Position numbers and translations under genes: made by a program
The notes under the pieces: generated by a model
What the model was told of the DNA's origin: nothing
Database searches by the model: none
What the model saw: only the letters and a program-made list of their open reading frames with translations
NCBI GenBank assembly: GCA_012646845.1
Contig: GCA_012646845.1_4707.1
Length of the DNA: 48,431 nucleotides
Reading direction: 5' to 3' (one strand)
Source: a phage
Shown here: one piece after another, positions 1-48,431 of the stretch
Position numbering within the stretch: position 1 is the stretch's first letter
Layout: each line of letters starts with the position of its first letter

Positions 1-723
1 CAGGGTACACGTCTTGGCGGATACGCTTATCGCAAAGTGGTTCCTGATAGCGGGTTTACACCGCAATTGTATCGTCATCGTGCTATCATGTTAGCGTTTA
101 CGAGATATGACGCTAACGTTGTTAACTTAACCGTGAACCATAAGAACGGAATTAAAGGTGACGATTGGTTTGATAACCTCGAATGGGCGACATATGCTGA
201 GAACAATCAACATGCTCGTATGGCAGGGTTGTGTATAGGTACATCAAAACCTGTTTTGGTTTATGATTACCGTGCACGAATCGAACGTCGTTTTAATAGT
301 ATCGCAGAAGCGGAACGTGCTTATCCGTACGTGCCGAAAGGACGTTTCAAATGGTGGGTGAACAATCCACCAAAACGTATTCCAGAATGCGATTTGTACA
401 TCAAGTTTGCCACGGATAATACGCCTTGGCCTGAGTGGAAACTCGGAGAAGATCGTCGCGTCGAGGACACCGATGGTCGTGGTATTCTTGCTATTAATAA
501 AGAGACGAACGAGCGACATGTGTTCCCATCGGTAACTGCTGCTGCAAATGCGTTAGGAATCTCCTGGATTACCGTAAGACGTCATTGCGATCGTCGTGCA
601 GTGCCTACGAAACAACCTTGGTGTTTTCGTTATGCTGATGATATTGCCGCCATGCCTGATTTCGATGTTAATAAATTAGTTCCTAAGAAGAAGCGTGTAT
701 TTAATGTTCCATTAGAACGATAA
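1..723 (+). CDS. HNH homing endonuclease (5'-partial; frame is open to position 1)
   Basis: HNH-type motif VNHKNGIKGDDWFDNLEWATYAENNQHA plus a C-terminal DNA-binding repeat-like segment (GILAINKETNERHVFPSVTAAANALGISWITVRR); reading frame continues upstream of the window. Confidence 0.8.
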   Translation, partial: QGTRLGGYAYRKVVPDSGFTPQLYRHRAIMLAFTRYDANVVNLTVNHKNGIKGDDWFDNLEWATYAENNQHARMAGLCIGTSKPVLVYDYRARIERRFNSIAEAERAYPYVPKGRFKWWVNNPPKRIPECDLYIKFATDNTPWPEWKLGEDRRVEDTDGRGILAINKETNERHVFPSVTAAANALGISWITVRRHCDRRAVPTKQPWCFRYADDIAAMPDFDVNKLVPKKKRVFNVPLER

Positions 724-1199
724 CAGGTCCCCCTACTTGTAATGAGTGGGTGAACTCTCTTTAATTGCTGGAAACCTTTAATGCCCCTCCACACCACAAC
801 GCAATCCGAAAGGGTAAACGTGATGGTTGTCGAAAGACAGAAAAAAGTTGGAGGGGATTACCTATGTTGCAATAAAAGCCATCGCTTTCTTGGATAACGA
901 AAGGTAACGATGGTACTAAGGGTAGAAGATAGAAATAAGGTAACCGTAGCAGCGAAGACCCTACGGACTGTCGTGACCGACTCGATGAGTTGGCGTGGTT
1001 AACACGGACAGGCTACGGGTAACGTTCAACGACCATCTGGTTGCGCGGAGTAGGAGAATTAGGATGTTCTCCCAAAAGGGAGAAGTCGGTCGAGGTGTTG
1101 TAGAAACACCGTTTGGTTTGCTAACGCGAATCTAAGACAGGCTAAGATATGGTCTATTTTTCGTTGCGTTCATGTATAGAAATTACTGAACCATCGTAA
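724..1199 (+). ncRNA. putative group I intron catalytic core (P/Q/R/S-like elements)
   Basis: R-like GTTCAACGACCA (1024-1035) and S-like AAGATATGGTC (1144-1154) with compensatory change preserving P7 pairing (GACCA/TGGTC); P/Q-like AATCCGAAAGGGTAAACG (803-820) and GAAAGGTAACGATGGTA (~899-915); several local hairpins; no convincing ORF in 724-1199. Confidence 0.45.
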
Positions 1200-1241
1200 G
1201 AGCTCGATATATCTTCAAGTTATCCAAATGGGCAGATCCTG

Positions 1242-1457
1242 TTGAATCTATCCAGAGCGTGTGTTTTTCGTGAGCTCTCGCGCATTGAGGGCGTCTCTGA
1301 CTATCAATTCAGGAAGTTAGGTATCAACTTTATTACCGGAGGTAAAACGAACGCTGTAGACTTCTGTAGAATCGTTTATAAAGCACCGTCGATGTTCGAA
1401 CTCTTAGAACATTTCGATGCAACGCGTCCAAAAGGGGAAGCGCGGACCATCGAATGA
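1242..1457 (+). CDS. small ORF, possibly 3' exon of an intron-interrupted gene (frame open from 1200)
   Basis: ORF track; in-frame stop at 1197-1199 then open frame to 1457; followed by hairpin plus T-rich tract. Confidence 0.3.
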   Translation: MNLSRACVFRELSRIEGVSDYQFRKLGINFITGGKTNAVDFCRIVYKAPSMFELLEHFDATRPKGEARTIE

Positions 1458-1504
1458 ATCAAGTATGTTGATCATCGTTTAACAAAAAGAAAACGCATGC
1501 GAAG

Positions 1505-1542
1505 CCCCTCCCCCTGGCAGAAGCCGGAGGGAGGGGTGGGGT
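1505..1542. terminator. GC-rich hairpin between convergent genes (CCCCTCCC...GGGAGGGG) followed by T-rich tract on plus strand
   Basis: inverted repeat read directly; T-run 1543-1560. Confidence 0.5.
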
Positions 1543-1998
1543 TTATGTGTTTTTAATTTTGGATTCGTCAATATACTTGGTGTCGTAGGACATATGCTGA
1601 ATTAATTTTCTAGGCTTGATGAAAATACGACACGTGATAAACACATCAGGATCGTATTGTTTCACGCAACGTTCGAAGGCTTGTTTTGCGGCTTGACGCA
1701 TCGATGTTATCTCCCGATCGTCCATCGCATTATCGAATTCGATGTTGATCGTGATTTTATCGGGAAATAAATAGATAGAGTAATCGCTACCAATATCGCC
1801 GTCGTCAAAACGATAATCGTTGTGGTAGTGGTGGAGTTTACCTTCGTGTTCTGTCTGATACCACCCGACGATACTATCAAGACCCATACCCAGGCGTCCG
1901 AATGCTTGGTTAATAATATCTTCGACGACGGATGCGGGTGTGGGACCATTGAACAATCTATCCAGACGTTTTTTCATCGATTCTATTTTCACGGTCAT
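1543..1998 (-). CDS. hypothetical protein, member of a 3-gene tandem paralogue family
   Basis: ORF track; start moved to internal ATG with AGGAA SD; C-terminal half alignable with the next two genes. Confidence 0.6.
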   Translation of the reverse strand: MTVKIESMKKRLDRLFNGPTPASVVEDIINQAFGRLGMGLDSIVGWYQTEHEGKLHHYHNDYRFDDGDIGSDYSIYLFPDKITINIEFDNAMDDREITSMRQAAKQAFERCVKQYDPDVFITCRIFIKPRKLIQHMSYDTKYIDESKIKNT

Positions 1999-2029
1999 CG
2001 TTTCTGTTCCTGTTATAGTCAACATATAG

Positions 2030-2060
2030 CCCTTCCCCGGCCTTGGTGGCTAGGGAAGGG
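2030..2060 (-). terminator. hairpin CCCTTCCC/GGGAAGGG downstream of gene 2076..2540
   Basis: perfect 8-bp inverted repeat; no strong U-tract. Confidence 0.4.
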
Positions 2061-2075
2061 TATGTTTACGGGTGA

Positions 2076-2540
2076 TTACTCTTTGGTGTTAGTTTCTTCT
2101 TCGTTTGGAGAATACTCCACGGTGTGGAATACACAGCCATCGACAAACTTGAGGGTTACGGTAATAGGGAAATCACACGGCATAGCAGACTTCTTAAATG
2201 CGTTTGAGGCAGCTTCAGACAACTGGAGTGCGGCATTAGTCACGCTTGTGTTGAATGGTAGTGTTATGTCGATAAGGATGCGGTGTTTGTAAACATGGAA
2301 GACAACGGTACTGTCAACATCTATACCACGAAACCGCATTGTCGGAATGTTCGTCACGATGGAATAGTATATCCCATCAATATCACTACTTCCCATCGAC
2401 CATTCATCATTTACGCATAGATTTTTCTTAAGGAATTCGAGGCTTCGAGTGACAGCCACGGCAGTAGGCGTGATGTAAGCGTCTTTATGCGTGTCGAAAA
2501 GTCTGTTGACGTTAGATTTGAATGAGTATTCTGCTGTCAT
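2076..2540 (-). CDS. hypothetical protein, tandem paralogue family
   Basis: ORF track; GAGGT SD before ATG; C-terminus DFPITVTLKFVDG...YSPNEEETN aligns with DMPVILTINGHDG...YDPDNENTEE of next gene. Confidence 0.65.
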   Translation of the reverse strand: MTAEYSFKSNVNRLFDTHKDAYITPTAVAVTRSLEFLKKNLCVNDEWSMGSSDIDGIYYSIVTNIPTMRFRGIDVDSTVVFHVYKHRILIDITLPFNTSVTNAALQLSEAASNAFKKSAMPCDFPITVTLKFVDGCVFHTVEYSPNEEETNTKE

Positions 2541-2606
2541 TATTCTACCTCAATGTTTAACCGACACGTGTCCCCACTTAACAAGGGACACGATATCGTT
2601 GATTAA

Positions 2607-3101
2607 TTATTCTTCTGTGTTTTCATTGTCAGGATCGTAGTGGAATTCGAACAGCCCTGAACCGTCATGTCCGTTGATTGTGAGTATAACGGGCATATCG
2701 AATCCTCGGACACGCGAATGAAAACACTGTGCTAATTTTAGTTTGGCGTATGCCGCTATTTCATTGACAGCAATACACGATTCACCTGTTATACTCAGTA
2801 TAACGTCGATACTAACAATGTTGTCGTGCAACGCAAAACGCCAACGATCGATACGAGTATTATCTTTAGCGGGTGTCTCGTTGACGAGATAGACTTTATC
2901 GTCAACTGACAAAGCAGGGCTCCAGCAACGTTCGTTTATTAAATTCGCTTGGAGTTTTAGTATCGTCTGATCGATAATATCCCAACACGTAACCAGCGTG
3001 GTGTCAGGCACTGAACAGAGAAGGGCGAGCACTTTATCCTTTATTTTAAGTGCTTCCGCAGAGCGTCCGCAAATACCATGCATTTCAACCTTCTTATCCA
3101 T
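2607..3101 (-). CDS. hypothetical protein, tandem paralogue family
   Basis: ORF track; start set to ATG at 3101 preceded by AGAGGTGA; paralogous to 2076..2540. Confidence 0.65.
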   Translation of the reverse strand: MDKKVEMHGICGRSAEALKIKDKVLALLCSVPDTTLVTCWDIIDQTILKLQANLINERCWSPALSVDDKVYLVNETPAKDNTRIDRWRFALHDNIVSIDVILSITGESCIAVNEIAAYAKLKLAQCFHSRVRGFDMPVILTINGHDGSGLFEFHYDPDNENTEE

Positions 3102-3126
3102 ATTCACCTCTTTTTTAATCTAAATG

Positions 3127-3495
3127 TTAGTTGGGGTAGGATACTACTTGTTTACCATTTGGTGTATGCAGGATTACCGCTACCTCCAAAACGCGTTGTA
3201 CTGCACGTTCACGTATTTCATCGTAAATAAATAGTTTATGCGAAAAGTCTGCTGGTGTACTGACAACCGCATTGACTTCCACTCTATTCTCTACGTGGCG
3301 TACAACGATATGCTTCACGGGCCCTTCTTTAAGTGTAAGGCAATGCTCGGTAGTAAAACACCGATACTTGGGGCTCCATCTGTCGATATGTTCAAAGATA
3401 ATGGTGGCGATTTCTTTAGCGTCTTTTCTTGATCGTCTGAAATATCTATCAGTCCTATCAAGCATCGTGTTAGCGAGTTTAAAAGCCTTCTTCAT
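3127..3495 (-). CDS. hypothetical protein
   Basis: ORF track; AAGAGGGAGAT upstream of ATG. Confidence 0.6.
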   Translation of the reverse strand: MKKAFKLANTMLDRTDRYFRRSRKDAKEIATIIFEHIDRWSPKYRCFTTEHCLTLKEGPVKHIVVRHVENRVEVNAVVSTPADFSHKLFIYDEIRERAVQRVLEVAVILHTPNGKQVVSYPN

Positions 3496-3525
3496 ATCTC
3501 CCTCTTCTTAGCTACTTTAGGATGA

Positions 3526-4128
3526 TCACATGCTTTCTAGCATATTGACGATCATGGAACCCATACCGAAACTCGGTCTTTCACCGATGTACTCAGCAAG
3601 CTGGCGATGGACGTCTTTTGGATTTCCTTCTTCACCATCGGCGTCGATGTAAACCGAAAAAGAAAATGAATCGGAATCCACGCTGATAACCAGACGACGC
3701 TCATTGCGTTCCTTGAGTGTGTCGACAATAGCTGCTTTCAGTACCGCGATCGCGTTCATCGCGTGCAAGATATCCCCATCGGGTTTCGGCAGATCGATCT
3801 TTTCTTTCAGATCGATATTGATGTTGGTTACAATTGGGTTGAGGTCGACCTTGACATAATCGTTAGGGTACATGCGAATAATCGCACGATCGATATCTGA
3901 ACCGTAAAAGTCAACACGTGGCTTTAACACTTCTTTGTTTGGATCCATGTTTTCATCCATACCCGCCTGTAGAAAGCGTTCTACGTTATCCAGTTCACGA
4001 TAGATTGACGCTTCGATTTCTTTCAGATAGTTGGCTGCGGTTTCATGTTCTTTACGCAGCTCGTCTTTAAGGAGCTGTACGGTGGTTTCACTGGAACGAA
4101 TGCTGTTTGCGAATTGGGTAATTGACAT
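3526..4128 (-). CDS. hypothetical protein
   Basis: ORF track (TTG start at 4158); preferred ATG at 4128 with AAGGAA SD. Confidence 0.6.
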   Translation of the reverse strand: MSITQFANSIRSSETTVQLLKDELRKEHETAANYLKEIEASIYRELDNVERFLQAGMDENMDPNKEVLKPRVDFYGSDIDRAIIRMYPNDYVKVDLNPIVTNINIDLKEKIDLPKPDGDILHAMNAIAVLKAAIVDTLKERNERRLVISVDSDSFSFSVYIDADGEEGNPKDVHRQLAEYIGERPSFGMGSMIVNMLESM

Positions 4129-4176
4129 ATCGAATTCCTTAAATTCTCTTGAGTTCAATTAATGATGAAAAGCTGT

Positions 4177-4201
4177 AAAAAAGGGTGGGGCGAACCCCAC
4201 C
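4177..4201 (-). terminator. intrinsic terminator-like hairpin GGTGGGG-CGAA-CCCCACC followed by U-run on minus strand
   Basis: perfect 7-bp stem, tetraloop, A-run 4177-4182 on plus strand. Confidence 0.6.
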
Positions 4202-4226
4202 AAAACGTCAGACACACGCAGGAAAA

Positions 4227-4649
4227 TTAATTCAGTGACGTGTACAACGCATAACGACTATAGATCTCAACCGCTGGTCCGTTATGCGTTAACAGACCAT
4301 CTCGGTTGTAGTATTGGAAAAATGAATAACGTTTGTCGAAGTGATAAACGAAAGCAATGTCTTTGTCAAGACCTGTGATGCGCGGTCTGTTTTTATCTAG
4401 CAATGCTTTGACTTTTAACAGTGTTGCCGCACGTGCTTTAACATTAGGGATTAATCCATCACAGTCGATATAAACCGTGTAACCTGTTTCAGATGTTGCG
4501 ACGGTTGTATTGCGATTGATGCGGAAGATTTTTGTTTTGTATGTATCATCTTCAAGAATTGGGTTTTGTTTTTCGTATTTTCGTTTACGCAGAAATTCTA
4601 CAACGGTAATATAGTTAGCGGTGATATGTCCGGTTATAGCTTGTAACAT
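4227..4649 (-). CDS. hypothetical protein
   Basis: ORF track; conserved leader with AAGAGGA SD immediately upstream. Confidence 0.65.
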   Translation of the reverse strand: MLQAITGHITANYITVVEFLRKRKYEKQNPILEDDTYKTKIFRINRNTTVATSETGYTVYIDCDGLIPNVKARAATLLKVKALLDKNRPRITGLDKDIAFVYHFDKRYSFFQYYNRDGLLTHNGPAVEIYSRYALYTSLN

Positions 4650-4795
4650 CTTGACATCCTCTTATATTGGATTGATTACAGTTATCTTAAATAGGCGATA
4701 AGATATCTTGCTCTTATCACCTAGGTTGCGTTTTGTTAATAACAAAACGCATCGCCTTAGTGACCTATGTCACTAAGGTAATATAGCCGTGAAAT
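4650..4795 (-). promoter_or_regulatory. conserved promoter/leader element copy A: CTATATTAC motif, two inserted hairpins, conserved 28-nt RBS leader
   Basis: 4650-4677 and 4777-4794 are identical to 32967-32994 and 33039-33056; copy A carries an extra ~51 nt (4726-4776) forming two perfect hairpins. Confidence 0.45.
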
Positions 4796-4830
4796 AGACT
4801 GCGTTAACAAGAAATAAAACAGCATAAAAC

Positions 4831-4870
4831 CTCCTCCCCCATCCTTCAAGAGGACGGTGGGAAGAGGGAG
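4831..4870 (-). terminator. pyrimidine/purine-arm hairpin downstream of gene 4876..5277
   Basis: CCTCCTCCCCC...GGTGGGAAGAGGGAG imperfect inverted repeat (pairs with G-U in minus-strand RNA). Confidence 0.35.
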
Positions 4871-4875
4871 AGAGA

Positions 4876-5277
4876 TTAAATGTCGTGGACGGCATTGCCG
4901 TTTAACCAGCAATACAGCTTAACGCGACACGGATACCGCTTCGTTGCAGCAACCATTTCACCGCGTAAACGCTGGTAGATTTCATCCTGGTGTTCACGTT
5001 CAATGGGGTAATCAGCCCAGCATTCGATCATGACGTCACCATTAGTCAGAATCGTCGTACGCATCCTGTCCTGGACTCGACGATCTTTCCCGGCATTAGG
5101 GAAATACATCCCTTCAGTACGAATAAGGTCGCCACAGGGCATGACTAACCACTCATTCGTTTTGCCGGTATTCTTATAATCCATTACAGCTTGCATTGCG
5201 GTGTCAACGCTAAAAGAAACATAATTCCAAACGGGGGTCCAACGATAGATTGCGGGTTGTTCAAGTGTTTCGTTCAT
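4876..5277 (-). CDS. hypothetical protein
   Basis: ORF track; AGGAAA SD. Confidence 0.6.
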   Translation of the reverse strand: MNETLEQPAIYRWTPVWNYVSFSVDTAMQAVMDYKNTGKTNEWLVMPCGDLIRTEGMYFPNAGKDRRVQDRMRTTILTNGDVMIECWADYPIEREHQDEIYQRLRGEMVAATKRYPCRVKLYCWLNGNAVHDI

Positions 5278-5491
5278 GAGGCGCTTTTCCTATTTTTATT
5301 TTCTGCACAGGATAAATTCAACGGCATAAAGCCCTTCCCTGCCCTTATATGGGGCGGGAAGAGTTTATGACCGCAATGAGAATCTCTCACGACAAGCTCA
5401 CGACGATTATCGCATCACCCCGCGAGTGAGGGAGATCAGGATCACCTCCTACGTCGTAACGACAGTAATCCCGTTAACGTCGCCTTAGGCA

Positions 5492-6130
5492 TTATGCGAA
5501 GCGACGCATGTAACCTGCCAGATAGTTACGTGTATCGAAGTAAGCAATTTCAGGAATTGCGATATTAAGGTCGATAGCACGGATTTCAACTTGGCGACGG
5601 CTTTCATCATAGATCGCATCCATCAGACGCAGTACTGTCAGGAAAGCCATGCGGGTATGGTAGTCCAGCGGCATGTTGTCGATACCGCGATACAGATAAC
5701 GGTTTGCGTTAAATGCCCCTTCGCGGTTATCTTTCCAGATCTTCAGAATATCAGCAAAGGCGGTGCGGAAAACCTCAGGATTATCCACATCCAGTAACGC
5801 ACGGAAAGCAGACATTAAAGACCGCTGATGACGGATCAACGACTGCGGCGTTTGCGGCATGGTCGGACCCATTTCTTCAGCATATTTTTGGAACGGGGCA
5901 ACCAGGGTTGCGGCACGAGAAGCAACGATAGAAATAGCAGAGGATTCATTCACCGCTGGTTTCGCAGGCTTTTCTTCAACGGCGGTTTCCTTCTTCTCGA
6001 CAGCGACCGTTTCCGGTTGTGCTACAACGTTGCTGGTCGAAGCAGCAGCCACACCATTTTCCACGGTGGTCTCTACTGCTGTAATCTTTTCTTCCACTTG
6101 TGCGGAACGTTGGTCTTTATTCTTGCTCAT
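5492..6130 (-). CDS. hypothetical protein (acidic, low-complexity N-terminus)
   Basis: ORF track; AAAGGAAA SD. Confidence 0.6.
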   Translation of the reverse strand: MSKNKDQRSAQVEEKITAVETTVENGVAAASTSNVVAQPETVAVEKKETAVEEKPAKPAVNESSAISIVASRAATLVAPFQKYAEEMGPTMPQTPQSLIRHQRSLMSAFRALLDVDNPEVFRTAFADILKIWKDNREGAFNANRYLYRGIDNMPLDYHTRMAFLTVLRLMDAIYDESRRQVEIRAIDLNIAIPEIAYFDTRNYLAGYMRRFA

Positions 6131-6155
6131 GTCTATTTCCTTTCATTTAACAAGG

Positions 6156-7457
6156 TTAACTAATATAAAGTTCAGGATCGTAAGGCGCTAACGATACACT
6201 GGCGTTATGCATTGCTTTCATCATAGTGTTCATGAAAACGTTGTTTACACCGGTGATCTCTGCCCCGATCGCGTCTGGGGTTGGAGCCATCGCGTTACCG
6301 CAACAGGTAGCACAGTATTCCAACGGACCCGCTTTACAGCGCTGAGGATCACGTAACTTGATGGTTTGTCCTTCCAAGGAAGCGAATAATTCAGCATCAA
6401 TAAGTTTAAGCGCTGCGCCATCGATCATGTAACGGCCGACGAGCAGTTTATCTTTGATGTGGTCGCGGTTTACCGTGAACAGAATATGTTCTTGGGTACC
6501 GCAGTCGTCCATCGTGATCTTAAGGTTCTGTGTTGCACGTTGCGATTCTTTAGCCGTTTGTCCAGCTAAAGCGGTCAACGCACCACGCGAGAACGAACCA
6601 GCACGTGCACTGTTGTTGTACTCCGCCCAATGGTCGACGCGCATCCCTTCGGCCAGGCTGTGCGTGATAACGTTACGTTTACCAGGGTCAACGAAGTCGG
6701 CTTCAACCCCCATCATGATGTGTGTTTTCTTTCGAGTATTACCGAAACTCTTACCGGGGTTAATATAGAACCCTTCCGATTCATCGCCCTTAAAGGATTC
6801 CTTATCCATTTTGGTTAGCGTGGCTTCGAGTTTGATCAGTTCTTCAGGCGTAAACTTACCTTCCTCTTGCAAGCGCGCTAACTCTTTATCACGATAGGCA
6901 ATAATATCATCATCGACCGTTAACGCTTTATCGCTCATTGAAGGCACAATTAAGCGGTTAATGGCGGTTAATGCGCTGATATTGTTGGTGAATTTCTTCA
7001 CCTCGCTTGCGTACAGTGGACCAATCGGACGTTCGTTAGGATCGGGTATTCCCTCTTCGGGATCATCTGCTACGCGCGGTGCAATCAGTGATTCTAGTGT
7101 ACCGCTGGTTAACCGTCCTGCCTGATATTCAATCTGAATACCGAAAGCGTCATAAAGGACGTACATATTGAACAACGCTTCACCGAAGGTTGTGGTGGTT
7201 GTGTTCTTAACCGACGGTAGATCGCCAGGCGCAAGCTCCAACGGATCCCAGAAATTCAACAAGGGTTTTGTTGGTTCTGTTTCCCATTGGTGTTCTTCAC
7301 CGTCGATGGTAACCGTAACGATGTTACCTTGACGACGTAATTTAGGCTGATACTTCTCAGCGCCGCCTTCCGTAAAAGCAAATGCGTCGTTAATCCACTC
7401 AAGATAACGGTAGTGCCCTTCACGCAACGCGTAAAGGAAATAATCACGAGGTGTCAT
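6156..7457 (-). CDS. multisubunit RNA polymerase beta-prime-like subunit, C-terminal fragment
   Basis: ITMDDCGTQEHI matches bacterial beta-prime VTEDDCGTHEGI; downstream C-x2-C-x-G (CATCCGN) and AIGAE segments at the spacing seen in RpoC; AAGGAG SD. Confidence 0.6.
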   Translation of the reverse strand: MTPRDYFLYALREGHYRYLEWINDAFAFTEGGAEKYQPKLRRQGNIVTVTIDGEEHQWETEPTKPLLNFWDPLELAPGDLPSVKNTTTTTFGEALFNMYVLYDAFGIQIEYQAGRLTSGTLESLIAPRVADDPEEGIPDPNERPIGPLYASEVKKFTNNISALTAINRLIVPSMSDKALTVDDDIIAYRDKELARLQEEGKFTPEELIKLEATLTKMDKESFKGDESEGFYINPGKSFGNTRKKTHIMMGVEADFVDPGKRNVITHSLAEGMRVDHWAEYNNSARAGSFSRGALTALAGQTAKESQRATQNLKITMDDCGTQEHILFTVNRDHIKDKLLVGRYMIDGAALKLIDAELFASLEGQTIKLRDPQRCKAGPLEYCATCCGNAMAPTPDAIGAEITGVNNVFMNTMMKAMHNASVSLAPYDPELYIS

Positions 7458-7470
7458 GTAACAACTCCTT

Positions 7471-8343
7471 TTAAACGTGGGTCAGGTCACCGTGACGTGA
7501 AACGAACTCTGATAACGCTCGAGTTGCTTCTTTGGATTCTTCAGCCATCGGGAAGTTTGTGGTAACAAGTTCTCGTAGGACAGGAATGATTTCGTTATCT
7601 TCAAGATCGGAAGCCAACGCGAATGCGATCAGTTCTTGGGTGTACGCATACGGCTGCTGACGTAATGCGGCAAGCTGATTCCGACACTGCGACATTAGCA
7701 GGTCCAGTGGAACCGCTATCGTACCCCCTTCATCAATATACTGACCGAATACCGGTGGGAACGCATCGCTGATTACACGAATTCGTCGACGGATGCGATC
7801 AGGAATCTGGACGTTTTCTTCATCAGCGATATTTTCGCTGTCTTTCTCCAGCTTCTTGGTTAACACCTGCTGGATACGTGGGAGCAGGCTTGAATGCACG
7901 AAACTGATTAATGATGCTACGCCCGCAGCATCGACACCGTAAATATAATGCACGCATTCCGCTAGCGCTTCAGCTGTGGTGTAGTCTTCATCTTCAACGA
8001 TGGCGAGTAGAAAAGCGGTATCGTCATGTGTTTCCAGGTCTAATAACGTAGACGCTAACGCATGAAGATACTTCAGGCTATCCAGGGATAGTTGTCCTTC
8101 GTTAATCCGTATCCCGAAGGCAAGCAATTGTTGTTTATAAAGTTCGATACACCCGTTTGTTAAAATGACATCTAATTCGTTTAAATCGTATTGTTCCCCA
8201 GCACCTGACAACATCGTACTACAAAACGTTTCCAGTTGCTCGCATTTAAAATCTTGGTATAAACGATACATGCAGTGCTGTAACAGCGTACGCCTTGTTT
8301 CAGGGATCTTACCTTCTAACAAAGCCAAGACGGAATCAATCAT
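7471..8343 (-). CDS. hypothetical protein
   Basis: ORF track; ATG at 8343 preferred over GTG at 8349. Confidence 0.55.
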   Translation of the reverse strand: MIDSVLALLEGKIPETRRTLLQHCMYRLYQDFKCEQLETFCSTMLSGAGEQYDLNELDVILTNGCIELYKQQLLAFGIRINEGQLSLDSLKYLHALASTLLDLETHDDTAFLLAIVEDEDYTTAEALAECVHYIYGVDAAGVASLISFVHSSLLPRIQQVLTKKLEKDSENIADEENVQIPDRIRRRIRVISDAFPPVFGQYIDEGGTIAVPLDLLMSQCRNQLAALRQQPYAYTQELIAFALASDLEDNEIIPVLRELVTTNFPMAEESKEATRALSEFVSRHGDLTHV

Positions 8344-8439
8344 ATCCACTCCGATGCGGTAAATGTCTACTAGCTCTCATAATCTATTGAAGAAACTACC
8401 AGCTTACGCCAACTTAGATTAATCAGGAGTAACCATCCC

Positions 8440-8913
8440 ATGCCAGTTTCATCCAAACCAAGAAAAAAATCCGTAGGGAACCCTAAAGCTCAGGAAACAA
8501 CAGCGATTCGTTGGGACGAGTTACGTGAACCTATCGAAAACTGCGAATTGTTATTAGGTACCCTGGGTGCAGCTATTTACCAAGCGACGCAACCCTGTCG
8601 TTTACGATTAACCCAAAACAAACGTGATGAGTTCGTTGCGTTATCAACGAGCACGAATAAAGATCTGACCGAACTTCAAACCGAGTTGACGACGATCAAG
8701 AACTCCATTACGCCGATGTACGGTAAAGAAGTTGATGAACAAAGTATTCTGTTACAGTACAACTACGGGATGTCGTTAATGAACATCCTGGAACGCGCAT
8801 CCGATATTCTGCGTCCTGACGTTGCACGCCTAAGCCAACTGCGTGTCGAAGGGATGGAGAACCAGATCCGATTCGCTAACAGTGTTAAATCTCAAGGAGC
8901 CACCGAAGCATGA
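8440..8913 (+). CDS. hypothetical protein
   Basis: ORF track; ATG at 8440, stop overlaps next start (ATGA). Confidence 0.6.
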   Translation: MPVSSKPRKKSVGNPKAQETTAIRWDELREPIENCELLLGTLGAAIYQATQPCRLRLTQNKRDEFVALSTSTNKDLTELQTELTTIKNSITPMYGKEVDEQSILLQYNYGMSLMNILERASDILRPDVARLSQLRVEGMENQIRFANSVKSQGATEA

Positions 8914-10568
8914 GCGAACAAGAAAAAGAAGTCGTGACGAATCAGGAAGCCACCGAACGTTCAGAGTCGTCCGTTGAAACTACGATTCCGGCAAGTGAGG
9001 GTAAAGACGAAGCTGTCACTACCGAAGGAGATGTAGCGGCTCCAGAAGCAACCCGTGAAGAAGAACCCTCACATCCACCGCTGGTTGATTTCTCGAAGGC
9101 GACGATACGTTTCCAATGCGAAGACATTCGTCCTAAGAGCCCAAAGAAAACAAAACGTCAGCCATTGGTGTTACCGCTGTATTCTCCGCGTGTACAGACA
9201 GCGTATTACAAGGAATACATCAACGAAGCAATGGATACCGTACAAGCCATTGTCGCTCAACGCGGTAAACCTTCGGACGAGCAATTTGATAAATTCAGTA
9301 AAGCGGTAGTGCAATCGGTTGCTGATGGGCAATACCAACCGCGTGGGCCAGCTCATGATCGTGCGTTGGAACGTAAGGGCAGTCAGTGGACTAACGTACC
9401 CGTAGACTCATCGGGTGTTGGTCGTGTTATTCCTGGCATCCCGCAACCGAACCATATTCCTGATGATGTCGAAGCGCCGTTGACAGGAACCGATGCAATC
9501 TATTTTGCTATCCGTAATACGAAATCAGGTGCGCCTGCTGTAATGCCGTTATGGCATAGCGGTATTAAGCTGCAGTTCAATCCACCGTCAAATGAACGTG
9601 TCGCAATTATGCATGAACGTATTGCACGCGATAAAATCCTGGGTGGACGTGATAGTACCGGTTTCCTGTTTTCGGCAACCTCGATTATCACCATGAAACA
9701 TGCTATCGAATTAGCGTTAGAATGCTGTTACATGGCCAACGTACCGAACCTGGATATCCAGCGTTTGAAAGACATTATTCCGGTTACCGATGTTCCAGCA
9801 CTGTTGTTGAACGTGCTGGTAACCATGTACCCGTACGGGTATCCTTACGTGCAGACCTGCTATCAGAATCCAGAAACCTGCGACTATCGTGTTGAAGATA
9901 CCGTAAGCTTTGCGAAGCTCTATCAAGTTGACAACAGTGCGATTACCAAACGTATGCGACAGATCATGACCGAAGGTCCGGTCATGACCGATGAACTTTT
10001 GCGTGAGTATGCAAACGAACTGGGTGAAACAAACTCCCGTACGCTGGATCTGTCTGACAACGGTTCGGTTATCATTGAGCTTGAAGTACCGAAGATCTCA
10101 CGTCAGATTGCCATGGGCGAACGCTGGTTAAGCGATACGCTGGAAGATCTGCGTGATATTCTATCGCGTCCGTCAATGACTGAAGAAGAGCGTGATCGTG
10201 TTATTCGTGAACGTCAGTTCTATAGCTGGATGCGTCAGTATGATGCATGGATCAAATCGATGCATGTGTCGGTAAACGGTACCATGCGTCGTGTGAGCGA
10301 TGCGGATACGGCAACGGTATTAGCACAGCTGTCTCGTGACAGCGACCTTCGTGAACGCTATATCGATGGGTTGATGCAATTCATCGGCGATTCGACGATT
10401 GCGCTCGCGGCAATGCCTGCCTGGAAATGTCCGAAATGTAATACCGATATTGCTGACAATCTGCGTGACCAGAAATACTACGATCTGATTGCTTTGGATG
10501 TACCCCAGCTTTTTTTTACCCTAAACTCCGTCCAATCTCTTCAGGAGGGGATGGACGCGGTATTCTAA
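8910..10568 (+). CDS. hypothetical protein, 552 aa, acidic low-complexity N-terminus
   Basis: ORF track; AAGGAG SD; no motif recognised with confidence. Confidence 0.65.
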   Translation: MSEQEKEVVTNQEATERSESSVETTIPASEGKDEAVTTEGDVAAPEATREEEPSHPPLVDFSKATIRFQCEDIRPKSPKKTKRQPLVLPLYSPRVQTAYYKEYINEAMDTVQAIVAQRGKPSDEQFDKFSKAVVQSVADGQYQPRGPAHDRALERKGSQWTNVPVDSSGVGRVIPGIPQPNHIPDDVEAPLTGTDAIYFAIRNTKSGAPAVMPLWHSGIKLQFNPPSNERVAIMHERIARDKILGGRDSTGFLFSATSIITMKHAIELALECCYMANVPNLDIQRLKDIIPVTDVPALLLNVLVTMYPYGYPYVQTCYQNPETCDYRVEDTVSFAKLYQVDNSAITKRMRQIMTEGPVMTDELLREYANELGETNSRTLDLSDNGSVIIELEVPKISRQIAMGERWLSDTLEDLRDILSRPSMTEEERDRVIRERQFYSWMRQYDAWIKSMHVSVNGTMRRVSDADTATVLAQLSRDSDLRERYIDGLMQFIGDSTIALAAMPAWKCPKCNTDIADNLRDQKYYDLIALDVPQLFFTLNSVQSLQEGMDAVF

Positions 10569-10630
10569 TCGATCCGCGATACGGGTTACACGACGGGCAA
10601 CTTGTTCGTAATGATGAAAAAATCTGGGAA

Positions 10631-10990
10631 TTGCTATTAGCGCGTAAAGGCGACGGTGGCATGAAACTGAACATCGAAATGGGTATTGCGTACGATACCA
10701 TGTTTGGCTTGTACGATCGCGTCAGCGACTGGACGCCGTTGAAATGGGTTGCTCAGCATCCCGCTGAAGATCCCTGGGACAGATTAGGAATTAAACCCTT
10801 AATCGAAGATTATGTCCGATTCGGTATTAAAGAGTTCATGACGCTGGATGCGTTTTTACAAGCACCGTATCCTTACGCGCAAACGGTACTCAAAATCGCA
10901 CAAGACGAACTGCGGAAACGTAGTGCGGTACTGGACGACGATGAGGACAAGTTACGACGAGAAGAAGAACGTTTACGAAACGGAAAATAA
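10631..10990 (+). CDS. hypothetical protein (start uncertain: TTG 10631 or ATG 10661)
   Basis: ORF track; frame open upstream into previous gene. Confidence 0.4.
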   Translation: MLLARKGDGGMKLNIEMGIAYDTMFGLYDRVSDWTPLKWVAQHPAEDPWDRLGIKPLIEDYVRFGIKEFMTLDAFLQAPYPYAQTVLKIAQDELRKRSAVLDDDEDKLRREEERLRNGK

Positions 10991-10991
10991 A

Positions 10992-11501
10992 ATGGCGAGA
11001 TTTACCAGTTTGATTGGGTTGGATATTTGGGAAACACCGGCCGACGTTCGGGTTATTCCTGTTAACACCGTCGGTGTGATGGGACGTGGTCTTGCCAAGC
11101 AGGCAGCCGATCGTGTGCCCGGTCTTCTTGAAGCGTACCGTAAGCAATGTCAAGATGGGTTTAAGGTGGGCGAAGTCGTGTCGTATCAACACGGTGATAA
11201 CGATCAACTCACCTACGTGCTGTTTCCATCAAAATCGGATTGGCGTGAAAGAACACGACGCGAGTATATCGTTAACGGTTTACTGGCGTTGAAAGCGTGG
11301 TTATTGGAGCTTCAGTTCGAAAGAGACGGCTTCTCATACCACCGTCCGGCTGAACCGTTGATTGTCGCAATTCCTCCGGTTGGTTCTGGTTGCGGTAATA
11401 TCGGTTACGGACAATCCGAAACAATCCAGCCTCAGTGGGTACGCGCACAAATCAAACAGTATCTTGCCACCGTACCGAACGTTCATTTCTACTTGTTCTA
11501 A
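10992..11501 (+). CDS. macro-domain protein (ADP-ribose binding/hydrolase family)
   Basis: VIPVNTVGVMGRGLAKQ and IVAIPPVGSGCGNIGYG resemble the two conserved macro-domain glycine-rich loops; ATG at 10992 in ORF-track frame. Confidence 0.65.
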   Translation: MARFTSLIGLDIWETPADVRVIPVNTVGVMGRGLAKQAADRVPGLLEAYRKQCQDGFKVGEVVSYQHGDNDQLTYVLFPSKSDWRERTRREYIVNGLLALKAWLLELQFERDGFSYHRPAEPLIVAIPPVGSGCGNIGYGQSETIQPQWVRAQIKQYLATVPNVHFYLF

Positions 11502-11517
11502 TGCAGCGGTAACATAA

Positions 11518-11549
11518 CCCTCCTCCAACCCGTAAGGGAAGGAGGAGGG
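11518..11549. terminator. hairpin CCCTCCTCC...GGAGGAGGG with nested CCC-GTAA-GGG, between convergent genes
   Basis: perfect 9-bp inverted repeat read directly. Confidence 0.5.
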
Positions 11550-11566
11550 CTTATGCTGTTATGCTA

Positions 11567-11941
11567 TTAATGTTCGTTCCAGACGGCATCTTCCGGTGGA
11601 ACAATAGGATCTTTCTTCGGCATTGACGGCACTTCATGACGATGTTTACGGAACTGTCCGTCGATAACTTCACGAAGCCGGTACGCATCAACCCACGTTG
11701 ATTTATTGAACAGCTCCAACGTCACAGTTAATCGCGTTCTTGACATTGAATAGCTTTTCTTTGCAATCAAATCGGGATAATTCAGTTGAGCGAACCATGC
11801 CCGTATTTGTGCTTCGGTAAAAGCGATGCTGTAATAACTAAGTTTACCGTCATTAAAATCGTGCGCGTGGGTGTAACGTCCAGCGTAACGCCAAACAAGA
11901 TGCACATTCAGATCTATCCATGGTGGGGTGGTATCAGCCAT
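11567..11941 (-). CDS. hypothetical protein
   Basis: ORF track; GAGGGT SD. Confidence 0.6.
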   Translation of the reverse strand: MADTTPPWIDLNVHLVWRYAGRYTHAHDFNDGKLSYYSIAFTEAQIRAWFAQLNYPDLIAKKSYSMSRTRLTVTLELFNKSTWVDAYRLREVIDGQFRKHRHEVPSMPKKDPIVPPEDAVWNEH

Positions 11942-11950
11942 GCGTTACCC

Positions 11951-12520
11951 TCAACGATTCTTCATCACTTTACCCAGGCTTTCGATATTATCCCAAAAGC
12001 GATTTTTACTTGGCGCATCGCCAACGATAACCGACATCAAATCGCGACGTTCACGACTGATGATGCCCTGCGATTTCCAGATCACCATCGTCCAGCAAGC
12101 AGCCAGAACAAACAGATGGTTAATACTCGGTTTGGTTTGTGCGATGAACGCAAGCCATGCCCAGATACCGGTGTATACTACCGTCACTAAAAAGAGAGAG
12201 ATTGTTGCAACGACAACAACGAAGTTTTGGATGGCTGGCTGATTGGCGTTATCCTGAAAAGCGGTAAGATCAGGAAGATTACCTTCAACGGAACTCGTAT
12301 CATCGATTTCCAATTCTTCGATTTCTTTTCGTATGTCGGGAGCTAATCCGGCATCATCAAGATGCTTCTTTAACCGCTGAATACTTAATCGTTGTCCGAC
12401 AGGGATATTAATGTTGTCGTAACTATTAAGCGCATCAACCAGGGAGCGTCCGTCAACGAGAACCAAGCTCGCAGTACCCATCGTCTGCGGTTTTATTTTG
12501 TAAAGGTCTTTTACTTTCAT
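11951..12520 (-). CDS. hypothetical membrane protein
   Basis: ORF track; hydrophobic segments (VVVVATISLFLVTVVYTGIWAWLAFI). Confidence 0.6.
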   Translation of the reverse strand: MKVKDLYKIKPQTMGTASLVLVDGRSLVDALNSYDNINIPVGQRLSIQRLKKHLDDAGLAPDIRKEIEELEIDDTSSVEGNLPDLTAFQDNANQPAIQNFVVVVATISLFLVTVVYTGIWAWLAFIAQTKPSINHLFVLAACWTMVIWKSQGIISRERRDLMSVIVGDAPSKNRFWDNIESLGKVMKNR

Positions 12521-12541
12521 GTAGACACCACCTCCAACGTG

Positions 12542-15154
12542 TTATACGTCCGGCGTAAAATCAAAAGGAACGTCCGTACGAATGATATCATAACGTTTTC
12601 CTAAGAAATAGAACTCTTCGGGAACCAGACCGGGAACGATGCTATCGCCGATGAACTGTGGGTATGCCCAGATGTACTGAGTGAGTCCTTCGAACATATC
12701 CAGGTTATTTGCGTGGTTACCCATGATACGTTTCCAGAGTTCGCGTTTATACGGTGTTTTAACATCGAACCCATAAAGCGGTGCGAGGTCTTCACCAGGA
12801 ACAAATCCCAGGTAATAGTGGATCTGACTAACCGGGAAACCAAGCGTATCTCGCGGAATGGTGATCGCTTGCTCAGCCTTGGTGACATGCGTCTCAATAA
12901 TCCAGTCGTAGCACTCCGAATAGAACCGATCGAATTTCTCTGGATTATACCACGCTTTGGGAAGATTCAGTTTCTCCGTGAACGCGTTCGACATGATCGT
13001 CGGCAAGAACGGAAGAACGCCGGTTTTGATCTGTGTGTATTTCGATTTTACCCGATTGACTAGATTCCAGCAACTGTATCCTAATTGATCGTTGCAGAAC
13101 TCAACGTAGAGATCGTAATCCCCACCCGATAATGGATTATTAATATCGCCGATGTCTGCCGCATATTTGTTGGGGTATCGGTTATTGAAAGCCAGTTTGG
13201 TTTGGTAATCGTAAATGCACGGTTTATTGTTCTTCGTGTTAATCCACCACCAGGGTTCACCCACCTGCACACAAATGTCTTGGACATGCGGGTAGATGAT
13301 ATCAGCAAACGCGGTTAACACATCCCCTAACCACGCCATCGCGTGTTGGTTGCATGGCGACAACAACCAAGACGGCGGCGTATATCCGGTTGCTGCTATG
13401 TTTCCTTCCCAATCCTGCTGCGCCCACTCGAACGGGCATGCCGTACTCATCAATTCGTAACTTAAACTGATTGTAACAGAGAAATGGTGTTTTGCAGCGT
13501 ATGCGGCGAAAGCTTCATGCCATGCGATACAGGGTGGGTTGAGTACATCTGTGGTGTTCACCAGTAACTTACTCGCACTTGGTGTCCAGACAGTATCGTA
13601 GAAATGCGACATTCCAACATAGTGCACTAATTCATCTTGATATCCCGCATAAACCAGGTTCTCAAATACGCGTTCCGGCGTGATATTGTAATGGTCGTCA
13701 TAAGCGGTTATCGCACGAAGCTCGTGTGGTGTACATTGGTGACGATTAACCGTCATTTCCTGATACACCCCATCAATAGGAAGAATCTCGAGGGTTAAAC
13801 AGAGGTCGATCGGTGTTTCCAGGTAGGTCGTTTCTGTAGCACCTTCCTTATAATGTCGAGAACTCATGCTGAACATCAACGACGTGACCGATTCGAGTTC
13901 GATAGGTTCGTCAGCATAGAACCCCGCCATTGCGTCGTTGAAATCGATCGTTACGATTGCGCTTGTACCGTCTTCAGAGACGTCGGTGGCGTATCGGGTT
14001 AATGAGATATACTGACGGCTATCGTCTTTGTGTACGACGGTTAAAACCGGCGGGTTTTCGGTATCTGCAAAGTTCCGCTGGTCACCAGTAAACGTGATCT
14101 TGGCTTTAAAGATCAAACCGAGCAACGACGTCATGGGATCATACGCAACACAACCATGATCTAGCGTATCCGTTGTCCGCCATTCTATCCCTACCAACCC
14201 GTTAGCGGTATGGCATCGCATATACGCATTAAGTGTCATGTCTTCACTGACAACCGCGAAGTTCTCTGTAGATTGACCATTGATAATCCAATACATCGGT
14301 TGCCAGAGGTTACGCGTGCCTTTTGCGTAGCGGTAGGTTGGTGCACCTTTAGGGTTGCCGTTATTGAGATGGAATACAGCCGTACCTTGGTAATGATCGT
14401 TCGTGTTAATCGGAACACTGTACGCGTCGCCGAGGTCCGTACGTTCGACCTTCGTGACAGTTGCGTTTTCAAACAGCCCACGTAGTGTAGGAAGACCAAT
14501 GTCATCAGGCGCGTTTTCTCGGCGAATCGCGTCCGCGATGCGGTGGGCTAGGGCGGGGTAAATGGTCTCACCCTGCTGTAGGTTTGCAAGACCTACAAAG
14601 CGATCGGGGTTGATACCAGCAATCAATAACTCGACATCGCCCTTCGTTCTATCGTCATGGAGGTATTTCAGTCCAGTAAGATCAAGATGTTGAATTAACG
14701 ACAACAGATTGTACTTACGGTTTTCAACAGTCAGTGCAAGATCACCCGCCCAAACCAAACTTCCCTCATCCGCCGTTACTCTAACGGATTGGCGGCCTGT
14801 GGTGGACGTTGTTGTCGTTTTATTTAATTGTCCTTGTAGGAAGTCGGTTGCGAGGTCAAAGGCAACGCCGTAACGGTCAGCGACCGCCTGCATGATTTCA
14901 CGTAACTGGGTATCTTCTTCAATGATGATCTTGACGGGTATTCCCAAGAACGCCTTGGCGAGGTCTCGCTTAACCATCGAGACGAATACGGATTTGTAAT
15001 ATCGGCCTCCATCTTTCCCTTTAAAAAGAATGGAGGTTGTTTCGGGTGACGATAGAACACGTGCAAATACAACATCGTCGAAAGTAAGAGAAAGTCCGTT
15101 TTTCTCGTTGGTTAATCTTAGTATTTCATTTTGCGCGGTTTCATGTAACTTCAT
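12542..15154 (-). CDS. tail fibre/tailspike-like protein with shared N-terminal anchor module
   Basis: 870 aa; N-terminal ~170 aa homologous to 21881..23635, 21196..21723 and 27286..28116 (RDLAKAFLGIP; NKTTTTSTTGRQSV...LTGLKYLHDDRTKG). Confidence 0.7.
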   Translation of the reverse strand: MKLHETAQNEILRLTNEKNGLSLTFDDVVFARVLSSPETTSILFKGKDGGRYYKSVFVSMVKRDLAKAFLGIPVKIIIEEDTQLREIMQAVADRYGVAFDLATDFLQGQLNKTTTTSTTGRQSVRVTADEGSLVWAGDLALTVENRKYNLLSLIQHLDLTGLKYLHDDRTKGDVELLIAGINPDRFVGLANLQQGETIYPALAHRIADAIRRENAPDDIGLPTLRGLFENATVTKVERTDLGDAYSVPINTNDHYQGTAVFHLNNGNPKGAPTYRYAKGTRNLWQPMYWIINGQSTENFAVVSEDMTLNAYMRCHTANGLVGIEWRTTDTLDHGCVAYDPMTSLLGLIFKAKITFTGDQRNFADTENPPVLTVVHKDDSRQYISLTRYATDVSEDGTSAIVTIDFNDAMAGFYADEPIELESVTSLMFSMSSRHYKEGATETTYLETPIDLCLTLEILPIDGVYQEMTVNRHQCTPHELRAITAYDDHYNITPERVFENLVYAGYQDELVHYVGMSHFYDTVWTPSASKLLVNTTDVLNPPCIAWHEAFAAYAAKHHFSVTISLSYELMSTACPFEWAQQDWEGNIAATGYTPPSWLLSPCNQHAMAWLGDVLTAFADIIYPHVQDICVQVGEPWWWINTKNNKPCIYDYQTKLAFNNRYPNKYAADIGDINNPLSGGDYDLYVEFCNDQLGYSCWNLVNRVKSKYTQIKTGVLPFLPTIMSNAFTEKLNLPKAWYNPEKFDRFYSECYDWIIETHVTKAEQAITIPRDTLGFPVSQIHYYLGFVPGEDLAPLYGFDVKTPYKRELWKRIMGNHANNLDMFEGLTQYIWAYPQFIGDSIVPGLVPEEFYFLGKRYDIIRTDVPFDFTPDV

Positions 15155-15176
15155 TGAAAACCTCAGCCCTTTAGAA

Positions 15177-15818
15177 TTAGATGTACTGCTTACCGCCCAC
15201 GAAGGAAGTTAGCCAGTTCCCACTGACAAGCTGTGATACCCAGCCAGGCACTGCCCTGCCATTCTGGCTCATGACATTACCACACCAGCCAGGGAATCCG
15301 GGACGGATATAATAGAAAGTTAAATTGTAGAGATGGCAATTCCATACCGCAACGTTATGTTTACCAGAAACCGCTTTAAAGACAAACGCAACGGGTAAAG
15401 GCGACGATAACAATTCGGTCACAGGGACGGCCGACCAGTTCGCATTCGCATTCCATGGTTGCCAGGTATGGCTACGCGAGTCGCAAAATACGTTACCGTT
15501 GTTACCGCGCCCACCCGCATGCCACCACAGCGACGGACTCATGTTCTTAAGTGAGGTAAATTGCTGTGGTGGAATATTAGGAATAATAACAGGGTTGGTA
15601 CCTTGCCCATGTTTCTTTTCTTTTGCGTTTACATACCCACTTATCGATTCGAGGTATTTGACACCAGGATAATTGTTCTGGACTTGTGTCGCAATATCAC
15701 GGACATCAAACGTCCAGCAGATCATGGTGTTGTAGTAAGCATCGGTGTTGTCGTACCAAGCGTTACCATCTTGTAAACGTGCGCCACTATTCGGTGTTTT
15801 ATCTGTGCTTATAGCCAT
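15177..15818 (-). CDS. hypothetical protein, paralogue sharing C-terminal module with 15925..16590
   Basis: C-terminus GFPGWCGNVMSQNGRAVPGWVSQLVSGNWLTSFVGGKQY nearly identical to neighbour; ~100-bp near-identical DNA. Confidence 0.65.
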   Translation of the reverse strand: MAISTDKTPNSGARLQDGNAWYDNTDAYYNTMICWTFDVRDIATQVQNNYPGVKYLESISGYVNAKEKKHGQGTNPVIIPNIPPQQFTSLKNMSPSLWWHAGGRGNNGNVFCDSRSHTWQPWNANANWSAVPVTELLSSPLPVAFVFKAVSGKHNVAVWNCHLYNLTFYYIRPGFPGWCGNVMSQNGRAVPGWVSQLVSGNWLTSFVGGKQYI

Positions 15819-15924
15819 GTTATTGTCCTATACTACGATGATTGAGATATCGAATGTCGGACGCTTGGTGCCGTCTGGTAGTACATACAGAAACACCCAC
15901 AGATAAAACAATAACTCCCATCAA

Positions 15925-16590
15925 TTAAATTGATGTTAGATACTGCTTACCTCCGACAAACGATGTCAACCAGTTCCCACTGACAAGCTGTGATACCCAG
16001 CCAGGCACTGCCCTGCCATTCTGGCTCATCACGTTACCGGCCCATCCCGGAAAACCAGGTCGGAAAATATATACTTGAATATGTGTTAAAGCGTTATCAT
16101 TACCTCCACCAACAGCAACATTACGACGTCCGGATGATGGGAAATATTCTTTTAAGAACAGGGGATCGTTTGCCAATAAAGAAGCAGGCCAAGGATTAGC
16201 GGATGCGTCAACATCGAATTCGGTCCATCGCCATTTGCGCCCAGTATCGAACCAGGTTGACGTACCACCGCCACGCACCGCAAGATTGCGTGCGTCACGG
16301 GCACTGTATATTGATTCGATGTTGCGCCACCCACCTTTTGCGACGTTTGCCGCATAGCAAATCGCATTACCACCATTCTTCTTTTCGTAAACGGTTCGTT
16401 TGATATGAACACGGTCGATAAACGCTTCACCGTATTTGTTGACGAGTGTTTGCGCGATATCACGAAGATCGTGCATATGAAAGGCGATGTCTTCGTTGTG
16501 GAACCACGTTGTCGGGTTCCAAACGGTGCCGTTTGGTTCGGCACACATCGATCTGATGTTGTTGCGTTGATTAATCGCGATAAAGCCCAT
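15925..16590 (-). CDS. hypothetical protein, paralogue of 15177..15818
   Basis: start set to ATG 16590 (GAGGTGGACC SD), aligns with N-terminus of paralogue. Confidence 0.6.
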   Translation of the reverse strand: MGFIAINQRNNIRSMCAEPNGTVWNPTTWFHNEDIAFHMHDLRDIAQTLVNKYGEAFIDRVHIKRTVYEKKNGGNAICYAANVAKGGWRNIESIYSARDARNLAVRGGGTSTWFDTGRKWRWTEFDVDASANPWPASLLANDPLFLKEYFPSSGRRNVAVGGGNDNALTHIQVYIFRPGFPGWAGNVMSQNGRAVPGWVSQLVSGNWLTSFVGGKQYLTSI

Positions 16591-16653
16591 GGTCCACCTC
16601 GTTCCTGTTCTCGAAGGAAATTTCATACGATGACGCCATAACAGCTCCCCCAT

Positions 16654-16695
16654 CCTCCCTTCCCTTACGGGTTGGGAGGATGTAAGGGAAGGAGG
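16654..16695 (-). terminator. long hairpin CCTCCCTTCCCTTAC...GTAAGGGAAGGAGG downstream of lipoprotein gene
   Basis: ~14-bp inverted repeat read directly. Confidence 0.5.
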
Positions 16696-16705
16696 AACTA
16701 CTTAA

Positions 16706-17209
16706 TTACTCGCTGACAACCTCAACGGAATTGGGATCGGCGATCAGCGCACGGTCGGTAGAACAATTGAAGAAGACCATGCCAACACCATCGCCGTTCG
16801 AGTTCAGGGTTGAACTTACGTAAGACAATGCTGGTTTATTCATACGGTAGAAGCGTTCGTTGGTGGTGGTATTGAACCCCAGATCAACGTAGTCTTTCAC
16901 CGTGGTGTACAACTGTGTGGACTCGAAAACGGTTACCGGAGAGTCAACGGTAAACTGACTACCTTCGTCCACTACCAGAACTTTATCGTTCCAGATTTCA
17001 GTGGTTGAGAACTTCGGTTTCCAGTGTTCGAATTCCTGGGTTGCTCCCCAGCAGGAATACACAGCGAGATCGCTGTTCTTCTCAACAGGTTTTAACCCCA
17101 CCAGTTGTGTCAGACCTTTATCCAGATTCGGTAAGCCTTCCAGTGTAGCACACCCACCCAGAGAAAGTACCATCAACATACCGAGAATAATCGCGCAAAG
17201 TTTCTTCAT
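16706..17209 (-). CDS. lipoprotein (signal peptide with lipobox LGGC)
   Basis: MKKLCAIILGMLMVLSLGGCATLEG; AAGGAAA SD. Confidence 0.75.
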   Translation of the reverse strand: MKKLCAIILGMLMVLSLGGCATLEGLPNLDKGLTQLVGLKPVEKNSDLAVYSCWGATQEFEHWKPKFSTTEIWNDKVLVVDEGSQFTVDSPVTVFESTQLYTTVKDYVDLGFNTTTNERFYRMNKPALSYVSSTLNSNGDGVGMVFFNCSTDRALIADPNSVEVVSE

Positions 17210-17253
17210 CGTCGGATTTCCTTATGTGTTAACGGAAGTGATTTCCATAGTAA

Positions 17254-17670
17254 TTACACAGTTTTAGGAAATTCCGGCCAATCGATATTTGGCGCGGCGT
17301 CGGTATCGATAGCCGTCACCTCGTCAATGTAATCCAAAACAGCATTAAGTTGGGCTGTTTCTTCCGGAGTCAGTTTTCGCCCGGCCCGTAATTTTAACTG
17401 AATAAGATCAATGGAAGCCAGCGCAGAGTCAATCAGAGATTTTTTCATCTGTTCTGCCTCGGCGACGAGATCTTCGTGTTGCCGCTCGGGTTCCGGAGGT
17501 GCGGTAAACTCACCATTTGAGTATAACCAACCTATTCCGGGCGACACAGCTCCCGTATCGCTAATGCCGACCAACTGTTGATTGTCAGATACATTGAGTT
17601 CTGCTTCGCCATCGTAAACGATCGTGTTTACTACCACCCCATTTTCAATAACAGCGTATGATGTACTCAT
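17254..17670 (-). CDS. tfa: tail fibre assembly chaperone (lambda Tfa-like)
   Basis: C-terminus AEAEQMKKSL...LDYIDEVTAIDTDAAPNIDWPEFP matches lambda Tfa C-terminal domain; ATG overlaps fibre stop (TAATG). Confidence 0.8.
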   Translation of the reverse strand: MSTSYAVIENGVVVNTIVYDGEAELNVSDNQQLVGISDTGAVSPGIGWLYSNGEFTAPPEPERQHEDLVAEAEQMKKSLIDSALASIDLIQLKLRAGRKLTPEETAQLNAVLDYIDEVTAIDTDAAPNIDWPEFPKTV

Positions 17671-20600
17671 TACATAAACTCCTCGATGATGCAAATCCCG
17701 TCAGCGCCACGCCCACCACGCATAACGGTTCCAGTGTAACCGTTATCGTAAGCGCCGCCACCGCCCGAACCTCGTGCGAGGCCGTTTGACCCGCCACCAA
17801 CAGCTGCGCGACCACCGCCACCCCAATATGACGCACCCCCACCACCACATACAGGAAATGCGCCAGCTTGACCGTCATCACCATCACCACCTGAAATGCG
17901 TATATCCCCGGTACTAGGTGTACCACCACCCCCACCACCAGTGTTTGTGACGGTTGTTTTTCCTGCGCCTTGCCCACCGGGAGCAGTTAGTAGGGATGCA
18001 AATTTACTATCCCCGCCCCTGTTTCCAATTGTTGCCCCGGAACCACCAGTGCCACCAGAACCAATTACGACAGAATAACTAGTAGCTGTTACCGCTATAA
18101 CCGAAATTACTGTTCCACCGGCCCCACCGCCAGCACCAAAAAACGTTTCGCTGTTGGAAAAAGCCTGGCAACCACCGCCGCCGCCTCCACCACCGGTTAA
18201 TATTACTCTAATCCGTTTTGTTCCTTGTGTTGGGGTGTACGTCCCTGACGATGTGAAAACACGCGTATTCAGTAAACGTCCGACATATCCGCTAGAATCG
18301 GCTAAACCAAGATCTTTAGCTGCTAACGTTATATTAGCTGTACCGTCAAACGGTTTACCGTTAATCGTGCGCGCGGTCTGCAACTTCGTGGCCGTTGCTG
18401 CGTTTCCTGACGTATTCTGGTTTCCCGCGGCGTTAACACCTGGTAGATTGATGTTCGCACTACCGTCGAAAGATACCCCACCAATGGTGCGGGCTGTTTT
18501 CAGTTTTGTCGCCGTGGCAGCATTACCGGTTGTGTCTTGGTTACCGGTGGTGTTTACCCCAGGCAGGTTGATATTGGCTGTTCCGTTAAATGAAACACCG
18601 CCAATCGTCCTTGCTGTTTGCAGCCTCGTTGCGGTTGCTGCGTTCCCCGTGGTGTTTTGGTTACCCGTTGCATTCACGCCCGGGATACTATCCTTAGATG
18701 TGTAGATCTGTGCCCATTCCGACCAGTTAGAATCGGCTGCATCACGACGTGAACGTAAATAAGCCGGAGCGTGTGTGCCCGAGGTACCTGACCAACCAAT
18801 GAGGATTTCACCTTCACCGGCCGATGAAGCACCTTTGAGGTGAATAACGTTACCATAGGCGGTTGGGTAGCCGTTACTGTACGCTTCATACATCTGGATA
18901 CCGGTATTACTACCTTGGGTCGCATTAGCTAACGCGGTAACACGACCTTTGGAGGCGAGAGCGGTAATACTGAAGCTAATGTCCTTAGTACCGTCAAAGG
19001 CGACCCCATTAATCTTCCGTGCTGTTTGGAGTTTCGTGGCAGTAGCCGCGTTACCAGAGGTACTCTGATTACCTGCTTTGTTCACGCCAGGCAAATCAAT
19101 GTTGGCTGTTCCATCAAAGGACACACCCCCTATGGTTCTCGCTGTCTGGAGTTTTGTTGCTGAGCCAGCGTTTCCGGAAGTACTTTGATTACCTGCCGCG
19201 TTGACGCCCGGTAGGTTAATGCTAGCAGAACCATCAAAAGAAACTCCACCTATCGTGATCGGTGTTTTCAATTTCGTGGCTGTCGCAGCGTTACCGGTTG
19301 TATTTTGATTGCCTGTCGCATTAACGCCCGGTAATGCAATATCCGCTGTTCCGTCAAAGGCAACGCCGCCGATTTTACGGGCGGTTTGTAGCTTGGTTGC
19401 ACTAGCAGCGTTACCACTGGTATTCTGGGTGCCAGCTTTGTTAACACCCGGGAGATCGATGTTAGCAGAACCATCGAAGCTGACGCCACCTATCGTTCTT
19501 GCAGTAGCGAGTTTAGCTGCTGTGGCTGCATTGTTACCCACTTTCAGCCAATCATCCCATGGACCATCCTGGCCGTTCCACGATGCCGTTAAACTACGTA
19601 CGTAAATATTGCCAGTACGTACAGTGTAACGTTGCGTTCCACCGAATTGTCCAGCAGGGAGCACTTCAAGGTAACCTGCGGCATTTGCTTCAGGGAAATT
19701 GTGGGCGACGTCCGCATTCGTCGTTATTGGTTTAGACCAAATACCCACAGACGCTTCAACCGGACCGTAAGTATTCAGATTTGCGTCGGTGGGGAGCTGT
19801 CCTCGAAAACGTTGGAATTGTGTCGCCGATAACCCCAACGTTGTTTGCATGCTTTCAATGCTGGATTGCTGAAGTAACGTCCGTGCTGTCGACGTAATCA
19901 CGGTAAGCGCAACTTTATTAACACCGGTGAAATACGGGAGTTTGTCTGCTGATGTCGCTAAACCTGAAAAGGCGGTCAGTAATGCGTTAAGGGGCTGCTT
20001 CCCAGCTAACGCATTTGTTACCGTCGTTGCGAAATTAGGATCGCTTCCTATAGCTCGAGCCAGCTTATTAAGCGTATTTAGCGTCGCTGGTGACGAGTCG
20101 ATCAGCGCCGTGATCGCACGCATCACAAATTCCGTGTTGGCTATCTGTCGACTGCTATTGTTAACTGCTGCGGTGGGCGCTGCTGGCGTACCAGTGAATA
20201 CAGGGCTATTAAGATCCGCCTTGAGGGCGATGAGACGTTTAAGCGCTTCAACATCAACTTTCAGGTTTTCCCATCCGATGAGAGAACCACCACTGCTGGC
20301 ATGGTAACGGTTGTACCAGAAGTCACCGTTAACGCCTAAAAAGAATATTCCCTTCTCTTCGTTTTGTGGACCGGAACTATTTCGTGACGAGCTGATGTAA
20401 TTGATTTCAATAAGACCAGTAAACGTCACTCCTGGGATTATTTTGTTGTCTCCAGCTGACTGTGATACTTGGTAAATCCCCGGGGTTGCGGCTTTAACCC
20501 ATGTTAAGAATTCTGTTACTCCAGCGGTACCGCTAAAATTCTTAACGTCGGTAAGTATCGCCCCATAACCGAACATACCGGGTAGAGCCACTCGTCCGCT

Positions 20601-21188
20601 GGTACGGTCACGAATATCTGTCGCAACAACAGGCAATTGTTTACGAACGGCATTAACCGCTTTAGGCGTGGCCGATTTTGTCTCGTCATCGCTATCGGTT
20701 TCATTACTTAGAATAGTTAAACCGCGTGTAGCAGTAGTTGCATCAGGAAGAAATGCGTTATCCAACACCTTAAGCTGTATTGCACTCGTATTACTAACAA
20801 CGACATGCACCTGACAGTTAAGAACGCTGGTTGCGCCTTCGGCAGGCGTAGGCTTATATCTTTCTGGTGCACTGCAGACGGCAATCAGAACACCTTTATC
20901 GTCGTACAGACCGATCTCACGTACCCAGAACCCACCTTGACCAGCAGGAATAATACCCTCAACGACAATCCTGGTTGTACTATCGCCATCCGCATGGATA
21001 TTAGAAACTTCCCCACGATAAACTTCGTGAACAAGTGCTGTTTGGCTGGCGGTCGGGGTTGGTGTCGAGCCGTTACCATCACCAACGGCAAAGTGTGTGA
21101 TTTTTAGTTTCTCACCGTCGGGAAGTAACGCAGCGGTGATACGTTCTGCTCCTTTATCGGTAACTACCGTTTTATATGCTGTACTCAT
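17670..21188 (-). CDS. long tail fibre protein: P2 gpH-like N-terminus, two blocks of ~38-aa fibre repeats, Gly-rich C-terminal tip
   Basis: N-term MSTAYKTVVTDKGAERITAA...HFAVGDGNG; repeats GNAATATKLxTARTIGGVSFDGxANIxLPGVN; C-terminal poly-Gly motifs; start set to ATG 21188. Confidence 0.85.
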   Translation of the reverse strand: MSTAYKTVVTDKGAERITAALLPDGEKLKITHFAVGDGNGSTPTPTASQTALVHEVYRGEVSNIHADGDSTTRIVVEGIIPAGQGGFWVREIGLYDDKGVLIAVCSAPERYKPTPAEGATSVLNCQVHVVVSNTSAIQLKVLDNAFLPDATTATRGLTILSNETDSDDETKSATPKAVNAVRKQLPVVATDIRDRTSGRVALPGMFGYGAILTDVKNFSGTAGVTEFLTWVKAATPGIYQVSQSAGDNKIIPGVTFTGLIEINYISSSRNSSGPQNEEKGIFFLGVNGDFWYNRYHASSGGSLIGWENLKVDVEALKRLIALKADLNSPVFTGTPAAPTAAVNNSSRQIANTEFVMRAITALIDSSPATLNTLNKLARAIGSDPNFATTVTNALAGKQPLNALLTAFSGLATSADKLPYFTGVNKVALTVITSTARTLLQQSSIESMQTTLGLSATQFQRFRGQLPTDANLNTYGPVEASVGIWSKPITTNADVAHNFPEANAAGYLEVLPAGQFGGTQRYTVRTGNIYVRSLTASWNGQDGPWDDWLKVGNNAATAAKLATARTIGGVSFDGSANIDLPGVNKAGTQNTSGNAASATKLQTARKIGGVAFDGTADIALPGVNATGNQNTTGNAATATKLKTPITIGGVSFDGSASINLPGVNAAGNQSTSGNAGSATKLQTARTIGGVSFDGTANIDLPGVNKAGNQSTSGNAATATKLQTARKINGVAFDGTKDISFSITALASKGRVTALANATQGSNTGIQMYEAYSNGYPTAYGNVIHLKGASSAGEGEILIGWSGTSGTHAPAYLRSRRDAADSNWSEWAQIYTSKDSIPGVNATGNQNTTGNAATATRLQTARTIGGVSFNGTANINLPGVNTTGNQDTTGNAATATKLKTARTIGGVSFDGSANINLPGVNAAGNQNTSGNAATATKLQTARTINGKPFDGTANITLAAKDLGLADSSGYVGRLLNTRVFTSSGTYTPTQGTKRIRVILTGGGGGGGGCQAFSNSETFFGAGGGAGGTVISVIAVTATSYSVVIGSGGTGGSGATIGNRGGDSKFASLLTAPGGQGAGKTTVTNTGGGGGGTPSTGDIRISGGDGDDGQAGAFPVCGGGGASYWGGGGRAAVGGGSNGLARGSGGGGAYDNGYTGTVMRGGRGADGICIIEEFM
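18290..18700 (-). repeat. coding tandem repeats (~114 bp) within tail fibre gene, block 2
   Basis: imperfect direct repeats visible in DNA and protein. Confidence 0.6.
18950..19520 (-). repeat. coding tandem repeats (~114 bp) within tail fibre gene, block 1
   Basis: imperfect direct repeats visible in DNA and protein. Confidence 0.6.
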
Positions 21189-21195
21189 GGTGTTT

Positions 21196-21723
21196 TTATC
21201 CTGGATAAATAGTGATGATATCACCAATGACCGTTGTGGCACCGGCGTAAAGATGAGCCGGAGATACATCGTGTTGGTTTGTCACGGTAAGATCTAATCG
21301 ACCACGCCAAACCATGGAGGTATTCGCGATGGGGATAGAAATCTTTTTGGATATATCGTCACGAAAATCAATAACAGTGGCAAGGGTAACTGCATCAAAG
21401 TCAACGTCGGGATCAAAGACGAACCCGTATTGATCTGAAATCGCCCGAATAATCGCGTGTATAGTTGTTGTCTTAACAGACTCTAAAACGATTTTTATTG
21501 GTATTCCTAGAAATGCCTTCGCAATATCGCGTCGAGCGTAAACGATAAAACTTTCACCGTTCCACCTTGTTCCTTCATTTGCTGTGACGATCACTTTTGC
21601 CCTGTTAGCACCAGAACTTCCATCCAAGACTAATGTAAGATCGGAGCTGTTGAATACGCTACTGTTACGTCTGTTTATCAACGACGTCAGTTCGTCTTTC
21701 CATGGCGGGTAAAGTGAACACAT
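21196..21723 (-). CDS. short protein consisting of the shared fibre N-terminal module
   Basis: YARRDIAKAFLGIPIKIV; start set to ATG 21723 (GGAGGAGGG SD). Confidence 0.65.
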   Translation of the reverse strand: MCSLYPPWKDELTSLINRRNSSVFNSSDLTLVLDGSSGANRAKVIVTANEGTRWNGESFIVYARRDIAKAFLGIPIKIVLESVKTTTIHAIIRAISDQYGFVFDPDVDFDAVTLATVIDFRDDISKKISIPIANTSMVWRGRLDLTVTNQHDVSPAHLYAGATTVIGDIITIYPG

Positions 21724-21836
21724 ATGTGCACCCTCCTCCAACATAACCAGATTAATTATAAATTTCTTAAACGTGGAACACGATTCGAGATAAACGTAAA
21801 CGGTCTTAACGACCGCATAAAATTCCGCGCATATTA

Positions 21837-21868
21837 CCCCTCTATCCCGACAAAGCGAGATAGAGGGG
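21837..21868 (-). terminator. hairpin CCCCTCTATC...GATAGAGGGG downstream of 21881..23635
   Basis: perfect 10-bp inverted repeat. Confidence 0.5.
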
Positions 21869-21880
21869 AGGATAATACGA

Positions 21881-23635
21881 TTATGCTGCTACATATCCAG
21901 GCCAACGTTCTCTTGGCCAGTTTGTTGCGCCCTGTCCAACGTTGTCCTTACCAGAAGTTACGTTACTCACATCCCATCCACTCAGATCCTGATTGAACGC
22001 GGTGTTTTCGCGCATCATGAGATCGATCTTACGTAGCGAACGGGTATTCCAGCCGGAAATGTCTTGGTTGAATGCCGTATTGTAGGCAAACATGTTAGAC
22101 ACGCTTTGTAATTTTGAGGTGTTCCAACCACTGATGTCGCTATTGAACGACATACTTGAGAACATGCTGCTCGCATCAACAAGACTGTCAGTTTTCCAAT
22201 TAACCAGTTTATCACCATCAAGTGCATCGCTGCTGCTGAACATAAAACTCATGTCGTTAACTTTGGACACATCCCATTTATCCAACCCGTTACCCACGAA
22301 CGCAGGACAGGACGAGAACATATAACTCATATTAGTAACCCGACTCACATTCCATTTACTGAAGTCGAGGTTAAGTTTCTGACACCCTAAGAAGGTTTTA
22401 CACATGTTGGTGATACGACTAACATCCCACTCTTGGATGTTGGGGTCGTTAAGCGTCGTTAAATAGTTGAACAATGTCGCTAACGACGTCCATTTCTCTG
22501 GAATCCGGTTTGGTACCGTACGAAGCGATGCGAGGTTGTTGGTTGACGGAGAGCAGAACATACCGTTATCCCAATTTACGATCTCCGTAATTTTGGACCC
22601 TTTGATCGTCTGAGTGACGTTACCATCTTTCACCATACCTGTAGCGACGATGGTATATTCACCAGTGTCCGCATAATCGTGGGTGTAGGAGTTGTTGCTT
22701 GAGGTCTCCGTTACTTTATTCCCATCACCCCAATCGATATTGACCTTATCCCATCCACCTAGGTAGAACTGTACTTTGCCTCCGGTGGCTTTTAGGATAT
22801 ATTTACCCCCATTGTCGGTATAATAACAGACAACCATTGAACCGTACAGATTACCTATCTGCCAATCATCCTTTTGCGATATTGCGATTTGCGCCGCACC
22901 ACGCTGTACGAAGAGTACCGTACGATTCTCGGCAGTCTGTAATGTGGTTATTGCCTGAGCTTTATCGTCCTCGCTAATTTCACCAGATCCCACCAAAGCG
23001 CTTAACATCCTTTCGAAGTATTCGATCGGTAACTCAGCTCCAACAGACTTATCAACAGACTGTACAGCAAGATCGCCCAATGCTGCAGTGGTAGCCAACG
23101 CCAATGAACCCTTGGTCATATCTGTTTCTTGGATGTAATGCAGTCCCGTAAGCTGGTACGCTTGAATAATAGTAATCAGGTTCAGCGTATCGTTAACGAC
23201 CTGTACCTGTAAATGCCCGGACCATACATAGCTGCTTTCAGCAATCGGTAGCTCGACCGATTGAATACCTGATGTTTCAAAGGTGATCTTCTTATTAAGA
23301 TCGGTTTCCAGGAAATCAACCGCGAGGTCGAAATTCATGCCGTACTTTTCAGCGATGGAATCTACGATATTCTTGAAAGCAACATCTGTGCTTACGATAA
23401 AACGTAACGGAATTCCCGTAAACGCTTTAGCGATGTCTCGACGAACATACGTAAGCGATTGTTCGAAGAAATAGGGACTGTTATCTCCAGGCTTGATGGT
23501 TACCTGACACGCTTCAGGATATTCAGCTGGGATGAACGATTCGAATTTAACGTCGGATTCCTTCAACGAAAGCTTGTTATTCCGGTTCACTAACGCCAGA
23601 AGATCGGCTTTCCATCCGGGGTAAACTGTAGACAT
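21881..23635 (-). CDS. tailspike/fibre-like protein: shared N-terminal module plus C-terminal DUF285-type repeats
   Basis: N-term YVRRDIAKAFTGIP; C-terminal repeats WDVSRITNMCKTF / WNVSRVTNMSYMFSSC / WDVSKVNDMSFMFSSS / WNTSKLQSVSNMFAYNTAFNQDISGWNT. Confidence 0.7.
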   Translation of the reverse strand: MSTVYPGWKADLLALVNRNNKLSLKESDVKFESFIPAEYPEACQVTIKPGDNSPYFFEQSLTYVRRDIAKAFTGIPLRFIVSTDVAFKNIVDSIAEKYGMNFDLAVDFLETDLNKKITFETSGIQSVELPIAESSYVWSGHLQVQVVNDTLNLITIIQAYQLTGLHYIQETDMTKGSLALATTAALGDLAVQSVDKSVGAELPIEYFERMLSALVGSGEISEDDKAQAITTLQTAENRTVLFVQRGAAQIAISQKDDWQIGNLYGSMVVCYYTDNGGKYILKATGGKVQFYLGGWDKVNIDWGDGNKVTETSSNNSYTHDYADTGEYTIVATGMVKDGNVTQTIKGSKITEIVNWDNGMFCSPSTNNLASLRTVPNRIPEKWTSLATLFNYLTTLNDPNIQEWDVSRITNMCKTFLGCQKLNLDFSKWNVSRVTNMSYMFSSCPAFVGNGLDKWDVSKVNDMSFMFSSSDALDGDKLVNWKTDSLVDASSMFSSMSFNSDISGWNTSKLQSVSNMFAYNTAFNQDISGWNTRSLRKIDLMMRENTAFNQDLSGWDVSNVTSGKDNVGQGATNWPRERWPGYVAA

Positions 23636-23652
23636 AAGCACTCCAAAGTTCA

Positions 23653-23669
23653 TGGGGCGGTAACCGCCC
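23653..23669 (-). other. short perfect hairpin GGGGCGG-TAA-CCGCCCC between large structural gene and downstream fibre gene
   Basis: read directly; lies just upstream of the start region of gene 21881..23635. Confidence 0.4.
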
Positions 23670-23675
23670 CGTTGG

Positions 23676-26600
23676 TTAAATTGTTGGTTTAATATCGCGT
23701 AATAGGGCGATATAATAGCCTAATCCTCGGAGGATCTCCCCGCTCCAGAAACCAAAATACATTCCGTCTCTGCCGAGATTAGCACTATCTGGTGCAGGAC
23801 TCCACCCACCATTCATTGCGTCATCAACGGTGTAACGGTTTATGTAGTTCTCAACGATCTCGTTATAAACATTAACAGCAACAGAATAGCCTTTATCGTT
23901 GGGATGTTCGTACAACATCGCTAACGACGCTCCGGCTAACCATAATCCCGCCATGTGACCAGTAAAGTCGTTCGGGATAAAAGCAGGGGGTTTATCCATC
24001 GGAAAATCCGTAGGAGACCGATAGGTGTTTTCCTGTTGATACGTAAACAAGAAATCGATCCAATGACTGATGTAAGTGGATAGCTTCTCAGGGATAGCTA
24101 AACCGCGATCATGCAGTCCTGCATAAAGCCTCACCGCTGAAAAGAAAGCCCTCGGCTGATAACCAGACCATGCTGTCTGATCGCCGAAGTGGTACATCGT
24201 AAAATCATTAACTTTCGATCCGCTTGGCGCATCCCAACGATCCCACACGTACGCACTCGCACCCGGCCCTAAAACCCCGAATTTCTGATAATACCACTGC
24301 TGTGAGTCATACCAGAAATTCACAACATTCCGAATCATGAGGTCACGCCGTTCAGTCGGTACGTCCATATCCAGGAAGACCCATGGATGTTGGTAGCCGG
24401 GATAAGGCTGACCACGCCAACTGTCGAACGTCGGTGCGTTAGGGATATAGTTGTTCGAGAACGGAATAATACCCGGAGTATAAGGTAACGGATCGAGGCG
24501 TTGGTTGACAATCGTGCAATCACCAACCCGTAATGTTCCCTCCGCCTCAAAGGCTGCTTTTAACGTAAACAGCATGGTATATCCGTCATCCGTGGTGTAA
24601 GTTGATGGTGGATTGTTGATGGCGTAAAGCTTAAATACCCCTTCAGCGATATCGCTGTCATCAGGCAAGAACAGAATTTCAGTTGAGCCATCACCCCACA
24701 CAGGTGCAGAAGGTTTAGGGTCAGTATCGGTGTGGTTCGGTTGATACCCTGAGAGCGTCCATCCGGTAGCCGAAAGCGTCAACGTATTTCTTGATGTGGT
24801 GGTCGGTAGCATCTGCCACCATCGCCAACCATTCGCATCTTCGACACGAACGTTGTAGTCAATCGACGCGAAATAACTGACCTGTCTTACGATCTGTTTT
24901 GCTGTTGGATTGAATTCAAATTGTCCGCCTGCCGCAGTAAGCTGCGCTTTTAAGAACAACCCATCCCAGGAATCTTCCGCTGCTTCGCTGAATTCTGTTG
25001 TGATTGCGACATCGTCTTTCCAGCCGACTTTATCAGCCGATATCAACACAGAACCCGTAACAGCATCACCGGTTGGTGTTGAAGCTTCATCGACCGCATC
25101 AGCAGGAATCAATGAGCCTATTTTGAAATCCCATCCTTTCGGTTCAACGCTGGAAGGTAATACCAGCTTATACGTTTTGGCTTTCGCTTCGGTTTTGTCC
25201 AAAGAAAGCGACAATGAGATCTCAACCGGAATTGCTACGCCTGTCGTATCTTTACCCCCGCAGGTTACCCGAAGAATTGAATCACGATTGACGCGGAACG
25301 GAATAGCCTGCTGTTCAAGGTAAATTTGTGCTGAAGATGCTTGAATCACGATCCAGCCATCGGTATCACGTGTGATTGTAAATGGTGCTTTCGATGGGTA
25401 TGTATACGTGTAAGCGATACCGTCGGTGTCGTAACGATCGGTTCCTTTTACCTGACGGAAGAACTTATCGTTGGCGTCGATACGGGTATATTCTTCAATC
25501 GTAAACAAAGATGCCTTGTACGCTTTCTGATAACGCTCCTGCTGCGTTAAACGGTATAAGGTGTAGGCTGATTCACAAAACCACTGTTCAGCGTCTGACG
25601 CGTTTCCCATGTAGTCTCTGGTGACCGGCACCTGGATCGGTCGGTTATGCTGACACTCGTTCGTTTTGATAAGGTATCCGCCATATTCAACAGGAACACG
25701 CGGTGCCCATGCAACCAAGTAAGAACCGTTGACGGATTTATCTTTGAGTACGATGGTACCTACCTCATCGTCAGTACACGCTTCAAGATCGTCCCCGTCA
25801 GCACTTACGTAACGTTTTGTGCGTAACGCAACTTTCTCGATAGGGAACACCGTACCCTTTGTATCCCAGTCAATCGTCCCATCATCATTGGTTTTGAACA
25901 CATCGGCGTTCAAATTCTGCCAGCCGAGTTTACCCTCATAGACCTGAACAACAAGATCCATGTATTCCCCGAATGTTGGTGCCCCATGTGTTATTTTCCC
26001 GATACCGTTGGTGAATGTAACCGCTGTGTCATGGAAACCCCCGTGTGTTGGGTAATCGTCTTTTGCAAGAGGATAATGAGCCAACACCGGTTGCTTACCA
26101 TTAACGATCCAGTTAGCGATCCAGCGTGTCGGTGTATCCGGTGGTTCAAGGCCTGCGTAGAACGCTTTTATATACGCATCGAACGATGCCTCTGCTAATG
26201 TGAGATAATGCGCTTTAAGCTTGGGGTCATCCGTTGTATGACTGAATATACCCGCACCCAGAATTAACAACGACTGTCCTTCTGTTGTTGCGTCACCATC
26301 CGGTTGTGCTTCTTGTCGTGTTGCTGCAATGAAGTGGCGATTGTTTACCATTACCCCGCTTTCATTTAACACGTAATGATCGGTTTCTGGGTCGGTAAAC
26401 GTTCCTGTATTTCGGGTTAAGAAGCTTGCGTGGCCATAACCAACAAAATTAACCGACGACGCTGTAATCATCCATTTACCGATAAGTTGGGCGACATCGT
26501 TATATCGCTCCGATGCGGTGATTTGTTTCACGTACCAATCTTTACGGTTGAATGTCCAAAGCAGGAAGTAATACGTGGCATCGATTTCCATTACCGGAAA

Positions 26601-27272
26601 CGTCGGTGTTAACGGCTCCAGCGTTAAGTAGTTGCTCCAGTCAATCTGTCCACCAACAACCGACGGGGTAATCTCTAATAACTGACACCACTCATAACGG
26701 TCTGGCACACTACTGGACGTTGCTGGTAAAGGTAACTTGTATACGCCAGTACGATTCAGATTGAATGCTTTCCTAGCCGATCCTAAATCAACATAAATAC
26801 CGGATGATACGCTTGCACTAGATGTCTCCAAAGCACCTAGCGTTGACCGATACATTGAGATGAACAGCGTATCTTTCCAGTAAGGGTTGTCCTTGGTTGG
26901 TTCTAGTGCGATTTGTGCGAAGATGCTGTTCTGCGTCCCTAACTGGTATGTTGCATTTAAAGATTCTTCTATGAAATAACTTTCTGCAATCGCCAGATGG
27001 AACTGCTCGTTCAATAACGCGAGTGCCGCTCGACCAGAAACCGCTTCATTGCCGGTTTCTTTTTTCATGATCGCACCGAACGGAAACAGTGTCGCGAATG
27101 ACCGTTTTGGTTTATTAACCGTAACCGTCCCCGTGTAATTTCCAACGCCATCAAGTTTTTGATTATCGCCAACAGCGGTGACTGTGATACCATCAGCCGG
27201 GATATCTGTTTTGTTTAGTACATTGAGTTGGTCGACCAGATCCTGTTTATCGTCAGGTAAGAATGTCGTCAT
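23676..27272 (-). CDS. large structural protein (1198 aa), putative fibre/baseplate-associated
   Basis: ORF track; AAGGCGGAG SD; located inside fibre locus; no catalytic motif recognised. Confidence 0.6.
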   Translation of the reverse strand: MTTFLPDDKQDLVDQLNVLNKTDIPADGITVTAVGDNQKLDGVGNYTGTVTVNKPKRSFATLFPFGAIMKKETGNEAVSGRAALALLNEQFHLAIAESYFIEESLNATYQLGTQNSIFAQIALEPTKDNPYWKDTLFISMYRSTLGALETSSASVSSGIYVDLGSARKAFNLNRTGVYKLPLPATSSSVPDRYEWCQLLEITPSVVGGQIDWSNYLTLEPLTPTFPVMEIDATYYFLLWTFNRKDWYVKQITASERYNDVAQLIGKWMITASSVNFVGYGHASFLTRNTGTFTDPETDHYVLNESGVMVNNRHFIAATRQEAQPDGDATTEGQSLLILGAGIFSHTTDDPKLKAHYLTLAEASFDAYIKAFYAGLEPPDTPTRWIANWIVNGKQPVLAHYPLAKDDYPTHGGFHDTAVTFTNGIGKITHGAPTFGEYMDLVVQVYEGKLGWQNLNADVFKTNDDGTIDWDTKGTVFPIEKVALRTKRYVSADGDDLEACTDDEVGTIVLKDKSVNGSYLVAWAPRVPVEYGGYLIKTNECQHNRPIQVPVTRDYMGNASDAEQWFCESAYTLYRLTQQERYQKAYKASLFTIEEYTRIDANDKFFRQVKGTDRYDTDGIAYTYTYPSKAPFTITRDTDGWIVIQASSAQIYLEQQAIPFRVNRDSILRVTCGGKDTTGVAIPVEISLSLSLDKTEAKAKTYKLVLPSSVEPKGWDFKIGSLIPADAVDEASTPTGDAVTGSVLISADKVGWKDDVAITTEFSEAAEDSWDGLFLKAQLTAAGGQFEFNPTAKQIVRQVSYFASIDYNVRVEDANGWRWWQMLPTTTSRNTLTLSATGWTLSGYQPNHTDTDPKPSAPVWGDGSTEILFLPDDSDIAEGVFKLYAINNPPSTYTTDDGYTMLFTLKAAFEAEGTLRVGDCTIVNQRLDPLPYTPGIIPFSNNYIPNAPTFDSWRGQPYPGYQHPWVFLDMDVPTERRDLMIRNVVNFWYDSQQWYYQKFGVLGPGASAYVWDRWDAPSGSKVNDFTMYHFGDQTAWSGYQPRAFFSAVRLYAGLHDRGLAIPEKLSTYISHWIDFLFTYQQENTYRSPTDFPMDKPPAFIPNDFTGHMAGLWLAGASLAMLYEHPNDKGYSVAVNVYNEIVENYINRYTVDDAMNGGWSPAPDSANLGRDGMYFGFWSGEILRGLGYYIALLRDIKPTI

Positions 27273-27285
27273 TATTTACTCCGCC

Positions 27286-28116
27286 TTAATCGTAACTGAA
27301 ATAAAGTTTGCTGCTGACGCCGCTATCGGAATGAGGTTTTAATACCAGAACAGAGCTTCCGAACGACGGAAGTATCGGAACATTTAAATCGTTTGCGTCG
27401 GCAACTTTTCCATTATAAACGACACTGGCTGTTGTGATGAGTTCCCAAGCTAAGGCATAACTCATTGAAATCAGTGAAGAGGCTAAACGGAACGCACTGT
27501 ATCCTTCAGGAGAATCTCCAACCAACATCGAACGTATCGCATCTTGCGGCGGTAAATTTAGCTTGATGCCGTAGGTGCTGAATGTGTGGAAATCCCCTTG
27601 TTTACTATCTTCCGGATAATAAGAGGTTAGTGGTTCTCGTACCGTAATCAGCTCGCTAATATCAGTACTTACCGCTTTTCGTACGAGGAATTGAAACGTA
27701 CCGTACCACGATGCTGAGGCATCAGAACGAATAGGAACAGATACGGTTTTCTCGTCACTTTCAAATTTAATCTGTGATGCTAGCGCTGAAGAATCAAAGA
27801 TCGTTAAATCGATCTTCAACCCATACTTCTTAAACAGCTGCGTTAAGCAGTCTGCTATAGTCGTCATATCAGCAACGACAATAAAAGGTTGGTGTTTGAT
27901 AAAGAGCTTATTAATGTCTCGACGTTGAAGATAAACCTGCACGGGGTCTTCGATATAGTAAGTCGATTGTGATGTGGGGACTATAGAAAGGCGTAACCGA
28001 CCTGATGCACCATACCAGGCTGGCGTTAGCGTAATGTCTGACGGGGATAATGGATGCTGGAGATCGGTGTTTATTTTAGATAACACTTCCTCTTGCCATG
28101 ATGCTTCAGGATACAT
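27286..28116 (-). CDS. protein with diverged copy of the shared fibre N-terminal module
   Basis: YLQRRDINKLFIKHQPFIVV...KKYGLKIDL aligns with RRDIAKAF-GIP module of the other three. Confidence 0.6.
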   Translation of the reverse strand: MYPEASWQEEVLSKINTDLQHPLSPSDITLTPAWYGASGRLRLSIVPTSQSTYYIEDPVQVYLQRRDINKLFIKHQPFIVVADMTTIADCLTQLFKKYGLKIDLTIFDSSALASQIKFESDEKTVSVPIRSDASASWYGTFQFLVRKAVSTDISELITVREPLTSYYPEDSKQGDFHTFSTYGIKLNLPPQDAIRSMLVGDSPEGYSAFRLASSLISMSYALAWELITTASVVYNGKVADANDLNVPILPSFGSSVLVLKPHSDSGVSSKLYFSYD

Positions 28117-28175
28117 GCTGACCTCATAGATGATCGTTGATAGGAAAGAGACCTAATTCATACCATGGGAACCTC

Positions 28176-28230
28176 AAAAAAAAAAACAAAAATAGGAAAA
28201 CGGTGCTCATCCTTTTAGGGATGAGCACCG
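28176..28230 (-). terminator. canonical intrinsic terminator: 12-bp perfect stem followed by long U-tract on minus strand
   Basis: CGGTGCTCATCC-TTTTAG-GGATGAGCACCG with A-run 28176-28200 on plus strand. Confidence 0.75.
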
Positions 28231-28250
28231 CGTACCATTATATCGAATGA

Positions 28251-28829
28251 TTAGTAAGGAATCAGATCGTTAAGCTTTTCTTCTTCAATGACAAAGAAGT
28301 TGTTCTGGTCGTCTAAATCTGTTAACAGGACTTGTCCGACAGTAAAGCACGTGCCACCCTTCTTAGGCATCCATACCGGCTCATTCGTTACCTTATCGGG
28401 ATACCATTTGAAACGATTGGTATCTAAGAAGAACGCTGCTTTGTTCACTTTATCCGTTGATCGGTAACTTACTAACGCTGGCCACTCAATCCAGGTATTT
28501 GTGCATGGCACATGTAAAGGATACCATGCGCGCCAGCGTTTGCCCGGCTTGTTAGGATCAACCCAATACTCGGCAGTCAATACAGCATCTTTATAATGTT
28601 TCTGTATTAACATTTCGAGCACAAGCTCATTGCCTTTTGATGAATCTAAAGTCACTTCAGCCATATAAAGAGATTTAGGTAATCCAGACTGTTTTGTGGG
28701 CAGCGTTACGACACCGGTAACCAACGGTCTGCTCGGCTTACGCTTCTGTTCTTTCCGATGTGTGTAAAGAAATAGCCCGATAGCTGCGGCAACAAGTATA
28801 ATAAACAACACTACCTTAATCCAATTCAT
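28251..28829 (-). CDS. membrane-anchored hypothetical protein
   Basis: N-terminal TM helix MNWIKVVLFIILVAAAIGLFLY; ATGA overlap with upstream gene. Confidence 0.6.
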   Translation of the reverse strand: MNWIKVVLFIILVAAAIGLFLYTHRKEQKRKPSRPLVTGVVTLPTKQSGLPKSLYMAEVTLDSSKGNELVLEMLIQKHYKDAVLTAEYWVDPNKPGKRWRAWYPLHVPCTNTWIEWPALVSYRSTDKVNKAAFFLDTNRFKWYPDKVTNEPVWMPKKGGTCFTVGQVLLTDLDDQNNFFVIEEEKLNDLIPY

Positions 28830-29575
28830 TCGTCAATATCTCCTTCTACAAACAGAGTCAATTTGATTTCAGGGTCATAGAACATAGTAATCACACCATC
28901 TTGCTCTACTGAACGTTGCGCTGTCCATATTAACTGTTCATCCCGAATATCAAATTTATGCCGTTCGTCACTCACCACAGCTTCCGCATCAACGTAATGG
29001 TAAACATCACCGAGGGGATTCTCAATCCAGCCGCGTACCATCAAACGTTCTTTTTGTTTACGTGTAAAGAAGCGATAAGGATCTTCGCACGTGCGCCATA
29101 CATCCCCGTTCCCGCTGACCAGCTCATCATAAACTTTAGAGAGTTCGTCAGGTACCGGAATCAAAATGTTATCTTGATAGTTCGACCAGAAACGACGTAC
29201 ATCTTGGATCAACTCATCGTCCTGCAGTTTAATTACCGCGTCATTATAATCGATTTTAACAGTATCGATATCAAGGCGGGTAAACGGAAGAGCGTCTAGG
29301 TTTGCCACACTGACTTCAATCCGATCGTGATGCACATAAACCCACCCGTCAAACCAGCGGTACCCATCAGCTTGATATAACGTTGTGTGATATCTGACGA
29401 CGTTGATGTCTTCGAACGATTCCAATAAAGCTTTAGCTGCTAAAAGCGGTGAAAAGTTCTTTGATTGTCCTGGTTTACGTATCTCTTCTTTGATGAACAA
29501 TTTACCAAGCAGTGGGTGTTCGATAACAAAACCACAGGAAAGCATGATGCTTCCTTGATAGCGGGGTTCTTGCAT
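28826..29575 (-). CDS. hypothetical protein
   Basis: ORF track; GAGGAA SD. Confidence 0.6.
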   Translation of the reverse strand: MQEPRYQGSIMLSCGFVIEHPLLGKLFIKEEIRKPGQSKNFSPLLAAKALLESFEDINVVRYHTTLYQADGYRWFDGWVYVHHDRIEVSVANLDALPFTRLDIDTVKIDYNDAVIKLQDDELIQDVRRFWSNYQDNILIPVPDELSKVYDELVSGNGDVWRTCEDPYRFFTRKQKERLMVRGWIENPLGDVYHYVDAEAVVSDERHKFDIRDEQLIWTAQRSVEQDGVITMFYDPEIKLTLFVEGDIDE

Positions 29576-29751
29576 TTTCTATTCCTCAAACAAAAAGATT
29601 GTCTTTTACGCGACATGATTACAAGTACACAGGTTACTGAATTTCTGTAAAAGTTAATTTTCGTAAACTAAAAGAAAATGTATCCGTGTTTCCTGGTTCT
29701 TCCCCTCCACAGCCTCAGGAAGAGAAGAACCGTTTGCTAAGTTGTTATGTA

Positions 29752-30000
29752 TTAAAATGCGTTGATTGGACTGTTCAACGCTTTATCACGGATTTGAATC
29801 GCCGCCAGCATTGCTTTCTGGTACGAATCGTAAGCATCAACAGAAACAGTCGTATCAACCAATTCCTTTAATACTGATTCAGCCGCTTTTACGCGGACGC
29901 GGAACTTGGTGATTGCGTTATCTTTGTTGCGATAAACCGTGATATGGTGCAGCGGTTGAACTTTGGTTTTAACGGATTTAGTTGCTTTGATCGTTTTCAT
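29752..30000 (-). CDS. small basic hypothetical protein
   Basis: ORF track; AAGGAAA SD. Confidence 0.5.
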   Translation of the reverse strand: MKTIKATKSVKTKVQPLHHITVYRNKDNAITKFRVRVKAAESVLKELVDTTVSVDAYDSYQKAMLAAIQIRDKALNSPINAF

Positions 30001-30054
30001 GGTGATTTCCTTCTTTATTAGGATGATTACATTTAGTCAGTTTGACAGCATAAA

Positions 30055-30079
30055 CCCTTCCCGCTTTATGCAGGAAGGG
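30055..30079 (-). terminator. hairpin CCCTTCC...GGAAGGG downstream of hydrolase gene
   Basis: inverted repeat read directly. Confidence 0.4.
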
Positions 30080-30093
30080 CATACGGATTTGTT

Positions 30094-30591
30094 TTACGTG
30101 TGTCGTCGTTTACCAAAGAAAATATGATTGTCTACCACGGTGATATTGGTAGCGTGTTTTCTGAAATGTTTAGGGCGAAGATGTTTCGCGTTAAAGAATA
30201 CGGCTCCTCGTGTTGGATCGGCTTTACGGTAAGCAACAATGTCGTTATTGCGCAATGTTGCGACCTCTCGTGCTATCGCTCTTGCACGATTGAATGCAGC
30301 ATGATCGCGTATGACAATTCGTTGTTGTCTTGCCCAGGGGAATTGACCTCTTTGCAGTACGACGTCTCTGACGTTCGTAGGGAATCGGTAGTCCATAGAT
30401 CGATTATGTATTAAAAACGCCACGGAGTATTGCCCTTTTACAGATTCGCCTCTGGCTTCCATATACACAGCGCATGCGACGATCTCTTTCCGGCAATCGA
30501 TTCTAGGTCCTGCGTTCACCGACGCCTGACTTAACGGTGCGATAAACAACATTACAAGCCCTAAAACCAACGTGTGTAAAATACCTTGCAT
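30094..30591 (-). CDS. SleB/CwlJ-family cell-wall hydrolase with N-terminal signal peptide (candidate endolysin)
   Basis: CAVYMEARGESVKGQYSVAFLIHNRS...VVLQRGQFPWA matches the Hydrolase_2 core; N-term MQGILHTLVLGLVMLFIAPLSQA; start set to ATG 30591. Confidence 0.7.
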   Translation of the reverse strand: MQGILHTLVLGLVMLFIAPLSQASVNAGPRIDCRKEIVACAVYMEARGESVKGQYSVAFLIHNRSMDYRFPTNVRDVVLQRGQFPWARQQRIVIRDHAAFNRARAIAREVATLRNNDIVAYRKADPTRGAVFFNAKHLRPKHFRKHATNITVVDNHIFFGKRRHT

Positions 30592-30845
30592 CTTAATTAA
30601 CCTCACGATAAGGTGCTGTCCACTGGCGTCTTGATAACGCAACCCGTCTATCGGGTTGTTCTATTCAGCGGGCAGCAGGTTAGCGTCAGATGTTTGCCCG
30701 ACATCCACGACAGAAATAAACGGTACTGAAAATACGGTCTCCTCTGGTTTGGCAATAAACATAACGTTGGATAACAGAACCCATTTCCCGCATCCAACGC
30801 GGTAAAGGCGTACATCGTTTGAATTCATATAGTTTCTCAAAGATG

Positions 30846-31148
30846 TTAACCTCTACCGTCAAGCCATAAGTTGTATTTCTCGCGAGCGTTAGGATCACGA
30901 TAGATGCGACGATACCTTAATTCCGGTAATAATCCGGTTCGCACTAACTCGTCAGTTAACTTTCTACGACGTTCTACGCCGTTATGGATACGACGTAACT
31001 CACGAAAGTTAAGCGGCGTTTGTTTCATTAGAACCCCCATTACGATCGGGCGATGATCGATTTCATACAGCGATAATACACCACGTATTTCATCTAATAC
31101 CCGCTCGCGATCGATTAGTATTCGATCATGATATTTTAATTGTTCCAT
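30846..31148 (-). CDS. hypothetical protein
   Basis: ORF track only. Confidence 0.4.
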   Translation of the reverse strand: MEQLKYHDRILIDRERVLDEIRGVLSLYEIDHRPIVMGVLMKQTPLNFRELRRIHNGVERRRKLTDELVRTGLLPELRYRRIYRDPNAREKYNLWLDGRG

Positions 31149-31174
31149 AACAGTCGCTCTCGTTTCAGGGGGAG

Positions 31175-31378
31175 TTAAGTATTGTGTTTATTCCTACCTA
31201 CGTTCCTCAACAGTGTAACGATAACGAATACCGCCACCATCAAGAAGACGAACCATAACCCGACATTAATTCGGGCGGCCGGTACATCCACCATAAGGAG
31301 CATCGTCCCACAAAACCCAAGGACTATCCATACTAACATCATCCCTATCAACCCTCGCAACAACTTAAGCCAGATCAC
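31175..31378 (-). CDS. small membrane protein (two hydrophobic helices; holin-like candidate)
   Basis: GTG start preceded by AAGGAGAAG; MIWLKLLRGLIGMMLVWIVLGFCG...LWFVFLMVAVFVIVTLL. Confidence 0.5.
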   Translation of the reverse strand: MIWLKLLRGLIGMMLVWIVLGFCGTMLLMVDVPAARINVGLWFVFLMVAVFVIVTLLRNVGRNKHNT

Positions 31379-31551
31379 AAACTTCTCCTTACTTTCTCTG
31401 ATAAAGCGACGATTCTAATTTTAGAAACATCCCTAATGCGAATGCGAGTAATGACGCACGTACCCACATACCTCCTTGAAAACTGTTGTACAACATAAAG
31501 ACCAGAGCGATGCCGCCCATATGCAGGCGGCACTTATCGAACAGTGTTGGT

Positions 31552-31761
31552 TTATACATAGGAGATTAAACGTTGAATGATTTTTACTTTGCCTTTGCCT
31601 GGACCTTTCTTGCGACGATTCAACAGACGGATACGGTTTCCAATTACGGAATCACCATCATAATCAGCCTGGAACCGTGATAAAAAAGCAGGTTGTACCC
31701 GGTCGACACCAGGATTGCTATAGAAACGATTGAAACTTAAAAGATGGTTAGTTGGAATCAT
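31552..31761 (-). CDS. hypothetical protein
   Basis: ORF track; ATG at 31761 with AAGGA SD. Confidence 0.4.
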   Translation of the reverse strand: MIPTNHLLSFNRFYSNPGVDRVQPAFLSRFQADYDGDSVIGNRIRLLNRRKKGPGKGKVKIIQRLISYV

Positions 31762-31779
31762 TGTATTGTCCTTATTCAA

Positions 31780-32130
31780 TTATTTACCAAGATAGAGGTA
31801 TTCTCCGCCCTGAATAACACCGGTTGATGGGTCAACAAGTATGCGAACCCGTGCATAGGTCTTGAAAGAGGGGTTGAAAACTTCGAAGTCAGTCACTTTC
31901 AATTTCACGCTGGGGTTAATTGGGTTCTTAACTCCTGGAAGTTCTTTCGGTAATCCGAAGTCGACTCCATATTCTTCAAGGTCCGCTGGCGTCATGCTCT
32001 CCATGGCCATGTAGATTGCTTTTGCTTTATCGTAAACCTCTGGACTATCCAGCAATCCAGCCTGCGCTGAACCGACAACACTACCGAACAGAATAGCAAC
32101 AGCAACAAACAATTTAGTTAATGTTTTCAT
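31780..32130 (-). CDS. secreted hypothetical protein (signal peptide)
   Basis: MKTLTKLFVAVAILFGSVVGSAQA; AAGGAAA SD. Confidence 0.6.
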   Translation of the reverse strand: MKTLTKLFVAVAILFGSVVGSAQAGLLDSPEVYDKAKAIYMAMESMTPADLEEYGVDFGLPKELPGVKNPINPSVKLKVTDFEVFNPSFKTYARVRILVDPSTGVIQGGEYLYLGK

Positions 32131-32168
32131 GATCGTTTCCTTAATAACTTAAATAAACCAATTTAATA

Positions 32169-32591
32169 TTAACGTACGGCTGCTACGCTGTTAGCGCATG
32201 CCTGAATATCATCGGTATTTACGATGATGGTTTCGTTAAATGCACGAATACGCGCACGACGTGCTTCTTTAAGGCTGGCGATTGCGTTAGCAGCTTGGTC
32301 TGTATTCGCAAGGCTAATAACTGGGATCAAGCGCATGTCAGGACTGCAGATATTCAATGCTTGGTATACACGCCCATTGATTCCTACGGTATCAGACATC
32401 GGATAGTGCGCACGACATTGAAATTGACCCATGACAACAAGCGAACGATCGGAGATGCCAATCTGATAACGACCGTCTTCGCTGTAGGTGTAGCAGTTAT
32501 TCCCACGAGCCATCCAGTTAGCTTGTGCTTGTGCACTAACAAAAGCCAGGGTAGCGACGATAGCAAATACGATATTTTTGAACAGTTTCAT
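32169..32591 (-). CDS. secreted hypothetical protein (signal peptide)
   Basis: MKLFKNIVFAIVATLAFVSAQAQA; AAGGATC SD. Confidence 0.6.
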   Translation of the reverse strand: MKLFKNIVFAIVATLAFVSAQAQANWMARGNNCYTYSEDGRYQIGISDRSLVVMGQFQCRAHYPMSDTVGINGRVYQALNICSPDMRLIPVISLANTDQAANAIASLKEARRARIRAFNETIIVNTDDIQACANSVAAVR

Positions 32592-32609
32592 GATAAAGAT
32601 CCTTATTGA

Positions 32610-32642
32610 AATAAAAACGGTATAAAGCCCCCATTTAGGGGG
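32610..32642 (-). terminator. hairpin CCCCC-ATTTA-GGGGG followed by U-rich tract on minus strand
   Basis: read directly; lies just downstream of 32649..32966. Confidence 0.5.
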
Positions 32643-32648
32643 ACCTGA

Positions 32649-32966
32649 TTAGTTTGCACTTAAGAAATGACCCAGAACCGTTACGATTGGAAACAGTCCC
32701 GTAACCGTATTATCGCCCGAAAACATCATCTTTGAGTCGTTAACGGTGATGAAACGGATGTCGGTTGCAGACCCATCGATAGCGACAAAACGCATCGAGT
32801 TCGGTGGAAGATCCTCAACAACTTCCACGAGATGTTCACGATTTTCAAAGGCTTCTTTAACACGACGCATGAAACGAATCAATGTTCCTTCAGCGTCGGC
32901 TTCCAAATGACCTAGGATATCGCGATTATTACGAATAGCGAATACAGCCATTTTAAACATACACAT
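32649..32966 (-). CDS. hypothetical protein
   Basis: ORF track; conserved leader identical to that of 4227..4649. Confidence 0.6.
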   Translation of the reverse strand: MCMFKMAVFAIRNNRDILGHLEADAEGTLIRFMRRVKEAFENREHLVEVVEDLPPNSMRFVAIDGSATDIRFITVNDSKMMFSGDNTVTGLFPIVTVLGHFLSAN

Positions 32967-33056
32967 CTTGACATCCTCTTATATTGGATTGATTGCTAAT
33001 AATTCAAGGTGAAGCCAATGACTCCATTGCTTCACCTAGGTAATATAGCCGTGAAA
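32967..33056 (-). promoter_or_regulatory. conserved promoter/leader element copy B (CTATATTAC motif, hairpin, conserved RBS leader)
   Basis: 32967-32994 and 33039-33056 identical to copy A; motif overlaps stop codon of 33036..34028. Confidence 0.45.
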
Positions 33057-34028
33057 ATTAATGCATTGACTCACGTCTTTGCTACATGGGGGCTGAATCT
33101 CGTCGATGCGTTTAACCACAACCTCAGGGAAAAGTTGGAGGATTTCATCAGGTGGTGTCGTACCTTCTGTCCAACGATAACGTTCAACCTTTTCGATGCG
33201 TGGACTCCCTCCGACGTCAGCGATACGAAAGATACAGGCGATACCTAAATCGAAACATACGCTGTAAATATCTTCCGTGCCTCCTTTATCGGCAAGTATT
33301 TTCGCAAAATGCTCGTTATCGGGAAGAATGGCTAAATTACGGATACACCAAACATTATCACCCATTTCTTCAAGTTTTGGGTAGGTTAAAGTGTGCCCGT
33401 AGCATGTTAACCATCGATGATTTTCTAGGCGGAAGTCCTTATCTCCTGGCCGATAACCCAGTATCACCTCGGTGTAGAAGAGATTAGGCATATTGAGCAG
33501 TTCTCTAATCGTTGGACCGGTATGCTCCCAGAGACAGATTTGTTTACGGTCTATATCGTAATCTGTGACGTTACTCACCTCCCAACTTATCGTAAGTTCA
33601 TCGACAACGTGCCAACCTAAAGCATGTTCACCACCAAGCAGATTAACAATAGCTGCTATCTCGTGCTTGTCAAATACCCCCAAATTCTGCGGTGGTTGCA
33701 TCGTACGTAATGGCTCCCATAACGCACTGTAATCATAGAGCAAATGACGACATAAACTTTTTGTTAGGGGGGTATGTTCAGTAAACAGTGGAAGAATCAC
33801 CGTATCCAACAATGGACGTAATGGATGATTGTCGGGTGGCAACGAAGCGTATAGCCGACTTTCCTTTTTAGGAATGTCGTAACCAAACCCGTAACGCTCC
33901 GAAATGAGTGCAATCAACACTTTTGCTATGCGATTACGTAGCATGCGATGGATATCATCAGTGTAACAGAATTTCGGTCTGTTACCACAAACGAAGGTGA
34001 AGTATCTGGGCGTTAGCGCAGCCATCAT
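33036..34028 (-). CDS. hypothetical protein
   Basis: ORF track; GAGGGAAAG SD. Confidence 0.6.
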   Translation of the reverse strand: MMAALTPRYFTFVCGNRPKFCYTDDIHRMLRNRIAKVLIALISERYGFGYDIPKKESRLYASLPPDNHPLRPLLDTVILPLFTEHTPLTKSLCRHLLYDYSALWEPLRTMQPPQNLGVFDKHEIAAIVNLLGGEHALGWHVVDELTISWEVSNVTDYDIDRKQICLWEHTGPTIRELLNMPNLFYTEVILGYRPGDKDFRLENHRWLTCYGHTLTYPKLEEMGDNVWCIRNLAILPDNEHFAKILADKGGTEDIYSVCFDLGIACIFRIADVGGSPRIEKVERYRWTEGTTPPDEILQLFPEVVVKRIDEIQPPCSKDVSQCINFHGYIT

Positions 34029-34035
34029 CTTTCCC

Positions 34036-34482
34036 TCAATCTAAATAGTAGGTGATGGAAAGATCTTTTCCATCGAACACGATATCCGTGCAGTCATGGA
34101 CCGTCGGTAATACCATTTTGGCGGCTACCGGAACATACGCCTGCAACTCCATGAAGTTATCCATACGGAATGCACGACGCACCATCAGCGGCGTTAGTGT
34201 AAACGTTACGCTGACGCTACCACCTGAGGTCAAGTGCATTATCGCATGCCCATGATCGCACCAACAATGGTTTTCGATCCATCCGGTGTAAATCAGAATA
34301 TTTTTATCTTCGTCGTAATAAGCAATGCCAGTCTGCTTTAAACGGCTGGTAAACCGAGAGGCTTGCTCGTAGCCTGCACGCAACATTCGAGCAACCAGTC
34401 GAGTATTGTTAGCGATTCGATTCTGTTCGTTGGTTTTTGTGGCTTTGAAAAGTTCGATACGTTCTGCTTTTGTAATTTGCAT
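34036..34482 (-). CDS. hypothetical protein
   Basis: ORF track; AGGACAG SD. Confidence 0.55.
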   Translation of the reverse strand: MQITKAERIELFKATKTNEQNRIANNTRLVARMLRAGYEQASRFTSRLKQTGIAYYDEDKNILIYTGWIENHCWCDHGHAIMHLTSGGSVSVTFTLTPLMVRRAFRMDNFMELQAYVPVAAKMVLPTVHDCTDIVFDGKDLSITYYLD

Positions 34483-34484
34483 GG

Positions 34485-34901
34485 TTACTGTCCTATTGAA
34501 TTGTGTTTAAATAATTGGATAAATGGGGTACCAAACAAAGGGCTATATGAATGTATTCGGTTCTCCTCTGATTCGTAATACTCGATAGGCCACGATATTG
34601 GTTTAGGTAGACGATCTAATGCTTGCAACACAGCGAGTTTAACATCATTACTTTCGATCGGATACGGAAGTACCGTTGACGAACAGAACACACGTGTTCG
34701 ATGTAAATAAATGAGATGCTGTTGTAGCTTAGACAAACGCCTACGCTTGATTAAGAAACTGGTTACGCGACAATCGGGATGATCGTAACGGTAACGTGCG
34801 CTGTCGAAATAAGCATATTCTCTTCTAACAACGAGATACTTTAACGCATGTATGAATGAATAACGACGTAGTTCTCCATCAGCCAACATAACACGGATCA
34901 T
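34485..34901 (-). CDS. hypothetical protein
   Basis: ORF track; TAATG overlap with upstream gene. Confidence 0.55.
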   Translation of the reverse strand: MIRVMLADGELRRYSFIHALKYLVVRREYAYFDSARYRYDHPDCRVTSFLIKRRRLSKLQQHLIYLHRTRVFCSSTVLPYPIESNDVKLAVLQALDRLPKPISWPIEYYESEENRIHSYSPLFGTPFIQLFKHNSIGQ

Positions 34902-35500
34902 TACTTAGGCTCCAGAATCGGACCGAACAACCAGAAAGTCAGACGCTGATAGATCTGTTCGATGACGGCGGATTCTGTTTGCTCTTCCCACGATTTCCCT
35001 TTCTTATACTTTATTTCTGGCGGAACATCGCCAGCGTAAACGTACCCCGTTGAGAAGTCCCACGCCAGCCGTTTACCGAAAGCGGGTAAGAACACCTCTT
35101 CGAATCTGAACGCTTTCGAATTCCAATGCAGCAATTGATCGGATTCAACATGTAAAGTTTTATTACGTTTGCTTGGCATGTTTCCGAAGTACTGAACGAT
35201 GGCTGACTTCATAACCCGATCAGCGAAGTCCTTGGCTTCAGCCTCATCGAGGGGTGGTAGATGATGCGACAGATTTAGCTTGCGTTGTTCGATATCGATC
35301 TTACGCATTGCTTTAATTAAATCGCCAGGGGTAATTTTACCCTTATGTCCTTCCTGTCGGTGTATGAAACACCCCTGGAATAATACGCAAAGCTCTTGAG
35401 GTGCGGTACTTTCCATTCGTCCGTAAGCAACAATCACCGATCGACGACGATCGATAACATCACGGATAAACCGCGGCTCAGTAATACTCACCACTGTCAT
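34901..35500 (-). CDS. hypothetical protein
   Basis: ORF track; AAGAGGG SD. Confidence 0.6.
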   Translation of the reverse strand: MTVVSITEPRFIRDVIDRRRSVIVAYGRMESTAPQELCVLFQGCFIHRQEGHKGKITPGDLIKAMRKIDIEQRKLNLSHHLPPLDEAEAKDFADRVMKSAIVQYFGNMPSKRNKTLHVESDQLLHWNSKAFRFEEVFLPAFGKRLAWDFSTGYVYAGDVPPEIKYKKGKSWEEQTESAVIEQIYQRLTFWLFGPILEPK

Positions 35501-35544
35501 TTAAAGCCCTCTTTATCTTTTTCCATTTCTCTTTACATAACCAC

Positions 35545-36231
35545 TTAAGACGTCGCCATCTTATCTTCCAGAGACTTCTTCGGTAAACCATGGATAACTC
35601 CTTCCGGGGTTAAGAACACACAGTCTGGATTCTGCGTTCGTGAGCGGTCGTCTGGACTATTCAATGAAAACAGCAACGCAGAAATACCTTTCGTCCGATT
35701 TAATGCCGCTACGATCACATCAAGCTGTCGCAGCGCATCCGACACCGTTCGATGAGGAACAATACGTGACTGTTTGAAGCTGGCTAACCGCCAAGTCTCG
35801 AACAAACAACGTAGTTTAAACACGTCGGACGGAATAGCGGTAGATCCCTGTTCGATAACCTCAACACGATCAGCTTCAGGATAACCTACAGCAACCGCAC
35901 TAAAGTGTCTTACCCCATTATGAAAATCGTCGATAGATGCTTCGGCGTATTTACATACCGTGCCAGAAACGACCATCACTTTTGCTAAACCGCGATAATT
36001 GATCGTCAACGGAATACGAAATACACGTAAAGCATGTTCCGGATTTAATGAGACGTCGTTAACCTTCGTTGCGGTCAGCTTACCACGCTCGTAACGTGCG
36101 GTGAACGGTAGCCCGTCATAAACGGGATTGATTACAACGCCCCCTGGGGAGGCGTTAGCGTTAAGATGGACATTAAGCCAATCGGATACTTCCTGTCTAC
36201 TAGTTACGATTAACATAAAACGGTCCTCCAT
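35545..36231 (-). CDS. hypothetical protein
   Basis: ORF track; start set to ATG 36231 with AAAGGAAAAG SD. Confidence 0.55.
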   Translation of the reverse strand: MEDRFMLIVTSRQEVSDWLNVHLNANASPGGVVINPVYDGLPFTARYERGKLTATKVNDVSLNPEHALRVFRIPLTINYRGLAKVMVVSGTVCKYAEASIDDFHNGVRHFSAVAVGYPEADRVEVIEQGSTAIPSDVFKLRCLFETWRLASFKQSRIVPHRTVSDALRQLDVIVAALNRTKGISALLFSLNSPDDRSRTQNPDCVFLTPEGVIHGLPKKSLEDKMATS

Positions 36232-36241
36232 TTCTTTTCCT

Positions 36242-36892
36242 TTATTCATGACGCATATCTTCCAAATCATCCCTTTGTTTTGTAAATTCTGATTGCTTGC
36301 GATAAACCGTCCACGAATCGTATATGCCGTGAAAGTTCAAATGACGTGCATTTAAGTTAACGGTGAATTCTTCCACAGAGGAGAAATCCGAACGAAGCAT
36401 CGAATGGAAGGCGTCATCTCCGGTGCAGCCCCCGTATCCCTCACCCTGATAGATCAAAAGCTGATGTGGTTGAATACGCGCGGCAACCAACGCAGCTTGT
36501 GGTTTGTCGTAAGGTGGCCACGACAGTAAAATAACATCGTACTGTGAAAGATCGATGTTCGTATAGTCGACCTGTTGAATGTCCTCGATAAACGGGTGGG
36601 GATGTAATTCCATATCGTAAGCGGTAATGTCCTCAACACCGAGTTTACGCAGGACGTAAGTCAGGTAACCTGTCCCACAACCCAAGTCAGCGACGCGTCG
36701 CCCGTAACAGATGTTCGCTAACTGGAGCGCGGTATCCATGGTTAACAACGACCAACCAATGTGTTGTGTATATTCTTCACGCACACTCCATTGTTGATGG
36801 TACGTCATGGGTTCTATGATACTAGCAAGCTGCTGGTACGGCAGCGGCATTTTGGTTTCGCCTTGCGTGAGTAAAGCAATAACATCGTTCAT
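36242..36892 (-). CDS. class I SAM-dependent amino-methyltransferase (motif I DLGCGTG, motif IV SWPPY); possible DNA N6-A/N4-C methyltransferase
   Basis: VADLGCGTGYLT and ILLSWPPYD; AAGGAAACAAA SD before ATG 36892. Confidence 0.65.
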   Translation of the reverse strand: MNDVIALLTQGETKMPLPYQQLASIIEPMTYHQQWSVREEYTQHIGWSLLTMDTALQLANICYGRRVADLGCGTGYLTYVLRKLGVEDITAYDMELHPHPFIEDIQQVDYTNIDLSQYDVILLSWPPYDKPQAALVAARIQPHQLLIYQGEGYGGCTGDDAFHSMLRSDFSSVEEFTVNLNARHLNFHGIYDSWTVYRKQSEFTKQRDDLEDMRHE

Positions 36893-36916
36893 TTTGTTTC
36901 CTTTTATCGGCATAAG

Positions 36917-36935
36917 CCCTCCCATGTTGGGAGGG
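36917..36935 (-). terminator. hairpin CCCTCCC-ATGTT-GGGAGGG
   Basis: perfect 7-bp inverted repeat just downstream of 36941..37366 and upstream of methyltransferase RBS. Confidence 0.4.
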
Positions 36936-36940
36936 TACGA

Positions 36941-37366
36941 TTATTCATTTTCAATAACTTTAAGATTCGGTGTACCGAGCGTTTTCTTCACCAACGCCTC
37001 AGCAACGCGTTTCTCGATGAAATCGGTCGCATTGCTTCCGTCTATCGTACGCATATCACCACGGAAATTGTTGAAGACCATAAACAGGTCACAACCGTCG
37101 ATAGGTATCGCAAGATCATAACTGACTTGTGATGCCGTGAAATGGACACCGACGATAACGGCTGGGACGAAGATAGCTGTTGCATTGTTTCCTTCTCCGG
37201 TTCCAAATGGAAGTTCAACACGATCACCGATAGAGAATTGAGTGACATCATTAATCGCGTGAGTTAGTGCGATTCGTTGCATGTCGGCGATCTTTTCCTT
37301 ATTCGCGTCGCAAGGTAGGTCCAAGACTTCTTCCAACGTGAAGAATTTACGATCGAACCAGCTCAT
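36941..37366 (-). CDS. hypothetical protein
   Basis: ORF track; AAGGAG SD. Confidence 0.55.
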   Translation of the reverse strand: MSWFDRKFFTLEEVLDLPCDANKEKIADMQRIALTHAINDVTQFSIGDRVELPFGTGEGNNATAIFVPAVIVGVHFTASQVSYDLAIPIDGCDLFMVFNNFRGDMRTIDGSNATDFIEKRVAEALVKKTLGTPNLKVIENE

Positions 37367-37367
37367 G

Positions 37368-37901
37368 TTAAGCTCCTTCGTGTTTTACGGATGATGTTAA
37401 CCAAGATGATCTTACCGTGAAACCCTCAGACTCGTAGAACGCCTGGGCTTCATCATTGTCGGCACGAACATCCAGACCGATAGAATGACCACCACACTGG
37501 TAAGCGATGTTGCGCGCTTCATTCATCAGGGCATGGCCGATACCGCGTCCGCGATATTCGGGTTTTACAATAATCGATGTAACGTCATGAATACCCATAT
37601 GGCTCTCGGTGCTCACTTCCAAGAGGCCTACCGGCGTCGAAACGATAGCGTCGATCATAACGACCAGCATCGCGGCGTCCGGTAAACGCTGTTCTAATTC
37701 TAAGGAATCATATTCACGTTTTAAATCGGGAATATTCCCAAACATAAACGTGGTGCCCCACGCCTCCGATTCCGCATCATCGAGAATACGGTACAGTTCA
37801 CGAATCTGCTGTTTGTGTGGGTAAAGATGTGGATCAGCGACCGTCGAGGTGCTAACGCAAAAGAACGGTCGTTCGTTAATAACCAGTGTTTTGATGCTCA
37901 T
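37368..37901 (-). CDS. GNAT-family N-acetyltransferase
   Basis: motif A IVKPEYRGRGIGHALM and C-terminal EAQAFYESEGF; start overlaps stop of upstream HTH gene (ATGA). Confidence 0.8.
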   Translation of the reverse strand: MSIKTLVINERPFFCVSTSTVADPHLYPHKQQIRELYRILDDAESEAWGTTFMFGNIPDLKREYDSLELEQRLPDAAMLVVMIDAIVSTPVGLLEVSTESHMGIHDVTSIIVKPEYRGRGIGHALMNEARNIAYQCGGHSIGLDVRADNDEAQAFYESEGFTVRSSWLTSSVKHEGA

Positions 37902-38404
37902 GCTAAAATTCCTTCATTACCTAACAGTCGATTACGATGACGTCGGTACATTTGACAAAGTGTTGTGATTTGATAAAGTTTGTTGTAACGTACCTCGATA
38001 CGTTTTTGCACCTCTTTCCACGGAAGTTTATCGTATTGCCGATAACGATGGATTTCATTCAACATCCGAAGACGTGTAGGATCGGTATTCTTTATTGTTA
38101 CGAGCTTCACGCGCTGGTATCCGCGCTGCAACCCCGATTCCGAATACGTAATGCCGAACTCATCCTGAATGATAGTAATGATCTCCCGCCATCGGCGCTT
38201 CTCGCCGTCACGTAAATGGACAACCCGCGATAAGATATCGTTCCGATTACGATGACTCAGTTTAATGTTAAGCATTGAAGCAATCGCGCTAATTGCTCTC
38301 TGACTCCGCCCTAACGCCTCACCGATCTCTTTCGATGTCATGACGCCAGCGTTTCGACGTATGAATGCGATTTCGGTTGTTGTGTATTCTTTACCTGCCG
38401 CCAT
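37898..38404 (-). CDS. HTH-domain paralogue F (tandem array of six)
   Basis: TTEIAFIRRNAGVMTSKEIGEALGRSQRAISAI and repeated W...FGIT...LYQ motifs; translationally coupled to GNAT. Confidence 0.65.
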   Translation of the reverse strand: MAAGKEYTTTEIAFIRRNAGVMTSKEIGEALGRSQRAISAIASMLNIKLSHRNRNDILSRVVHLRDGEKRRWREIITIIQDEFGITYSESGLQRGYQRVKLVTIKNTDPTRLRMLNEIHRYRQYDKLPWKEVQKRIEVRYNKLYQITTLCQMYRRHRNRLLGNEGILA

Positions 38405-38868
38405 TTCTTACCACGCGTGTTATAATAGTAACGTTGACAAAGATGTGTGTGATGGTACTCCCGTTTGAACTCGACATTGATAATGCGAGCAACTTCTCTC
38501 CAGCTAACCCCTTCATGTCGCAGTGACGTGATGCGGTCTGAAATTTTGCACCATTCATCTGGGTCGTATCGTCGTAGCTTATGGCGTCGTATTACGGAGG
38601 CGACACTCGCTCTCGATCGACCAAGATGATTTGACAGTTGTTTAACCGAGTATCTGTGGATATTGTCGCGAATATAGGAAATCTCGTTGTTCGTATATGC
38701 CTCATTGGTTCTTGACGAAGGGAACAGCATATACAACTTATTCTTAATCGCGCTTTCTGTGCGTTGAAATACAGTAGCCAAATCACTAACCGGTGGTCTG
38801 GGTATCTGATCCGCGTAACTCTCGAGGCGTGAGAGTTCCTCATCTGTCCAGCGACGGTATTTGCGCAT
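38338..38868 (-). CDS. HTH-domain paralogue E
   Basis: RRWTDEELSRL..., ...LGRSRASVASVIRR; start set to ATG 38868 with AAAGGAG SD. Confidence 0.65.
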   Translation of the reverse strand: MRKYRRWTDEELSRLESYADQIPRPPVSDLATVFQRTESAIKNKLYMLFPSSRTNEAYTNNEISYIRDNIHRYSVKQLSNHLGRSRASVASVIRRHKLRRYDPDEWCKISDRITSLRHEGVSWREVARIINVEFKREYHHTHLCQRYYYNTRGKKWRQVKNTQQPKSHSYVETLAS

Positions 38869-39343
38869 AGGCAACTCCTTTGTTTTTCGTGTAGTAACAC
38901 CAACGTTGATACAACGCATGTTTATTCGTTGTAATCCCAAATTTAACAACAACGTCGTATGTGATAACATTCCAATTTTGGGTAACGTTAAGTCGTTCCG
39001 CGATAAACGCGATAATTGCTTCCCGTTCTTGCTTTGTTAACGCACGACGAATTCCATTAAGCCGTATAAACTGACGAACCGAGTCATACGAGCGGTTTAA
39101 ATCGTACGCGATCTCACGCAGCGATTTTTGTTTGATTACGGACTTGATGTACGCGCGTTCTTCTTCCGTATAAGGTCGATGCTTTTGGCGTTGACGTATT
39201 CCCAAACGTCCCAGACGCGCGTCGATGCTGGCGCGTGTTCGTCCTGTCCGTTGTGCGATTTCATCAATCGTCATCGATGTGTTTAAGTACAGATGCGTGA
39301 CGTCTTTCAGCTCGTCGTCACGCCACGGTTGAGATCGTCCCAT
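38840..39343 (-). CDS. HTH-domain paralogue D
   Basis: WRDDELKDVTHLY...IDEIAQRTGRTRASIDARL; AGAGGGA SD. Confidence 0.7.
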   Translation of the reverse strand: MGRSQPWRDDELKDVTHLYLNTSMTIDEIAQRTGRTRASIDARLGRLGIRQRQKHRPYTEEERAYIKSVIKQKSLREIAYDLNRSYDSVRQFIRLNGIRRALTKQEREAIIAFIAERLNVTQNWNVITYDVVVKFGITTNKHALYQRWCYYTKNKGVAYAQIPSLDR

Positions 39344-39821
39344 CTTGTATCCCTCTTTTCTTTCTATGATGCCACCAACGCTGATAGACAGCCTGCTTCG
39401 TACGTGTTATACCGAAATGCGCATTAACCCGTTCAGCAATGTGGTGCCAGTCCTGTGTTTCTTCTAACAATGTATCAACGAAGGCTATGAAGATCTTAGT
39501 ATCATCCTCGCTTAACCGCTTGAAACCATGACGGTGTGCTATCGTTCTAATACTGTTTGGATCCCTGTTTAAATCGCGTGCGAGTTGTTTGTAACTTTTG
39601 TGTTTGCAGTGTGCTCTGATATATTCCAACTCATCGACACTGAAACGTTTATGCGGTTTACGACGTTCAACATTTAAGTATATCAACCTCGATTTAATTG
39701 CACCGTACGTTGTTTCCATGATTTCTGCGATTTCACGGATTTTTAATTTCGGGTGACGATAGTACAATTCCAGCAACTGTTCATCATCCTTACGATTCCA
39801 TCGTCGTATTGGAGGTTTCAC
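39318..39821 (-). CDS. HTH-domain paralogue C (GTG start)
   Basis: RRWNRKDDEQLLELY...IREIAEIMETTYGAIKSRL; AGGAGAAA SD before GTG. Confidence 0.65.
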   Translation of the reverse strand: MKPPIRRWNRKDDEQLLELYYRHPKLKIREIAEIMETTYGAIKSRLIYLNVERRKPHKRFSVDELEYIRAHCKHKSYKQLARDLNRDPNSIRTIAHRHGFKRLSEDDTKIFIAFVDTLLEETQDWHHIAERVNAHFGITRTKQAVYQRWWHHRKKRGIQDGTISTVA

Positions 39822-39834
39822 AACGAGATTTCTC

Positions 39835-40302
39835 CTATTCTGCGCGTTTTAATGCTTGAGTGTAGTAGAGGCTATGAACACCGCTTAACGTGTAATGGGT
39901 GTTAAATTCGTTATTGATGATATTCCGTATTCTCTCCCAGGTGTTATTCTCTTTTCTAAGGGTGTGTATTCGATAATAAATCATCTCTCGACGTTGCGCT
40001 TTGCATGCAACAATACCATAACGGTAGCAGAGTTTAGCGATTGCATCCACGCTACGATTGAACATCACTGCAGCTTCTTTTACGCTATGTGTCTTGAGAT
40101 AATCGGCTAACATCACGCGTTCTTCGAAGCAACAATAGCGATGACGCGACATGAGTTTCCAGCGCTTGCGATTACGGTTAATTCGACCTTGAACCGAACC
40201 TTCTGTTCGACCAAGCCGTTCCGCAATCTCTTGCATCGGTATACCGTTTCGGTACAGGGTAATCAACATCGCATCTTCTTCGGGTGTCCAGTCCTTGACC
40301 AT
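39835..40302 (-). CDS. HTH-domain paralogue B
   Basis: WTPEEDAMLITLYRNGIPMQEIAERLGRTEGSVQGRINR. Confidence 0.7.
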   Translation of the reverse strand: MVKDWTPEEDAMLITLYRNGIPMQEIAERLGRTEGSVQGRINRNRKRWKLMSRHRYCCFEERVMLADYLKTHSVKEAAVMFNRSVDAIAKLCYRYGIVACKAQRREMIYYRIHTLRKENNTWERIRNIINNEFNTHYTLSGVHSLYYTQALKRAE

Positions 40303-40314
40303 AGTACCACCCCA

Positions 40315-42978
<2,664 letters not shown>

Positions 42979-43086
42979 GTTGTCGTTTCCTCCATACGAA
43001 ACCAAAAAATTGTCAAAATGTACATCGGCATAACGCCCGTGCCCACCCGCGATGGGAGGGACACAGGCAATACGCTTTTTATTTCT

Positions 43087-43695
43087 TCAAGACTTCACAA
43101 CACATTCGACTTCGTCGTTCATATAGGCTTCGTATAAAGACAGCACTTCCTTCATTTTAATTTCAGGTAGCGCGACGGAACGAATCGCTTTCAGGATATT
43201 CCGTGTTTGATGGTGTTTAACCTTCGCTTCACGCAGTTTACAGAATTGACGGATACAGGTATTAACTTTACCGCCTTCCGCACGTTCGAGGGCGACATGC
43301 AGTTTCAGATCCAGTAATACTTCCGTGAGTTCCTGGGTGGCAGGATCGTTACGAATAAGCCGCACTGTACGTTCATCCGGATTCAGCATCTCGAGGAACT
43401 GAAGTTTGATCTGTTCAGGTACGGGTTTCGTGTTCATCATGATGGCATCAAGCTGTTCCTTAACACCCGGCTCATTAAACACGTAACGTTCGATGTTTAC
43501 GACGTGTGCTTTTCCTGACTCACCATAAACCGCCATCGCACGATAGTCATCAAACAGCACAGCATACAACAAATCCTGTTCCGGTCCGATGGTACCATCG
43601 ATGAGCTTCGGTGCATGCTTCTTCAGGAAGCCGTAGCGAATCGCCTCATCCGGCATGAGCGTCCACGCATTAACGGGTTGTTTTACGAGTTCCAT
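43087..43695 (-). CDS. hypothetical protein
   Basis: ORF track; GAGGTG SD before ATG 43695. Confidence 0.55.
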   Translation of the reverse strand: MELVKQPVNAWTLMPDEAIRYGFLKKHAPKLIDGTIGPEQDLLYAVLFDDYRAMAVYGESGKAHVVNIERYVFNEPGVKEQLDAIMMNTKPVPEQIKLQFLEMLNPDERTVRLIRNDPATQELTEVLLDLKLHVALERAEGGKVNTCIRQFCKLREAKVKHHQTRNILKAIRSVALPEIKMKEVLSLYEAYMNDEVECVVKS

Positions 43696-43963
43696 GTAAC
43701 ACCTCATCAAGATTATCACTTACACCTGGCGGTACCACGATACCGGTACGAATCACAGCAGCAACTTCCTGCATGCCTTTACCCTTCAACGCATAGGTTT
43801 CATATACCGTATTACGTCGCGTCGTTAATCCAACAAATTTACATACAACCATGTTGTTTTCTGAAAGGTAGGCGGTGTCGAGTTCACCGTGCAACAATTC
43901 TTTTTCTTTGGTATCAATGCCTAATAACGCAATTTGATAAGCAGAAAGTTTCCAATAACGCAT
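43670..43963 (-). CDS. hypothetical protein
   Basis: ORF track; overlaps neighbour by ~26 nt. Confidence 0.4.
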   Translation of the reverse strand: MRYWKLSAYQIALLGIDTKEKELLHGELDTAYLSENNMVVCKFVGLTTRRNTVYETYALKGKGMQEVAAVIRTGIVVPPGVSDNLDEVLHGTRKTTR

Positions 43964-43979
43964 GTTATCACCCAAACTG

Positions 43980-44396
43980 TTAAGAAGCATCCTGTTTAAT
44001 GTTGATGACTATTTCCGTTCGAACCGGATTGGTCAGTACGGCCTGCATGCGTTCAAGCATCATTGGGTTATCCGTAACCACCACATCGGCGTAACACAAC
44101 GGATGGCTTTCGAACGCTTCGGTGTCACTTACTAACAGAACACCCATCACATTTACGTATTGCGGTATGCGACCACGAATGCGTTGCCACATGTCTTGAG
44201 TAAGGTCCTCGCTTTCTAATGCGACCACGACAACAGGACTGATATTTACCGGGAAACGCGGATGCACAGTGCGGCGAAACGTTACCCAGTTTTCGACGTG
44301 GGATAATGCAAGTTCAAGAGAACAGCATTTTGGAGAAATCTGTATGTTTATTTGCTGAATCAATGAAAGGGGGTTTTGTACAGTCTCTTCAGCCAT
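43980..44396 (-). CDS. hypothetical protein
   Basis: ORF track; ATG directly follows upstream stop. Confidence 0.55.
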   Translation of the reverse strand: MAEETVQNPLSLIQQINIQISPKCCSLELALSHVENWVTFRRTVHPRFPVNISPVVVVALESEDLTQDMWQRIRGRIPQYVNVMGVLLVSDTEAFESHPLCYADVVVTDNPMMLERMQAVLTNPVRTEIVINIKQDAS

Positions 44397-45374
44397 TTAC
44401 TTTTTCCTGAAAATCAATGTCGGTAAGCCGTTTCTTACAGCATAATACAACACTAAGAGGTTAATCTTGCCTGCGGATACCGTAAGCATTTTACGACGAC
44501 GCGGTAAACTAACCGGTACGGTAGATGCCATCGTCGCACTGTTCTTGAACGTTTGGGAATAACGTCGCAGCGACGCTTCACCTAACAATGGAAGGAAAAG
44601 ATCCTCGGTAAGAATATCGTCGCAGATATACGTAATCGCAAGTAACGGTGGATTCCACTCGTTCAGGAACTCGAAAATCTCGTTTGCGATACCCAGCGCA
44701 TTATTAGGAAGCGGAACCTCACGAACGTATTTCTGATTACCTTTATCCAACAGGATTCTTGACATGCAGTAATCGTGGATTATACCCGCGATGTCATCCG
44801 CTGTCTCAGCATTCTGCATCAATGCTTGTGCTTCTTCCCAAGCCAGCTGACGTTTTGTTTCGTAATAGGTTGGTTTCAAAACCGCGTAGAAATCATGGAT
44901 TAAGCGACCAACGTCACCACGGGTTTTCTCAGCCAGCGCGATTGCGTACGCTTTCTTCTCCGCATCCGTTAAGATCTGATTACGCCACAGTTCATATTCG
45001 TCTAACAGCTCGGTGTATTTGGCGGTCCAGTCAGAGGAAAGATAATAACCGATGCTATCAATCAACGCCTTCGTTAAAACACCCAGACGTTCGCGTCTTG
45101 GATCGACCGACGGCTCATAGACGAAAGGTAGCTTCGGTTTTTCAAAGCCGCTGGCTACGACGGTATCTGAAAAAGCGTTCGCGAAAACACCCATCGGTTT
45201 CCATGACGTGAGGAGATCCTGATACAGCATCGGATGAACGTTATTAATCGCTGTGAATTTATCGTCGAAAAGACTCACGCTTGGATGTTCGGCATTCGCA
45301 AGTTCAAAATAAATTATTTCGAGCAACGCCTTTACCGCATCGCGTGTCTTATCGATTGGGCCAACAGAAGCCAT
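44397..45374 (-). CDS. hypothetical protein
   Basis: ORF track; GAGGATAA SD. Confidence 0.6.
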   Translation of the reverse strand: MASVGPIDKTRDAVKALLEIIYFELANAEHPSVSLFDDKFTAINNVHPMLYQDLLTSWKPMGVFANAFSDTVVASGFEKPKLPFVYEPSVDPRRERLGVLTKALIDSIGYYLSSDWTAKYTELLDEYELWRNQILTDAEKKAYAIALAEKTRGDVGRLIHDFYAVLKPTYYETKRQLAWEEAQALMQNAETADDIAGIIHDYCMSRILLDKGNQKYVREVPLPNNALGIANEIFEFLNEWNPPLLAITYICDDILTEDLFLPLLGEASLRRYSQTFKNSATMASTVPVSLPRRRKMLTVSAGKINLLVLYYAVRNGLPTLIFRKK

Positions 45375-45388
45375 GTAAATTATCCTCG

Positions 45389-45655
45389 TTAAAAAGTACC
45401 CATGATCGATAGGGCAATATGGTCTTTATTCGCACGCGCTTGTAACGACATATCGAGACCGCTTTTCTTAATATGCCAGCGTGCCACCAGTTCCGGTTGG
45501 TCAACGGAATACAACCCTTCTCGATGTTGATTCAACCATTTAGCAATCGGATGCAATTTATCGGGATTGACCACACCCAATTCCAAGCCGCCAGGTGTTA
45601 ATGGTTTAGAATAAAAGTCAAGTGCGTTCCGTAAAAAGTCATCCTCGATGTTCAT
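45389..45655 (-). CDS. hypothetical protein
   Basis: ORF track. Confidence 0.5.
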   Translation of the reverse strand: MNIEDDFLRNALDFYSKPLTPGGLELGVVNPDKLHPIAKWLNQHREGLYSVDQPELVARWHIKKSGLDMSLQARANKDHIALSIMGTF

Positions 45656-45768
45656 CGTAGCATACCTACCATGCCAATTACAGCAAACAGTACGCCGACG
45701 GCGCTATACGCAAGCAGCGCTTTAGCAACCCAAGATTTTATTTCCGTAAGCTCGTCATTATTTACCAT
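45652..45768 (-). CDS. very small hydrophobic protein (38 aa), not in ORF track
   Basis: ATG with GGGGTGAG SD; MVNNDELTEIKSWVAKALLAYSAVGVLFAVIGMVGMLR; stop overlaps next start (ATGA). Confidence 0.3.
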   Translation of the reverse strand: MVNNDELTEIKSWVAKALLAYSAVGVLFAVIGMVGMLR

Positions 45769-45844
45769 ATCTCACCCCGTTATGTTATTGTCTGATCTCA
45801 TACCTTTACCTAAGCGTATCCCCGCCATTAAGACGGGGTGCTTA

Positions 45845-46219
45845 TCACCAGAGACGATTACCTTCCTCGTCCCACCAAGCAATCGCTTGTGTCGACCCAA
45901 ATGCGTTAGGGCGTAATGCCATGCCCTTACGGTCAACGATTAACCGCAACTCAGTACCGAACCATTCAATCGAGATAAACAAACCCTTCCGAATGATTGC
46001 TTGATAACCTGATAGCCGTTCAAAGAGTCGTTGAAAAATCTCATCGTGTTCACACGACGTTAACGCTTCCGAATAGCGCTGCATCGATCTTGCATCAACA
46101 GGTAAACGTGTTCTACAGTTCCACCATAACACAGCGTACATCAATGCAGCATTACGTAATCGTAACGATTGAACCGGCGTTAATTGTCGTCCTTCAACAT
46201 CGTCGATAATAACGTACAT
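45845..46219 (-). CDS. hypothetical protein
   Basis: ORF track. Confidence 0.5.
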   Translation of the reverse strand: MYVIIDDVEGRQLTPVQSLRLRNAALMYAVLWWNCRTRLPVDARSMQRYSEALTSCEHDEIFQRLFERLSGYQAIIRKGLFISIEWFGTELRLIVDRKGMALRPNAFGSTQAIAWWDEEGNRLW

Positions 46220-46225
46220 TGCGTC

Positions 46226-46480
46226 TTATTCCGCACTTGTTTCCTTAACATGAACACATTCCGCATCGATAGTCACGCCGGTAGAACGATGGGTCTCGTT
46301 GGGAGAATCAAATCCGCCATTGAACAGCATCGCGAACGTGTTATTATCCATACGAGCAAAGGTCTCCGCAATACGATCGGGATGAAAATCGGTGCGGTTG
46401 ATGGTCGATTTCACAAAAACTCCTATAAACAATTTAATTATTGGTATTAAGATTAAAGCAGGATCTGCGGACAACAGCAT
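46226..46480 (-). CDS. hypothetical protein (start uncertain)
   Basis: ORF track; overlaps upstream gene end. Confidence 0.35.
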   Translation of the reverse strand: MLLSADPALILIPIIKLFIGVFVKSTINRTDFHPDRIAETFARMDNNTFAMLFNGGFDSPNETHRSTGVTIDAECVHVKETSAE

Positions 46481-46938
46481 GATTCGTAACCACCTTCATG
46501 TGGTAGCGTATTGCTGGTGTCAGGCCAGACAAGCTGAATGCCCGCAACTTTTTTACCATATCGAGCGAAAGCCGATATCGCATACACTTCATTGAAGGAT
46601 TCAATATCTTCAATTTCGCGTACGTCAAGACGTAACGTTTCGCCCGTACCTTTCAAAGTCAGATTGCCATCGAACGCGCCTAACGGGATGGTCTTTGCCT
46701 TCACCATGAAGTTACCCAGCTTATTGATTGCTGAACCGAGGGCAGGGCAGTAACCGGATACGAAAATTTCTGGCATTCCATGTTCGGTTAGACCAACAGT
46801 ATACATAAAGCCAGGCTCGTCGCTTCCCTCATCAGGAGCGACACTGATAATAGCCCATTGCTTTTTCTCGATATATTCTTCGATAAAATCGTCCAGTTTT
46901 GAAAAATTGTTTTCATTAAGTTTGACTGTGTTACTCAT
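46453..46938 (-). CDS. hypothetical protein, DUF4262-like
   Basis: FMYTVGLTEHGMPEIFVSG pattern recalled for DUF4262; AAAGGATAAAG SD. Confidence 0.5.
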   Translation of the reverse strand: MSNTVKLNENNFSKLDDFIEEYIEKKQWAIISVAPDEGSDEPGFMYTVGLTEHGMPEIFVSGYCPALGSAINKLGNFMVKAKTIPLGAFDGNLTLKGTGETLRLDVREIEDIESFNEVYAISAFARYGKKVAGIQLVWPDTSNTLPHEGGYESCCCPQILL

Positions 46939-47212
46939 GTTCTTTATCCTTTAATGCGTTTTCTAACCAGCGGACATAACTTTCACGATAAACATGAATA
47001 TGTCTTTTACCGTCGCGAAAGTTGGGATCAATAAGATGAATCGCAGCGTGGGTTGAGGCAGCCGCATGCTGCAAATGTTTTCGTGTTAATCGTCCACGTT
47101 TTACCCAGCGTTGAATATACCGTGCATCTGCTGCGAGACAGGTACGTTCATCGATGAAAGGTACCAATACCTGAACGATGCTACCGTAATACACCATCGA
47201 ACTGTTGAACAT
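46931..47212 (-). CDS. hypothetical protein
   Basis: ORF track; GGAGACG SD. Confidence 0.5.
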   Translation of the reverse strand: MFNSSMVYYGSIVQVLVPFIDERTCLAADARYIQRWVKRGRLTRKHLQHAAASTHAAIHLIDPNFRDGKRHIHVYRESYVRWLENALKDKEHE

Positions 47213-47242
47213 CTGCGTCTCCGTGCAAATGGATGGGGCGGA

Positions 47243-47548
47243 TTAGTGAAGAATTACTGTTTGCGATCCGTTCTCGTATTCAGCAAGTAACTCGTCGTAC
47301 CGACGATCAACTGCCTTGATTGCATTATCAATCTCCGACATGTCTGATGCCGTAGATCGTTTCGCTTCCAATCGATATACTAACGCATCACGCATACCCT
47401 CGGCCGCAGCGAGTTCACAGGTTGCTTGATGTTTATTATCCGAAAAGACGAAGAACGGTTTGTTTTCTTCATCAGCCAAGAAGTAGTTACGAATCTCAAC
47501 CAACCTTTCATCTGGAACCAGGTTACAACTGTTTTCGTTCATTTTCAT
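47243..47548 (-). CDS. hypothetical protein
   Basis: ORF track. Confidence 0.5.
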   Translation of the reverse strand: MKMNENSCNLVPDERLVEIRNYFLADEENKPFFVFSDNKHQATCELAAAEGMRDALVYRLEAKRSTASDMSEIDNAIKAVDRRYDELLAEYENGSQTVILH

Positions 47549-47556
47549 CAGCTCTC

Positions 47557-47883
47557 TTAAAGTTTTAATGTATTGACGCCATTTATAAAGGCATTGATTT
47601 CATTGTCGATGTTACCAATTTGTTCGATAATCTTCTCCACCATCAATCGTGGTTTGTTGTAAGCGATGCTTACAGCATCAGGACCATTTCCATACATGCT
47701 TGCAACGTAAATTCGAAGTTCTTTTAAACGATCGAGCAACAACTGCGCGATTTCCAGAACTTCTTCTGTAGCGGTCTGTACGTTGCATTCGCGTAACTTG
47801 TGCTCTAACAGCGAAGTCGCAGCATCGAGCATGGATGTGTATTTACGATAGTTATAAATATCAATTATAGCTGTCTGATTCAT
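47557..47883 (-). CDS. hypothetical protein
   Basis: ORF track; ATG at 47883; no clear SD. Confidence 0.45.
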   Translation of the reverse strand: MNQTAIIDIYNYRKYTSMLDAATSLLEHKLRECNVQTATEEVLEIAQLLLDRLKELRIYVASMYGNGPDAVSIAYNKPRLMVEKIIEQIGNIDNEINAFINGVNTLKL

Positions 47884-47894
47884 ATACACGTTAT

Positions 47895-48263
47895 TTATTT
47901 ATCGGGGTCTGGAAAATAGTAAAATCGCCAATGCAACATAGAGATCGCATTTCTTATTTGATTCGCACGAACATTGCGTCCGAGAAAGGACTTGTAGCAA
48001 GAATCGCAATCCATAAACAACTCATGGCTCGATTTCATCAGAACCACGATGTCTCTTATATACGAATTGCAGTACTCGATAAACGGGTCTGTATCGTACG
48101 TATATTTCCTCGCACTACCTATCCCCAACTCTCTATTTAACTCACGACAATTTATCATGAGCTTCACATAACGGATAAGCCGAACGAAGTCACGTAAATT
48201 ACGATTAAACCAATATCGATACCAAAATGACTGTATACTCCGAACAGTTCTATTTAACTTCAT
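47895..48263 (-). CDS. hypothetical protein
   Basis: ORF track coordinates used; displayed sequence appears to carry one extra base near 48240. Confidence 0.5.
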   Translation of the reverse strand: MKLNRTVRSIQSFWYRYWFNRNLRDFVRLIRYVKLMINCRELNRELGIGSARKYTYDTDPFIEYCNSYIRDIVVLMKSSHELFMDCDSCYKSFLGRNVRANQIRNAISMLHWRFYYFPDPDK

Positions 48264-48431
48264 TGATACCTTCTATTAGTTGTACAGCAACTTCTTTTTC
48301 GGTGCTATAAAAGAACTTGCGGTGGAACTGAACAAGAAGCTTTTCGAATTTACATTGAACGATCTTTTTGCGTTCGATATGACCCAGGGAGAGCAAAGCA
48401 CCCATGCAACGTACCGCTTGTTCAAGAACCT

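Follow-up and report, generated by a model that had tools for sequence, protein, structure and literature searches.

Phages that deploy several receptor-binding proteins on a single virion are exemplified by the branched multi-tailspike systems of CBA120 (TSP1-4), G7C (gp63.1/gp66) and phi92 and by the K1-5/SP6 adaptor systems. Their trimeric tailspikes are joined by T4 gp10-like or T7 gp17-like anchor domains, and the combination of conserved N-terminal anchors with exchangeable distal domains confers a wider host range. The locus described here follows the same logic, but Pfam and PHROG scans detected no T4 gp10-like or T7 gp17-like anchor domain within it; its shared module, DUF7941, has an unrelated fold whose sole solved match is 9XQD and which is proposed to polymerise serially rather than to branch.

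The nearest described relative is the E. coli phage Goslar, a nucleus-forming jumbo phage (chimallivirus) in which gp86, gp91, gp92 and gp93 have been described as DUF7941 proteins (bioRxiv 10.64898/2026.04.21.720040, April 2026). According to the same preprint, Goslar has ten such proteins with a total of more than 2,500 copies per virion; the individual estimates are about 4.5 for gp86, 1.2 for gp91, 4.9 for gp92, 4.8 for gp93, 111 for gp161, 580 for gp22 and 2,140 for gp23, from a preparation that, by the authors' account, captured non-virion assemblies too. Purified gp22 forms filaments in negative stain, AlphaFold 3 predicts head-to-tail DUF7941 dimers, and the authors propose head-to-tail chains anchored on the peripheral baseplate, a model that they themselves term speculative; they saw no DUF7941 density in the Goslar peripheral baseplate. 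They report that an N-terminal DUF7941 can be followed by carbohydrate-binding, glycoside-hydrolase or LRR domains, which suggests host recognition (bioRxiv 10.64898/2026.04.21.720040). Filaments have been shown for gp22 alone, a protein encoded outside the locus considered here. The shared-module design that we set out below is real but largely known already from this preprint.

A second point of reference is phiKZ, in which a band of gp139 dimers "terminates at gp127", with one gp127 per star lobe (PMC13250141). The N-terminal domain of gp127 (residues 1-150) is the part modelled in the PDB entry 9XQD, and unexplained density beside it accommodates gp126 bound head-to-tail (bioRxiv 10.64898/2026.04.21.720040).

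The fibre locus of a Goslar-like phage

The window, by which we mean the whole stretch of 48,431 nucleotides that was analysed, comes, judging from a nucleotide identity of about 92-94%, from a relative of Goslar. A sequence-only reading had drawn attention to four open reading frames on its minus strand, and all of them were found: 27286-28116 (276 aa), 21881-23635 (584 aa), 21196-21723 (175 aa) and 12542-15154 (870 aa). The start codons chosen in that reading are preferred, each having a GGAG or GGAGG Shine-Dalgarno sequence 5' of it; these starts are also supported by the commonest length among homologues of the DUF285 protein (584 aa) and by the 528-nt length of the Goslar gp91 gene. The 276-, 175- and 870-aa proteins are the orthologues of Goslar gp93 (92% amino acid identity), gp91 (93%) and gp86 (97%), and a further minus-strand gene, at 23676..27272, encodes a 1198-aa orthologue of gp92 (96%). 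Four of the five genes are orthologous at 92-97% identity and keep the order, position and domain architectures of Goslar; the difference is the extra 584-aa DUF285 member, whose 47%-identical Goslar paralogue, gp161, is encoded elsewhere in that genome (tblastn).

Among these genes lie a minus-strand tail-fibre gene (17670..21188; orthologue of Goslar gp90), whose product, according to Pfam, starts with a tail collar of the P2/Mu/P1 type and is glycine-rich at its C-terminus (PF12571, E = 1.2e-41; PF03406; PF21722), and, directly after it, the gene of a tail-fibre assembly chaperone (17254-17670; PF02413, E = 2.8e-20). In every relative examined, the 175-aa gene immediately precedes the tail-fibre gene, the two being about 7 nt apart. 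Our preferred reading, to which we give a probability of about 0.6, is that these genes form the variable locus for host recognition in a Goslar-like chimallivirus, where five proteins begin with a DUF7941 module that would serve both virion attachment and oligomerisation, into head-to-tail chains bearing exchangeable payloads.

The shared DUF7941 module

The common N-terminal module that had been noticed in the four proteins reflects true homology. Each of the four scores above the Pfam gathering cut-off of PF25613 (DUF7941), with E-values of 3.7e-41 (870 aa), 2.7e-23 (584 aa), 3.5e-15 (175 aa) and 2e-9 (276 aa); in pairwise BLASTP, five of the six pairs of N-termini aligned at 48-125 bits over 142-254 residues, and the weakest pair, 276 aa with 870 aa, scored 25 bits. 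The similarity is not due to low-complexity sequence, the HMMER bias being only 0.1-1.4 bits, and invariant residues (N16, R66, D67, K70, F72, Y98, G99, D103, F107, L112, S134, W137 and G139) are distributed across the whole domain. Certain details of the earlier description had to be revised, however. Its core motif, RRDIAKAF[LT]GIP, is exact in only two proteins; it reads KRDLAKAFLGIP in the 870-aa protein and RRDINKLFIKHQP in the 276-aa one. The length of about 150 aa applies to the 175-aa protein, in which a custom family profile, built from 150 DUF7941 family representatives, covers only positions 1-148; in the other three the module measures about 270 aa and consists of an N-terminal domain, a linker and a C-terminal domain (profile positions 1-279 in the 870-aa, 1-268 in the 584-aa and 3-280 in the 276-aa protein), and the BLASTP alignment of the 584-aa with the 870-aa protein reaches about residue 256. 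The C-terminal parts do carry differing domains, as had been claimed, but because the profile match takes up positions 1-279, the non-module part of the 870-aa protein amounts to about 590 aa and not 700. Nor are there only four module proteins. A six-frame scan of the whole window with the same profile revealed a fifth copy, overlooked by the sequence-only reading, in residues 1-135 of the 1198-aa protein (E = 6.6e-8), and no further copy in the window, where the next-best segment had E = 1.4; the 1198-aa homologues P0280, P0276 and P0279 match the profile at 34-56 bits.

The family is rare, with 294 representatives at E <= 1e-3 among 1.84 billion proteins, and the module is almost confined to chimalliviruses. 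It lies at the extreme N-terminus in 146 of the 150 representatives, whose lengths are at most 210 aa in 50 cases, 211-320 aa in 41 and greater, with other domains, in 59. In about a dozen of the 150, the N-terminal domain is repeated in tandem, two or three copies to a chain, which is Rosetta-stone evidence in support of a serial arrangement.

The AF2 model of the 276-aa protein, with a pLDDT of 71-93 in its N-terminal domain and below 50 in the remainder (linker and C-terminal domain), gave one significant match to the PDB by Foldseek. This was 9xqd_0 (E = 2.4e-6 over 149 aligned columns), one of the chains in entry 9XQD, the outer peripheral baseplate of phiKZ; its 150 residues fit the N-terminal domain of gp127. 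In BFVD, among the matches listed for this model, every named organism is a phiKZ-like jumbo phage. Furthermore, phiKZ gp127, gp126 and gp143 match the family profile at 56, 45 and 40 bits, and the phiKZ controls gp139, gp130 and gp142 gave no match to it. In the phiKZ genome, the gene of gp127 (290 aa, full module) is followed after an 8-nt gap by that of gp126 (147 aa, N-terminal domain only), and the same succession of a full-module gene of about 280 aa and an N-terminal-domain-only gene recurs in the 276-aa/1198-aa pair. But gp126 is a bare domain of 147 aa, where the 1198-aa protein adds a payload of about 1,060 aa; the identity is only about 20%, and phiKZ has three family members as opposed to ten or more in Goslar-like phages. 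The interpretation of the shared N-terminus as a virion-attachment module is supported.

Absence of the proteins from purified virions, which would have spoken against the sequence-only reading, is not borne out by their Goslar orthologues: gp86, gp92 and gp93 are detected there at about five copies each, and gp91 at only about one. A number near five would suit one protein per six-fold site, without any chain, equally well.

Exchangeable payload domains

DUF7941 makes up the whole of the 276-aa protein, with the N-terminal domain at about aa 1-150 (nt 27667-28116) followed by the linker and C-terminal domain. At the other extreme of the locus, the 870-aa protein joins a complete module (aa 2-277, nt 14324-15151) to an NCTSP_N domain (aa 284-462; PF23844, E = 3.6e-11) and an NCTSP TIM barrel (aa 476-837; PF23845, E = 4.9e-85). 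When compared with PDB sequences, it matched N4 gp64 (9lc0_M, also 9yf4/9yf5; E = 1.5e-29, residues 532-789) and gp65 (E = 1.3e-7), and the two domains are homologous to these subunits of the N4 non-contractile sheath, which is the receptor-binding structure of N4 (PMC13434306). Both phages infect E. coli, and the correspondence with PF23844 and PF23845 extends over residues 284-837 (N4 structures 9LC0 and 9YF4); in N4, however, whose receptors are NfrA or the NGR glycan, they build the six-fold sheath that surrounds a short non-contractile tail, whereas in the present jumbo phage, which has a contractile tail, they make up a single payload attached to a DUF7941 module.

In the 584-aa protein, the module (aa 1 to about 270, nt 22826-23635) precedes a weak PKD/Ig-like stretch at about aa 300-350 and DUF285/BspA-type (PARCEL) repeats at about aa 375-570 (PF03382, E = 3e-46; NCBIfam TIGR02167, 73.8 bits against a cut-off of 30). 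The 1198-aa protein has only the N-terminal domain of DUF7941 (aa 1-135, nt 26868-27272), an intermediate region (about aa 136-279) and then a tail-protein block that takes up aa 280-1198, some 915 aa; a Pfam scan gave no match for this protein. Of 94 homologues encoded by other phages and prophages, about 85 consist of this block alone, as a tail protein of some 920-1000 aa. The AF2 model of the block (mean pLDDT 81.6 for the 1198-aa protein) yielded Foldseek matches to GH48 and GH105 at probability 1.0, with E-values near 1e-3 and low TM-scores, and to CBM11 at 0.98, and the block is predicted to contain an (alpha/alpha)6 glycoside-hydrolase-like fold with CBM-like beta-sandwiches. In the 175-aa protein the N-terminal domain (aa 1-148) is followed by a tail of just 27 residues; both the linker motif and the C-terminal domain are lacking.

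The variable C-termini, that is, the N4-sheath-type TIM barrel, the DUF285/BspA-type repeats and the glycoside-hydrolase-like block with its CBM-like sandwiches, look like host-recognition domains. Such payloads would bind or cut glycans or proteins of the host surface, and their horizontal exchange, with gain and loss between related phages, would tune the host range. By sequence comparison, two of them, the C-terminus of the 870-aa protein and aa 280-1198 of the 1198-aa protein, have been borrowed from tail proteins of unrelated phages, a point that is new here.

Proposed assembly at the baseplate and turnover of the locus

In the assembly that we propose, the N-terminal domain of about 150 aa would act as an acceptor, held either by the peripheral baseplate, as is phiKZ gp127 where the gp139 band ends, or by a second DUF7941 protein through its linker and C-terminal domain. 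The latter two elements would act as a donor that grips the next N-terminal domain, and head-to-tail chains would hence radiate from the baseplate. Complete modules, those of the 276-aa, the 870-aa (N4-sheath-type TIM barrel) and the 584-aa (DUF285 repeats) proteins, would pass the chain on, and the proteins having the N-terminal domain only (175 aa and 1198 aa) would be held without holding and so form distal chain ends. Both this donor/acceptor polarity and the rule of termination are extrapolations, based on a single phiKZ pair and on the AlphaFold 3 models of the preprint. A cap role, once suggested for the 175-aa protein, fits its anatomy, an N-terminal domain without linker or C-terminal domain; by analogy with Goslar gp91, which was barely detected (about 1 copy, 2 peptides), it may not be a virion component.

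Each protein could instead dock alone through its module on one type of adaptor site, such as the gp139/gp32 spoke-band end, in a branched and multivalent apparatus devoid of chains, with the 175-aa protein as competitor or cap. This arrangement is possible, but we judge it rather unlikely. The N-terminal domain of phiKZ gp127 does touch the baseplate directly in the solved structure, the copy numbers of Goslar gp86, gp92 and gp93 approach one per six-fold position, and the phiKZ gp131-like fibre paralogues, which belong to a different family, have a common N-terminus and co-assemble at one site (PMC13250141). Nonetheless, there are six gp127 sites per phiKZ virion versus the more than 2,500 DUF7941 copies of Goslar, gp22 polymerises in vitro, natural proteins have tandem N-terminal domains, the density near gp127 accommodates a head-to-tail gp126, and the linker and C-terminal domain, needless in a pure docking domain, are kept in three of the five proteins. 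The idea of a common adaptor site for multiple receptor-binding proteins hence survives in part: an attachment module with host-recognition-like C-termini stands, but side-by-side occupation of a single shared site is not supported, the published evidence (gp22 filaments, AlphaFold 3 dimers and the fit of gp126-gp127 to density) favouring serial assembly.

It seems improbable that the shared N-terminus is a remnant of duplication with no common assembly role, borne by independent proteins such as soluble enzymes released at lysis or assembly factors. At only 20-35% identity, the module has been retained at the very N-terminus, ahead of unrelated domains, in many phage genera; among the 584-aa orthologues, conservation is highest in the N-terminal domain (mean pairwise identity 0.88-0.94, against 0.65-0.89 for the remainder); and other phages have these payload blocks without the module, from which it follows that the module was added to them by fusion. 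These points are to be set against the clustering of the genes as paralogues, the near absence of gp91 from virions and the non-virion assemblies acknowledged by the preprint's authors. A role of the module as the mark of internal virion or head proteins, for example packaged and ejected ones, is hardly credible. In its favour, phrog_1037 and phrog_2935 come under the PHROG category "head and packaging", with the label "virion structural protein", and gp22 and gp23 are very abundant in virions. Against it, a PHROG category is an annotation label and not a tested function, the sole solved structure matching the module belongs to the baseplate, the payloads joined to it are domains of tail-protein, sheath and glycan-active types, and the genes flank a tail-fibre gene.

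Within the preferred model of serial chains, we infer that the 276-aa protein would be a dedicated adaptor carrying the enzyme-like 1198-aa protein, as phiKZ gp127 carries gp126. The two genes are adjacent (13-nt gap); both occur in the window, Goslar, L004, L005, L006 and L015, a divergent relative (39% and 48% identity), and both are missing from L003, L007 and L008, a joint occurrence that is likewise new here. Their Goslar orthologues, gp93 and gp92, also have nearly the same copy number (4.8 and 4.9). The pairing is not universal, since L013 and L014 have a gp92-like gene without a recognisable full-length DUF7941 gene in front of it. A GC-rich hairpin with a 12-bp stem upstream of the 276-aa gene (28201..28230, minus strand), the top terminator-like site, resembles inverted repeats between the 1198-aa and 584-aa genes (23654-23670) and between the 584-aa and 175-aa genes (21837-21868). 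The three would split the locus into the units [276+1198], [584] and [175 + fibre + chaperone...], a division that we leave conditional because terminator-like sites are no commoner in the window than in shuffles (19 in total versus 16.9).

Depending on the relative, the locus has 2, 3, 4 or 5 DUF7941 genes; it gains and loses genes in a cassette-like manner, an observation that is new here. For example, window positions 21894-23638 are an insertion relative to Goslar, where the 584-aa gene is missing and its first five codons are fused to its last three. This scar marks a clean deletion of the 584-aa copy in Goslar, which, like the gp161 paralogy, is newly recognised here. The window differs from Goslar also by one extra 242-aa gene and by a different fibre tip, and the C-terminus of the tail-fibre protein varies between relatives.

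The shared module and its phage

A megablast search with window positions 12000-30000 returned Escherichia phage vB_EcoM_Goslar as its sole match (92.7% identity over half of the query), and a finer blastn comparison resolved this relationship into collinear blocks of 88-94% nucleotide identity broken by a few insertions and deletions. Judged by this collinearity, the source phage is a close relative of Goslar, a chimallivirus (nucleus-forming jumbo phage), and the DUF7941 genes of the window have a chimallivirus origin. All the genes of the locus lie on the minus strand; in order of transcription they encode proteins of 276 aa (27286-28116; Goslar gp93), 1198 aa (23676-27272; gp92), 584 aa (21881-23635; counterpart absent here from Goslar) and 175 aa (21196-21723; gp91), the tail fibre (gp90), the fibre chaperone (gp89), and proteins of 167 aa (gp88), 242 aa (no counterpart), 213 aa (gp87) and 870 aa (12542-15154; gp86). 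The Goslar orthologues of the DUF7941 genes are 92-97% identical. Elsewhere, the window lacks any counterpart to Goslar gp96 (166 aa) or gp120 (235 aa) (29659-29690 and 40638, against 20990-21495 and 32794-33506 of the Goslar sequence L001), and one segment has been replaced (31033-31197 against L001 22845-23348).

A sequence-only reading had proposed that four of these products, those of 276, 584, 175 and 870 aa, share an N-terminal module. All four ORFs are present and their N-termini are homologous, with pairwise BLASTP scores of 48-125 bits except for the 276-aa and 870-aa pair (25 bits), and with Pfam PF25613 (DUF7941) scores of 141.9 (870 aa), 83.3 (584 aa), 56.7 (175 aa) and 37.8 bits (276 aa) against a cut-off of 27. 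A low-complexity check showed that the similarity is not compositional (HMMER bias at most 1.4 bits), and the invariant aromatic, glycine and charged residues are distributed across the whole domain. The motif quoted for the group is exact in two of the four proteins but not in the other two. Similarly, the proposed length of about 150 aa suits the 175-aa protein, which covers only positions 1-148 of the family profile, but the common region extends well beyond this in the others (positions 1-279 in the 870-aa, 1-268 in the 584-aa and 3-280 in the 276-aa protein), and the 870-aa protein spans nearly the whole of the 276-position Pfam model (2-275). The set of four was also incomplete. A six-frame scan of the whole window with a profile of 150 family representatives revealed a fifth member in residues 1-135 of the 1198-aa protein (27.4 bits, E = 6.6e-8; the next-best hit had E = 1.4). 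This detection was due to the 150-representative profile, against which P0280, a homologue of the 1198-aa protein, scores 56 bits; a profile from the four window proteins alone left this N-terminus undetected, and the Pfam PF25613 model did not match the 1198-aa protein. In all five proteins the module is located at the extreme N-terminus.

When 1.84 billion representative proteins were searched with a profile, only 294 DUF7941 members were recovered at E <= 1e-3. Among the best 150 of these, the module is at the extreme N-terminus in 146; 50 are of 210 aa or less (the N-terminal domain alone), 41 are of 211-320 aa (the full module, in which a linker and C-terminal domain follow) and 59 are longer and have extra domains. 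Fusions to DUF285 and LRR_5 occur among the ten longest representatives, as do several extensions without annotation, and about a dozen representatives have two or three N-terminal domains in tandem. Two long representatives, P0155 and P0168, were considered as possible gp92 homologues, but neither proved to be one. In a more distant chimallivirus (L013, a contig of 232,925 bp), positions 3446-12340 hold five consecutive DUF7941 genes, encoding 515, 160, 153, 1072 and 1010 aa; such module-sharing arrays thus recur beyond the Goslar group.

Payloads and their exchange

In the 870-aa protein, the module is followed by the domains PF23844 (NCTSP_N, E = 3.6e-11) and PF23845 (TIM-barrel_NCTSP, E = 4.9e-85). 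Its residues 532-789 match gp64 of phage N4 (E = 1.5e-29) and residues 482-543 match N4 gp65 (E = 1.3e-7), although only residues 378-441 of the 1382 in gp65 are involved. In N4, these proteins are the two subunits of a non-contractile sheath, gp65 being the receptor-binding protein (PMC13434306). The 870-aa protein thus resembles the N4 system in both its domain models and its matches to the solved gp64 and gp65, but in N4 a gp64-gp65 heterodimer sheaths a short non-contractile tail, whereas the 870-aa protein belongs to a phage like Goslar, which displays contracted tail sheaths (bioRxiv 10.64898/2026.04.21.720040). Since there is no partner of gp65 length for the 870-aa protein and the relative is contractile-tailed, membership in the N4 sheath family holds at the domain level only.

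In about 85 of the 94 homologues of the 1198-aa protein, the part equivalent to residues 280-1198 is a tail protein in its own right, ~920-1000 aa long, the sources being E. coli and Enterobacter prophages, Salmonella phages and a Stenotrophomonas phage; only five of the 94 have a DUF7941 N-terminus. Its AlphaFold2 model (mean pLDDT 81.6) matches (alpha/alpha)6 glycoside hydrolases of families GH48 and GH105 with probability 1.0, CBM11 at 0.98 and CBM22 at about 0.47; because the structural E-values are only ~1e-3, it cannot be assigned to a family, and no match was obtained by sequence in the PDB or in NCBIfam. On these matches, the two payloads are tail-protein domains of unrelated phages that have here been fused to a chimallivirus handle.

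The 584-aa protein continues after the module with a weak PKD-like stretch and then DUF285/PARCEL repeats. It scores 156.5 bits against PF03382 (cut-off 25) and 73.8 bits against TIGR02167 (cut-off 30), which places it above the curated thresholds for the BspA-type LRR / DUF285 (PARCEL repeat) family, and it is a paralogue of Goslar gp161 (47% identity, residues 8-446). In blastn comparisons, window positions 21894-23638 are a clean insertion with respect to Goslar. In the gp91-gp92 intergenic region of the latter (L001 14796-15000, against window 21881-23653), ATGAACTTTGGAGTG, which represents the five opening codons of the gene in its longer ORF form, is joined to TAGTAGCATAA, its last three codons and stop, and the junction of this scar has a 2-nt microhomology. 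Orthologues of the 584-aa protein form about fifty clusters (70-98% identity). Many are carried by contigs of 235-248 kb, and on at least one contig a gp161-type paralogue accompanies the orthologue. In 584-aa orthologues the N-terminal domain is the best-conserved part. The scar and the orthologues in relatives together indicate that Goslar lost the gene by deletion, and the structurally characterised reference phage is thus without a member that its relatives possess.

The other DUF7941 genes vary as well. Three relatives' loci (L004, L005 and L006) have the 276-, 1198-, 584-, 175- and 870-aa genes (in L004 the 870-aa gene is called as 801 aa), two (L007 and L008) are without the 276- and 1198-aa genes, and L003 is without these two and the 870-aa gene; Goslar is without the 584-aa gene alone. 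The C-terminus of the fibre and its chaperone also vary among the relatives, and in every relative examined the 175-aa gene is immediately upstream of the fibre gene. On this comparison of gene content, the locus is a cassette. Terminator-like sites are not enriched overall (19, against 16.9 in shuffles), and to its three GC-rich intergenic hairpins we would ascribe a putative role.

Proposed docking of the module at the baseplate

Ten DUF7941 proteins of Goslar, gp86, gp91, gp92, gp93 and gp161 among them, are listed in an April 2026 preprint, which also reports carbohydrate-binding, glycoside-hydrolase or LRR domains in gp86, gp92 and gp161 (bioRxiv 10.64898/2026.04.21.720040). Since these include the 92-97% identical orthologues, the core of the finding was already known; the increments contributed here are one more paralogue, its deletion in Goslar, the cassette-like locus and the pairing of the 276- and 1198-aa genes. 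They give a comparative view of the members gained, lost or paired among relatives, together with payload domains borrowed from N4-like and other phages. [quoted passage not shown] Mass spectrometry gave estimated copies per virion of ~4.5 for gp86, ~1.2 for gp91, ~4.9 for gp92, ~4.8 for gp93, ~111 for gp161, ~580 for gp22 and ~2,140 for gp23 (Table S4 of bioRxiv 10.64898/2026.04.21.720040). The refutation envisaged by the sequence-only reading, absence from virions, therefore does not apply to the Goslar orthologues gp86, gp92 and gp93, but gp91 is marginal. A literature check on the receptor of Goslar yielded nothing usable in the main text.

The AlphaFold2 model of the 276-aa protein (pLDDT 71-93 over residues ~10-150, with a low-confidence remainder), the one of the five proteins whose module was put through the fold search, had 9xqd_0 as its sole PDB match at E <= 1e-3 (E = 2.4e-6, probability 1.00, 149 columns, target-normalised TM-score 0.52). 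We assign 9xqd_0 to phiKZ gp127 by its 150-residue length and the preprint's description rather than by chain label, residues 1-150 of gp127 being the part modelled in the baseplate structure (bioRxiv 10.64898/2026.04.21.720040). Among predicted viral structures, every named-organism match to the module fold is a phiKZ-like jumbo phage, and phiKZ gp127, gp126 and gp143 match the family profile, whereas neighbouring baseplate proteins do not. In phiKZ each star lobe has one gp127, at which a band of gp139 dimers that crosses the platform of the baseplate "terminates" (PMC13250141). The link to gp127 comes solely from the fold search and the larger profile; a PDB sequence search with the four-protein profile gave nothing relevant, its best matches, NS1 and an antibody (E = 0.075 and 0.57), being due to chance. 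Weak Foldseek matches to cadherin EC1-EC2 pairs (E = 0.03-0.4) were not significant.

The reading that we find most likely, with a confidence of about 0.6, takes the published chain model and refines it by domain anatomy. A full module would let a protein pass a chain on, the 175-aa and 1198-aa proteins, which have just the N-terminal domain, could only end one, and the 276-aa protein would serve as adaptor for the 1198-aa protein; the chain polarity, the terminator roles and the 276/1198 pairing are what we infer. The tandem N-terminal domains of the wider family provide independent, if indirect, support for a serial arrangement. As to the pairing, the 276- and 1198-aa genes are jointly present or jointly absent in the relatives examined, including the divergent L015 (39% and 48% identity), their Goslar orthologues gp93 and gp92 have about equal copy numbers (4.8 and 4.9), and phiKZ has the same order of a full-module protein followed by an N-terminal-domain-only protein. 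Among the distant relatives, the rule that a full-length adaptor precedes a gp92-like gene holds in L015 but fails in L013 and L014, which confines it to gp92-type proteins that retain residues 1-280.

The sequence-only reading had instead envisaged a single adaptor site on which all the proteins dock as receptor-binding proteins. The direct contact of gp127 with the baseplate and the roughly six copies per virion would suit such a site, but the copy numbers of the whole family, the gp22 filaments, the tandem fusions and the retained linker and C-terminal domain do not, and we consider it rather improbable; the finding itself is real and its biological interpretation broadly right. A branched tailspike system built on a T4 gp10-like or T7 gp17-like anchor was rejected, as Pfam and PHROG scans of the ten locus proteins found no such domain, and among solved structures the module matches only the phiKZ baseplate entry 9XQD. 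Extending the chain model, we tentatively suggest a DUF7941 grammar that could be read from sequence, with full modules as adaptors or propagators and N-terminal-domain-only proteins as obligate ends, in which the 276-aa protein would be a dedicated adaptor presenting the glycan-hydrolase-like 1198-aa protein at about six positions per virion and the 175-aa protein would cap or regulate the chains. As a corollary, the structural reference strain Goslar, in which a natural deletion has removed one repeat-bearing member of the set, would show less than the full host-recognition apparatus of its relatives.

Nucleus-forming jumbo phages are candidates for phage therapy, and little is understood of how they find their hosts. 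The DUF7941 module seems to give them a general-purpose handle that fixes interchangeable host-recognition domains at the baseplate periphery, and these results could help both in engineering host range and in selecting constructs with which to test the filament model.

Neighbouring genes and a bacterial islet

The mechanically called tail-fibre ORF (17670-21269, minus strand) has a 74-nt overlap with the 175-aa gene. Its Pfam tail-collar domain begins at residue 28 and the start of Goslar gp90 is at the equivalent position, so the true start is probably the ATG at 21188, 7 nt past the stop of the 175-aa gene. A 183-aa ORF on the plus strand (18154-18705) runs antisense to the fibre repeats and is unlikely to be a gene.

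Just downstream of the fibre and chaperone genes, the 167-aa ORF (16706-17209, minus strand), which is 89-95% conserved in all relatives, starts with MKKLCAIILGMLMVLSLGGC, a sequence that can be read as a lipobox-bearing lipoprotein signal peptide. For its Goslar orthologue gp88 the estimate is ~737 copies per virion preparation (bioRxiv 10.64898/2026.04.21.720040), and the protein may be a lipoprotein for superinfection exclusion in a position like that of T5 Llp, a contaminant from vesicles or a genuine lipoprotein of the virion. The 213-aa (15177-15818) and 242-aa (15925-16653) proteins, both on the minus strand, are paralogues (39% identity overall) whose final ~42 residues are almost identical (41 of 42); neither has a match in Pfam, PHROG or NCBIfam. 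The 242-aa gene is absent from Goslar, relative to which positions 15870-16587 are an insertion, and in relatives its slot holds 220- or 255-aa variants. From its sequence, the pair looks like a second small exchangeable cassette with a common C-terminal anchor.

DUF7941 genes also occur in the chromosome of Scandinavium sp. H11S7 (GCA_024764835.1), as a three-gene islet (L011 9563-15405) bounded by IS elements, with a GC content of 43.7% against 54% in its flanks, between the cellulose (bcs) and PNAG (pga) operons. One of its genes encodes the half of a gp93-like protein that comprises the linker and C-terminal domain. Another product, of 1512 aa, is gp92-like and shares 47.5% identity with residues 1-890 of the window's 1198-aa protein, and the remaining one, of 289 aa, is weakly DUF7941-like. 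This content corresponds to a lytic jumbo-phage tail cassette within a bacterial chromosome; on that evidence the islet is phage-derived, and it is an exception to the exclusivity of DUF7941 to chimalliviruses stated in the preprint.

Follow-up and report, generated by a model that had tools for sequence, protein, structure and literature searches.

Tandem gp087-family genes in a Goslar-like jumbo phage: a conserved C-terminal segment with short-tract gene conversion and N-domain exchange

The locus and its two paralogues

The DNA analysed here (the window, a stretch of 48,431 nt) derives from a Goslar-like jumbo phage of the Chimalliviridae. Over bases 12000-21500 the sole matching phage record is that of Escherichia phage vB_EcoM_Goslar (Goslar), a nucleus-forming member of this family, at approximately 90% DNA identity. 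The minus-strand genes of this region follow the order tail fibre, Caudo_TAP protein, gp088-like protein, paralogue A, paralogue B and gp086-like protein, after which come two small proteins, the counterparts of gp085 and gp084 (Table 1). The tail fibre and its assembly protein lie upstream of A and B and share with them the gene cluster and the strand (17254..21269). The 870-aa gp086-like protein is predicted to be a host-recognition fibre protein; Goslar gp86 has been described as combining DUF7941, carbohydrate-binding and glycoside-hydrolase domains (bioRxiv 10.64898/2026.04.21.720040).

Table 1. Features of the A/B locus, with positions in the window
Feature	Coordinates	Strand	Remarks
Tail fibre, P1 S-like	17670-21269	minus	Pfam Phage_tail_fib, Phage_fiber_2, Gly_rich_2; PHROG tail-fibre families
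Tail-fibre assembly protein, 146 aa	17254-17694	minus	Pfam Caudo_TAP (PF02413)
gp088-like protein, 167 aa	16706..17209	minus	lipoprotein-type signal, sequence MKKLCAIILGMLMVLSLGGC; phrog_9559
GC-rich hairpin between gp088-like gene and A	16651..16682	minus	inverted repeat I4; RNA fold -33.5 kcal/mol, z -3.8
Conserved upstream segment	16596..16648	minus	87-91% matches in Goslar, L006, L007, L008, L016, L018, L019
Paralogue A, 221 aa	15925..16590	minus	CBM-like jelly roll (residues 1-177), then conserved segment; missing in Goslar
Conserved segment of A, PGFPGWAGNV...GGKQY, 40 codons	15940..16059	minus	5' edge 16059/16060 is the N-domain exchange breakpoint
Conversion tract in A (probable recipient)	15970..16029	minus	60 nt identical to B; encodes MSQNGRAVPGWVSQLVSGNW
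Paralogue B, 213 aa	15177..15818	minus	orthologue of Goslar gp087 (YP_009820772); architecture as in A
Conserved segment of B, PGFPGWCGNV...GGKQY, 40 codons	15183..15302	minus	102/120 nt identical to A segment
Conversion tract in B (probable donor)	15213..15272	minus	exact 60-mer
gp086-like downstream neighbour, 870 aa	12542..15154	minus	DUF7941, NCTSP N-terminal domain, TIM barrel; PF25613, PF23844, PF23845

The hairpin that separates the gp088-like gene from A is the inverted version of another hairpin at 11520-11551, and its counterpart is annotated in the Goslar record as a putative terminator. The conserved segment upstream of A is retained in all relatives, where it directly adjoins either the indel that contains A or a swapped N-domain cassette (see below). 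A 13-nt perfect inverted repeat over the start of B (15795-15807/15898-15910) gave an RNA structure z score of -0.8, which is not significant.

The start of A was placed at 16590, since homologues have MGFI as their N-terminus, and since the ATG at this position has a Shine-Dalgarno sequence, GAGG, 6 nt before it. A longer version of A, given by the mechanical open reading frame that extends to 16653, was rejected; its ATG abuts a purine run without spacing.

The first-pass annotation had described A and B as adjacent paralogues, and this description stands: both minus-strand reading frames exist, and the proteins are 39% identical overall (BLASTP, E = 1e-35). Their N-terminal domains (170-176 residues) have diverged to 24% identity (41/168), while the C-terminal segments are near-identical, with 40 of the final 42 residues (RPGFPGW..GGKQY[LI]) in common. 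The shared module is therefore as similar as had been claimed, but its length is approximately 40-42 residues rather than 45. B is 95.3% identical to Goslar gp087 (E = 3e-126), and A matches the same protein with 38% identity over 86% of the length (E = 2e-25). The two genes are tandem members of the small, unannotated gp087 family. This family is uncharacterised: Goslar gp087 carries the annotation 'hypothetical protein', and the members in Goslar, PCH45 and SPLA10 are without described function.

Gene conversion and N-domain exchange among relatives

The DNA of A and B contains a direct repeat (15184-15314 and 15941-16071) with 84% identity over 131 nt, within which a 105-nt stretch is 89.5% identical. 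This had been noted from the sequence as about 100 bp of almost identical DNA; the repeat is indeed strong, but it really consists of a perfect 60-nt core between flanks that are saturated at synonymous sites. The two genes share no longer exact stretch than this core. Within the 120-nt module, all 18 differences between A and B sit in the two 30-nt flanks (10 and 8), which encode the same residues in both genes except for one Ala/Cys. Of the codons at which a synonymous difference is possible, 0/17 differ in the centre and 14/18 in the flanks; in the control genome L005, which has both genes, the corresponding counts are 11/15 and 13/17. When the 18 observed differences were placed randomly on the 53 positions that are variable among relatives, an identical run of at least 60 nt had a permutation P of 1.5e-5.

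For comparison, 17 related loci were collected from phage records, protein-indexed assemblies, IMG/VR and metagenomes. Two copies are present in nine genomes. Seven of these have A and B (the window, L005, L010, L011, L012, L013 and L015), and the other two (L006 and L016) have B together with C, a gene with a third kind of N-domain. Five genomes, including Goslar, have B only (the others being L007, L008, L018 and L019). The more distant L004 has only an A-like gene, and is without gp086 and the P1-like fibre. Relatives thus carry one or two copies, and since the two-copy arrangement is found in nine independent assemblies, a duplication artefact of assembly is not the explanation for it.

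The pattern of differences in the 5' flank, centre and 3' flank of the module is 10/0/8 between A and B of the window, and 10/16/8 between A and B of L005. Comparing each gene with its orthologue, the flanks differ at only 2 and 4 positions between the two A genes and at 2 and 1 between the two B genes. In every case the flanks cluster according to gene type. Genes of one type differ there at 1-6 positions; between A or C and B there are 16-19 differences among close relatives, and up to 25 against the A-like gene of the distant L004. The 60-nt centre is homogenised only in the window and in L010, while in the other seven two-copy genomes the copies differ at 13-16 positions; between orthologues, the centre differs at 8-17. 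L010 is an independent metagenome contig with 97.9% identity to 4.8 kb of the window. Its A and B genes share an 80-nt identical run, and both copies carry a GTA>ATA (V>I) change that is not in any other sequence compared. The exact 60-mer of the window had no match in the viral and metagenome contig collections searched. The grouping of the centre by genome and of the flanks by gene type, together with a derived mutation present in both copies, indicates intragenomic gene conversion. The suggestion that the module was recently homogenised is thus borne out: a tract of up to 60 nt has undergone lineage-specific, non-reciprocal conversion between A and B.

B is the probable donor, since the tract is nearest to B-type centres and gives A an arginine and a valine of the B type. 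The tract of the window differs at 3 positions from B of L007 and at 8 from B of L005, and at 13-14 from the A and C types (13 from A of L005). At the two residues concerned, the other A- and C-type copies have lysine in 7/8 and alanine in 6/8. The direction was probably from B into A, as judged by comparing nearest neighbours, although the region is itself a mosaic. The centre of Goslar B is 3 nt from the C type and 16 nt from other B types, Goslar now being without A or C, and the B genes of L007 and L010 have A-like 5' flanks. Across the phage population, the 120 bp of the segment contain other, independent patches of exchange, and conversion is recurrent and patchy.

The N-terminal domains are exchanged at defined positions. 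L006 and L016 are collinear with the window (~91.5-91.9% identity) downstream from 16059/16060, through B and gp086. This breakpoint is the first codon of the A segment. Collinearity resumes upstream from 16596, and the different N-domain of type C lies between. Relative to Goslar, the presence of A amounts to a ~755-bp indel (15832 to 16587). In the B-only genomes, the segment at 16596-16648 abuts the region just before B (15832/15833), so that the 5' boundary of the N-domain swap is also that of the A indel. The 5' edge of the conserved segment and the 16596-16648 segment act as homology arms, either for replacement of the N-domain (A/C) or for loss or gain of the A gene. Loss or inactivation of a copy is seen in the B-only genomes, in the one A-only genome and in L006, where B starts with GTG and is interrupted by a TGG>TGA nonsense mutation; one gene of the pair can thus decay. 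We consider the conversion and cassette-exchange part of our explanation to be highly probable.

Other origins of the 60-nt identity are far less so. A functional nucleotide element (an RNA structure, or a regulatory or recombination site) would account for perfect identity over 17 codons capable of synonymous change. However, such an element should not tolerate the differences listed above between copies in the seven other genomes (13-16) and between orthologues (8-17), and the exact 60-mer was found nowhere in the viral and metagenome contig collections; as the 60 nt are not conserved in other relatives, an element at the nucleotide level is for practical purposes excluded. An artefact of assembly or polishing, with the repeat collapsed, cross-corrected or mis-assembled in tandem, has a precedent of sorts in the short relative contig L012, in which a junction at the repeat is probably chimeric. 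It is nevertheless very unlikely: two copies occur in eight other independent assemblies, the flanks stay type-specific on both sides, and L010, assembled independently, has the homogenised centre too, in its case with a tract of another length and a private mutation that both copies share. The repeat spacing of 757 bp, which is close to the size of the indel with respect to Goslar, could also point to a recent tandem duplication, after which the N-terminal parts diverged very fast and the 3' end was left as an unchanged remnant. N-domains that are 24% identical speak against this, as does the fact that A-, B- and C-type genes each form a lineage of their own that is conserved from genome to genome; the near-saturation of synonymous sites in the flanks (14/18 codons) effectively excludes a recent event, and we regard it as very improbable.

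The conserved segment and the predicted fold

No other part of the gp087 family is as strongly conserved as this segment, which is rich in Gly, Pro and Trp. Its invariant or near-invariant columns, F-P-G..P-G..S-Q..G-x-W-L, are found family-wide (14 members, A and B included), both in single-copy genomes and in distant PCH45-like and SPLA10-like members that are only 22-26% identical overall. The family is small, with 11 representatives among 1.84 billion proteins in a profile search, and is confined to enterobacterial chimalliviruses. When the segment was sought across the window with an HMM of the module and a motif regular expression, in six-frame open reading frames, it was found only in A and B; it is therefore not a motif common to DUF7941 or fibre proteins. 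The segment of B contains a Chi-like sequence, GCTGGTGT, which departs from the E. coli Chi site at a single position.

The first-pass annotation had proposed that the shared module is maintained by gene conversion. This does not hold, because the segment is conserved in single-copy genomes and in the distant PCH45 and SPLA10, and because most two-copy genomes differ at 13-16 of the 60 central nucleotides and yet encode nearly the same peptide. The peptide is maintained by purifying selection throughout the family, with conversion as an occasional overlay.

Goslar gp087, PCH45 YP_011108444 and SPLA10 WNT47125 resemble A and B in having the segment and in lying downstream of a tail-fibre gene, a location that was found for family members in the window, Goslar, L005 and PCH45. 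Goslar, PCH45 and SPLA10 have one copy each, whereas the window has two. Some family members (316-370 aa) carry a further domain after the segment; in the PCH45-type proteins this is an extra C-terminal domain of ~140 aa, which A and B lack. The gene immediately upstream of the family member in PCH45 has a Peptidase_S74 fibre chaperone domain. A search for a partner common to the neighbourhoods of PCH45 and the window gave nothing: the 576-aa protein showed no similarity to the 590-aa one, nor the 820-aa protein to the 870-aa one.

The AlphaFold2 models of A and B agree with each other (pLDDT 79.5 and 81.7, respectively). In both, residues 1 to ~175 form a confident beta-sandwich with a few helices. 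This is followed by a low-confidence excursion (residues 180-211 of A, 178-206 of B), which spans the conversion tract, and then by a confident last strand that packs back into the sandwich. The low pLDDT in the segment may just reflect the shallow alignments (6 and 13 sequences). It had been suggested that the module is a tail. A free tail is not supported: the models have the last strand inside the jelly roll, and the long family members continue with a further domain.

The predicted jelly rolls of A and B resemble solved carbohydrate-binding modules (CBMs), a likeness at the level of the fold and of predicted models only. Among these are the chondroitin-sulfate-binding 8wab and the alginate-binding 7vbo, with 7-10% sequence identity to A and B; for no CBM does the identity exceed 10%. 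The jelly roll is a generic fold; a search of BFVD returned only the Goslar and PCH45 homologues and then weak, generic jelly rolls. A CBM-like fold in a predicted model does not establish membership of a CBM family, and by sequence A and B fall in no curated CBM family: neither matches a Pfam family at E <= 0.01 or any PHROG, and a profile search of PDB sequences gave no match even at E <= 10. CBMs are normally appended to enzymes. A and B differ from this usual arrangement in being stand-alone proteins with a conserved tail. The description of the two proteins as adhesin-like fits their predicted CBM-like jelly rolls and their position in a tail-fibre and host-recognition cluster.

Possible role of A and B in the virion

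Mass spectrometry of the Goslar virion lists gp087 with 4 peptides, corresponding to ~19 copies per virion (range 13-30), although the text of the preprint does not discuss this protein (10.64898/2026.04.21.720040). In the same table, the gp090 tail fibre is present at ~43 copies, the gp089 Tfa at 52, gp088 at ~740 and gp086 at 4.5, and thymidylate synthase at ~20 (10.64898/2026.04.21.720040). Since the copy level of gp087 is that of thymidylate synthase, a non-structural contaminant, its association with the virion is suggested by these data rather than proven. The authors were unable to assign the peripheral baseplate and tail fibres in the cryo-EM maps of Goslar, and they propose that carbohydrate-binding domains are anchored at the peripheral baseplate by DUF7941 proteins, gp86 among them (10.64898/2026.04.21.720040).

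The best explanation as a whole, to which we assign a probability of roughly 60%, is that A and B are a tandem of gp087-family genes, subject to conversion and cassette exchange, that encode different heads on a constant interface. The jelly rolls would be interchangeable glycan-binding heads. In the models, the segment leaves the fold for ~30 residues and comes back as its last beta-strand; it would be the invariable interface through which both kinds of head attach to a single conserved virion site, at the peripheral baseplate or the fibre apparatus. With the same interface on both heads, a phage that has A and B would display two specificities. Selection on the shared interface would keep 60-120 bp similar enough for homologous exchange, and such exchange would occasionally homogenise the two copies and, population-wide, shuffle the heads. 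Docking on the virion is plausible, yet it is the more tentative part of this explanation, and we would give it somewhat less than even odds. More tentative again, and on balance doubtful, is the idea that the segment is a universal plug, by which small CBM-like heads fit one conserved socket in the chimallivirus baseplate or fibre, with the DNA of the plug serving as a recombination handle. If this were true, phages with A and B or with C and B would show two heads at once, which would broaden host recognition, and the locus would be a second system for exchanging adhesins, one that has no relation to T-even gp38 and is peculiar to nucleus-forming jumbo phages.

Two other readings of the segment have to be weighed against docking. 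The segment, rich in tryptophan, phenylalanine and tyrosine, could itself be a ligand-binding loop that offers an aromatic platform to a conserved glycan, the body of the protein varying for other reasons. It contains three Trp, two Phe and one Tyr, and both of its ends lie on the jelly roll. CBM binding sites typically have aromatic platforms, and the segment is kept across phages of E. coli, Salmonella and Serratia, which could share an envelope glycan. Against this, an identical loop on two heads offers no obvious gain from keeping both genes, the further domain that long members place straight after the segment makes it look like a connector, and the loop is modelled with low confidence; we consider this reading unlikely. 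Less likely still is that A and B are non-structural chaperones or adaptors for gp086 or the tail fibre, with the segment binding the client and the traces in the virion being carry-over. Their place between the tail-fibre/Tfa pair and gp086 would suit such a function, as would the low abundance of ~19 copies, near that of thymidylate synthase. However, neither protein has similarity to Caudo_TAP or to another chaperone family in Pfam or PHROG, L004 retains its A-like gene though gp086 and the P1-like fibre are absent, and a CBM-like fold would be unusual in a chaperone.

As a phenomenon, gene conversion with modular exchange in a phage host-range locus is of a known type, and the present case is a fairly ordinary example of it. 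It is, however, clean and replicated, and it occurs in a jumbo phage that replicates its DNA inside a protein shell; the short tract and the exchange cassettes indicate that homologous recombination in the shell works on homologies of ~60-120 bp. Host recognition by chimalliviruses is poorly understood, with the peripheral baseplate and fibres of both Goslar and PhiKZ unassigned in cryo-EM maps, and the locus provides a candidate component of it, namely a stand-alone CBM-like family with a constant interface segment. The natural variants (A and B, C and B, B only, A only, and the B pseudogene) form a series that might be set against host range. The segment and the upstream arm also offer phage engineers natural junctions at which heads can be swapped. 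The main value of the locus, which is of moderate interest, would lie in this lead to a host-recognition component and in these junctions.

The exchange pattern recalls that of the gp38 adhesins in T2/T6-type phages, whose specificity is swapped by exchanges that fall in or close to conserved glycine-rich motifs (Trojet et al. 2011, PMC3157838; Tetart et al. 1998, cited there). Like A and B, T-even gp38 is a small accessory protein of the fibre locus with a constant part and a specificity part, and a similar pattern recurs at the edge and in the centre of the A/B segment. The likeness is in recombination behaviour only: A and B have no PHROG or Pfam match that would relate them to gp38, and no fold relationship to it. 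The arrangement is also reversed, since gp38 has an N-terminal attachment part and a C-terminal polyglycine (GRM/HVS) specificity domain, whereas in A and B the N-terminal part is variable and the C-terminal part constant. In addition, gp38 is a single-copy gene, while A and B are in tandem and convert each other. Tail-fibre assembly proteins are no closer, as PF02413 matches the neighbouring 146-aa protein but not A or B.

The DUF7941 'fibre cloud' proteins of chimalliviruses (Goslar gp22, gp23 and gp86) belong to the same gene neighbourhood as A and B, with gp086 directly adjacent. PF25613 matches the gp086-like and gp091-like proteins and other neighbours, but neither A nor B. Oligomerisation of the DUF7941 proteins has been predicted to occur through a disordered stretch that docks on a globular domain (bioRxiv 10.64898/2026.04.21.720040). 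The logic proposed for them resembles that suggested here for A and B, in that a constant module would anchor variable carbohydrate-binding or hydrolase domains to the peripheral baseplate.

Fate of the paralogues in related genomes

The entire host-recognition cluster is highly variable between relatives (L004 3881-7269; L005 1546-4575). The L004 locus lacks the P1-like fibre, Tfa, the gp086 gene and B, the paralogue that is orthologous to Goslar gp087; in L005, the P1 S-like fibre and Tfa are replaced by a 1009-residue fibre carrying a Peptidase_S74 chaperone domain.

In genomes that contain B only, the segment (the conserved C-terminal stretch of the paralogues) includes patches of the type found in A, the second paralogue, and in C, the third N-domain type. 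Such patches are present in Goslar gp087 (L001 9178-9819) and in L007 (3941-4582). On sequence comparison, this implies either that these B genes were formerly in contact with an A/C-type gene, which was lost later, or that exchange took place during co-infection.

The stop codon of A is changed to a sense codon in some relatives (L005 5224-5991; protein P0001), where the reading frame continues to the start of B, adding 34 partly hydrophobic residues (..KLLFYLWVFLYVPP..) for a total of 255; this addition may be a genuine extension or no more than the result of losing the stop. In L006, a genome with C and B, the B copy (2441-3082) starts with GTG and is interrupted at residue 98 by a nonsense codon (TGG to TGA); one of the two paralogues appears from its sequence to be decaying. 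In the short metagenome contig L012 (2045-2858), the sequence switches inside the 3' end of the segment of B to inverted gp086 sequence, matching window 15137-14449 in reverse; this junction probably arose when the repeat was assembled chimerically.

Hairpins and promoters

The block A-B-gp086-gp085-gp084 is flanked on either side by very stable GC-rich hairpins, which represent a single element of ~32 nt in opposite orientations. The Goslar counterpart of hairpin 2 is annotated as a putative terminator; a T-run is absent from both hairpins. Sigma-70-like promoter matches are depleted in window 11400-17400: shuffled sequences predict 8.4 +/- 2.3 matches, and 1 was observed. This depletion would fit with transcription by RNA polymerases of the phage itself.

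Hairpins and DUF7941 proteins of the window
Feature	Position	Sequence	Basis or stability
GC-rich hairpin 1	16651-16682	CATCCTCCCAACCCGTAAGGGAAGGGAGGATG	z -3.8
GC-rich hairpin 2	11520-11551	CCCTCCTCCTTCCCTTACGGGTTGGAGGAGGG	z -7.0
DUF7941 protein	21196-21744		DUF7941 module
DUF7941 protein	21881-23653		DUF7941 module
DUF7941 protein	27286-28116		DUF7941 module
DUF7941 protein	12542-15154		DUF7941 module

Neighbouring predicted lipoprotein and DUF7941 proteins

The gp088-like protein encoded upstream of A (16706-17209, minus strand) begins with a typical lipoprotein signal that includes a lipobox (MKKLCAIILGMLMVLSLGG/C). In Goslar, its homologue gp088 is among the most abundant unassigned proteins of virion preparations, at ~740 copies (10.64898/2026.04.21.720040). 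The gp088-like protein could be a true virion lipoprotein; alternatively, it could be a receptor-masking lipoprotein, like Llp of T5, borne on co-purifying membrane vesicles. Genes for Llp-like lipoproteins are typically located beside receptor-binding genes.

The chimallivirus-specific DUF7941 module is present in at least four proteins of this part of the window, one of which also features DUF285 repeats and one a TIM-barrel domain. These proteins match the "fibre cloud" family proposed for Goslar (10.64898/2026.04.21.720040).

Follow-up and report, generated by a model that had tools for sequence, protein, structure and literature searches.

Does the long open-reading frame with a glycine-rich end that occupies positions 17670 to 21188 of the window (the whole stretch of phage DNA analysed here, 48,431 nucleotides) encode a receptor-binding tail fibre, and to which known type does its end belong? 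The window is 92.6% identical in nucleotide sequence to Escherichia phage Goslar over 24.8 kb, and on the explanation that best covers the locus as a whole, which we consider very probable, a jumbo phage of E. coli that resembles Goslar and forms a nucleus encodes here its long tail fibre and the chaperone dedicated to it. All features described here lie on the minus strand. The fibre gene (17670..21188) is a single ORF of 1172 amino acids plus stop, the end at 17670 counting the stop codon in; its ATG at 21188 stands in the context AGGA-N10-ATG, and the stop of the upstream gene lies 7 nt before it. The orthologue of this gene in Goslar is gp090 (YP_009820775.1, 1324 aa; about 85% amino acid identity). 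The tail fibre assembly chaperone gene, or Tfa (17254..17670; 138 aa plus stop), is the orthologue of Goslar gp089, and its ATG and the TAA stop of the fibre gene overlap by one base (TAATG, read 'gtaATGagt'). NCBIfam holds no model for the fibre or chaperone proteins of the locus. The G+C content rises to 0.50-0.51 at 17-20 kb, the window value being 0.46; recent transfer was considered and rejected as the cause, because the excess lies in codon positions 1 and 2, from glycine and alanine codons, and GC3 (0.42 for the fibre and 0.355 for the tip) is not above that of the neighbouring genes.

The preliminary description, made from the letters of the sequence, had proposed a P2 gpH-like N-terminus, and this was borne out. 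Residues 1-141 (20766..21188) match PF12571 with an E-value of 1.1e-41, homologous to P2/186 fibre proteins, and the N-terminus is 42% identical to the K protein of phage 186 and P2-like H tail fibre proteins, with 99% of 182 aa covered; residues 1-182 are 97.8% identical to Goslar. Homology identifies this N-terminal domain as the part by which such fibres dock onto the baseplate. It is followed by one copy of the 'phage tail fibre repeat' PF03406 (residues 151-182; 20643..20738; E = 3.2e-8) and by a proximal shaft (residues 183-447; 19848..20642) with a collar-type motif (SPxFTGxPxAPT... ALIDSSPATLNTLNKLA...DPNFATT). Residues 357-415 match the tail collar fibre gp4 of Bxb1 (9D93_La, E = 3.9e-8), and this collar motif was the only useful match in single-sequence PDB searches with the full fibre, the insert between the repeat blocks and the chaperone. 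Lambdoid Stf-like fibres from IMG/VR share 46-48% identity with the proximal shaft, and Goslar shares 82.6%.

Two segments of the shaft are not repetitive. The one ahead of repeat block 1 (residues 448-551; 19536..19847) is 82.7% identical to Goslar, gave no match in a Pfam search and is possibly a globular knob. The other, an insert of about 95 aa between the repeat blocks (residues 740-834; 18687..18971), has no match in PDB or Pfam and is kept in E. coli prophage fibres (for example, P0005); it is 91.6% identical to Goslar in amino acids, yet its dS is 1.28. The two segments were compared as candidate paralogous knobs and showed no detectable relation (BLASTP E = 0.096), and no such relation is claimed.

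The two repeat blocks described earlier are real, as is the spacer of about 90 aa (in fact about 95), but the period is not 38 aa: it is exactly 40 aa or 120 nt (TRF period 120). In block 1 (18972..19535; TRF score 322), the five units of 40 aa start at residues 552, 592, 632, 672 and 712, the final one being truncated, and block 2 (18333..18686) has a half unit and three 40-aa units starting at 848, 888 and 928; the closing unit of either block keeps just its first ~27 residues. The eight units are 45-90% identical to one another in amino acids, with ten invariant columns, and the same units recur in many tail-fibre families of PHROG as well as in Goslar, so that they are not a product of chance. 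A profile of the repeats matches the C-terminal part of the Dec protein of phage L (6E3C, E = 6e-4). Goslar has seven units in block 1 and four in block 2 (11 against the 8, 5 + 3, of the window fibre), and the number of 40-aa units, as read from the sequences, varies among close relatives. Homology shows the shaft to be a mosaic of blocks shared with the fibres of enterobacterial phages and prophages, namely a collar motif, the 40-aa units and inserts without repeats. The fibre is an ordinary enterobacterial mosaic, made up of domain families that are already described.

The glycine-rich C-terminus was confirmed: glycine makes up 33% of the last 193 aa and 37% of residues 999-1165, with 14 runs of at least two glycines. 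The tip domain (residues ~972-1172; 17673..18275) belongs to PF21722 (Gly_rich_2), which matches residues 980-1169 with 51.1 bits against a curated Pfam cutoff of 24.3 bits. A profile of the tip family matches the fibre of cyanophage Pam3 in the PDB (7YPX_A, E = 3.6e-19), profile positions 108-325 being aligned to chain residues 69-285, that is, to the whole domain. Structure prediction of this end, proposed in the preliminary description as a check, gave a compact fold and not disorder (AF2 monomer model from a diverse alignment; pLDDT 95.2, pTM 0.89): a TNF-like beta-sandwich running into a glycine-rich lattice. In a 50%-identity library, 6605 clusters matched the tip family at E<=0.001, with the glycine positions conserved; a tblastn search of the phage collection with the tip, weakened by the low-complexity filter, gave only 19 records. 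Homology and prediction together indicate that the tip is of the Pam3 gp24 type, in which the strands of the beta-sandwich extend into a lattice of glycine-rich segments. It is of a type already known, a compactly folded receptor-binding domain first solved in Pam3. Our literature search found no paper naming PF21722, and bundles of glycine-rich PPII/polyglycine segments are a fold class in the literature (PMC9608196; PMC13243192); the Pam3 structure is a trimer in a 3:3 complex with its chaperone, with a conserved glycine stem and a variable distal tip (PMC9608196). The window fibre would likewise be a trimer with three tip lobes, the AF2 model itself being a monomer.

The tip and the chaperone are also the parts that differ most from Goslar. 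Amino acid identity is 84.5% in the tip and 85.5% in the chaperone, against 93-97% in the neighbouring genes and 97.8% in the N-terminal domain; for tip and chaperone against the neighbours, the dN/dS values are 0.21-0.24 and 0.06-0.10, all well under 1. Within the tip, the glycines are conserved and the inter-glycine positions are variable, as the preliminary description expected, although the enrichment of window-Goslar differences at non-glycine loop positions is weak (Fisher p = 0.10, one pair). Further Goslar-like phages were sought in IMG/VR, and Goslar alone was found; tip variation among related phages is therefore judged on this one pair and is not tied to host-range data.

What, then, does the tip bind? 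That it makes the contact with the receptor, as suggested earlier, would follow from its homologues: in Klebsiella phage TFP_Y, which binds LPS, the glycine-rich domain carries the host-range mutations T169 and S209 (PMC12671077). On strain BW25113, a genetic screen assigns the receptor of Goslar to LPS, with GluII as the sugar, and its hits include galU, hldE and waaF (preprint 10.64898/2026.04.02.716166, Table S1, Dataset S1). Because the Goslar screen points to the LPS outer core and Klebsiella tips of the Pam3 type bind LPS, LPS binding is the likeliest function of the tip by analogy, and the receptor of the fibre would most likely be the LPS outer core.

Another reading, which we regard as possible but unlikely, is that the tip belongs to a real fibre and does not bind LPS; it would recognise a protein or another glycan, or serve only in reversible scanning, and the LPS dependence would come from other baseplate proteins (DUF7941 proteins or gp025). 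Deep LPS-core mutants can also lower outer-membrane protein levels, which counts in favour of this reading. So do the ten DUF7941 proteins of Goslar, three of which have carbohydrate-binding, glycoside hydrolase or LRR domains, its second 'tail fiber' protein, gp025, and the entry of the binding protein as 'Unknown' in the receptor preprint (10.64898/2026.04.02.716166). However, the characterised Pam3-type tips of enterobacterial phages bind LPS (PMC12671077), and divergence within the locus is greatest in the tip and chaperone. The tip is a concrete candidate receptor-binding protein for Goslar-type jumbo phages, and residues ~972-1172 together with the adjacent chaperone make up the piece to exchange or mutate in host-range engineering.

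The gene directly downstream of the fibre gene encodes a protein of the Caudo_TAP family (PF02413, E = 2.4e-20; 73.4 bits against a cutoff of 22.1 bits), to which it is assigned by sequence; no solved chain in the PDB had a detectable sequence match. The preliminary description was right about a Tfa-like chaperone coupled through TAATG, but the gene lies outside the interval 17670-21188 in which it had been included. In purified Goslar virions, gp090 was estimated at about 43 copies (29-68) and gp089 at about 52 (35-82), the latter from two peptides and in a preparation that also held non-virion assemblies (preprint 10.64898/2026.04.21.720040, Table S4); in the Goslar cryo-EM map, fibre density is not assignable. 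The comparable amounts are suggestive only with respect to a 3:3 fibre-chaperone complex. The translationally coupled Tfa would be needed for folding and trimerisation of the tip, as Pam3 gp25 is for gp24, and it may remain bound to the virion.

The likeness to the adhesin gp38 of T2 and S16 seen earlier holds for the glycine-rich PPII/polyglycine class, and does not extend to the family. The gp38 of Salmonella phage S16 and of T2 (PDB 6F45) resembles the window tip, according to the literature, in having glycine-rich motifs that form a PPII/polyglycine lattice, whose distal end bears variable receptor-binding loops; the preliminary description had read the tip as an adhesin of this type fused to the fibre. 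But gp38, a monomer and a protein in its own right, has a beta-helix as its middle domain and a three-layer lattice of ten motifs, and differs in family and overall fold, whereas the window domain forms the C-terminal end of the fibre polypeptide itself and is not a separate protein docked on the tip of gp37. The last 220 aa gave PF21722 as the only match at E<=10, with none to gp38, and no global similarity of fold to 6F45 was found; gp38 membership is largely refuted and quite improbable. Still less credible is an intramolecular chaperone of the kind known from phage T5 pb1 and the K1F endosialidase, which would be cleaved away once the fibre is assembled. The domain does stand at the C-terminus of a trimeric fibre, and such domains are known in other phage fibres, as noted in the Pam3 paper (PMC9608196), but a separate Tfa is encoded directly downstream, the homologous Pam3 domain stays in the mature virion fibre (7YFW), and fold searches found no match to intramolecular chaperone domains. 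A low-complexity, disordered or collagen-like end lacking a defined fold is refuted as far as prediction and homology go, and has next to no probability, since the AF2 run that favoured it (pLDDT 37.6, on 120 close homologues of ~70% identity) was rejected as a shallow-alignment artefact, in contrast to the diverse-alignment model, the solved homologue and the glycine positions conserved in the matching clusters.

By sequence comparison, the Pam3-type tip and its chaperone form a mobile cassette, a unit that Mu-like prophages of E. coli also carry, within their invertible tail-fibre segment. The peptide LGL(G/A/S)D is common to all homologues and stands where their unrelated N-termini end; in the window it is the module junction DLGLAD (residues 959-964; 18297..18314), a degenerate relic of an invertase crossover-like site. 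In one Mu-like prophage (L002), one arm of an inverted repeat of 18 nt codes for the corresponding NLGLGD; the window junction retains only CTTGGTTT, its partner arm is absent, and there are no inverted repeats of at least 18 nt in 16600-21800. All features of an invertible segment of the Gin/Pin type (inverted crossover sites on both sides of tip plus Tfa, and an alternative tip in inverted orientation) are present in that prophage, and the window does not contain such a segment. The annotation 'carbohydrate kinase' on hundreds of prophage proteins of E. coli is wrong: these are Mu-type fibre proteins with a tip of the PF21722 type. It is a tentative proposal that the tips of Goslar gp090 and of the window fibre recognise the outer-core glucose GluII of LPS, that Tfa is carried on the virion at about 1:1 as a component of the working tip and that tip plus Tfa were captured from Mu-like, invertase-switched cassettes; if true, chimalliviruses could retarget from a pool of temperate-phage cassettes.

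Among known systems, the closest is the orthologous pair gp090/gp089 of Goslar, with equal genomic position, the same domain order and the same 1-nt overlap. Besides its larger number of repeat units, gp090 differs in having 32 additional residues, aligned as a gap just ahead of window residue 448 (1324 against 1172 aa in all), and its tip of 193 aa carries 30 substitutions, of which 21 fall in the second half. The cassette of the Mu-like E. coli prophages consists of a 308-aa fibre, in the position of gene S and often misannotated as 'carbohydrate kinase', and Tfa; its tip is 70-73% identical to that of the window and its Tfa 65%, with the same junction peptide and the 1-nt overlap of fibre and Tfa. 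It is unlike the window in its invertible segment, second inverted tip-plus-Tfa pair and resolvase fragment, whereas the window copy is fixed. The 'tail wing brush' gp33 and tail spike gp29 of mycobacteriophage Bxb1 (PDB 9D93) belong to a siphovirus tail tip with another kind of attachment, and the profile match to gp33 is weak (E = 0.016). The glycine-rich extracellular domain of ALK/LTK (7LIR, 7LS0, 7NX3), found in cytokine-binding receptor tyrosine kinases of animals, shows a structural resemblance only, the tip having no Pfam match to PF12810. In Pam3 gp24 (PDB 7YPX, 7YFW; chaperone gp25), which is trimeric, the glycine-rich domain likewise belongs to the fibre chain; however, gp24 is a minimal fibre of 280 aa with only a helical N-terminus, whereas the window tip caps a mosaic shaft of about 970 aa.

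The tail fibre gene lies in a single long minus-strand open reading frame (17670-21269), the upstream 81 nt of which overlap the end of the preceding gene. The true start is the ATG at 21188 (MSTAYK...), which follows AGGA and lies 7 nt past the stop of the upstream gene, and the fibre is 1172 aa long (17670-21188, minus strand). The next gene on this strand encodes the 138-aa chaperone (17254-17670), and its ATG and the TAA stop of the fibre have one base in common ('gtaATGagt'). The TAATG coupling noted in the preliminary description is thus real, and the chaperone does follow the fibre, but just beyond the interval first assigned to the pair. The DNA of the window is 92.6% identical to that of Escherichia phage vB_EcoM_Goslar, a 237-kb jumbo phage of the genus Goslarvirus (Chimalliviridae), across a 24.8-kb stretch, and no phage record besides Goslar matched it. 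The orthologues of the two genes, Goslar gp090 and gp089, are annotated as 'tail fiber protein' and 'tail fiber assembly', respectively; this much is already known, and every domain of the fibre is in a described family. The two fibres are about 85% identical in protein but differ in length (1324 aa in Goslar and 1172 aa here), and the difference of 152 aa is accounted for by three repeat units of 40 aa and by 32 additional residues in Goslar, which align as a gap immediately ahead of window residue 448.

The fibre begins with a PF12571 domain (residues 1-141, E = 1.1e-41) and one PF03406 repeat (residues 151-182), and, Goslar aside, its first 182 aa best match the phage 186 K protein and P2-like H proteins (42% identity, 99% coverage), so the earlier term 'P2 gpH-like' was correct. 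Residues 183-551, which match no Pfam family, share 46-48% identity with the central part of lambdoid Stf-like fibres bearing other tips and include a collar-type motif that matches Bxb1 gp4. Two blocks of repeats had been recognized, and both exist, but their period is exactly 40 aa (120 nt by TRF) and not 38 aa, with units starting at residues 552, 592, 632, 672 and 712 and at 848, 888 and 928. Goslar has 7 + 4 units, whereas the window fibre has 5 + 3. Protein identity among the units is 45-90%, but their DNA identity is only 47-72%, which marks the duplications as old. The repeat profile found no Pfam family; its match was to the phage L decoration protein Dec (6E3C, E = 6e-4), in the C-terminal part. 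That part of Dec forms a trimeric beta-helical stalk, and by this analogy the repeats probably make up a trimeric shaft of beta structure. For the insert of about 95 aa at residues 740-834, no relative with a known structure was detected.

Within the tip (residues ~972-1172), glycine makes up 33% of the last 193 residues, which include 14 glycine runs and match PF21722 Gly_rich_2 at 51 bits (cutoff, 24.3 bits). The tip family is very large (6605 clusters at E <= 0.001 in a 50%-identity library), and its members closest to the window fibre are E. coli prophage proteins (70-73% identity). A profile of 113 diverse members matched Pam3 gp24 (7YPX, 7YFW) over the entire domain with an E-value of 3.6e-19. 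From a shallow alignment AlphaFold2 gave no usable model (pLDDT 37.6); on a diverse alignment the glycine-rich region is predicted to have a compact fold (pLDDT 95.2, pTM 0.89), as had been anticipated. The tabulated structural matches of this model are Pam3 gp24 (22.4; 200 residues aligned, 31% identity), Bxb1 gp33 (17.3), Bxb1 gp29 (12.5) and ALK glycine-rich domains (7.0-9.6), with which Foldseek agrees, and the tip is now assigned to the Pam3 gp24 structural family. S16 gp38 appears in neither set of matches and the gp38 Pfam family has no match in the tip, so the gp38-type adhesin family was rejected. The structural intuition behind that proposal was sound, since the Pam3, Bxb1 and S16 domains have been grouped together as PPII/polyglycine bundles (PMC13243192), but the family was wrong; this and the repeat length apart, the first finding is real and was mostly interpreted correctly. 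In Pam3 gp24, the strands of a TNF-like sandwich run on into a four-layer lattice with 12 glycine-rich motifs; conservation is seen in the glycine stem and variability in the distal tip, and the fibre, a trimer, binds its chaperone in a 3:3 complex (PMC9608196). The N-terminal ~200 residues of RemZ (PDB 8GL8_D, 1114-aa chain) also match the tip-family profile (E = 1.1e-5), so the glycine-rich domain extends beyond phage fibres.

Amino acid identity to Goslar is 97.8% in the N-terminal domain (1-182) and 93-97% in the neighbouring genes, and 85.5% in the chaperone, 84.5% in the tip and ~83% in residues 183-551. The dN/dS values of the last three are 0.21-0.25, against 0.06-0.10 for the neighbouring genes, and never approach 1. 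Between 17673-21188 of the window and 3973-7944 of the Goslar sequence (L001), dS varies more than tenfold. It is 0.09 for the N-terminal domain, 0.25-0.6 for most parts and 1.28 for the 95-aa insert, which is yet 91.6% identical in amino acids. This range suggests segment-wise recombination within the fibre gene and a mosaic history. In the tip, conservation is highest at the glycine positions and variation is greatest between them; enrichment of the window-Goslar differences in loop positions was not significant (p = 0.10; one phage pair).

In a Klebsiella phage, a fibre of the Pam3 type binds LPS, with host-range mutations in the glycine-rich domain (PMC12671077), and in a genome-wide screen the receptor of Goslar on BW25113 was assigned to LPS (sugar GluII), with the binding protein listed as 'unknown' (10.64898/2026.04.02.716166). 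Purified Goslar virions contain an estimated ~43 copies of gp090 and ~52 of gp089 (2 peptides) (10.64898/2026.04.21.720040); cryo-EM did not resolve the fibres. From these observations, the most probable role of the tip is to bind the LPS outer core, possibly with Tfa retained on the virion, and the tip becomes a testable candidate for the protein by which Goslar-type phages bind LPS. Credible alternatives are other Goslar proteins that have carbohydrate-binding domains.

Four neighbouring genes, all on the minus strand, were also noted. A 590-aa gene (21881-23653; DUF7941 N-terminus, weak PKD match, two DUF285 stretches) sits between the gp092 and gp091 orthologues, which are only ~205 nt apart in Goslar; the window phage therefore has an extra DUF7941-family protein by the fibre gene, and this could be another host-recognition protein. 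DUF7941 recurs in the 870-aa orthologue of gp086 (12542-15154), together with 'non-contractile tail sheath protein' N-terminal and TIM-barrel domains (PF23844, PF23845; E = 4.9e-85), and Goslar gp086 is among the DUF7941 proteins proposed to make up a fibre cloud. A 242-aa gene (15925-16653) between the gp088 and gp087 orthologues has no Goslar counterpart at that position; its product shares 38-39% identity with the 213-aa gp087 orthologue next to it (15177-15818), the C-terminal ~45 aa being nearly identical. Directly downstream of the chaperone, the 167-aa gp088 orthologue (16706-17209) has no Pfam or NCBIfam match and a signal-peptide-like start ending in LSLGGC, a possible lipobox; such a candidate lipoprotein beside a receptor-binding gene is reminiscent of the lipoproteins that phages encode to block receptors.

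The alignments show a sharp junction, LGL(G/A/S)D-x-SGYVGR, where N-termini unrelated to one another meet the conserved tip. Mu-like E. coli prophages carry a 308-aa tip-bearing protein in the fibre-gene position after a Mu gp48 homologue, followed with a 1-nt overlap, as in the window, by Tfa (65% identical to the window Tfa) and then by an inverted second Tfa, an alternative tip (Gp53-like_C) and a resolvase fragment. This segment is bounded by an inverted repeat of 18 nt, the left arm of which codes for the junction peptide NLGLGD. At 6001-8292 of locus L002 (E. coli contig CAJRFJ010000027.1), as in many E. coli genomes, the 308-aa protein lies in an invertible segment whose crossover-like site, AAACCTTGGTTTGGGAGA, encodes NLGLGD. 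The 308-aa proteins, widely labelled 'carbohydrate kinase' in many E. coli genomes, are Mu-type tail fibres with a Gly_rich_2 tip. The prophage locus has the layout of a fibre segment switched by an invertase, as in Mu and P1, and the tip cassette of the window is linked to the invertible cassettes of Mu-like prophages. However, whereas the prophage cassette is flanked by an inverted repeat, that of the window phage is fixed, since its junction keeps the degenerate core CTTGGTTT alone, with no partner arm in the window.

Follow-up and report, generated by a model that had tools for sequence, protein, structure and literature searches.

The stretch of phage DNA analyzed here (contig GCA_012646845.1_4707.1 of assembly GCA_012646845.1, 48,431 nt, hereafter the window) is collinear with positions 81747-129898 of Escherichia phage vB_EcoM_Goslar (Goslarvirus goslar), at an identity mostly of about 90-95% (~92% overall) that falls to 82-89% in a small number of segments, among them the tail-fibre region, and on this sequence comparison its source is a Goslar-like nucleus-forming E. 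coli jumbo phage (chimallivirus). The gene of interest occupies 21881..23635 on the minus strand and encodes a 584-aa protein with DUF7941, PKD-like and DUF285 (PARCEL-LRR) domains, as delimited by its ORF, its Pfam and NCBIfam domains, the length of its orthologs and the context of its start. The minus-strand reading frame is open throughout 21881..23653 and holds a second in-frame ATG at 23653 that would yield 590 aa; the ATG at 23635 is the likely start, since a Shine-Dalgarno GGAG lies 5 nt upstream of it (23641..23644, minus strand) and since 584 aa is the length of most orthologs. Directly 3' of the stop codon, a hairpin with a 13-bp stem (21837..21868, minus strand) is predicted to fold at -26.7 kcal/mol (z -4.8), and a short G+C hairpin of -13.6 kcal/mol, with a z of only -1.5, lies 3' of the upstream gp092-like gene and immediately before the start region (23654..23670, minus strand). 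On the opposite strand, a 77-aa ORF (22092..22325, plus strand) overlaps the PARCEL-coding DNA; opposite-strand ORFs are frequent in PARCEL regions (PMC2996958), and in the sequence nothing marks this one as a gene rather than a mere antisense ORF.

The gene sits in a tail-fibre cluster whose members are all encoded on the minus strand. Upstream of it are found the gp092 ortholog, a 1198-aa tail protein (23676..27272; phrog_2871, E 4e-296), then the gp093 ortholog, a 276-aa DUF7941 protein (27286..28116; 28% identity, E 7e-10, by tblastn with the N-terminus of the 584-aa protein, and Pfam DUF7941 on the orthologs in the related loci L004 and L005), and a gp094-like gene beyond it. Pfam detected no DUF7941 in the gp092 ortholog; a recent preprint (bioRxiv 10.64898/2026.04.21.720040) includes gp092 among the DUF7941 proteins and assigns it carbohydrate-binding or glycoside-hydrolase domains. 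Downstream are the gp091 ortholog, a 175-aa DUF7941-only protein identified by Pfam, annotation and tblastn (21196..21723), the gp090 ortholog, a classical tail fibre of the P1 S / P2 type (17670..21188; Pfam Phage_tail_fib, E 1.2e-41) followed by its tail-fibre assembly chaperone Tfa (17254..17670), and the gp086 ortholog, an 870-aa DUF7941 protein (12542..15154) whose N-terminus is 41% identical to that of the 584-aa protein and whose orthologs carry DUF7941, NCTSP_N and TIM-barrel_NCTSP according to Pfam.

Several other features of this region also vary. The tail fibre at 17670..21188 contains about ten diverged 40-aa repeats with a 120-nt period and a consensus like GNQNTSGNAATATKLQTARTIGGVSFDGSANI.LPGVN, ends in a glycine-rich C-terminal domain (Pfam Gly_rich_2) and aligns only partially with Goslar gp090 (83-92% identity, different repeat count). 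We also considered an invertible fibre segment of the P1 C / Mu G type, and rejected it: the apparent antisense match to the Goslar tail-fibre-assembly gene is an artefact and really corresponds to gp161. Besides, a 242-aa ORF at 15925..16653 (minus strand) has no Goslar counterpart (window 15832-16691 against Goslar 97759-97907) and is a paralog of the adjacent 213-aa gp087-like gene at 15177..15818 (minus strand), with which it has in common the C-terminal ~45 aa and a 131-nt direct repeat of 84% identity; similar extra genes are seen in L005, making this one more variable gene beside the fibre cluster. Conversely, megablast finds nothing in the window that corresponds to Goslar gp096 (109585..110085, 166 aa): 30 nt (29659..29689) stand against ~505 nt in Goslar, and the relative L003 retains a 166-aa gene at the gp096 position.

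At its N-terminus, the 584-aa protein carries a DUF7941 module (aa 12-182 by Pfam, 23090..23602, minus strand; PF25613, E 2.6e-23, 83.3 bits against a cut-off of 27), of which about aa 1-150 form the folded part in an AlphaFold2 model built from a 65-sequence alignment (mean pLDDT 80.9). A Foldseek search of the PDB with this model returned a single confident match, on this N-domain: 9xqd_0, a 150-residue chain of the phiKZ outer peripheral baseplate (probability 1.0). A PDB sequence search with the whole protein gave no match, so that only the fold and profile searches were informative. The conserved anchor module invoked in the earlier note corresponds to this DUF7941, which is common to neighboring genes. 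The word "fibre", used there for the whole protein, proved too loose: neither Phage_tail_fib nor Phage_fiber_2, which would be expected of classical tail fibres of the P2 H / P1 S type, matches the protein, both domains being found in its neighbor at 17670..21188, which is the classical tail fibre, and the protein belongs instead to the DUF7941 filament family. The module is followed by a low-confidence linker (aa 150-190, 23066..23188, minus strand; pLDDT below 50) that, judging from the model, is probably disordered. The same layout is found in gp22 and gp23 of Goslar, whose linker, according to predictions, engages the following protomer (bioRxiv 10.64898/2026.04.21.720040).

What is known of this family comes from the same preprint (bioRxiv 10.64898/2026.04.21.720040), in which the DUF7941 proteins of Goslar comprise gp22, 23, 31, 33, 34, 86, 91, 92, 93 and 161. 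There, purified gp22 formed filaments, AlphaFold predicted that each linker docks head to tail onto the N-domain that follows, density of the peripheral baseplate accommodated phiKZ gp126/gp127, and a "DUF7941 fibre cloud" carrying carbohydrate-binding, hydrolase or LRR domains for host recognition was proposed, a model that remains partly speculative. Mass spectrometry of virions (its Table S4) detected gp161 through 27 peptides and put it at about 110 copies per virion, against about one for gp091, and the Goslar baseplate maps showed no density for DUF7941 proteins. As gp091 is barely detected, a DUF7941 module does not guarantee incorporation into the virion. An injected or otherwise intracellular role, in which the protein would act as an LRR effector binding a host protein in the manner of the IpaH, SlrP and YopM-type effectors, seems very improbable: the resemblance to these effectors is of the kind that any LRR fold would show, the DUF7941 module is associated with external filaments and with the baseplate, the protein carries no enzymatic domain and its gene lies in a tail cluster.

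Beyond the linker, the model shows a helical hairpin (aa ~204-238) and a small beta domain (aa 239-290; together 22766..23038, minus strand), assigned from its secondary structure, and no family matches aa 204-290. The next domain is a PKD-like beta-sandwich (aa 291-355, 22571..22765, minus strand), identified by the model, sub-threshold Pfam matches and a profile search. For PKD (aa 297-344), PF00801 scores 17.4 bits against 23.5 (E 0.0044) and PF18911 15.4 against 27, both below cut-off, and a profile of this region made from 22 homologs matches the PKD domains of collagenase ColH (E 1.5e-4) as well as the 1l0q and 1b4r PKD domains. Its motif DWGDG...H.Y...G.YT is nearly invariant, bacterial homologs included.

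The C-terminal part, supported by Pfam, NCBIfam and the AlphaFold2 model, is an LRR solenoid consisting of an N-cap and eight DUF285/PARCEL repeats (aa 356-575, 21911..22570, minus strand). It had been proposed from the letters alone that the last 200 aa hold at least five repeats of about 26 aa related to DUF285, within 21881-22560; this interval corresponds to aa 359-584 and takes in the whole LRR domain including its N-cap, and eight repeats are in fact found, with a spacing of 24-26 aa and tryptophan anchors at positions 379, 403, 428, 454, 480, 504, 529 and 554. The proposed motif W-[DN]-[VT]-S-[RK]-[VI]-T-[ND]-M-x-x-M-F fits closely in three of them (403, 428 and 454) and more loosely in the rest, the first and last repeats serving as caps. 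The DUF285 identity itself is borne out by a match to PF03382 (E 2.9e-46, 156.6 bits against a cut-off of 25) that is far beyond chance, and by four stretches matching NCBIfam TIGR02167, the PARCEL repeat-containing surface protein model (73.8 bits against 30); within the window, DUF285 is present only in this gene. In agreement with the repeat solenoid that had been anticipated, the predicted fold is an LRR-type solenoid with one strand per repeat: the DSSP strand residues of the model, at aa 410, 435, 461, 487, 511, 536 and 561, follow the same period as the repeats, that is, one strand residue each 24-26 aa, in a region (aa ~356-575) with a pLDDT of 90-98. The curved solenoid with one short beta-strand per repeat that characterizes the BspA-type LRR fold is thus what the model predicts, and this predicted fold resembles that of BACOVA_04585.

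The repeats also resemble PARCELs in being tandem amphipathic units of ~25 residues with a constant hydrophobic framework and variable hydrophilic positions. PARCELs owe their name to a dyad symmetry of their coding DNA, which is treated as a variable and possibly ancestral attribute (Roske et al. 2010, PMC2996958). In the repeat-coding DNA of the present gene (21926-22501), reverse-complement k-mer pairs did not exceed codon-shuffled controls (k = 6-9, p 0.09-0.6) in a k-mer test that differs from the MEME method of Roske et al. 2010, while direct k-mers were enriched (p about 0.01) relative to such controls; no dyad symmetry was thus detectable by this test. Unlike in bacterial PARCEL surface lipoproteins of the Mbov_0838 family, the equivalog level of NF045896 is not reached (99.7 bits against a cut-off of 500), and neither a hydrophobic leader nor a lipobox was found at the N-terminus, where MSTVYPGWKADLL... 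belongs to the DUF7941 module.

The origin of this gene appears to be internal to the phage lineage. Its closest relative is Goslar gp161, 47% identical over aa 8-446, a span that extends through the PKD-like domain into the first LRR repeats, and a second alignment reveals about four additional internal repeats relative to gp161; on this sequence evidence, it is a paralog of gp161 and a further member of the DUF7941 family without counterpart in Goslar. The adhesin domain had been suspected to be acquired horizontally. A recent acquisition was considered and rejected: the nearest relative is a paralog of the phage itself, the best bacterial DUF285 proteins reach only 29-42% identity over the C-terminal part, the G+C content of the gene equals that of its flanks, and the locus is conserved in diverged Goslar-like genomes. 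Given the proximity of gp161, the unremarkable G+C content and the conserved locus, a duplication within the phage lineage followed by repeat expansion is more parsimonious, and if a PKD+DUF285 block was ever transferred from bacteria, this would have happened long ago. The patchy distribution of DUF285 is otherwise well documented (PMC2996958).

Orthologs fall into about 50 protein clusters, all full-length (583-590 aa, 70-98% identity) with no truncation, and many are found on contigs of 235-248 kb, some from assemblies labelled E. coli. An entropy analysis over 26 orthologs indicates that DUF7941 is the most conserved part (mean column entropy 0.27) and that the PKD-like domain is the most variable (mean 0.86) and mosaic, its identity falling to 45-57% in orthologs otherwise 82-85% identical. 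Across the same 26 orthologs, variation in the LRR recurs at the same non-framework x positions of each repeat (1-2 bits) and is near 0 at the framework, F-N-x-D-[IL]-S-x-W-[DN]-[VT]-S being almost invariant. A conserved anchor combined with variable distal domains is, as far as such sequence patterns can tell, what one expects of a protein meeting a changing external ligand.

The segment 21894..23638 is absent from Goslar, in which the flanks abut at 103564/103565 (blastn). The empty site reads ...hairpin-ATGAACTTTGGAGTG|TAGTAGCATAA-hairpin... and lies at a short GGA..TG similarity. Besides an orphan ribosome-binding site, it still contains five codons from the start of the longer frame, the 3' hairpin and the final 11 nt of the gene, stop codon included. 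Because these remnants, namely an orphan Shine-Dalgarno sequence, five codons, a terminal stop and the gene's own hairpin, were left behind, the sequence indicates that the Goslar lineage lost the gene body by a clean deletion, and an insertion of a cassette in the lineage of the window was judged less likely. A second genome, L007, also lacks the gene. Its junction (6790..7000) differs from that of Goslar (L006) after a common ...TTTGGAGT, with CCACAGAGCACAAAGTG in the former and TAGTAGCATAATCGTA in the latter; owing to this difference, there may have been independent losses, or another C-terminal allele may have existed before the loss. These clean absences from Goslar and L007 could be taken to mean that the gene is a dispensable, decaying accessory without current function, which the roughly 50 clusters of untruncated orthologs and the conservation of their framework residues nonetheless make highly doubtful. 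As Goslar infects E. coli without the gene, its product is not essential.

In the three diverged Goslar-like loci inspected, the gene is found at the same position, and the cluster as a whole is combinatorial: the window, L004 and L005 have the gene together with gp092 and gp093, Goslar and L007 have the latter two only, and in L003, a 241-kb relative (5288..8391), the gene directly follows gp094, the gp093 and gp092 orthologs being missing. The L003 arrangement means that the DUF7941 genes of the cluster vary independently. This is relevant to the possibility that the protein is a structural adaptor, whose LRR and PKD-like domains would bind another phage protein (the P1 S-type fibre, gp092 or other DUF7941 filaments) and thereby organize the peripheral baseplate or the fibre network. 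A partner should then co-vary with it, yet the gene occurs without gp092 and gp093 in L003 and is absent alongside both in Goslar and L007; in addition, the distal domains vary in a periodic and mosaic fashion, as would sooner be expected if their ligand were external and changing, and we regard such an adaptor role as rather unlikely.

Other arrangements were encountered among the relatives. In L008 (IMGVR_UViG_3300045988_173921, 1..11416), only the C-terminal 467 aa of gp092 are left, next to a DUF7941 protein of 175 aa sharing 61% identity with the N-terminus of the 584-aa protein and 68% with gp091, and the fibre-assembly chaperone follows directly, the tail-fibre gene being missing; this fibre module may, to judge from its gene order, be rearranged or defective. 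Contigs of up to ~235-248 kb with the gene or gp161-type paralogs have been deposited as E. coli, E. coli O157, Shigella flexneri, Salmonella enterica and Enterobacter hormaechei, which suggests phages carried along in cultures sequenced as isolates. The gene was looked for in complete E. coli genomes, on a prophage or a plasmid-like carrier, and had no match there, although it is present in draft assemblies bearing the names E. coli, Salmonella and Shigella, on contigs that reach about 235 kb.

Taken together, these observations lead us to favor, with a probability of roughly 0.6, the reading that the gene encodes an accessory adhesin borne by DUF7941 filaments, a paralog of gp161 whose PKD-like and LRR domains bind a host-surface ligand and which is dispensable on laboratory E. 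coli, the latter point following from the loss of the gene in Goslar. Under this scenario, the DUF7941 module and the disordered linker would insert the protein into, or cap, head-to-tail filaments at the peripheral baseplate; the PKD-like domain and the eight-repeat LRR solenoid would be displayed outward, where they would bind a ligand at the host surface and help the virion find or hold cells; and the protein would have arisen as a gp161 paralog with about four extra repeats. Of these elements, the domain architecture, the predicted LRR fold, the paralogy to gp161, the common position of the orthologs and the indel relative to Goslar come from the present analysis, and filament formation, association with the baseplate and the presence of gp161 in virions come from the preprint; we infer the incorporation of the present protein into the virion, and any binding activity or ligand. 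The receptor-binding or adhesin role suggested in the earlier note appears plausible in this respect, the same reading having been put forward for the closest paralog gp161 (bioRxiv 10.64898/2026.04.21.720040). As for that note as a whole, its DUF285 assignment, solenoid and anchor module are supported and its adhesin reading is plausible, and its horizontal acquisition is not supported.

Alternatively, the ligand might be part of the animal gut and not of the bacterium: the PKD/Ig-like domain and the BspA-type LRR would then bind mucus glycoproteins or extracellular matrix there and concentrate virions near their hosts. Binding to host matrix proteins is a property of bacterial BspA proteins, and binding to mucin has been reported for Ig-like domains of phage capsids; Goslar, moreover, was isolated from duck dung, and the PKD-like domain is supported by the profile search. 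However, a placement on baseplate filaments beside glycan-degrading DUF7941 proteins suggests a target on the bacterial surface, and we hold adhesion to mucus or matrix to be improbable.

More tentatively, and with less confidence than in the accessory adhesin itself, one may envision the LRR-capped DUF7941 protein as a swappable determinant of host range or niche, in which the presence or absence of the gene, the mosaic PKD-like domain and the variable LRR face would decide to which Enterobacteriaceae surfaces (or to which gut mucus or matrix) a micron-scale "fibre cloud" sticks. If this were true, Goslar would be a natural knockout, and the function of a viral DUF285 domain would be directly testable by adding the gene back. 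As a matter of fact, the domain had already been annotated automatically and the protein family was described in 2026; what comes in addition is that the present protein is a member missing from Goslar. Repeats of the DUF285/PARCEL type occur widely, in bacteria as well as in jumbo phages and giant viruses, and they are here mounted on a defined anchoring module in a phage amenable to genetics and to structural work, the closest laboratory strain of which lacks exactly this gene, so that a comparison with and without it could reveal the ligand and whether DUF7941 filaments set adsorption and host range. No source consulted here gives a ligand for a viral DUF285 domain, and a literature search for phage receptor-binding proteins of the BspA/LRR type found none.

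Among known systems, bacterial BspA-like/PARCEL proteins (DUF285, TIGR02167) of Mollicutes, Listeria and Bacteroidota have the same 25-26-aa repeat, and T9SS proteins of Bacteroidota even have the same pairing of PKD-like and DUF285 domains, at 29-42% identity. In contrast to these bacterial proteins, the phage protein has no signal peptide, lipobox or T9SS sorting domain and is attached via a phage module. The same repeat domain is also found in Vibrio phage pir03 (PARCEL ORF200), Klebsiella phage N1M2, Aeromonas phages D3/D6, Synechococcus phage ACG-2014f and Aureococcus anophagefferens virus (AaV), two DUF285 proteins of the latter being packaged in particles; unlike the present protein, the DUF285 proteins of these other large viruses lack the DUF7941 module, and the chimallivirus PCH45 matches only the N-terminal part of the present protein. 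Lak phages are a further group in which DUF285/BspA domains have been annotated.

The protein also resembles the chimallivirus DUF7941 filament family (Goslar gp22/23/31/33/34/86/91/92/93; phiKZ gp126/127/143), with which it shares the module above the Pfam cut-off and a linker predicted to be disordered; it also matches a phiKZ peripheral-baseplate chain structurally, clusters with other members and is encoded by a chimallivirus. Most members, however, have no distal domain or have glycan-binding or hydrolase domains, an LRR being found only in the present protein and in gp161. The latter comes from the same phage lineage, at least one contig (235,874 bp) carrying both types, and has the same architecture of DUF7941, linker, helical/beta region, PKD-like domain and DUF285 LRR. 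The two differ in that the protein described here exceeds gp161 by 101 aa and about four PARCEL repeats, in that its gene lies in the tail-fibre cluster whereas gp161 lies beside helicase genes, and in that gp161 is present in Goslar, from which the gene described here is absent.

Follow-up and report, generated by a model that had tools for sequence, protein, structure and literature searches.

A possible accessory envelope-targeted operon with a putatively Sec-exported SleB-like hydrolase in a Goslar-like jumbo phage of Escherichia coli

Introduction

SleB prefers a muramic-lactam cortex as its substrate, and in Bacillus spores it is kept inactive or stable by YpeB, a protein with PepSY domains. 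Unlike the spore target of SleB and CwlJ, the wall of a Gram-negative host has no such cortex. Among phage enzymes, Lys44 of phage fOg44 is a signal-peptide endolysin. In phage T4, Imm is a small inner-membrane protein and Sp is a secreted periplasmic inhibitor of incoming tail lysozyme, imm and sp both being early genes. Host lysis by nucleus-forming jumbo phages is mostly poorly understood. The lysis cassette of phiKZ was defined only in 2026 and consists of overlapping i-spanin and o-spanin genes with a lipobox, together with genes for a soluble transglycosylase and for a class III holin that has one TMD and a cytoplasmic domain (PMC12894885). The annotation of Escherichia phage Goslar offers two "endolysins" for lysis and nothing more.

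Here we describe a block of co-directional genes that spans about 3 kb of the minus strand (roughly 33056 down to 30048) of a 48,431-nucleotide stretch of phage DNA, hereafter the window. The window is 91% identical to Goslar at the nucleotide level and, judged by this identity, its source is a Goslar-like nucleus-forming jumbo phage of E. coli. All four features that had led to the initial annotation of this block as a possible lysis region were found in the sequence, and they lie on the minus strand (Table 1).

Results

Table 1. Features of the block, listed in the 5' to 3' direction of the minus strand; positions are those of the window.
Feature	Position	Strand	Description
Promoter motif TTTCACGGCTATATTACCTAGGTGA	33030..33056	-	Candidate early promoter motif of the virion RNA polymerase type; lies 74 nt ahead of the p105 start codon
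p105	32649..32966	-	First gene of the block; soluble; corresponds to Goslar gp105
p140	32169..32591	-	Putative periplasmic protein, export through Sec predicted (AQA↓N signal); makes up the first half of the p140/p116 module
p116	31780..32130	-	Putative periplasmic protein, export through Sec predicted (AQA↓G signal); makes up the second half of the module
p69	31552..31761	-	Small, very basic, soluble (pI 11); corresponds to Goslar gp102
p56	31389..31559	-	Doubtful 56-codon hydrophobic ORF; overlaps a hairpin (31512..31531) with a TTTATG element behind it (~31491..31499)
p67	31175..31378	-	Predicted small inner-membrane protein, two hydrophobic segments, basic C-terminal tail
p100	30846..31148	-	Basic soluble protein in a hypervariable, mosaic spot
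Ultra-conserved block	30640..30860	-	Directly upstream of the hydrolase; holds a 55-codon ORF (30661..30828)
Hydrolase	30094..30591	-	Peptidoglycan hydrolase of the SleB/CwlJ family (Hydrolase_2); predicted signal peptide at the N-terminus; its gene is the last in the block
Terminator-like hairpin, then TTTATGCTG	30048..30083	-	Directly after the hydrolase; closes the block

The block starts at a chimallivirus early-type promoter motif and is thus possibly an early operon. In the intergenic upstream regions of Goslar, TATATTA is enriched 19-fold and ATATTAC 14-fold, and the extended motif occurs in seven copies, every one of them on the minus strand and intergenic as read from the coordinates; one copy sits 73 nt upstream of the nuclear-shell gene. 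The motif upstream of p105 is kept in the relatives L011-L015. AT-rich motifs of such a type mark early operons in jumbo phages that encode RNA polymerases (PMC7598289). A full-text literature search for TATATTAC returned results dominated by unrelated papers, and a sigma-70 promoter scan was uninformative (fewer sites than in shuffles), as expected for a phage with its own RNA polymerases. At the other end, the terminator-like hairpin has a dG of -23.7 kcal/mol (z = -5.5; none of 200 shuffles folds equally well) and is present in all relatives, where the stem sequences differ yet still pair. Goslar holds eight hairpin-TTTATGC elements, four of which adjoin terminators annotated in the Goslar record.

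Topology was called from Kyte-Doolittle (KD) hydropathy together with the -3/-1 rule. Proteins whose N-terminus holds a hydrophobic segment are clustered in this part of the genome: in Goslar, 7 out of about 14 fall in 13 consecutive genes of a total of 265 (hypergeometric P = 3e-7; 8e-5 once corrected for position). With the window only, 5 out of 8 fall in 12 of 69 genes, a value (P = 3e-3) that loses significance on correction. Two genes of the block encode soluble proteins with little else to characterize them, namely p105 (13 synonymous and 7 nonsynonymous codon changes relative to Goslar; a weak match to PHROG 14624) and p69, which has AAGGA 8 nt upstream of its ATG, lacks a hydrophobic segment and is found in all relatives. 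Otherwise, Pfam and PHROGs gave no match for the small proteins of the block beyond the hydrolase. PADLOC gave zero matches for ten block proteins, and so did an Rfam scan of 29500..33200 (E ≤ 1).

The hydrolase corresponds to Goslar gp098, which is there annotated as "endolysin". It matches Pfam Hydrolase_2 (PF07486; E = 4.4e-16, 59.8 bits with a cutoff of 27) over the full length of the domain (1-100/100), as well as PHROG 938 ("endolysin"), and its top PDB matches are the SleB structures 4F55 and 4FET. The catalytic motif YxEARGE is present as YMEARGE, which aligns with YGESRGE of both structures, and E45 and E49 within it are unchanged in seven homologues. The start codon is ATG 30591 (165 aa), preceded by GAGG at 9 nt, and this form is used in Goslar and by all gene callers. 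An alternative start at TTG 30642 was rejected, as the upstream extension is thrown out of frame by indels in Goslar, L013, L014 and L015. The N-terminus (MQGILHTLVLGLVMLFIAPLSQA↓SV; KD mean of 2.08 over 19 residues) has a hydrophobic core, some 17 residues long, and then SQA↓S, in keeping with the -3/-1 rule, while the n-region is without a basic residue. The proposal of a SleB/CwlJ-type enzyme with an export signal of its own is thus borne out by the PF07486 match, the YMEARGE motif and the hydrophobic N-terminus with its possible SQA↓S site.

A SAR endolysin reading of this N-terminus was considered and rejected. The best 17-mer of the hydrolase is 71% LIVFM and 18% GAST, compared with 47-59% GAST in what we take to be the P1 Lyz and R21 sequences, and no K or R precedes the segment. 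SAR domains are recognized by a TMD that is weakly hydrophobic, has a high Gly/Ala/Ser/Thr content and comes after two to three basic residues (PMC9239132). Searching the literature for SAR endolysins of SleB type gave no example. These sequence features support an N-terminus of signal-peptide type and not of SAR type. The initial annotation had proposed either a Sec-exported endolysin or a periplasm-targeted virion enzyme; the export signal stands, as one of signal-peptide type, while a role in the virion is improbable, since a protein that leaves the cytoplasm could hardly enter particles assembled there.

Homologues of the hydrolase occur in 1155 phage records; a word-indexed protein search returned close relatives only. 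Those of a Sugarlandvirus, of Vequintavirinae phage A73 and of Salmonella phage Arash all have classic cleavable signal peptides, and in these three phages no annotated lysis gene lies within 3 kb of the homologue. In A73, the hydrolase gene shares 4 nt with a gene downstream of it whose 70-aa product has two hydrophobic segments, which hints at a functional pair of hydrolase and membrane protein. Phapecoctaviruses have Phage_lysozyme and Hydrolase_2 together (PMC10793346).

Other wall enzymes are encoded elsewhere in Goslar. The product of gp024 is a signal-less GH108+PG_binding_3 protein (PHROG 315, endolysin) whose domains begin at residue 21, and gp204 is a tail protein with a lysozyme domain. 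Wall enzymes of the Goslar type can therefore be sorted into three, i.e., a canonical cytoplasmic endolysin, a tail lysin and a putatively Sec-exported SleB-type enzyme. On the best reading, the block hydrolase is a second, accessory wall enzyme next to the canonical GH108+PG_binding_3 endolysin. Its context, that is, the early-type motif and the other, canonical endolysin, would argue against it being the enzyme that finally lyses the host. The Goslar annotation contains neither a holin nor a spanin. A genome-wide lipobox scan of Goslar, embedded ORFs included, gave one credible lipoprotein, gp088 (window 16706..17209), which lies outside the block and does not adjoin an i-spanin-like gene. 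[quoted passage not shown] BLASTP showed no similarity of this protein and its neighbour to the phiKZ holin gp142 and regulator gp143, so that the resemblance to the phiKZ holin is topological only.

The proteins p116 (MKTLTKLFVAVAILFGSVVGSAQA↓G) and p140 (MKLFKNIVFAIVATLAFVSAQAQA↓N) had been described as small signal-peptide proteins, in agreement with their signal-peptide-like N-termini and AQA sites. In predicted structures, p140 models as an IalB-like beta-sandwich and p116 as a cystatin/PepSY-like alpha+beta domain that is also colicin-M-immunity-like, with no Pfam match and about 10% sequence identity to IalB (PDB 3DTD; PF06776) and cystatin/PepSY. A PepSY/cystatin-like assignment of p116 was to rest on a profile match and a helix packed on a four-strand antiparallel sheet. 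The four Cys of p140 are invariant in distant homologues. A BFVD search gave one match, an uncharacterised Klebsiella jumbo-phage protein. The models suggest binding- or inhibitor-like folds and not spanin-like ones. For IalB (Bartonella invasion-associated locus B) itself, we know of no established biochemical function.

Among 50,697 phage records, tblastn with p116 and p140 found Goslar only, and a narrower p116 alignment search found one bacterial locus. HMMER representatives showed that p140 and p116 recur as an adjacent gene pair on genomic islands of E. coli, where they are once fused (protein P0018). This natural fusion ties p140 and p116 together, and the best reading is that they form one two-part periplasmic module. 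The place of the pair on the integrative islands is the accessory region that follows a WYL regulator, and the islands (contexts L016, L017, L021, L022, L025-27) carry no lysis genes. In L017, TIR and AbiGi genes are near the pair, while in L022 the pair is followed by antirestriction, RadC and CbeA/CbtA genes. The suggestion that p116 and p140 are spanin-like partners does not hold, given that both lack a lipobox, a membrane anchor after the signal and a coiled coil, that the models are globular and that the islands are free of lysis genes. Neither protein resembles an i-spanin (signal-peptide-type N-termini, no long coiled coil) or an o-spanin (no lipobox in either), and the combination of an N-terminal lipobox and a C-terminal TMD typical of unimolecular spanins is absent from every ORF in 30094..32966.

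The third part of the block holds small membrane proteins and a variable spot. The 67-aa p67 follows a strong SD (AAGGAG 6 nt before its GTG start) and was rightly described as a two-helix membrane protein, with hydropathy peaks of KD 2.35 and 2.89 and the C-terminus RNVGRNKHNT. It has the shape of a holin (small, at least one TMD, charged C-terminal tail). No match to it was found in Pfam or PHROGs (E ≤ 0.1 or 0.01), including any holin family, or in PADLOC, and tblastn against the 50,697 phage records found it in Goslar-like phages only. No alignment was obtained with the 70-aa two-segment protein of A73. Its identity to the Goslar protein is 76% (aa), compared with 91-97% for the flanking genes, and 15 synonymous and 23 nonsynonymous changes mark it as fast-evolving. 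Resemblance of p67 to a holin or to Imm is one of shape only. Between p67 and the hydrolase lie p100 and a 254-nt spacer. The p100 gene is 62% identical to Goslar at the nucleotide level, and its product is 94% identical to that of L013; about 340 nt at the p67/p100 junction are present in Goslar only, and Goslar and L013/L014 carry between p67 and p100 an extra gene, gp100, with four hydrophobic peaks (four-TM). The coding status of p56 is doubtful: its substitutions relative to Goslar fall 3/4/3 by codon position (2 synonymous, 8 nonsynonymous), its C-terminal half swaps hydrophobic for hydrophobic residues in comparison with L013, and it is called as a gene in L013-L015, where the hairpin-TTTATGCTG element is conserved. 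The best reading takes p67, the gp100 of relatives and perhaps p56 to be small proteins of the inner membrane that evolve fast.

At 30592..30845, the spacer that immediately precedes the hydrolase gene shares 98.8% identity with Goslar, compared with 62-92% for the flanking genes. About 200 nt of it are nearly invariant in six phages, and conservation stops at the stop codon of the 55-codon ORF, which shows five substitutions, all nonsynonymous by our own reading of the alignment. The conserved spacer folds with z = -2.9, is single copy in the genome and has no Rfam match. A tblastn match of the ORF in Salmonella phage pSal-SNUABM-04 (E = 0.5) was rejected as spurious because it lies inside a gene of more than 1,600 codons. 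The spacer might hold the hydrolase's own promoter, and the hairpin with TTTATG in p56 (31491..31531) might end an early transcript or start a later one. If the hairpin acts as a break, or the spacer as a promoter, p67, p100 and the hydrolase could be expressed later.

Discussion

We read the block as an accessory operon that is directed at the envelope, may be expressed early and includes a muralytic enzyme exported through Sec, and not as a classical lysis cassette, at a probability of roughly 0.5. This reading builds on the domains, hydrophobic N-termini, synteny, fusion, motifs and terminator hairpin described above; from these we infer the early timing, the export and cleavage and the physiological role of the products. 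The hydrolase would pass through Sec by means of its own cleavable-type signal peptide and would thus reach the peptidoglycan without a holin. From the periplasm it may loosen or remodel the sacculus over a long infection, its activity being held back by expression level, membrane energisation or co-exported partners. Goslar-infected cells bulge, according to the legend of Fig. S1E of a preprint (10.1101/2021.10.25.465362). Sacculus loosening would fit this bulging and could prime the wall for final lysis; the link between hydrolase and bulging is only a correlation.

That the genes form an atypical lysis cassette seems rather unlikely. In such a cassette, p67 would be a holin of class II or of the pinholin type; once triggered, it would collapse the membrane potential and thereby activate the already exported hydrolase, in a Lys44-like manner, while the small neighbours would adjust the timing or the disruption of the outer membrane. 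An exported muralytic enzyme and a two-segment protein with a charged C-terminus do lie on one strand, three genes apart, and such a pairing recurs in A73; however, p67 falls in no holin family and has no similarity to the A73 protein. Likewise, the annotation of gp098 as endolysin and the absence of any annotated holin or spanin in Goslar would suit a cassette, and the hairpin with TTTATG upstream of p67 could be a separate, later transcription start, but the block as a whole lies behind an early-type motif, a canonical soluble endolysin is encoded elsewhere and p116 and p140 are without any spanin feature. The one-TMD protein at 11951..12520, conserved in enterobacterial relatives and beside annotated spanins in Moabite, also speaks against a cassette in the block, as does the model relative phiKZ, which has a classical one with a one-TMD class III holin (PMC12894885).

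A module for superinfection exclusion or envelope defence, comparable to T4 Imm and Sp, is equally not what we would expect. Here p140/p116 would bind or block the machinery with which an incoming phage or conjugative element penetrates the envelope, p67 and gp100 would block DNA entry and the hydrolase would be unrelated. The early-type promoter motif agrees with such a role, and so do the islands on which p140/p116 are accompanied by TIR and AbiGi (L017) or by antirestriction, RadC and CbeA/CbtA (L022). The membrane-protein genes are hypervariable and are gained or lost between close relatives, as arms-race genes would be, and the cystatin/PepSY and colicin-M-immunity-like fold predicted for p116 is typical of periplasmic inhibitors. 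We regard it as very improbable that p116, alone or with p140, is a dedicated periplasmic partner that keeps the hydrolase inactive or stable until release, as YpeB does for SleB. Hardly more probable is a wider scheme, an early "periplasm programme" in which the Sec-exported SleB-like enzyme is restrained by the mobile module of p140 (IalB-like) and p116 (PepSY/cystatin-like); the island copies would then neutralise foreign wall hydrolases, e.g., incoming tail lysins, and the phage would gain controlled wall loosening. If true, it would parallel, in a Gram-negative setting, the pairing of SleB with YpeB, and the cell could bulge around the phage nucleus ahead of lysis.

With the wall enzymes of the Goslar type sorted into three, whether jumbo phages remodel the sacculus before lysis becomes directly testable, and so does the purpose of the widespread signal-peptide Hydrolase_2 proteins in large virulent phages. 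The p140/p116 pair adds an uncharacterised two-protein module common to a virulent phage and to E. coli integrative islands. Even if the block is ordinary accessory cargo, the annotation is corrected, in that neither p116 nor p140 is a spanin and gp098 is not to be taken for granted as the lysis endolysin.

Among the described systems, the Bacillus spore-cortex enzymes SleB and CwlJ share with the phage hydrolase the catalytic domain family and the Glu of YxE(A/S)RGE. The phage hydrolase differs from them in lacking the N-terminal PG_binding_1, in place of which it has a predicted Sec signal peptide, and, compared with SleB, it adjoins no ypeB homologue detectable by sequence. Lys44 of the Oenococcus phage fOg44 and SAR endolysins, among them P1 Lyz, phage 21 R and Mu gp22, take a Sec route to the wall without a holin channel, as is predicted for the hydrolase of the block, and likewise have a small membrane protein nearby. 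In contrast to SAR domains, the segment of the phage hydrolase is strongly hydrophobic, with a possible SQA↓S site and no basic residues; in contrast to both groups of enzymes, it follows an early-type motif in a lineage that also has a canonical soluble endolysin, and its lytic role is putative. The phiKZ cassette (gp141/141.1/142/143/144) resembles the block as a set of small envelope-directed genes beside a wall enzyme in a nucleus-forming jumbo phage, whereas none of its features, i.e., the spanin pair, the class III holin and the soluble transglycosylase, is present in 30094..32591 (PMC12894885). For p67, p116 and p140, neither PHROG or PADLOC matches nor sequence or fold similarity to Imm and Sp were detected. 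What the block shares with T4 Imm/Sp is the combination of a small inner-membrane protein with a secreted periplasmic protein, together with an early timing that is suggested here by the promoter motif.

Gene map and predicted transcriptional signals

Across 95% of its length, the 7-kb stretch around the putative lysis region is 91% identical in nucleotide sequence to Escherichia phage vB_EcoM_Goslar, a nucleus-forming jumbo phage, and every gene in it is carried by the minus strand. The window lacks Goslar gp096 (166 aa, PHROG 7413), which lies 3' of the hydrolase gene in Goslar, with a junction near 29665; it also lacks, at 31149..31185, the four-TM gp100 that separates p67 and p100 in Goslar (111547..111918). 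The DNA of the p100 ORF is 62% identical to Goslar and its protein 94% identical to that of a more distant lineage (L013). Judged by its sequence, the region is a mosaic. On a genome-wide count in Goslar, envelope-directed genes cluster significantly in this region: a run of 13 genes, out of 265, contains 7 of about 14 (corrected P ~8e-5).

Coordinates of genes, predicted signals and candidate ORFs (window unless Goslar is stated)
Feature	Position	Strand	Goslar counterpart
Hydrolase	30094..30591	-	gp098, annotated 'endolysin'
p100	30846..31148	-	gp099
p67	31175..31378	-	gp101
p69	31552..31761	-	gp102
p116	31780..32130	-	gp103
p140	32169..32591	-	gp104
TTTCACGGCTATATTACYTNGGTGA copies, window	33030..33056, 4768..4793	-	
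TTTCACGGCTATATTACYTNGGTGA copies, Goslar	2575, 113805, 142808, 160799, 166077, 172986, 201952	-	
Hairpin after hydrolase	30048..30083	-	
Hairpin within p56	31491..31531	-	
Conserved spacer block	30640..30860	-	
55-codon ORF	30661..30828		
Strong terminator	28200..28231		
189-aa protein	11951..12520	-	
Lipoprotein	16706..17209	-	
192-aa protein	28251..28829	-	
94-aa protein	42694..42978	-	
84-aa protein	46226..46480	-	

De novo k-mer enrichment showed TATATTA(C) to be 14- to 19-fold enriched in Goslar intergenic regions. The extended motif TTTCACGGCTATATTACYTNGGTGA has seven copies in Goslar, one of them 73 nt 5' of the nuclear-shell (chimallin) gene, and its TATATTAC core is also found at AT-rich intergenic sites of phiKZ. 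Its copy at the head of the block in the window is located 74 nt 5' of the p105 ORF and is kept there in all relatives. In Goslar-like phages TTTCACGGCTATATTACYTNGGTGA probably serves as the early promoter, used by the virion RNA polymerase. Right after the hydrolase stop codon, an 11-bp GC-rich hairpin is followed by TTTATGCTG (dG -23.7 kcal/mol, z -5.5); in relatives the stem sequence differs while pairing is preserved. Goslar has eight hairpin-TTTATGC elements 5' of genes, 4/8 beside terminators annotated in the Goslar record. With an early-type promoter motif at the start and a terminator at the end, the genes from p105 through the hydrolase are therefore taken to form one block.

The early-type motif does not fix the timing of the p67-hydrolase half, because a second hairpin with a TTTATG element lies within the doubtful p56 ORF and the spacer 5' of the hydrolase is conserved; either might terminate transcription internally or act as a second promoter. 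A conserved GCYG follows the T-run of the hairpin elements (TTTATGCYG), and the TATG core marks phiKZ late transcription starts, together suggesting combined terminator-promoter elements. Identity to Goslar is 98.8% over the 254-nt spacer, of which about 200 nt hardly vary among six Goslar-like phages whose flanking genes differ by 8-38%. This block folds better than shuffles (z=-2.9), has no match in Rfam and contains a 55-codon ORF with 5/5 substitutions nonsynonymous (alignment read by eye). Candidate roles for it are a leader or regulatory RNA, a promoter region and a very short gene.

The SleB/CwlJ-type hydrolase

The hydrolase matches Pfam Hydrolase_2 (E=4.4e-16, well over the curated threshold) and PHROG 938 'endolysin'. 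Among solved structures it comes closest to 4F55 and 4FET, SleB enzymes that lyse the spore cortex, with YMEARGE aligned to their YGESRGE motif, which bears out the family assignment of the initial annotation. Its E45 and E49 are invariant across seven homologues, and relative to Goslar it has 17 synonymous and 15 nonsynonymous changes, a weaker constraint than in p140, p116 and p105. The TTG start at 30642 chosen there is wrong: the ATG at 30591 has GAGG nine bases 5', the resulting 165-aa form is called in Goslar and by independent gene callers, and the frame of the upstream extension is broken by indels in Goslar and in the divergent Goslar-like L013, L014 and L015.

The N-terminus of the 165-aa form (MQGILHTLVLGLVMLFIAPLSQA|SV) is strongly hydrophobic (L/I/V/F/M 71%, G/A/S/T 18%), carries no basic residues and precedes a possible -3/-1 cleavage site. 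For SAR domains, 2-3 basic residues and a core of weak hydrophobicity are typical (PMC9239132). Homologues encoded by a T5-like Sugarlandvirus (...HAQA|K), Vequintavirinae A73 (...VTYA|K) and Salmonella phage Arash (...PVLA|S) have predicted signal peptides of textbook form. The composition, the lack of basic residues and these homologues argue against a SAR domain, and for the same reasons the family appears to be exported via a signal peptide, in line with the export signal originally proposed. Among phages that infect Gram-negative hosts, Hydrolase_2 lysins with signal peptides are common (PMC8223927), and Phapecoctaviruses have both Phage_lysozyme and Hydrolase_2 proteins (PMC10793346).

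Predicted secreted pair and small membrane proteins

Both p116 and p140 have N-termini typical of signal peptides, ending in AQA, so that their earlier prediction as secreted proteins holds; together with p105 they are under purifying selection (substitution pattern vs Goslar). Matches by tblastn were confined to Goslar-like phages, and large protein collections yielded distant p116 relatives. A copy 63% identical to p116, in the same gene order, is present in lineage L013-L015, an E. coli chromosomal protein is 52% identical, and several further relatives are signal-peptide proteins of roughly 110 aa. In a 336-aa protein (P0018) the first 140 residues align to p140 (BLASTP E=4e-8), all four cysteines matching in position, and the last 60 are p116-like. 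Enterobacterial integrative islands carry a p116-like gene directly downstream of a p140-like one, just downstream of a WYL-domain regulator; one of these genes encodes a lipobox, and RefSeq labels the proteins hypothetical. DUF932, antirestriction, RadC and CbeA/CbtA genes lie downstream of the pair in L022, and TIR and AbiGi genes near it in L017. On an island of E. coli GCA_013055565.1 (L016:416-3142), PatB-like (NCBIfam E=2e-65) and Ape1-like peptidoglycan O-acetylation genes are directly 5' of the p116 homologue; among 5,426 complete E. coli genomes, none matches >29% of this stretch. A phosphoethanolamine transferase and an integrase come after the homologue in L016. Because of the conserved gene pair and the natural fusion, we propose that p140 and p116 would act as one periplasmic module, and this putative module is not tied to lysis genes.

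The proposal that p116 and p140 are spanin-like partners was rejected, since they have no lipobox, membrane anchor or coiled coil and a genome-wide scan placed the sole credible lipoprotein (MKKLCAIILGMLMVLSLGGC..., 167 aa, PHROG 9559) elsewhere. Its gene is directly 3' of a tail-fibre assembly gene, with no i-spanin-like gene adjoining. By analogy with T5 Llp and phi80 Cor, which are receptor-blocking exclusion lipoproteins, it could serve in exclusion, or it could be an orphan o-spanin.

The p67 product, with two hydrophobic segments and a basic tail, is still predicted to be a two-helix membrane protein and is fast-evolving (15 synonymous, 23 nonsynonymous changes vs Goslar). The substitution pattern of p56, a 56-codon ORF between p69 and p67, is not coding-like. 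Two further small proteins encoded among non-structural genes of the window are predicted to be membrane proteins, the 94-aa one with two hydrophobic segments and the 84-aa one with a single segment. The 192-aa protein, whose gene lies three genes 3' of that for the hydrolase and closely precedes a strong terminator, has an N-terminal TMD and immediately a basic stretch, HRKEQKRKPSRP; it is thus predicted to lie N-out/C-in with a cytoplasmic domain of 170 aa, a topology shared with the Mu releasin gp25. It matches neither DUF2730 nor any other Pfam family.

Accessory operon or lysis cassette

An accessory envelope-directed operon, not the lysis cassette, is the best-supported reading, with a probability of about 0.5. 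A Sec-exported SleB-type muralytic enzyme would get to the wall without a holin, p140/p116 would be a mobile two-protein periplasmic module, and small fast-evolving inner-membrane proteins would be the third component. The enzyme might plausibly prime the wall for lysis; loosening of the wall during a long infection is also plausible, because Goslar-infected cells bulge (10.1101/2021.10.25.465362).

A genuine but atypical cassette of Sec-endolysin and pinholin seems unlikely. In Escherichia phage A73 (L003:2980-3704) the next gene downstream shares 4 nt with the hydrolase gene and encodes 70 aa with two hydrophobic segments, a product with no sequence relationship to p67. Translation of the exported wall enzyme and that of a small membrane protein may thus be coupled in Vequintavirinae, which favours a hydrolase-membrane protein pairing. 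A lysis gene is annotated within 3 kb of the signal-peptide hydrolase in 0/3 other large phages inspected, and in the T5-like one of these its neighbours are RNase H, exonuclease and tRNA genes, which from T5 biology we take to be early territory. Similarly doubtful is an exclusion module like T4 Imm/Sp with the hydrolase a bystander. An enzyme-inhibitor pair in the manner of SleB-YpeB is the least probable.

The hydrolase of the proposed accessory operon was annotated before and is not new. New are the operon boundaries and probable early timing, as predicted here; the 'secreted partners' as a conserved pair or fusion common to E. coli islands, not spanins; a hypervariable membrane-protein spot; and the ultra-conserved spacer 5' of the hydrolase.

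Besides gp098, the full Goslar annotation has two peptidoglycan-hydrolase proteins, gp024 (211 aa, GH108+PG_binding_3, no signal peptide, PHROG 315 endolysin, among structural genes) and gp204 (a 2,252-aa tail protein with a lysozyme domain), and no annotated holin or spanin. In phiKZ, a classical lysis cassette was experimentally shown, with an overlapping i-/o-spanin pair, a regulator and a soluble endolysin, and the holin is of class III, with one TMD and a cytoplasmic domain (PMC12894885). A candidate for the true holin of the window phage is the 189-aa protein, which has one central TMD (~100 aa before, 70 aa after) and conserved counterparts in Serratia PCH45, Erwinia PhiEaH1 and Moabite-like phages; in Serratia phage Moabite the homologue adjoins annotated i- and o-spanins. 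The topology of the 189-aa protein resembles that of gp142, the class III holin of phiKZ, to which BLASTP finds no similarity.

Follow-up and report, generated by a model that had tools for sequence, protein, structure and literature searches.

The element on the minus strand of the window at 33056→32964 is very probably an early expression cassette of a Goslar-like phage, made up of a promoter for a virion RNA polymerase (vRNAP), a stem-loop and a ribosome-binding leader. The window is the whole stretch of phage DNA analysed, 48,431 nucleotides in length. The element is a real and largely expected regulatory element, and its promoter type is already known. Two of its features are mildly new and can be tested, namely the lineage's rule of a hairpin over the start site and the swapping of hairpin modules among early promoters.

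In the mechanism that we propose, a virion-packaged multisubunit RNA polymerase, injected with the DNA, would use TTTCACGGCTATATTAC and start at G 33033. The transcript would open with a stem-loop whose first base is already paired, and this stem-loop may shield the early mRNA from 5′-end-dependent decay by host RppH and RNase E. An unstructured A/U-rich leader and the strong Shine-Dalgarno sequence AAGAGGA would then drive translation of a small lineage-restricted protein, and a terminator after the gene would close the unit, an early single-gene transcript that is self-contained. The same promoter and leader would serve a second, unrelated gene at 4794→4647, and the structured middle would be exchangeable among early promoters of the lineage.

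In nucleotide comparison, the window matched Escherichia phage vB_EcoM_Goslar (91-95% identity), the window corresponding to ~82-129 kb of the Goslar genome. Judged by this identity, the window phage is a relative of Goslar, a nucleus-forming jumbo phage of the Chimalliviridae. According to its genome annotation, Goslar encodes a nuclear shell protein and split RNA polymerase beta subunits; several of its genes are annotated as RNA polymerase beta subunit, and the window ORF 6156..7457(-) lies inside a stretch aligned to one of them, gp078. We also compared the Goslar-like IMG/VR contigs IMGVR_UViG_3300011560_000001 (U1) and IMGVR_UViG_3300045988_173921 (U2) and the further Goslar-like contigs, from IMG/VR and from metagenomes, ERZ1026903, OGZS01000006, ERZ1643250, ERZ1026852, JACXXQ010000003, SKEV01002961 and QZLZ01003659, and used the whole Goslar genome for a genome-wide promoter count. 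All genes around the element are on the minus strand, and the element was therefore read as the reverse complement.

Two other regions of the window were also noted. About 0.9 kb at 15833-16700 had no megablast match in Goslar and holds a 242-aa ORF, 15925..16653(-). At its 3′ end (15941-16071), this ORF has 84% identity with the 3′ end (15184-15314) of the neighbouring 213-aa gene. This region looks like a paralogous gene insertion adjoining the tail-fibre region. Within the 1199-aa ORF 17670..21269(-), the segment 18330-19532 contains six diverged copies of a 195-nt unit, which are 66-71% identical and spaced mostly at 120 nt (40 codons).

Promoter type and distribution

Along the minus strand from 33056 to 32964, the order is TTTCACGGCTATATTAC CTAGGT G AAGC AATGGAGTCATTG GCTTCACCT TGAATTATTAGC AATCAATCCAATATAAGAGGATGTCAAG ATG. 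The promoter core TTTCACGGCTATATTAC of this element (copy 2; 33040..33056(-)) is an exact repeat of the core of a second element (copy 1; 4778..4794(-)), and TATATTAC is matched exactly within both cores, at 33040-33047 and at 4778-4785. The exact promoter repeat is 19 nt long, as the block TTTCACGGCTATATTACCT (33038-33056 = 4776-4794), and the chance expectation for such a match was 0.004.

The early-promoter consensus sequences published for phiKZ-like phages, partly predicted and partly mapped, are TATATTAC for phiKZ, …TTTRARR_BTATATTACDWHDGTG for 201phi2-1, and TTTCARRYAKATATTATYWAAGTGWA for N1M2 and OBP (PMC7058600). Early promoters of AR9 have the form AAATATATATTAT-(6N)-G+1, and transcripts of phiKZ and phiR1-37 begin 6 nt past the consensus (PMC5312081). 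dRNA-seq and ONT-cappable-seq place an AT-rich block ~10 bp upstream of the start and a T-rich block farther upstream. The window sequence TTTCACGGCTATATTAC-CTAGGT-GA agreed position by position with the published phiKZ-like consensus, and our own scan of phiKZ found …TTTAAACAGTATATTAC-N6-G, with the same geometry, at known early regions. The T-rich upstream block was kept as TTTCACGR in most sites, and the TTTCARR/TTTYARR of N1M2/OBP lies at an equal distance. From these agreements we infer that the element is an early promoter of phiKZ-like phages, of the type that their vRNAP uses; by homology, transcription from it would be early. A G was the seventh base after TTAC in both window copies, in all 12 Goslar sites described below and also in the phiKZ sites. 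By the 6N rule, transcription would start at G 33033 in copy 2, within the conserved RTGA, and at G 4771 in copy 1.

A scan of the Goslar genome gave exactly 12 strong sites, with the consensus TTTCACGRCTAYATTAC-YTWNRT-GA, and the scores of these sites were cleanly separated from those of all other matches; a loose pattern found 11 of the 12 and only two other matches. All 12 were on the minus (coding) strand and all 12 were upstream of start codons. The genes behind them are gp004, gp021, gp040, gp046/047, gp075, gp105, gp159, gp175, gp182, chmA (the nuclear-shell gene), gp214 and gp200. Two of the 12 sites map inside the window, and this explains why the first-pass annotation, made from the window, saw two copies. 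Its reading of the element as a promoter with a 5′ leader at two genes is supported by the consensus match and by this genome-wide distribution. That reading had hinged in part on the presence of the element upstream of other genes, and in Goslar the promoter block precedes ten further genes.

The element thus resembles the early promoters of phiKZ, 201phi2-1, OBP and N1M2 and of the related AR9 and phiR1-37 in its AT-rich, extended -10-like TATATTAC, a block that reads ATATTAT in some phiKZ-like members. It shares with them the T-rich block ~10 nt upstream, the conserved G 6 nt after the AT-rich block, and the occurrence of a dozen to a few dozen copies per genome, on the coding strand, at early genes that include the nuclear shell gene. 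Unlike other phiKZ-like phages, the Goslar lineage follows an extended consensus of its own, TTTCACGRCTAYATTAC-YTWNRT-GA, in only 12 copies. It also has a hairpin over the start in most copies, an enrichment not found in the first 100 kb of phiKZ, and a 32-nt leader that two of the promoter copies share.

That the element is instead a host sigma-70 promoter, or a chance repeat, is extremely improbable. TATATT resembles a -10 hexamer and there is a weak 9/12 sigma-70-like match at copy 1, but the promoter scan found no sigma-70-like site at copy 2, and phiKZ-like phages transcribe independently of host RNA polymerase (PMC5312081). A chance repeat is excluded by the shuffle and chance expectations and by the conservation of the element in eight related genomes.

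The upstream 10-15 nt of the Goslar promoters fall into sub-families: TTAATCCAACATT (gp004, gp182), CACAAATCC (gp021, gp159), TTGAAAAAAA-type runs (chmA, gp200; GGAAAAAA at gp214 and TAGAAAAAA at gp040), and CAGTTTA preceded by GTTCTATGCTGT (gp046, gp075). Such sub-families suggest duplication or gene conversion of whole terminator-promoter cassettes. At 49584-49772 of Goslar NC_048170, the annotated start of gp047 lies upstream of the early promoter (49725-49741), and a better start, GAGGATACAGTC-ATG, follows 57 nt after the predicted +1. The gp047 annotation therefore probably begins too early.

An RNA-seq time course of Goslar has been published (bioRxiv 10.1101/2023.09.20.558163), and the predicted start sites are directly checkable against these existing data. 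The legend in that preprint for the chmA start site was compatible with the motif and too vague to serve as evidence, and it was set aside.

A leader shared by two unrelated genes

An A/U-rich spacer (32995-33006(-)) separates the copy 2 hairpin from the 28-nt leader AATCAATCCAATATAAGAGGATGTCAAG, which is found at 32967-32994(-) and again at 4650..4677(-) in copy 1. Extended by the ATG and a further base, the exact repeat reaches 32 nt (4646-4677 = 32963-32994). Expected matches in shuffles were 0.00, and the chance of an exact 32-mer pair in 48 kb was estimated at 6e-11. These exact repeats, of 28 nt (32 with the ATG) in the leader and 19 nt in the promoter, agree with the earlier observation that the same leader and promoter motif stand at both loci.

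In copy 2, the leader carries the Shine-Dalgarno sequence AAGAGGA (32974-32980(-)), 7 nt before the ATG of a 105-aa gene (32649..32966(-)), a homologue of Goslar gp105 that is found in Goslar-like phages only. In copy 1, it precedes a 140-aa homologue of gp075 (4227-4649(-)). gp075 and gp105 are the genes downstream of Goslar's own copies of the two loci, and both are annotated as hypothetical. The two homologue proteins are unrelated to each other. Pfam and PHROGs searches of the flanking proteins assigned no family, and a tblastn search with the gp075 and gp105 homologues gave matches in Goslar only, the genes being lineage-restricted to Goslar-like phages.

A terminator-like hairpin follows each of the two genes. 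Behind the gp105 homologue, AGGUCCCC…GGGGGCUU folds into a hairpin with a U-rich tail (32609..32646(-)). Behind the gp075 homologue, the fold is GGTGGGG-TTCG-CCCCACC, then CTTTTTT (4177..4201(-)), and the Goslar annotation has a terminator at the equivalent place. The copy 1 promoter is also preceded, just upstream, by a strong terminator-like hairpin with a U-tract (4811..4868(-); fold -33.6 kcal/mol), the GTTCTATGCTGT tail of which is conserved in relatives. Because terminators follow each gene, both units can be regarded as self-contained single-gene early units, and the gp075 and gp105 homologues in them are candidate host-takeover or anti-defence genes.

Among Goslar, the window and the Goslar-like contigs examined, the leader occurred only at the gp075 and gp105 loci. 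Its restriction to two genes in every genome examined does not fit the earlier description of it as a general conserved element. Since the repeat ends at the start codon, the duplicated part is the regulatory cassette and not the gene. That unrelated genes have the same promoter and leader is probably due to duplication of the cassette or to its copying by recombination. The two leaders show no difference in the window, whereas those of Goslar differ at 2 of 31 positions, and in five of six genomes the two agree at a variable A/G position of the Shine-Dalgarno sequence. This concordant change is a weak sign of homogenisation by recombination, because it represents only one or two events. RNA-RNA pairing of the leader with an 11-nt antisense match in the Goslar gp182 early UTR was dropped as a candidate because antisense matches of 10-12 nt occur elsewhere in the genome too.

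The gene upstream of copy 2, a 330-aa homologue of gp106 (33036..34028(-)), ends with TAG at 33036-33038, inside ACC-TAG-GTG; the reported overlap of the element with an ORF end is thus present in the window. The corresponding gene of Goslar and U1 has a TGA stop ~30 nt upstream of the promoter core. The window homologue has indels near its end, with one extra base just before the old stop, and the frameshifted gene gains 13 residues and runs through the promoter to the TAG. Because it is this window frameshift that extends the gene, the overlap is, by comparison with the relatives, incidental, window-specific and without regulatory meaning.

The hairpin at the predicted start site

The copy 2 hairpin (33007..33037(-)) consists of a 5′ arm AGGTGAAGC (33029-33037), a 13-nt loop (33016-33028) and a 3′ arm GCTTCACCT (33007-33015). 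It occupies positions -4 to +27 relative to the predicted +1 and has a folding energy of -16.8 kcal/mol (z = -3.7 against shuffles). RNA from the predicted +1 keeps only the GAAGC/GCUUC and the inner AAUG/CAUU pairs. The full stem compared with the RNA from +1 gave -16.8 versus about -12 kcal/mol in the window and -13.2 versus -5.2 kcal/mol in Goslar, where a 5-bp stem only is left. A perfect hairpin with a nested CAATG/CATTG stem had been described here. The outer perfect 9-bp stem with a nested AATG/CATT was found, and this outer stem is invariant in six distinct sequences, whereas the nested CAATG/CATTG is not conserved: the inner stem breaks in 3-4 of the six and is confined to the window and its closest relatives. 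Of nine variable columns in the 98-nt copy 2 element, five are in the 13-nt loop (Fisher P = 0.0018). Four of the invariant stem pairs (AGGT/ACCT) precede the predicted +1, and a purely 5′-terminal RNA hairpin leaves them unexplained.

Copy 1 has three hairpins, HP1 (4755-4778), HP2 (4728-4750) and HP3 (4694-4721), all on the minus strand, with z = -5.8 to -8.0. In HP3, every pair from +1 onward was kept in nine genomes, and its stem changed only by G-C pairs becoming G-U on the sense strand. Two genomes have the 8-nt HP3 loop replaced in full (GCAAAATA to CATCGGGT), and the pairs upstream of +1 break in four of the nine. In RNA from the predicted +1, the stem of both window copies would begin within 0-1 nt of the 5′ end. 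The hairpin of the gp021 promoter had two compensatory double changes, which are modest evidence because only three sequences were available. The comparison across related leaders that had been suggested as a check showed compensatory pairs at gp021, G-U changes in HP3 and no covariation in the copy 2 stem, because that stem never varies. Taken together, copy 2, HP3 and gp021 point to a selected sense-strand structure that begins at the transcript 5′ end.

For the 45 nt after TTAC, the 12 Goslar sites had a mean z of -1.6, and 8 of them had p ≤ 0.05. The predicted +1 base was paired in 10 of the 12 early promoters, compared with 29% of shuffles (binomial P = 1.7e-4), a count which, like the 5′-terminal position of the stems in the two copies, presupposes the +1 predicted by the 6N rule. 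The pairing count peaked at offset 0 and dropped at once downstream. Two of the 12 promoters had no hairpin, and the mean folding energy of the first 40 nt at the 12 sites was no lower than that of random 40-mers from the genome. In the first 100 kb of phiKZ, hairpin enrichment was not significant (6 of 11 sites, P = 0.12), and a start-site hairpin is therefore not a family-wide rule. At one phiKZ early promoter, that of the chmA homologue PHIKZ054 (45568-45620), the 5′-terminal hairpin had z = -2.3, and that of Goslar chmA had z ≈ -1.9. The first-pass annotation had proposed gene-specific regulatory hairpins. This proposal is not supported, the start-site hairpin being common to most early promoters of the lineage and the same 43-nt hairpin module being found at different promoters in different genomes.

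A scan against Rfam 15 gave no matches for copy 2 and only sub-threshold chance matches for copy 1 (SNORA68 at 29.7 bits, with a gathering score of 43). An antiterminator, in which the 3′ arm of HP1 would pair with the 5′ arm of HP3, is not favoured for the promoter-started RNA, the MFE and centroid folds of which retain HP2 and HP3.

Protection of the early mRNA is the most economical function of the hairpin, because RppH and RNase E require single-stranded 5′ ends; 5′-terminal stem-loops stabilise E. coli mRNAs (PMC3997798). By this analogy, we tentatively suggest that the 5′-terminal stem-loop might stabilise the early mRNA. The main rival, on balance unlikely, is that the hairpin is mainly a terminator or insulator against read-through from the gp106 homologue, which the promoter-started RNA, without the 5′ half of the stem, would escape. 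This rival fits copy 2, where no other terminator lies between the upstream gene and the promoter, where four invariant stem pairs are upstream of the predicted +1, and where, in the window and in Goslar, the full stem has far greater stability than what remains of it in RNA from +1. It follows the logic of the PeSL (promoter-early stem-loop) cassettes of T4-type phages, the stem-loops of which act as terminators (PMC2839356), and terminators inside 5′ UTRs have been reported for phiKZ and 201phi2-1. However, no U-tract follows the stem (the tail is UGAAUUAUU), and a scan of 32500-33500 for intrinsic terminators found none, the copy 2 hairpin lacking the combination of a G+C-rich stem and a U-run. 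Copy 1 also retains its conserved +1 hairpin even though a strong canonical terminator precedes its promoter by 17 nt, and its pairs upstream of +1 are the ones that decay. The inverted repeat might also serve as a DNA operator at which a dimeric phage regulator turns early transcription off, as the palindromes overlap the start site and the conserved YTWNRTGA is part of their half-sites. We regard this as highly improbable: the spacing of the half-sites varies from 6 to 26 nt, the arms are not the same from promoter to promoter, and the sense-strand G-U wobbles and wholesale loop replacement fit a folded strand and not a fixed protein site. Protection of the early mRNA is the reading that we prefer.

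Module exchange and comparison with known systems

HP1 and HP2 of copy 1 form a 53-nt module (4721-4773) that is present in the window and U1 and absent from Goslar and U2, and the insertion sits exactly after TTAC. Both are perfect hairpins, with arms CCTTAGTGAC/GTCACTAAGG in HP1 and GCGTTTTGTTA/TAACAAAACGC in HP2. HP1-type palindromes straddle -7 to +3 and would be mostly outside the RNA from their own promoter. In U1, a 43-nt two-hairpin module ([C/G]TTCATGATGCCATGCATCATGAACGCGACGCGTAAGCGTTAC) lies directly after TATATTAC at the gp021 promoter, and in OGZS01000006 a 43-nt module identical to it at 42 of 43 positions lies at the gp075 promoter. A paralogous module of 39 nt occupies the gp200 promoter in Goslar, U1 and U2. 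Each module opens with a start-region copy of its own (CTTNNTGA…) and has TTAC or CAAC at its end, which leaves 7-14 nt of homology at either junction. Outside Goslar-like phages, the module sequences had chance matches only, without promoter context. An exchangeable structured middle between conserved flanks, as had been proposed from the two copies in the window, is thus seen in modules inserted or swapped among the early promoters of relatives.

Ectopic recombination between paralogous promoter cassettes would be the simplest explanation of the modules. It is very unlikely that the structured middles are small mobile DNA elements with site-specific insertion in the vRNAP promoter, between TTAC and the start region. 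Such elements would account for the 43-53-nt indels exactly after TTAC at three promoters (gp021, gp075 and gp200), their presence or absence among close relatives, the near-identity of one 43-nt module at two promoters in two genomes, and the module ends TTAC or CAAC, which resemble a target-site duplication. However, no transposase or homing enzyme is associated with the modules and the copies are few, the 7-14 nt of junction homology (TTACCTT…) suffices for ordinary ectopic recombination between paralogous promoters, and the copy 2 hairpin has no presence/absence variation among relatives. A wider reading, which we consider doubtful, takes the early-promoter cassettes as recombination modules, a phage-polymerase counterpart of the PeSLs of T4. 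Hairpin modules of 39-53 nt would be inserted or exchanged at the TTAC/C junction by recombination from promoter to promoter or by a promoter-targeting mini-element, and the start-site hairpin would be a lineage-specific mark of the early transcripts that arise within the early phage infection vesicle, for stability or possibly export.

In T4-type phages, a PeSL combines an early promoter, a stem-loop and a Shine-Dalgarno sequence with ATG beside lineage-restricted genes, and mediates modular shuffling (Arbiol et al. 2010, PMC2839356). Like PeSLs (PMC2839356; PMC4122927), the cassettes described here are repeated intergenic units of ~100 bp at which relatives differ by indels and exchanges, and their 3′ end is a Shine-Dalgarno sequence and start codon next to a lineage-restricted small gene. 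PeSL promoters, in contrast, are of the sigma-70 type, with an AT-rich UP region, and are used by the host polymerase, whereas the promoter of the element is predicted to be of the phage-polymerase type. The PeSL stem-loop lies between -35 and -10 or over -10 and is a terminator, whereas that of the element covers the start and has no U-tract. The PeSL work included mini-circles and gene shuffling, and the likeness drawn here is one of sequence. Because PeSL promoters are of the sigma-70 type and their stem-loop lies over -35/-10, PeSLs are the closest described analogue and not the same family.

The virion polymerase of coliphage N4 is a single-subunit enzyme that recognises a DNA hairpin of 5-7 bp with a 3-nt loop upstream of +1. 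The N4 hairpin promoters and the element have in common an inverted repeat at an early promoter and a virion-carried polymerase, which for the element is a presumption. Unlike in N4, the hairpins here are of variable size and follow the -10 block, and 2 of 12 promoters lack one. As in the 5′ stabiliser stem-loops of ompA and papA (PMC3997798), the stem starts at the first (predicted) transcribed base and, as predicted, leaves no single-stranded 5′ end for RppH or RNase E. The element differs from ompA and papA in that its stems are short (5-10 bp), in that some of the conserved complementarity precedes the predicted start, and in that stabilisation would be an analogy.

The whole finding is a modest extension of known biology and not a new kind of system. 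It provides, from 12 sites, an early-promoter consensus, TTTCACGRCTAYATTAC-N6-G, for the lineage of Goslar, which is the model nucleus-forming phage in E. coli. The start-site hairpins and their exchange suggest how the early mRNAs of jumbo phages may gain stability and how regulatory cassettes may spread.
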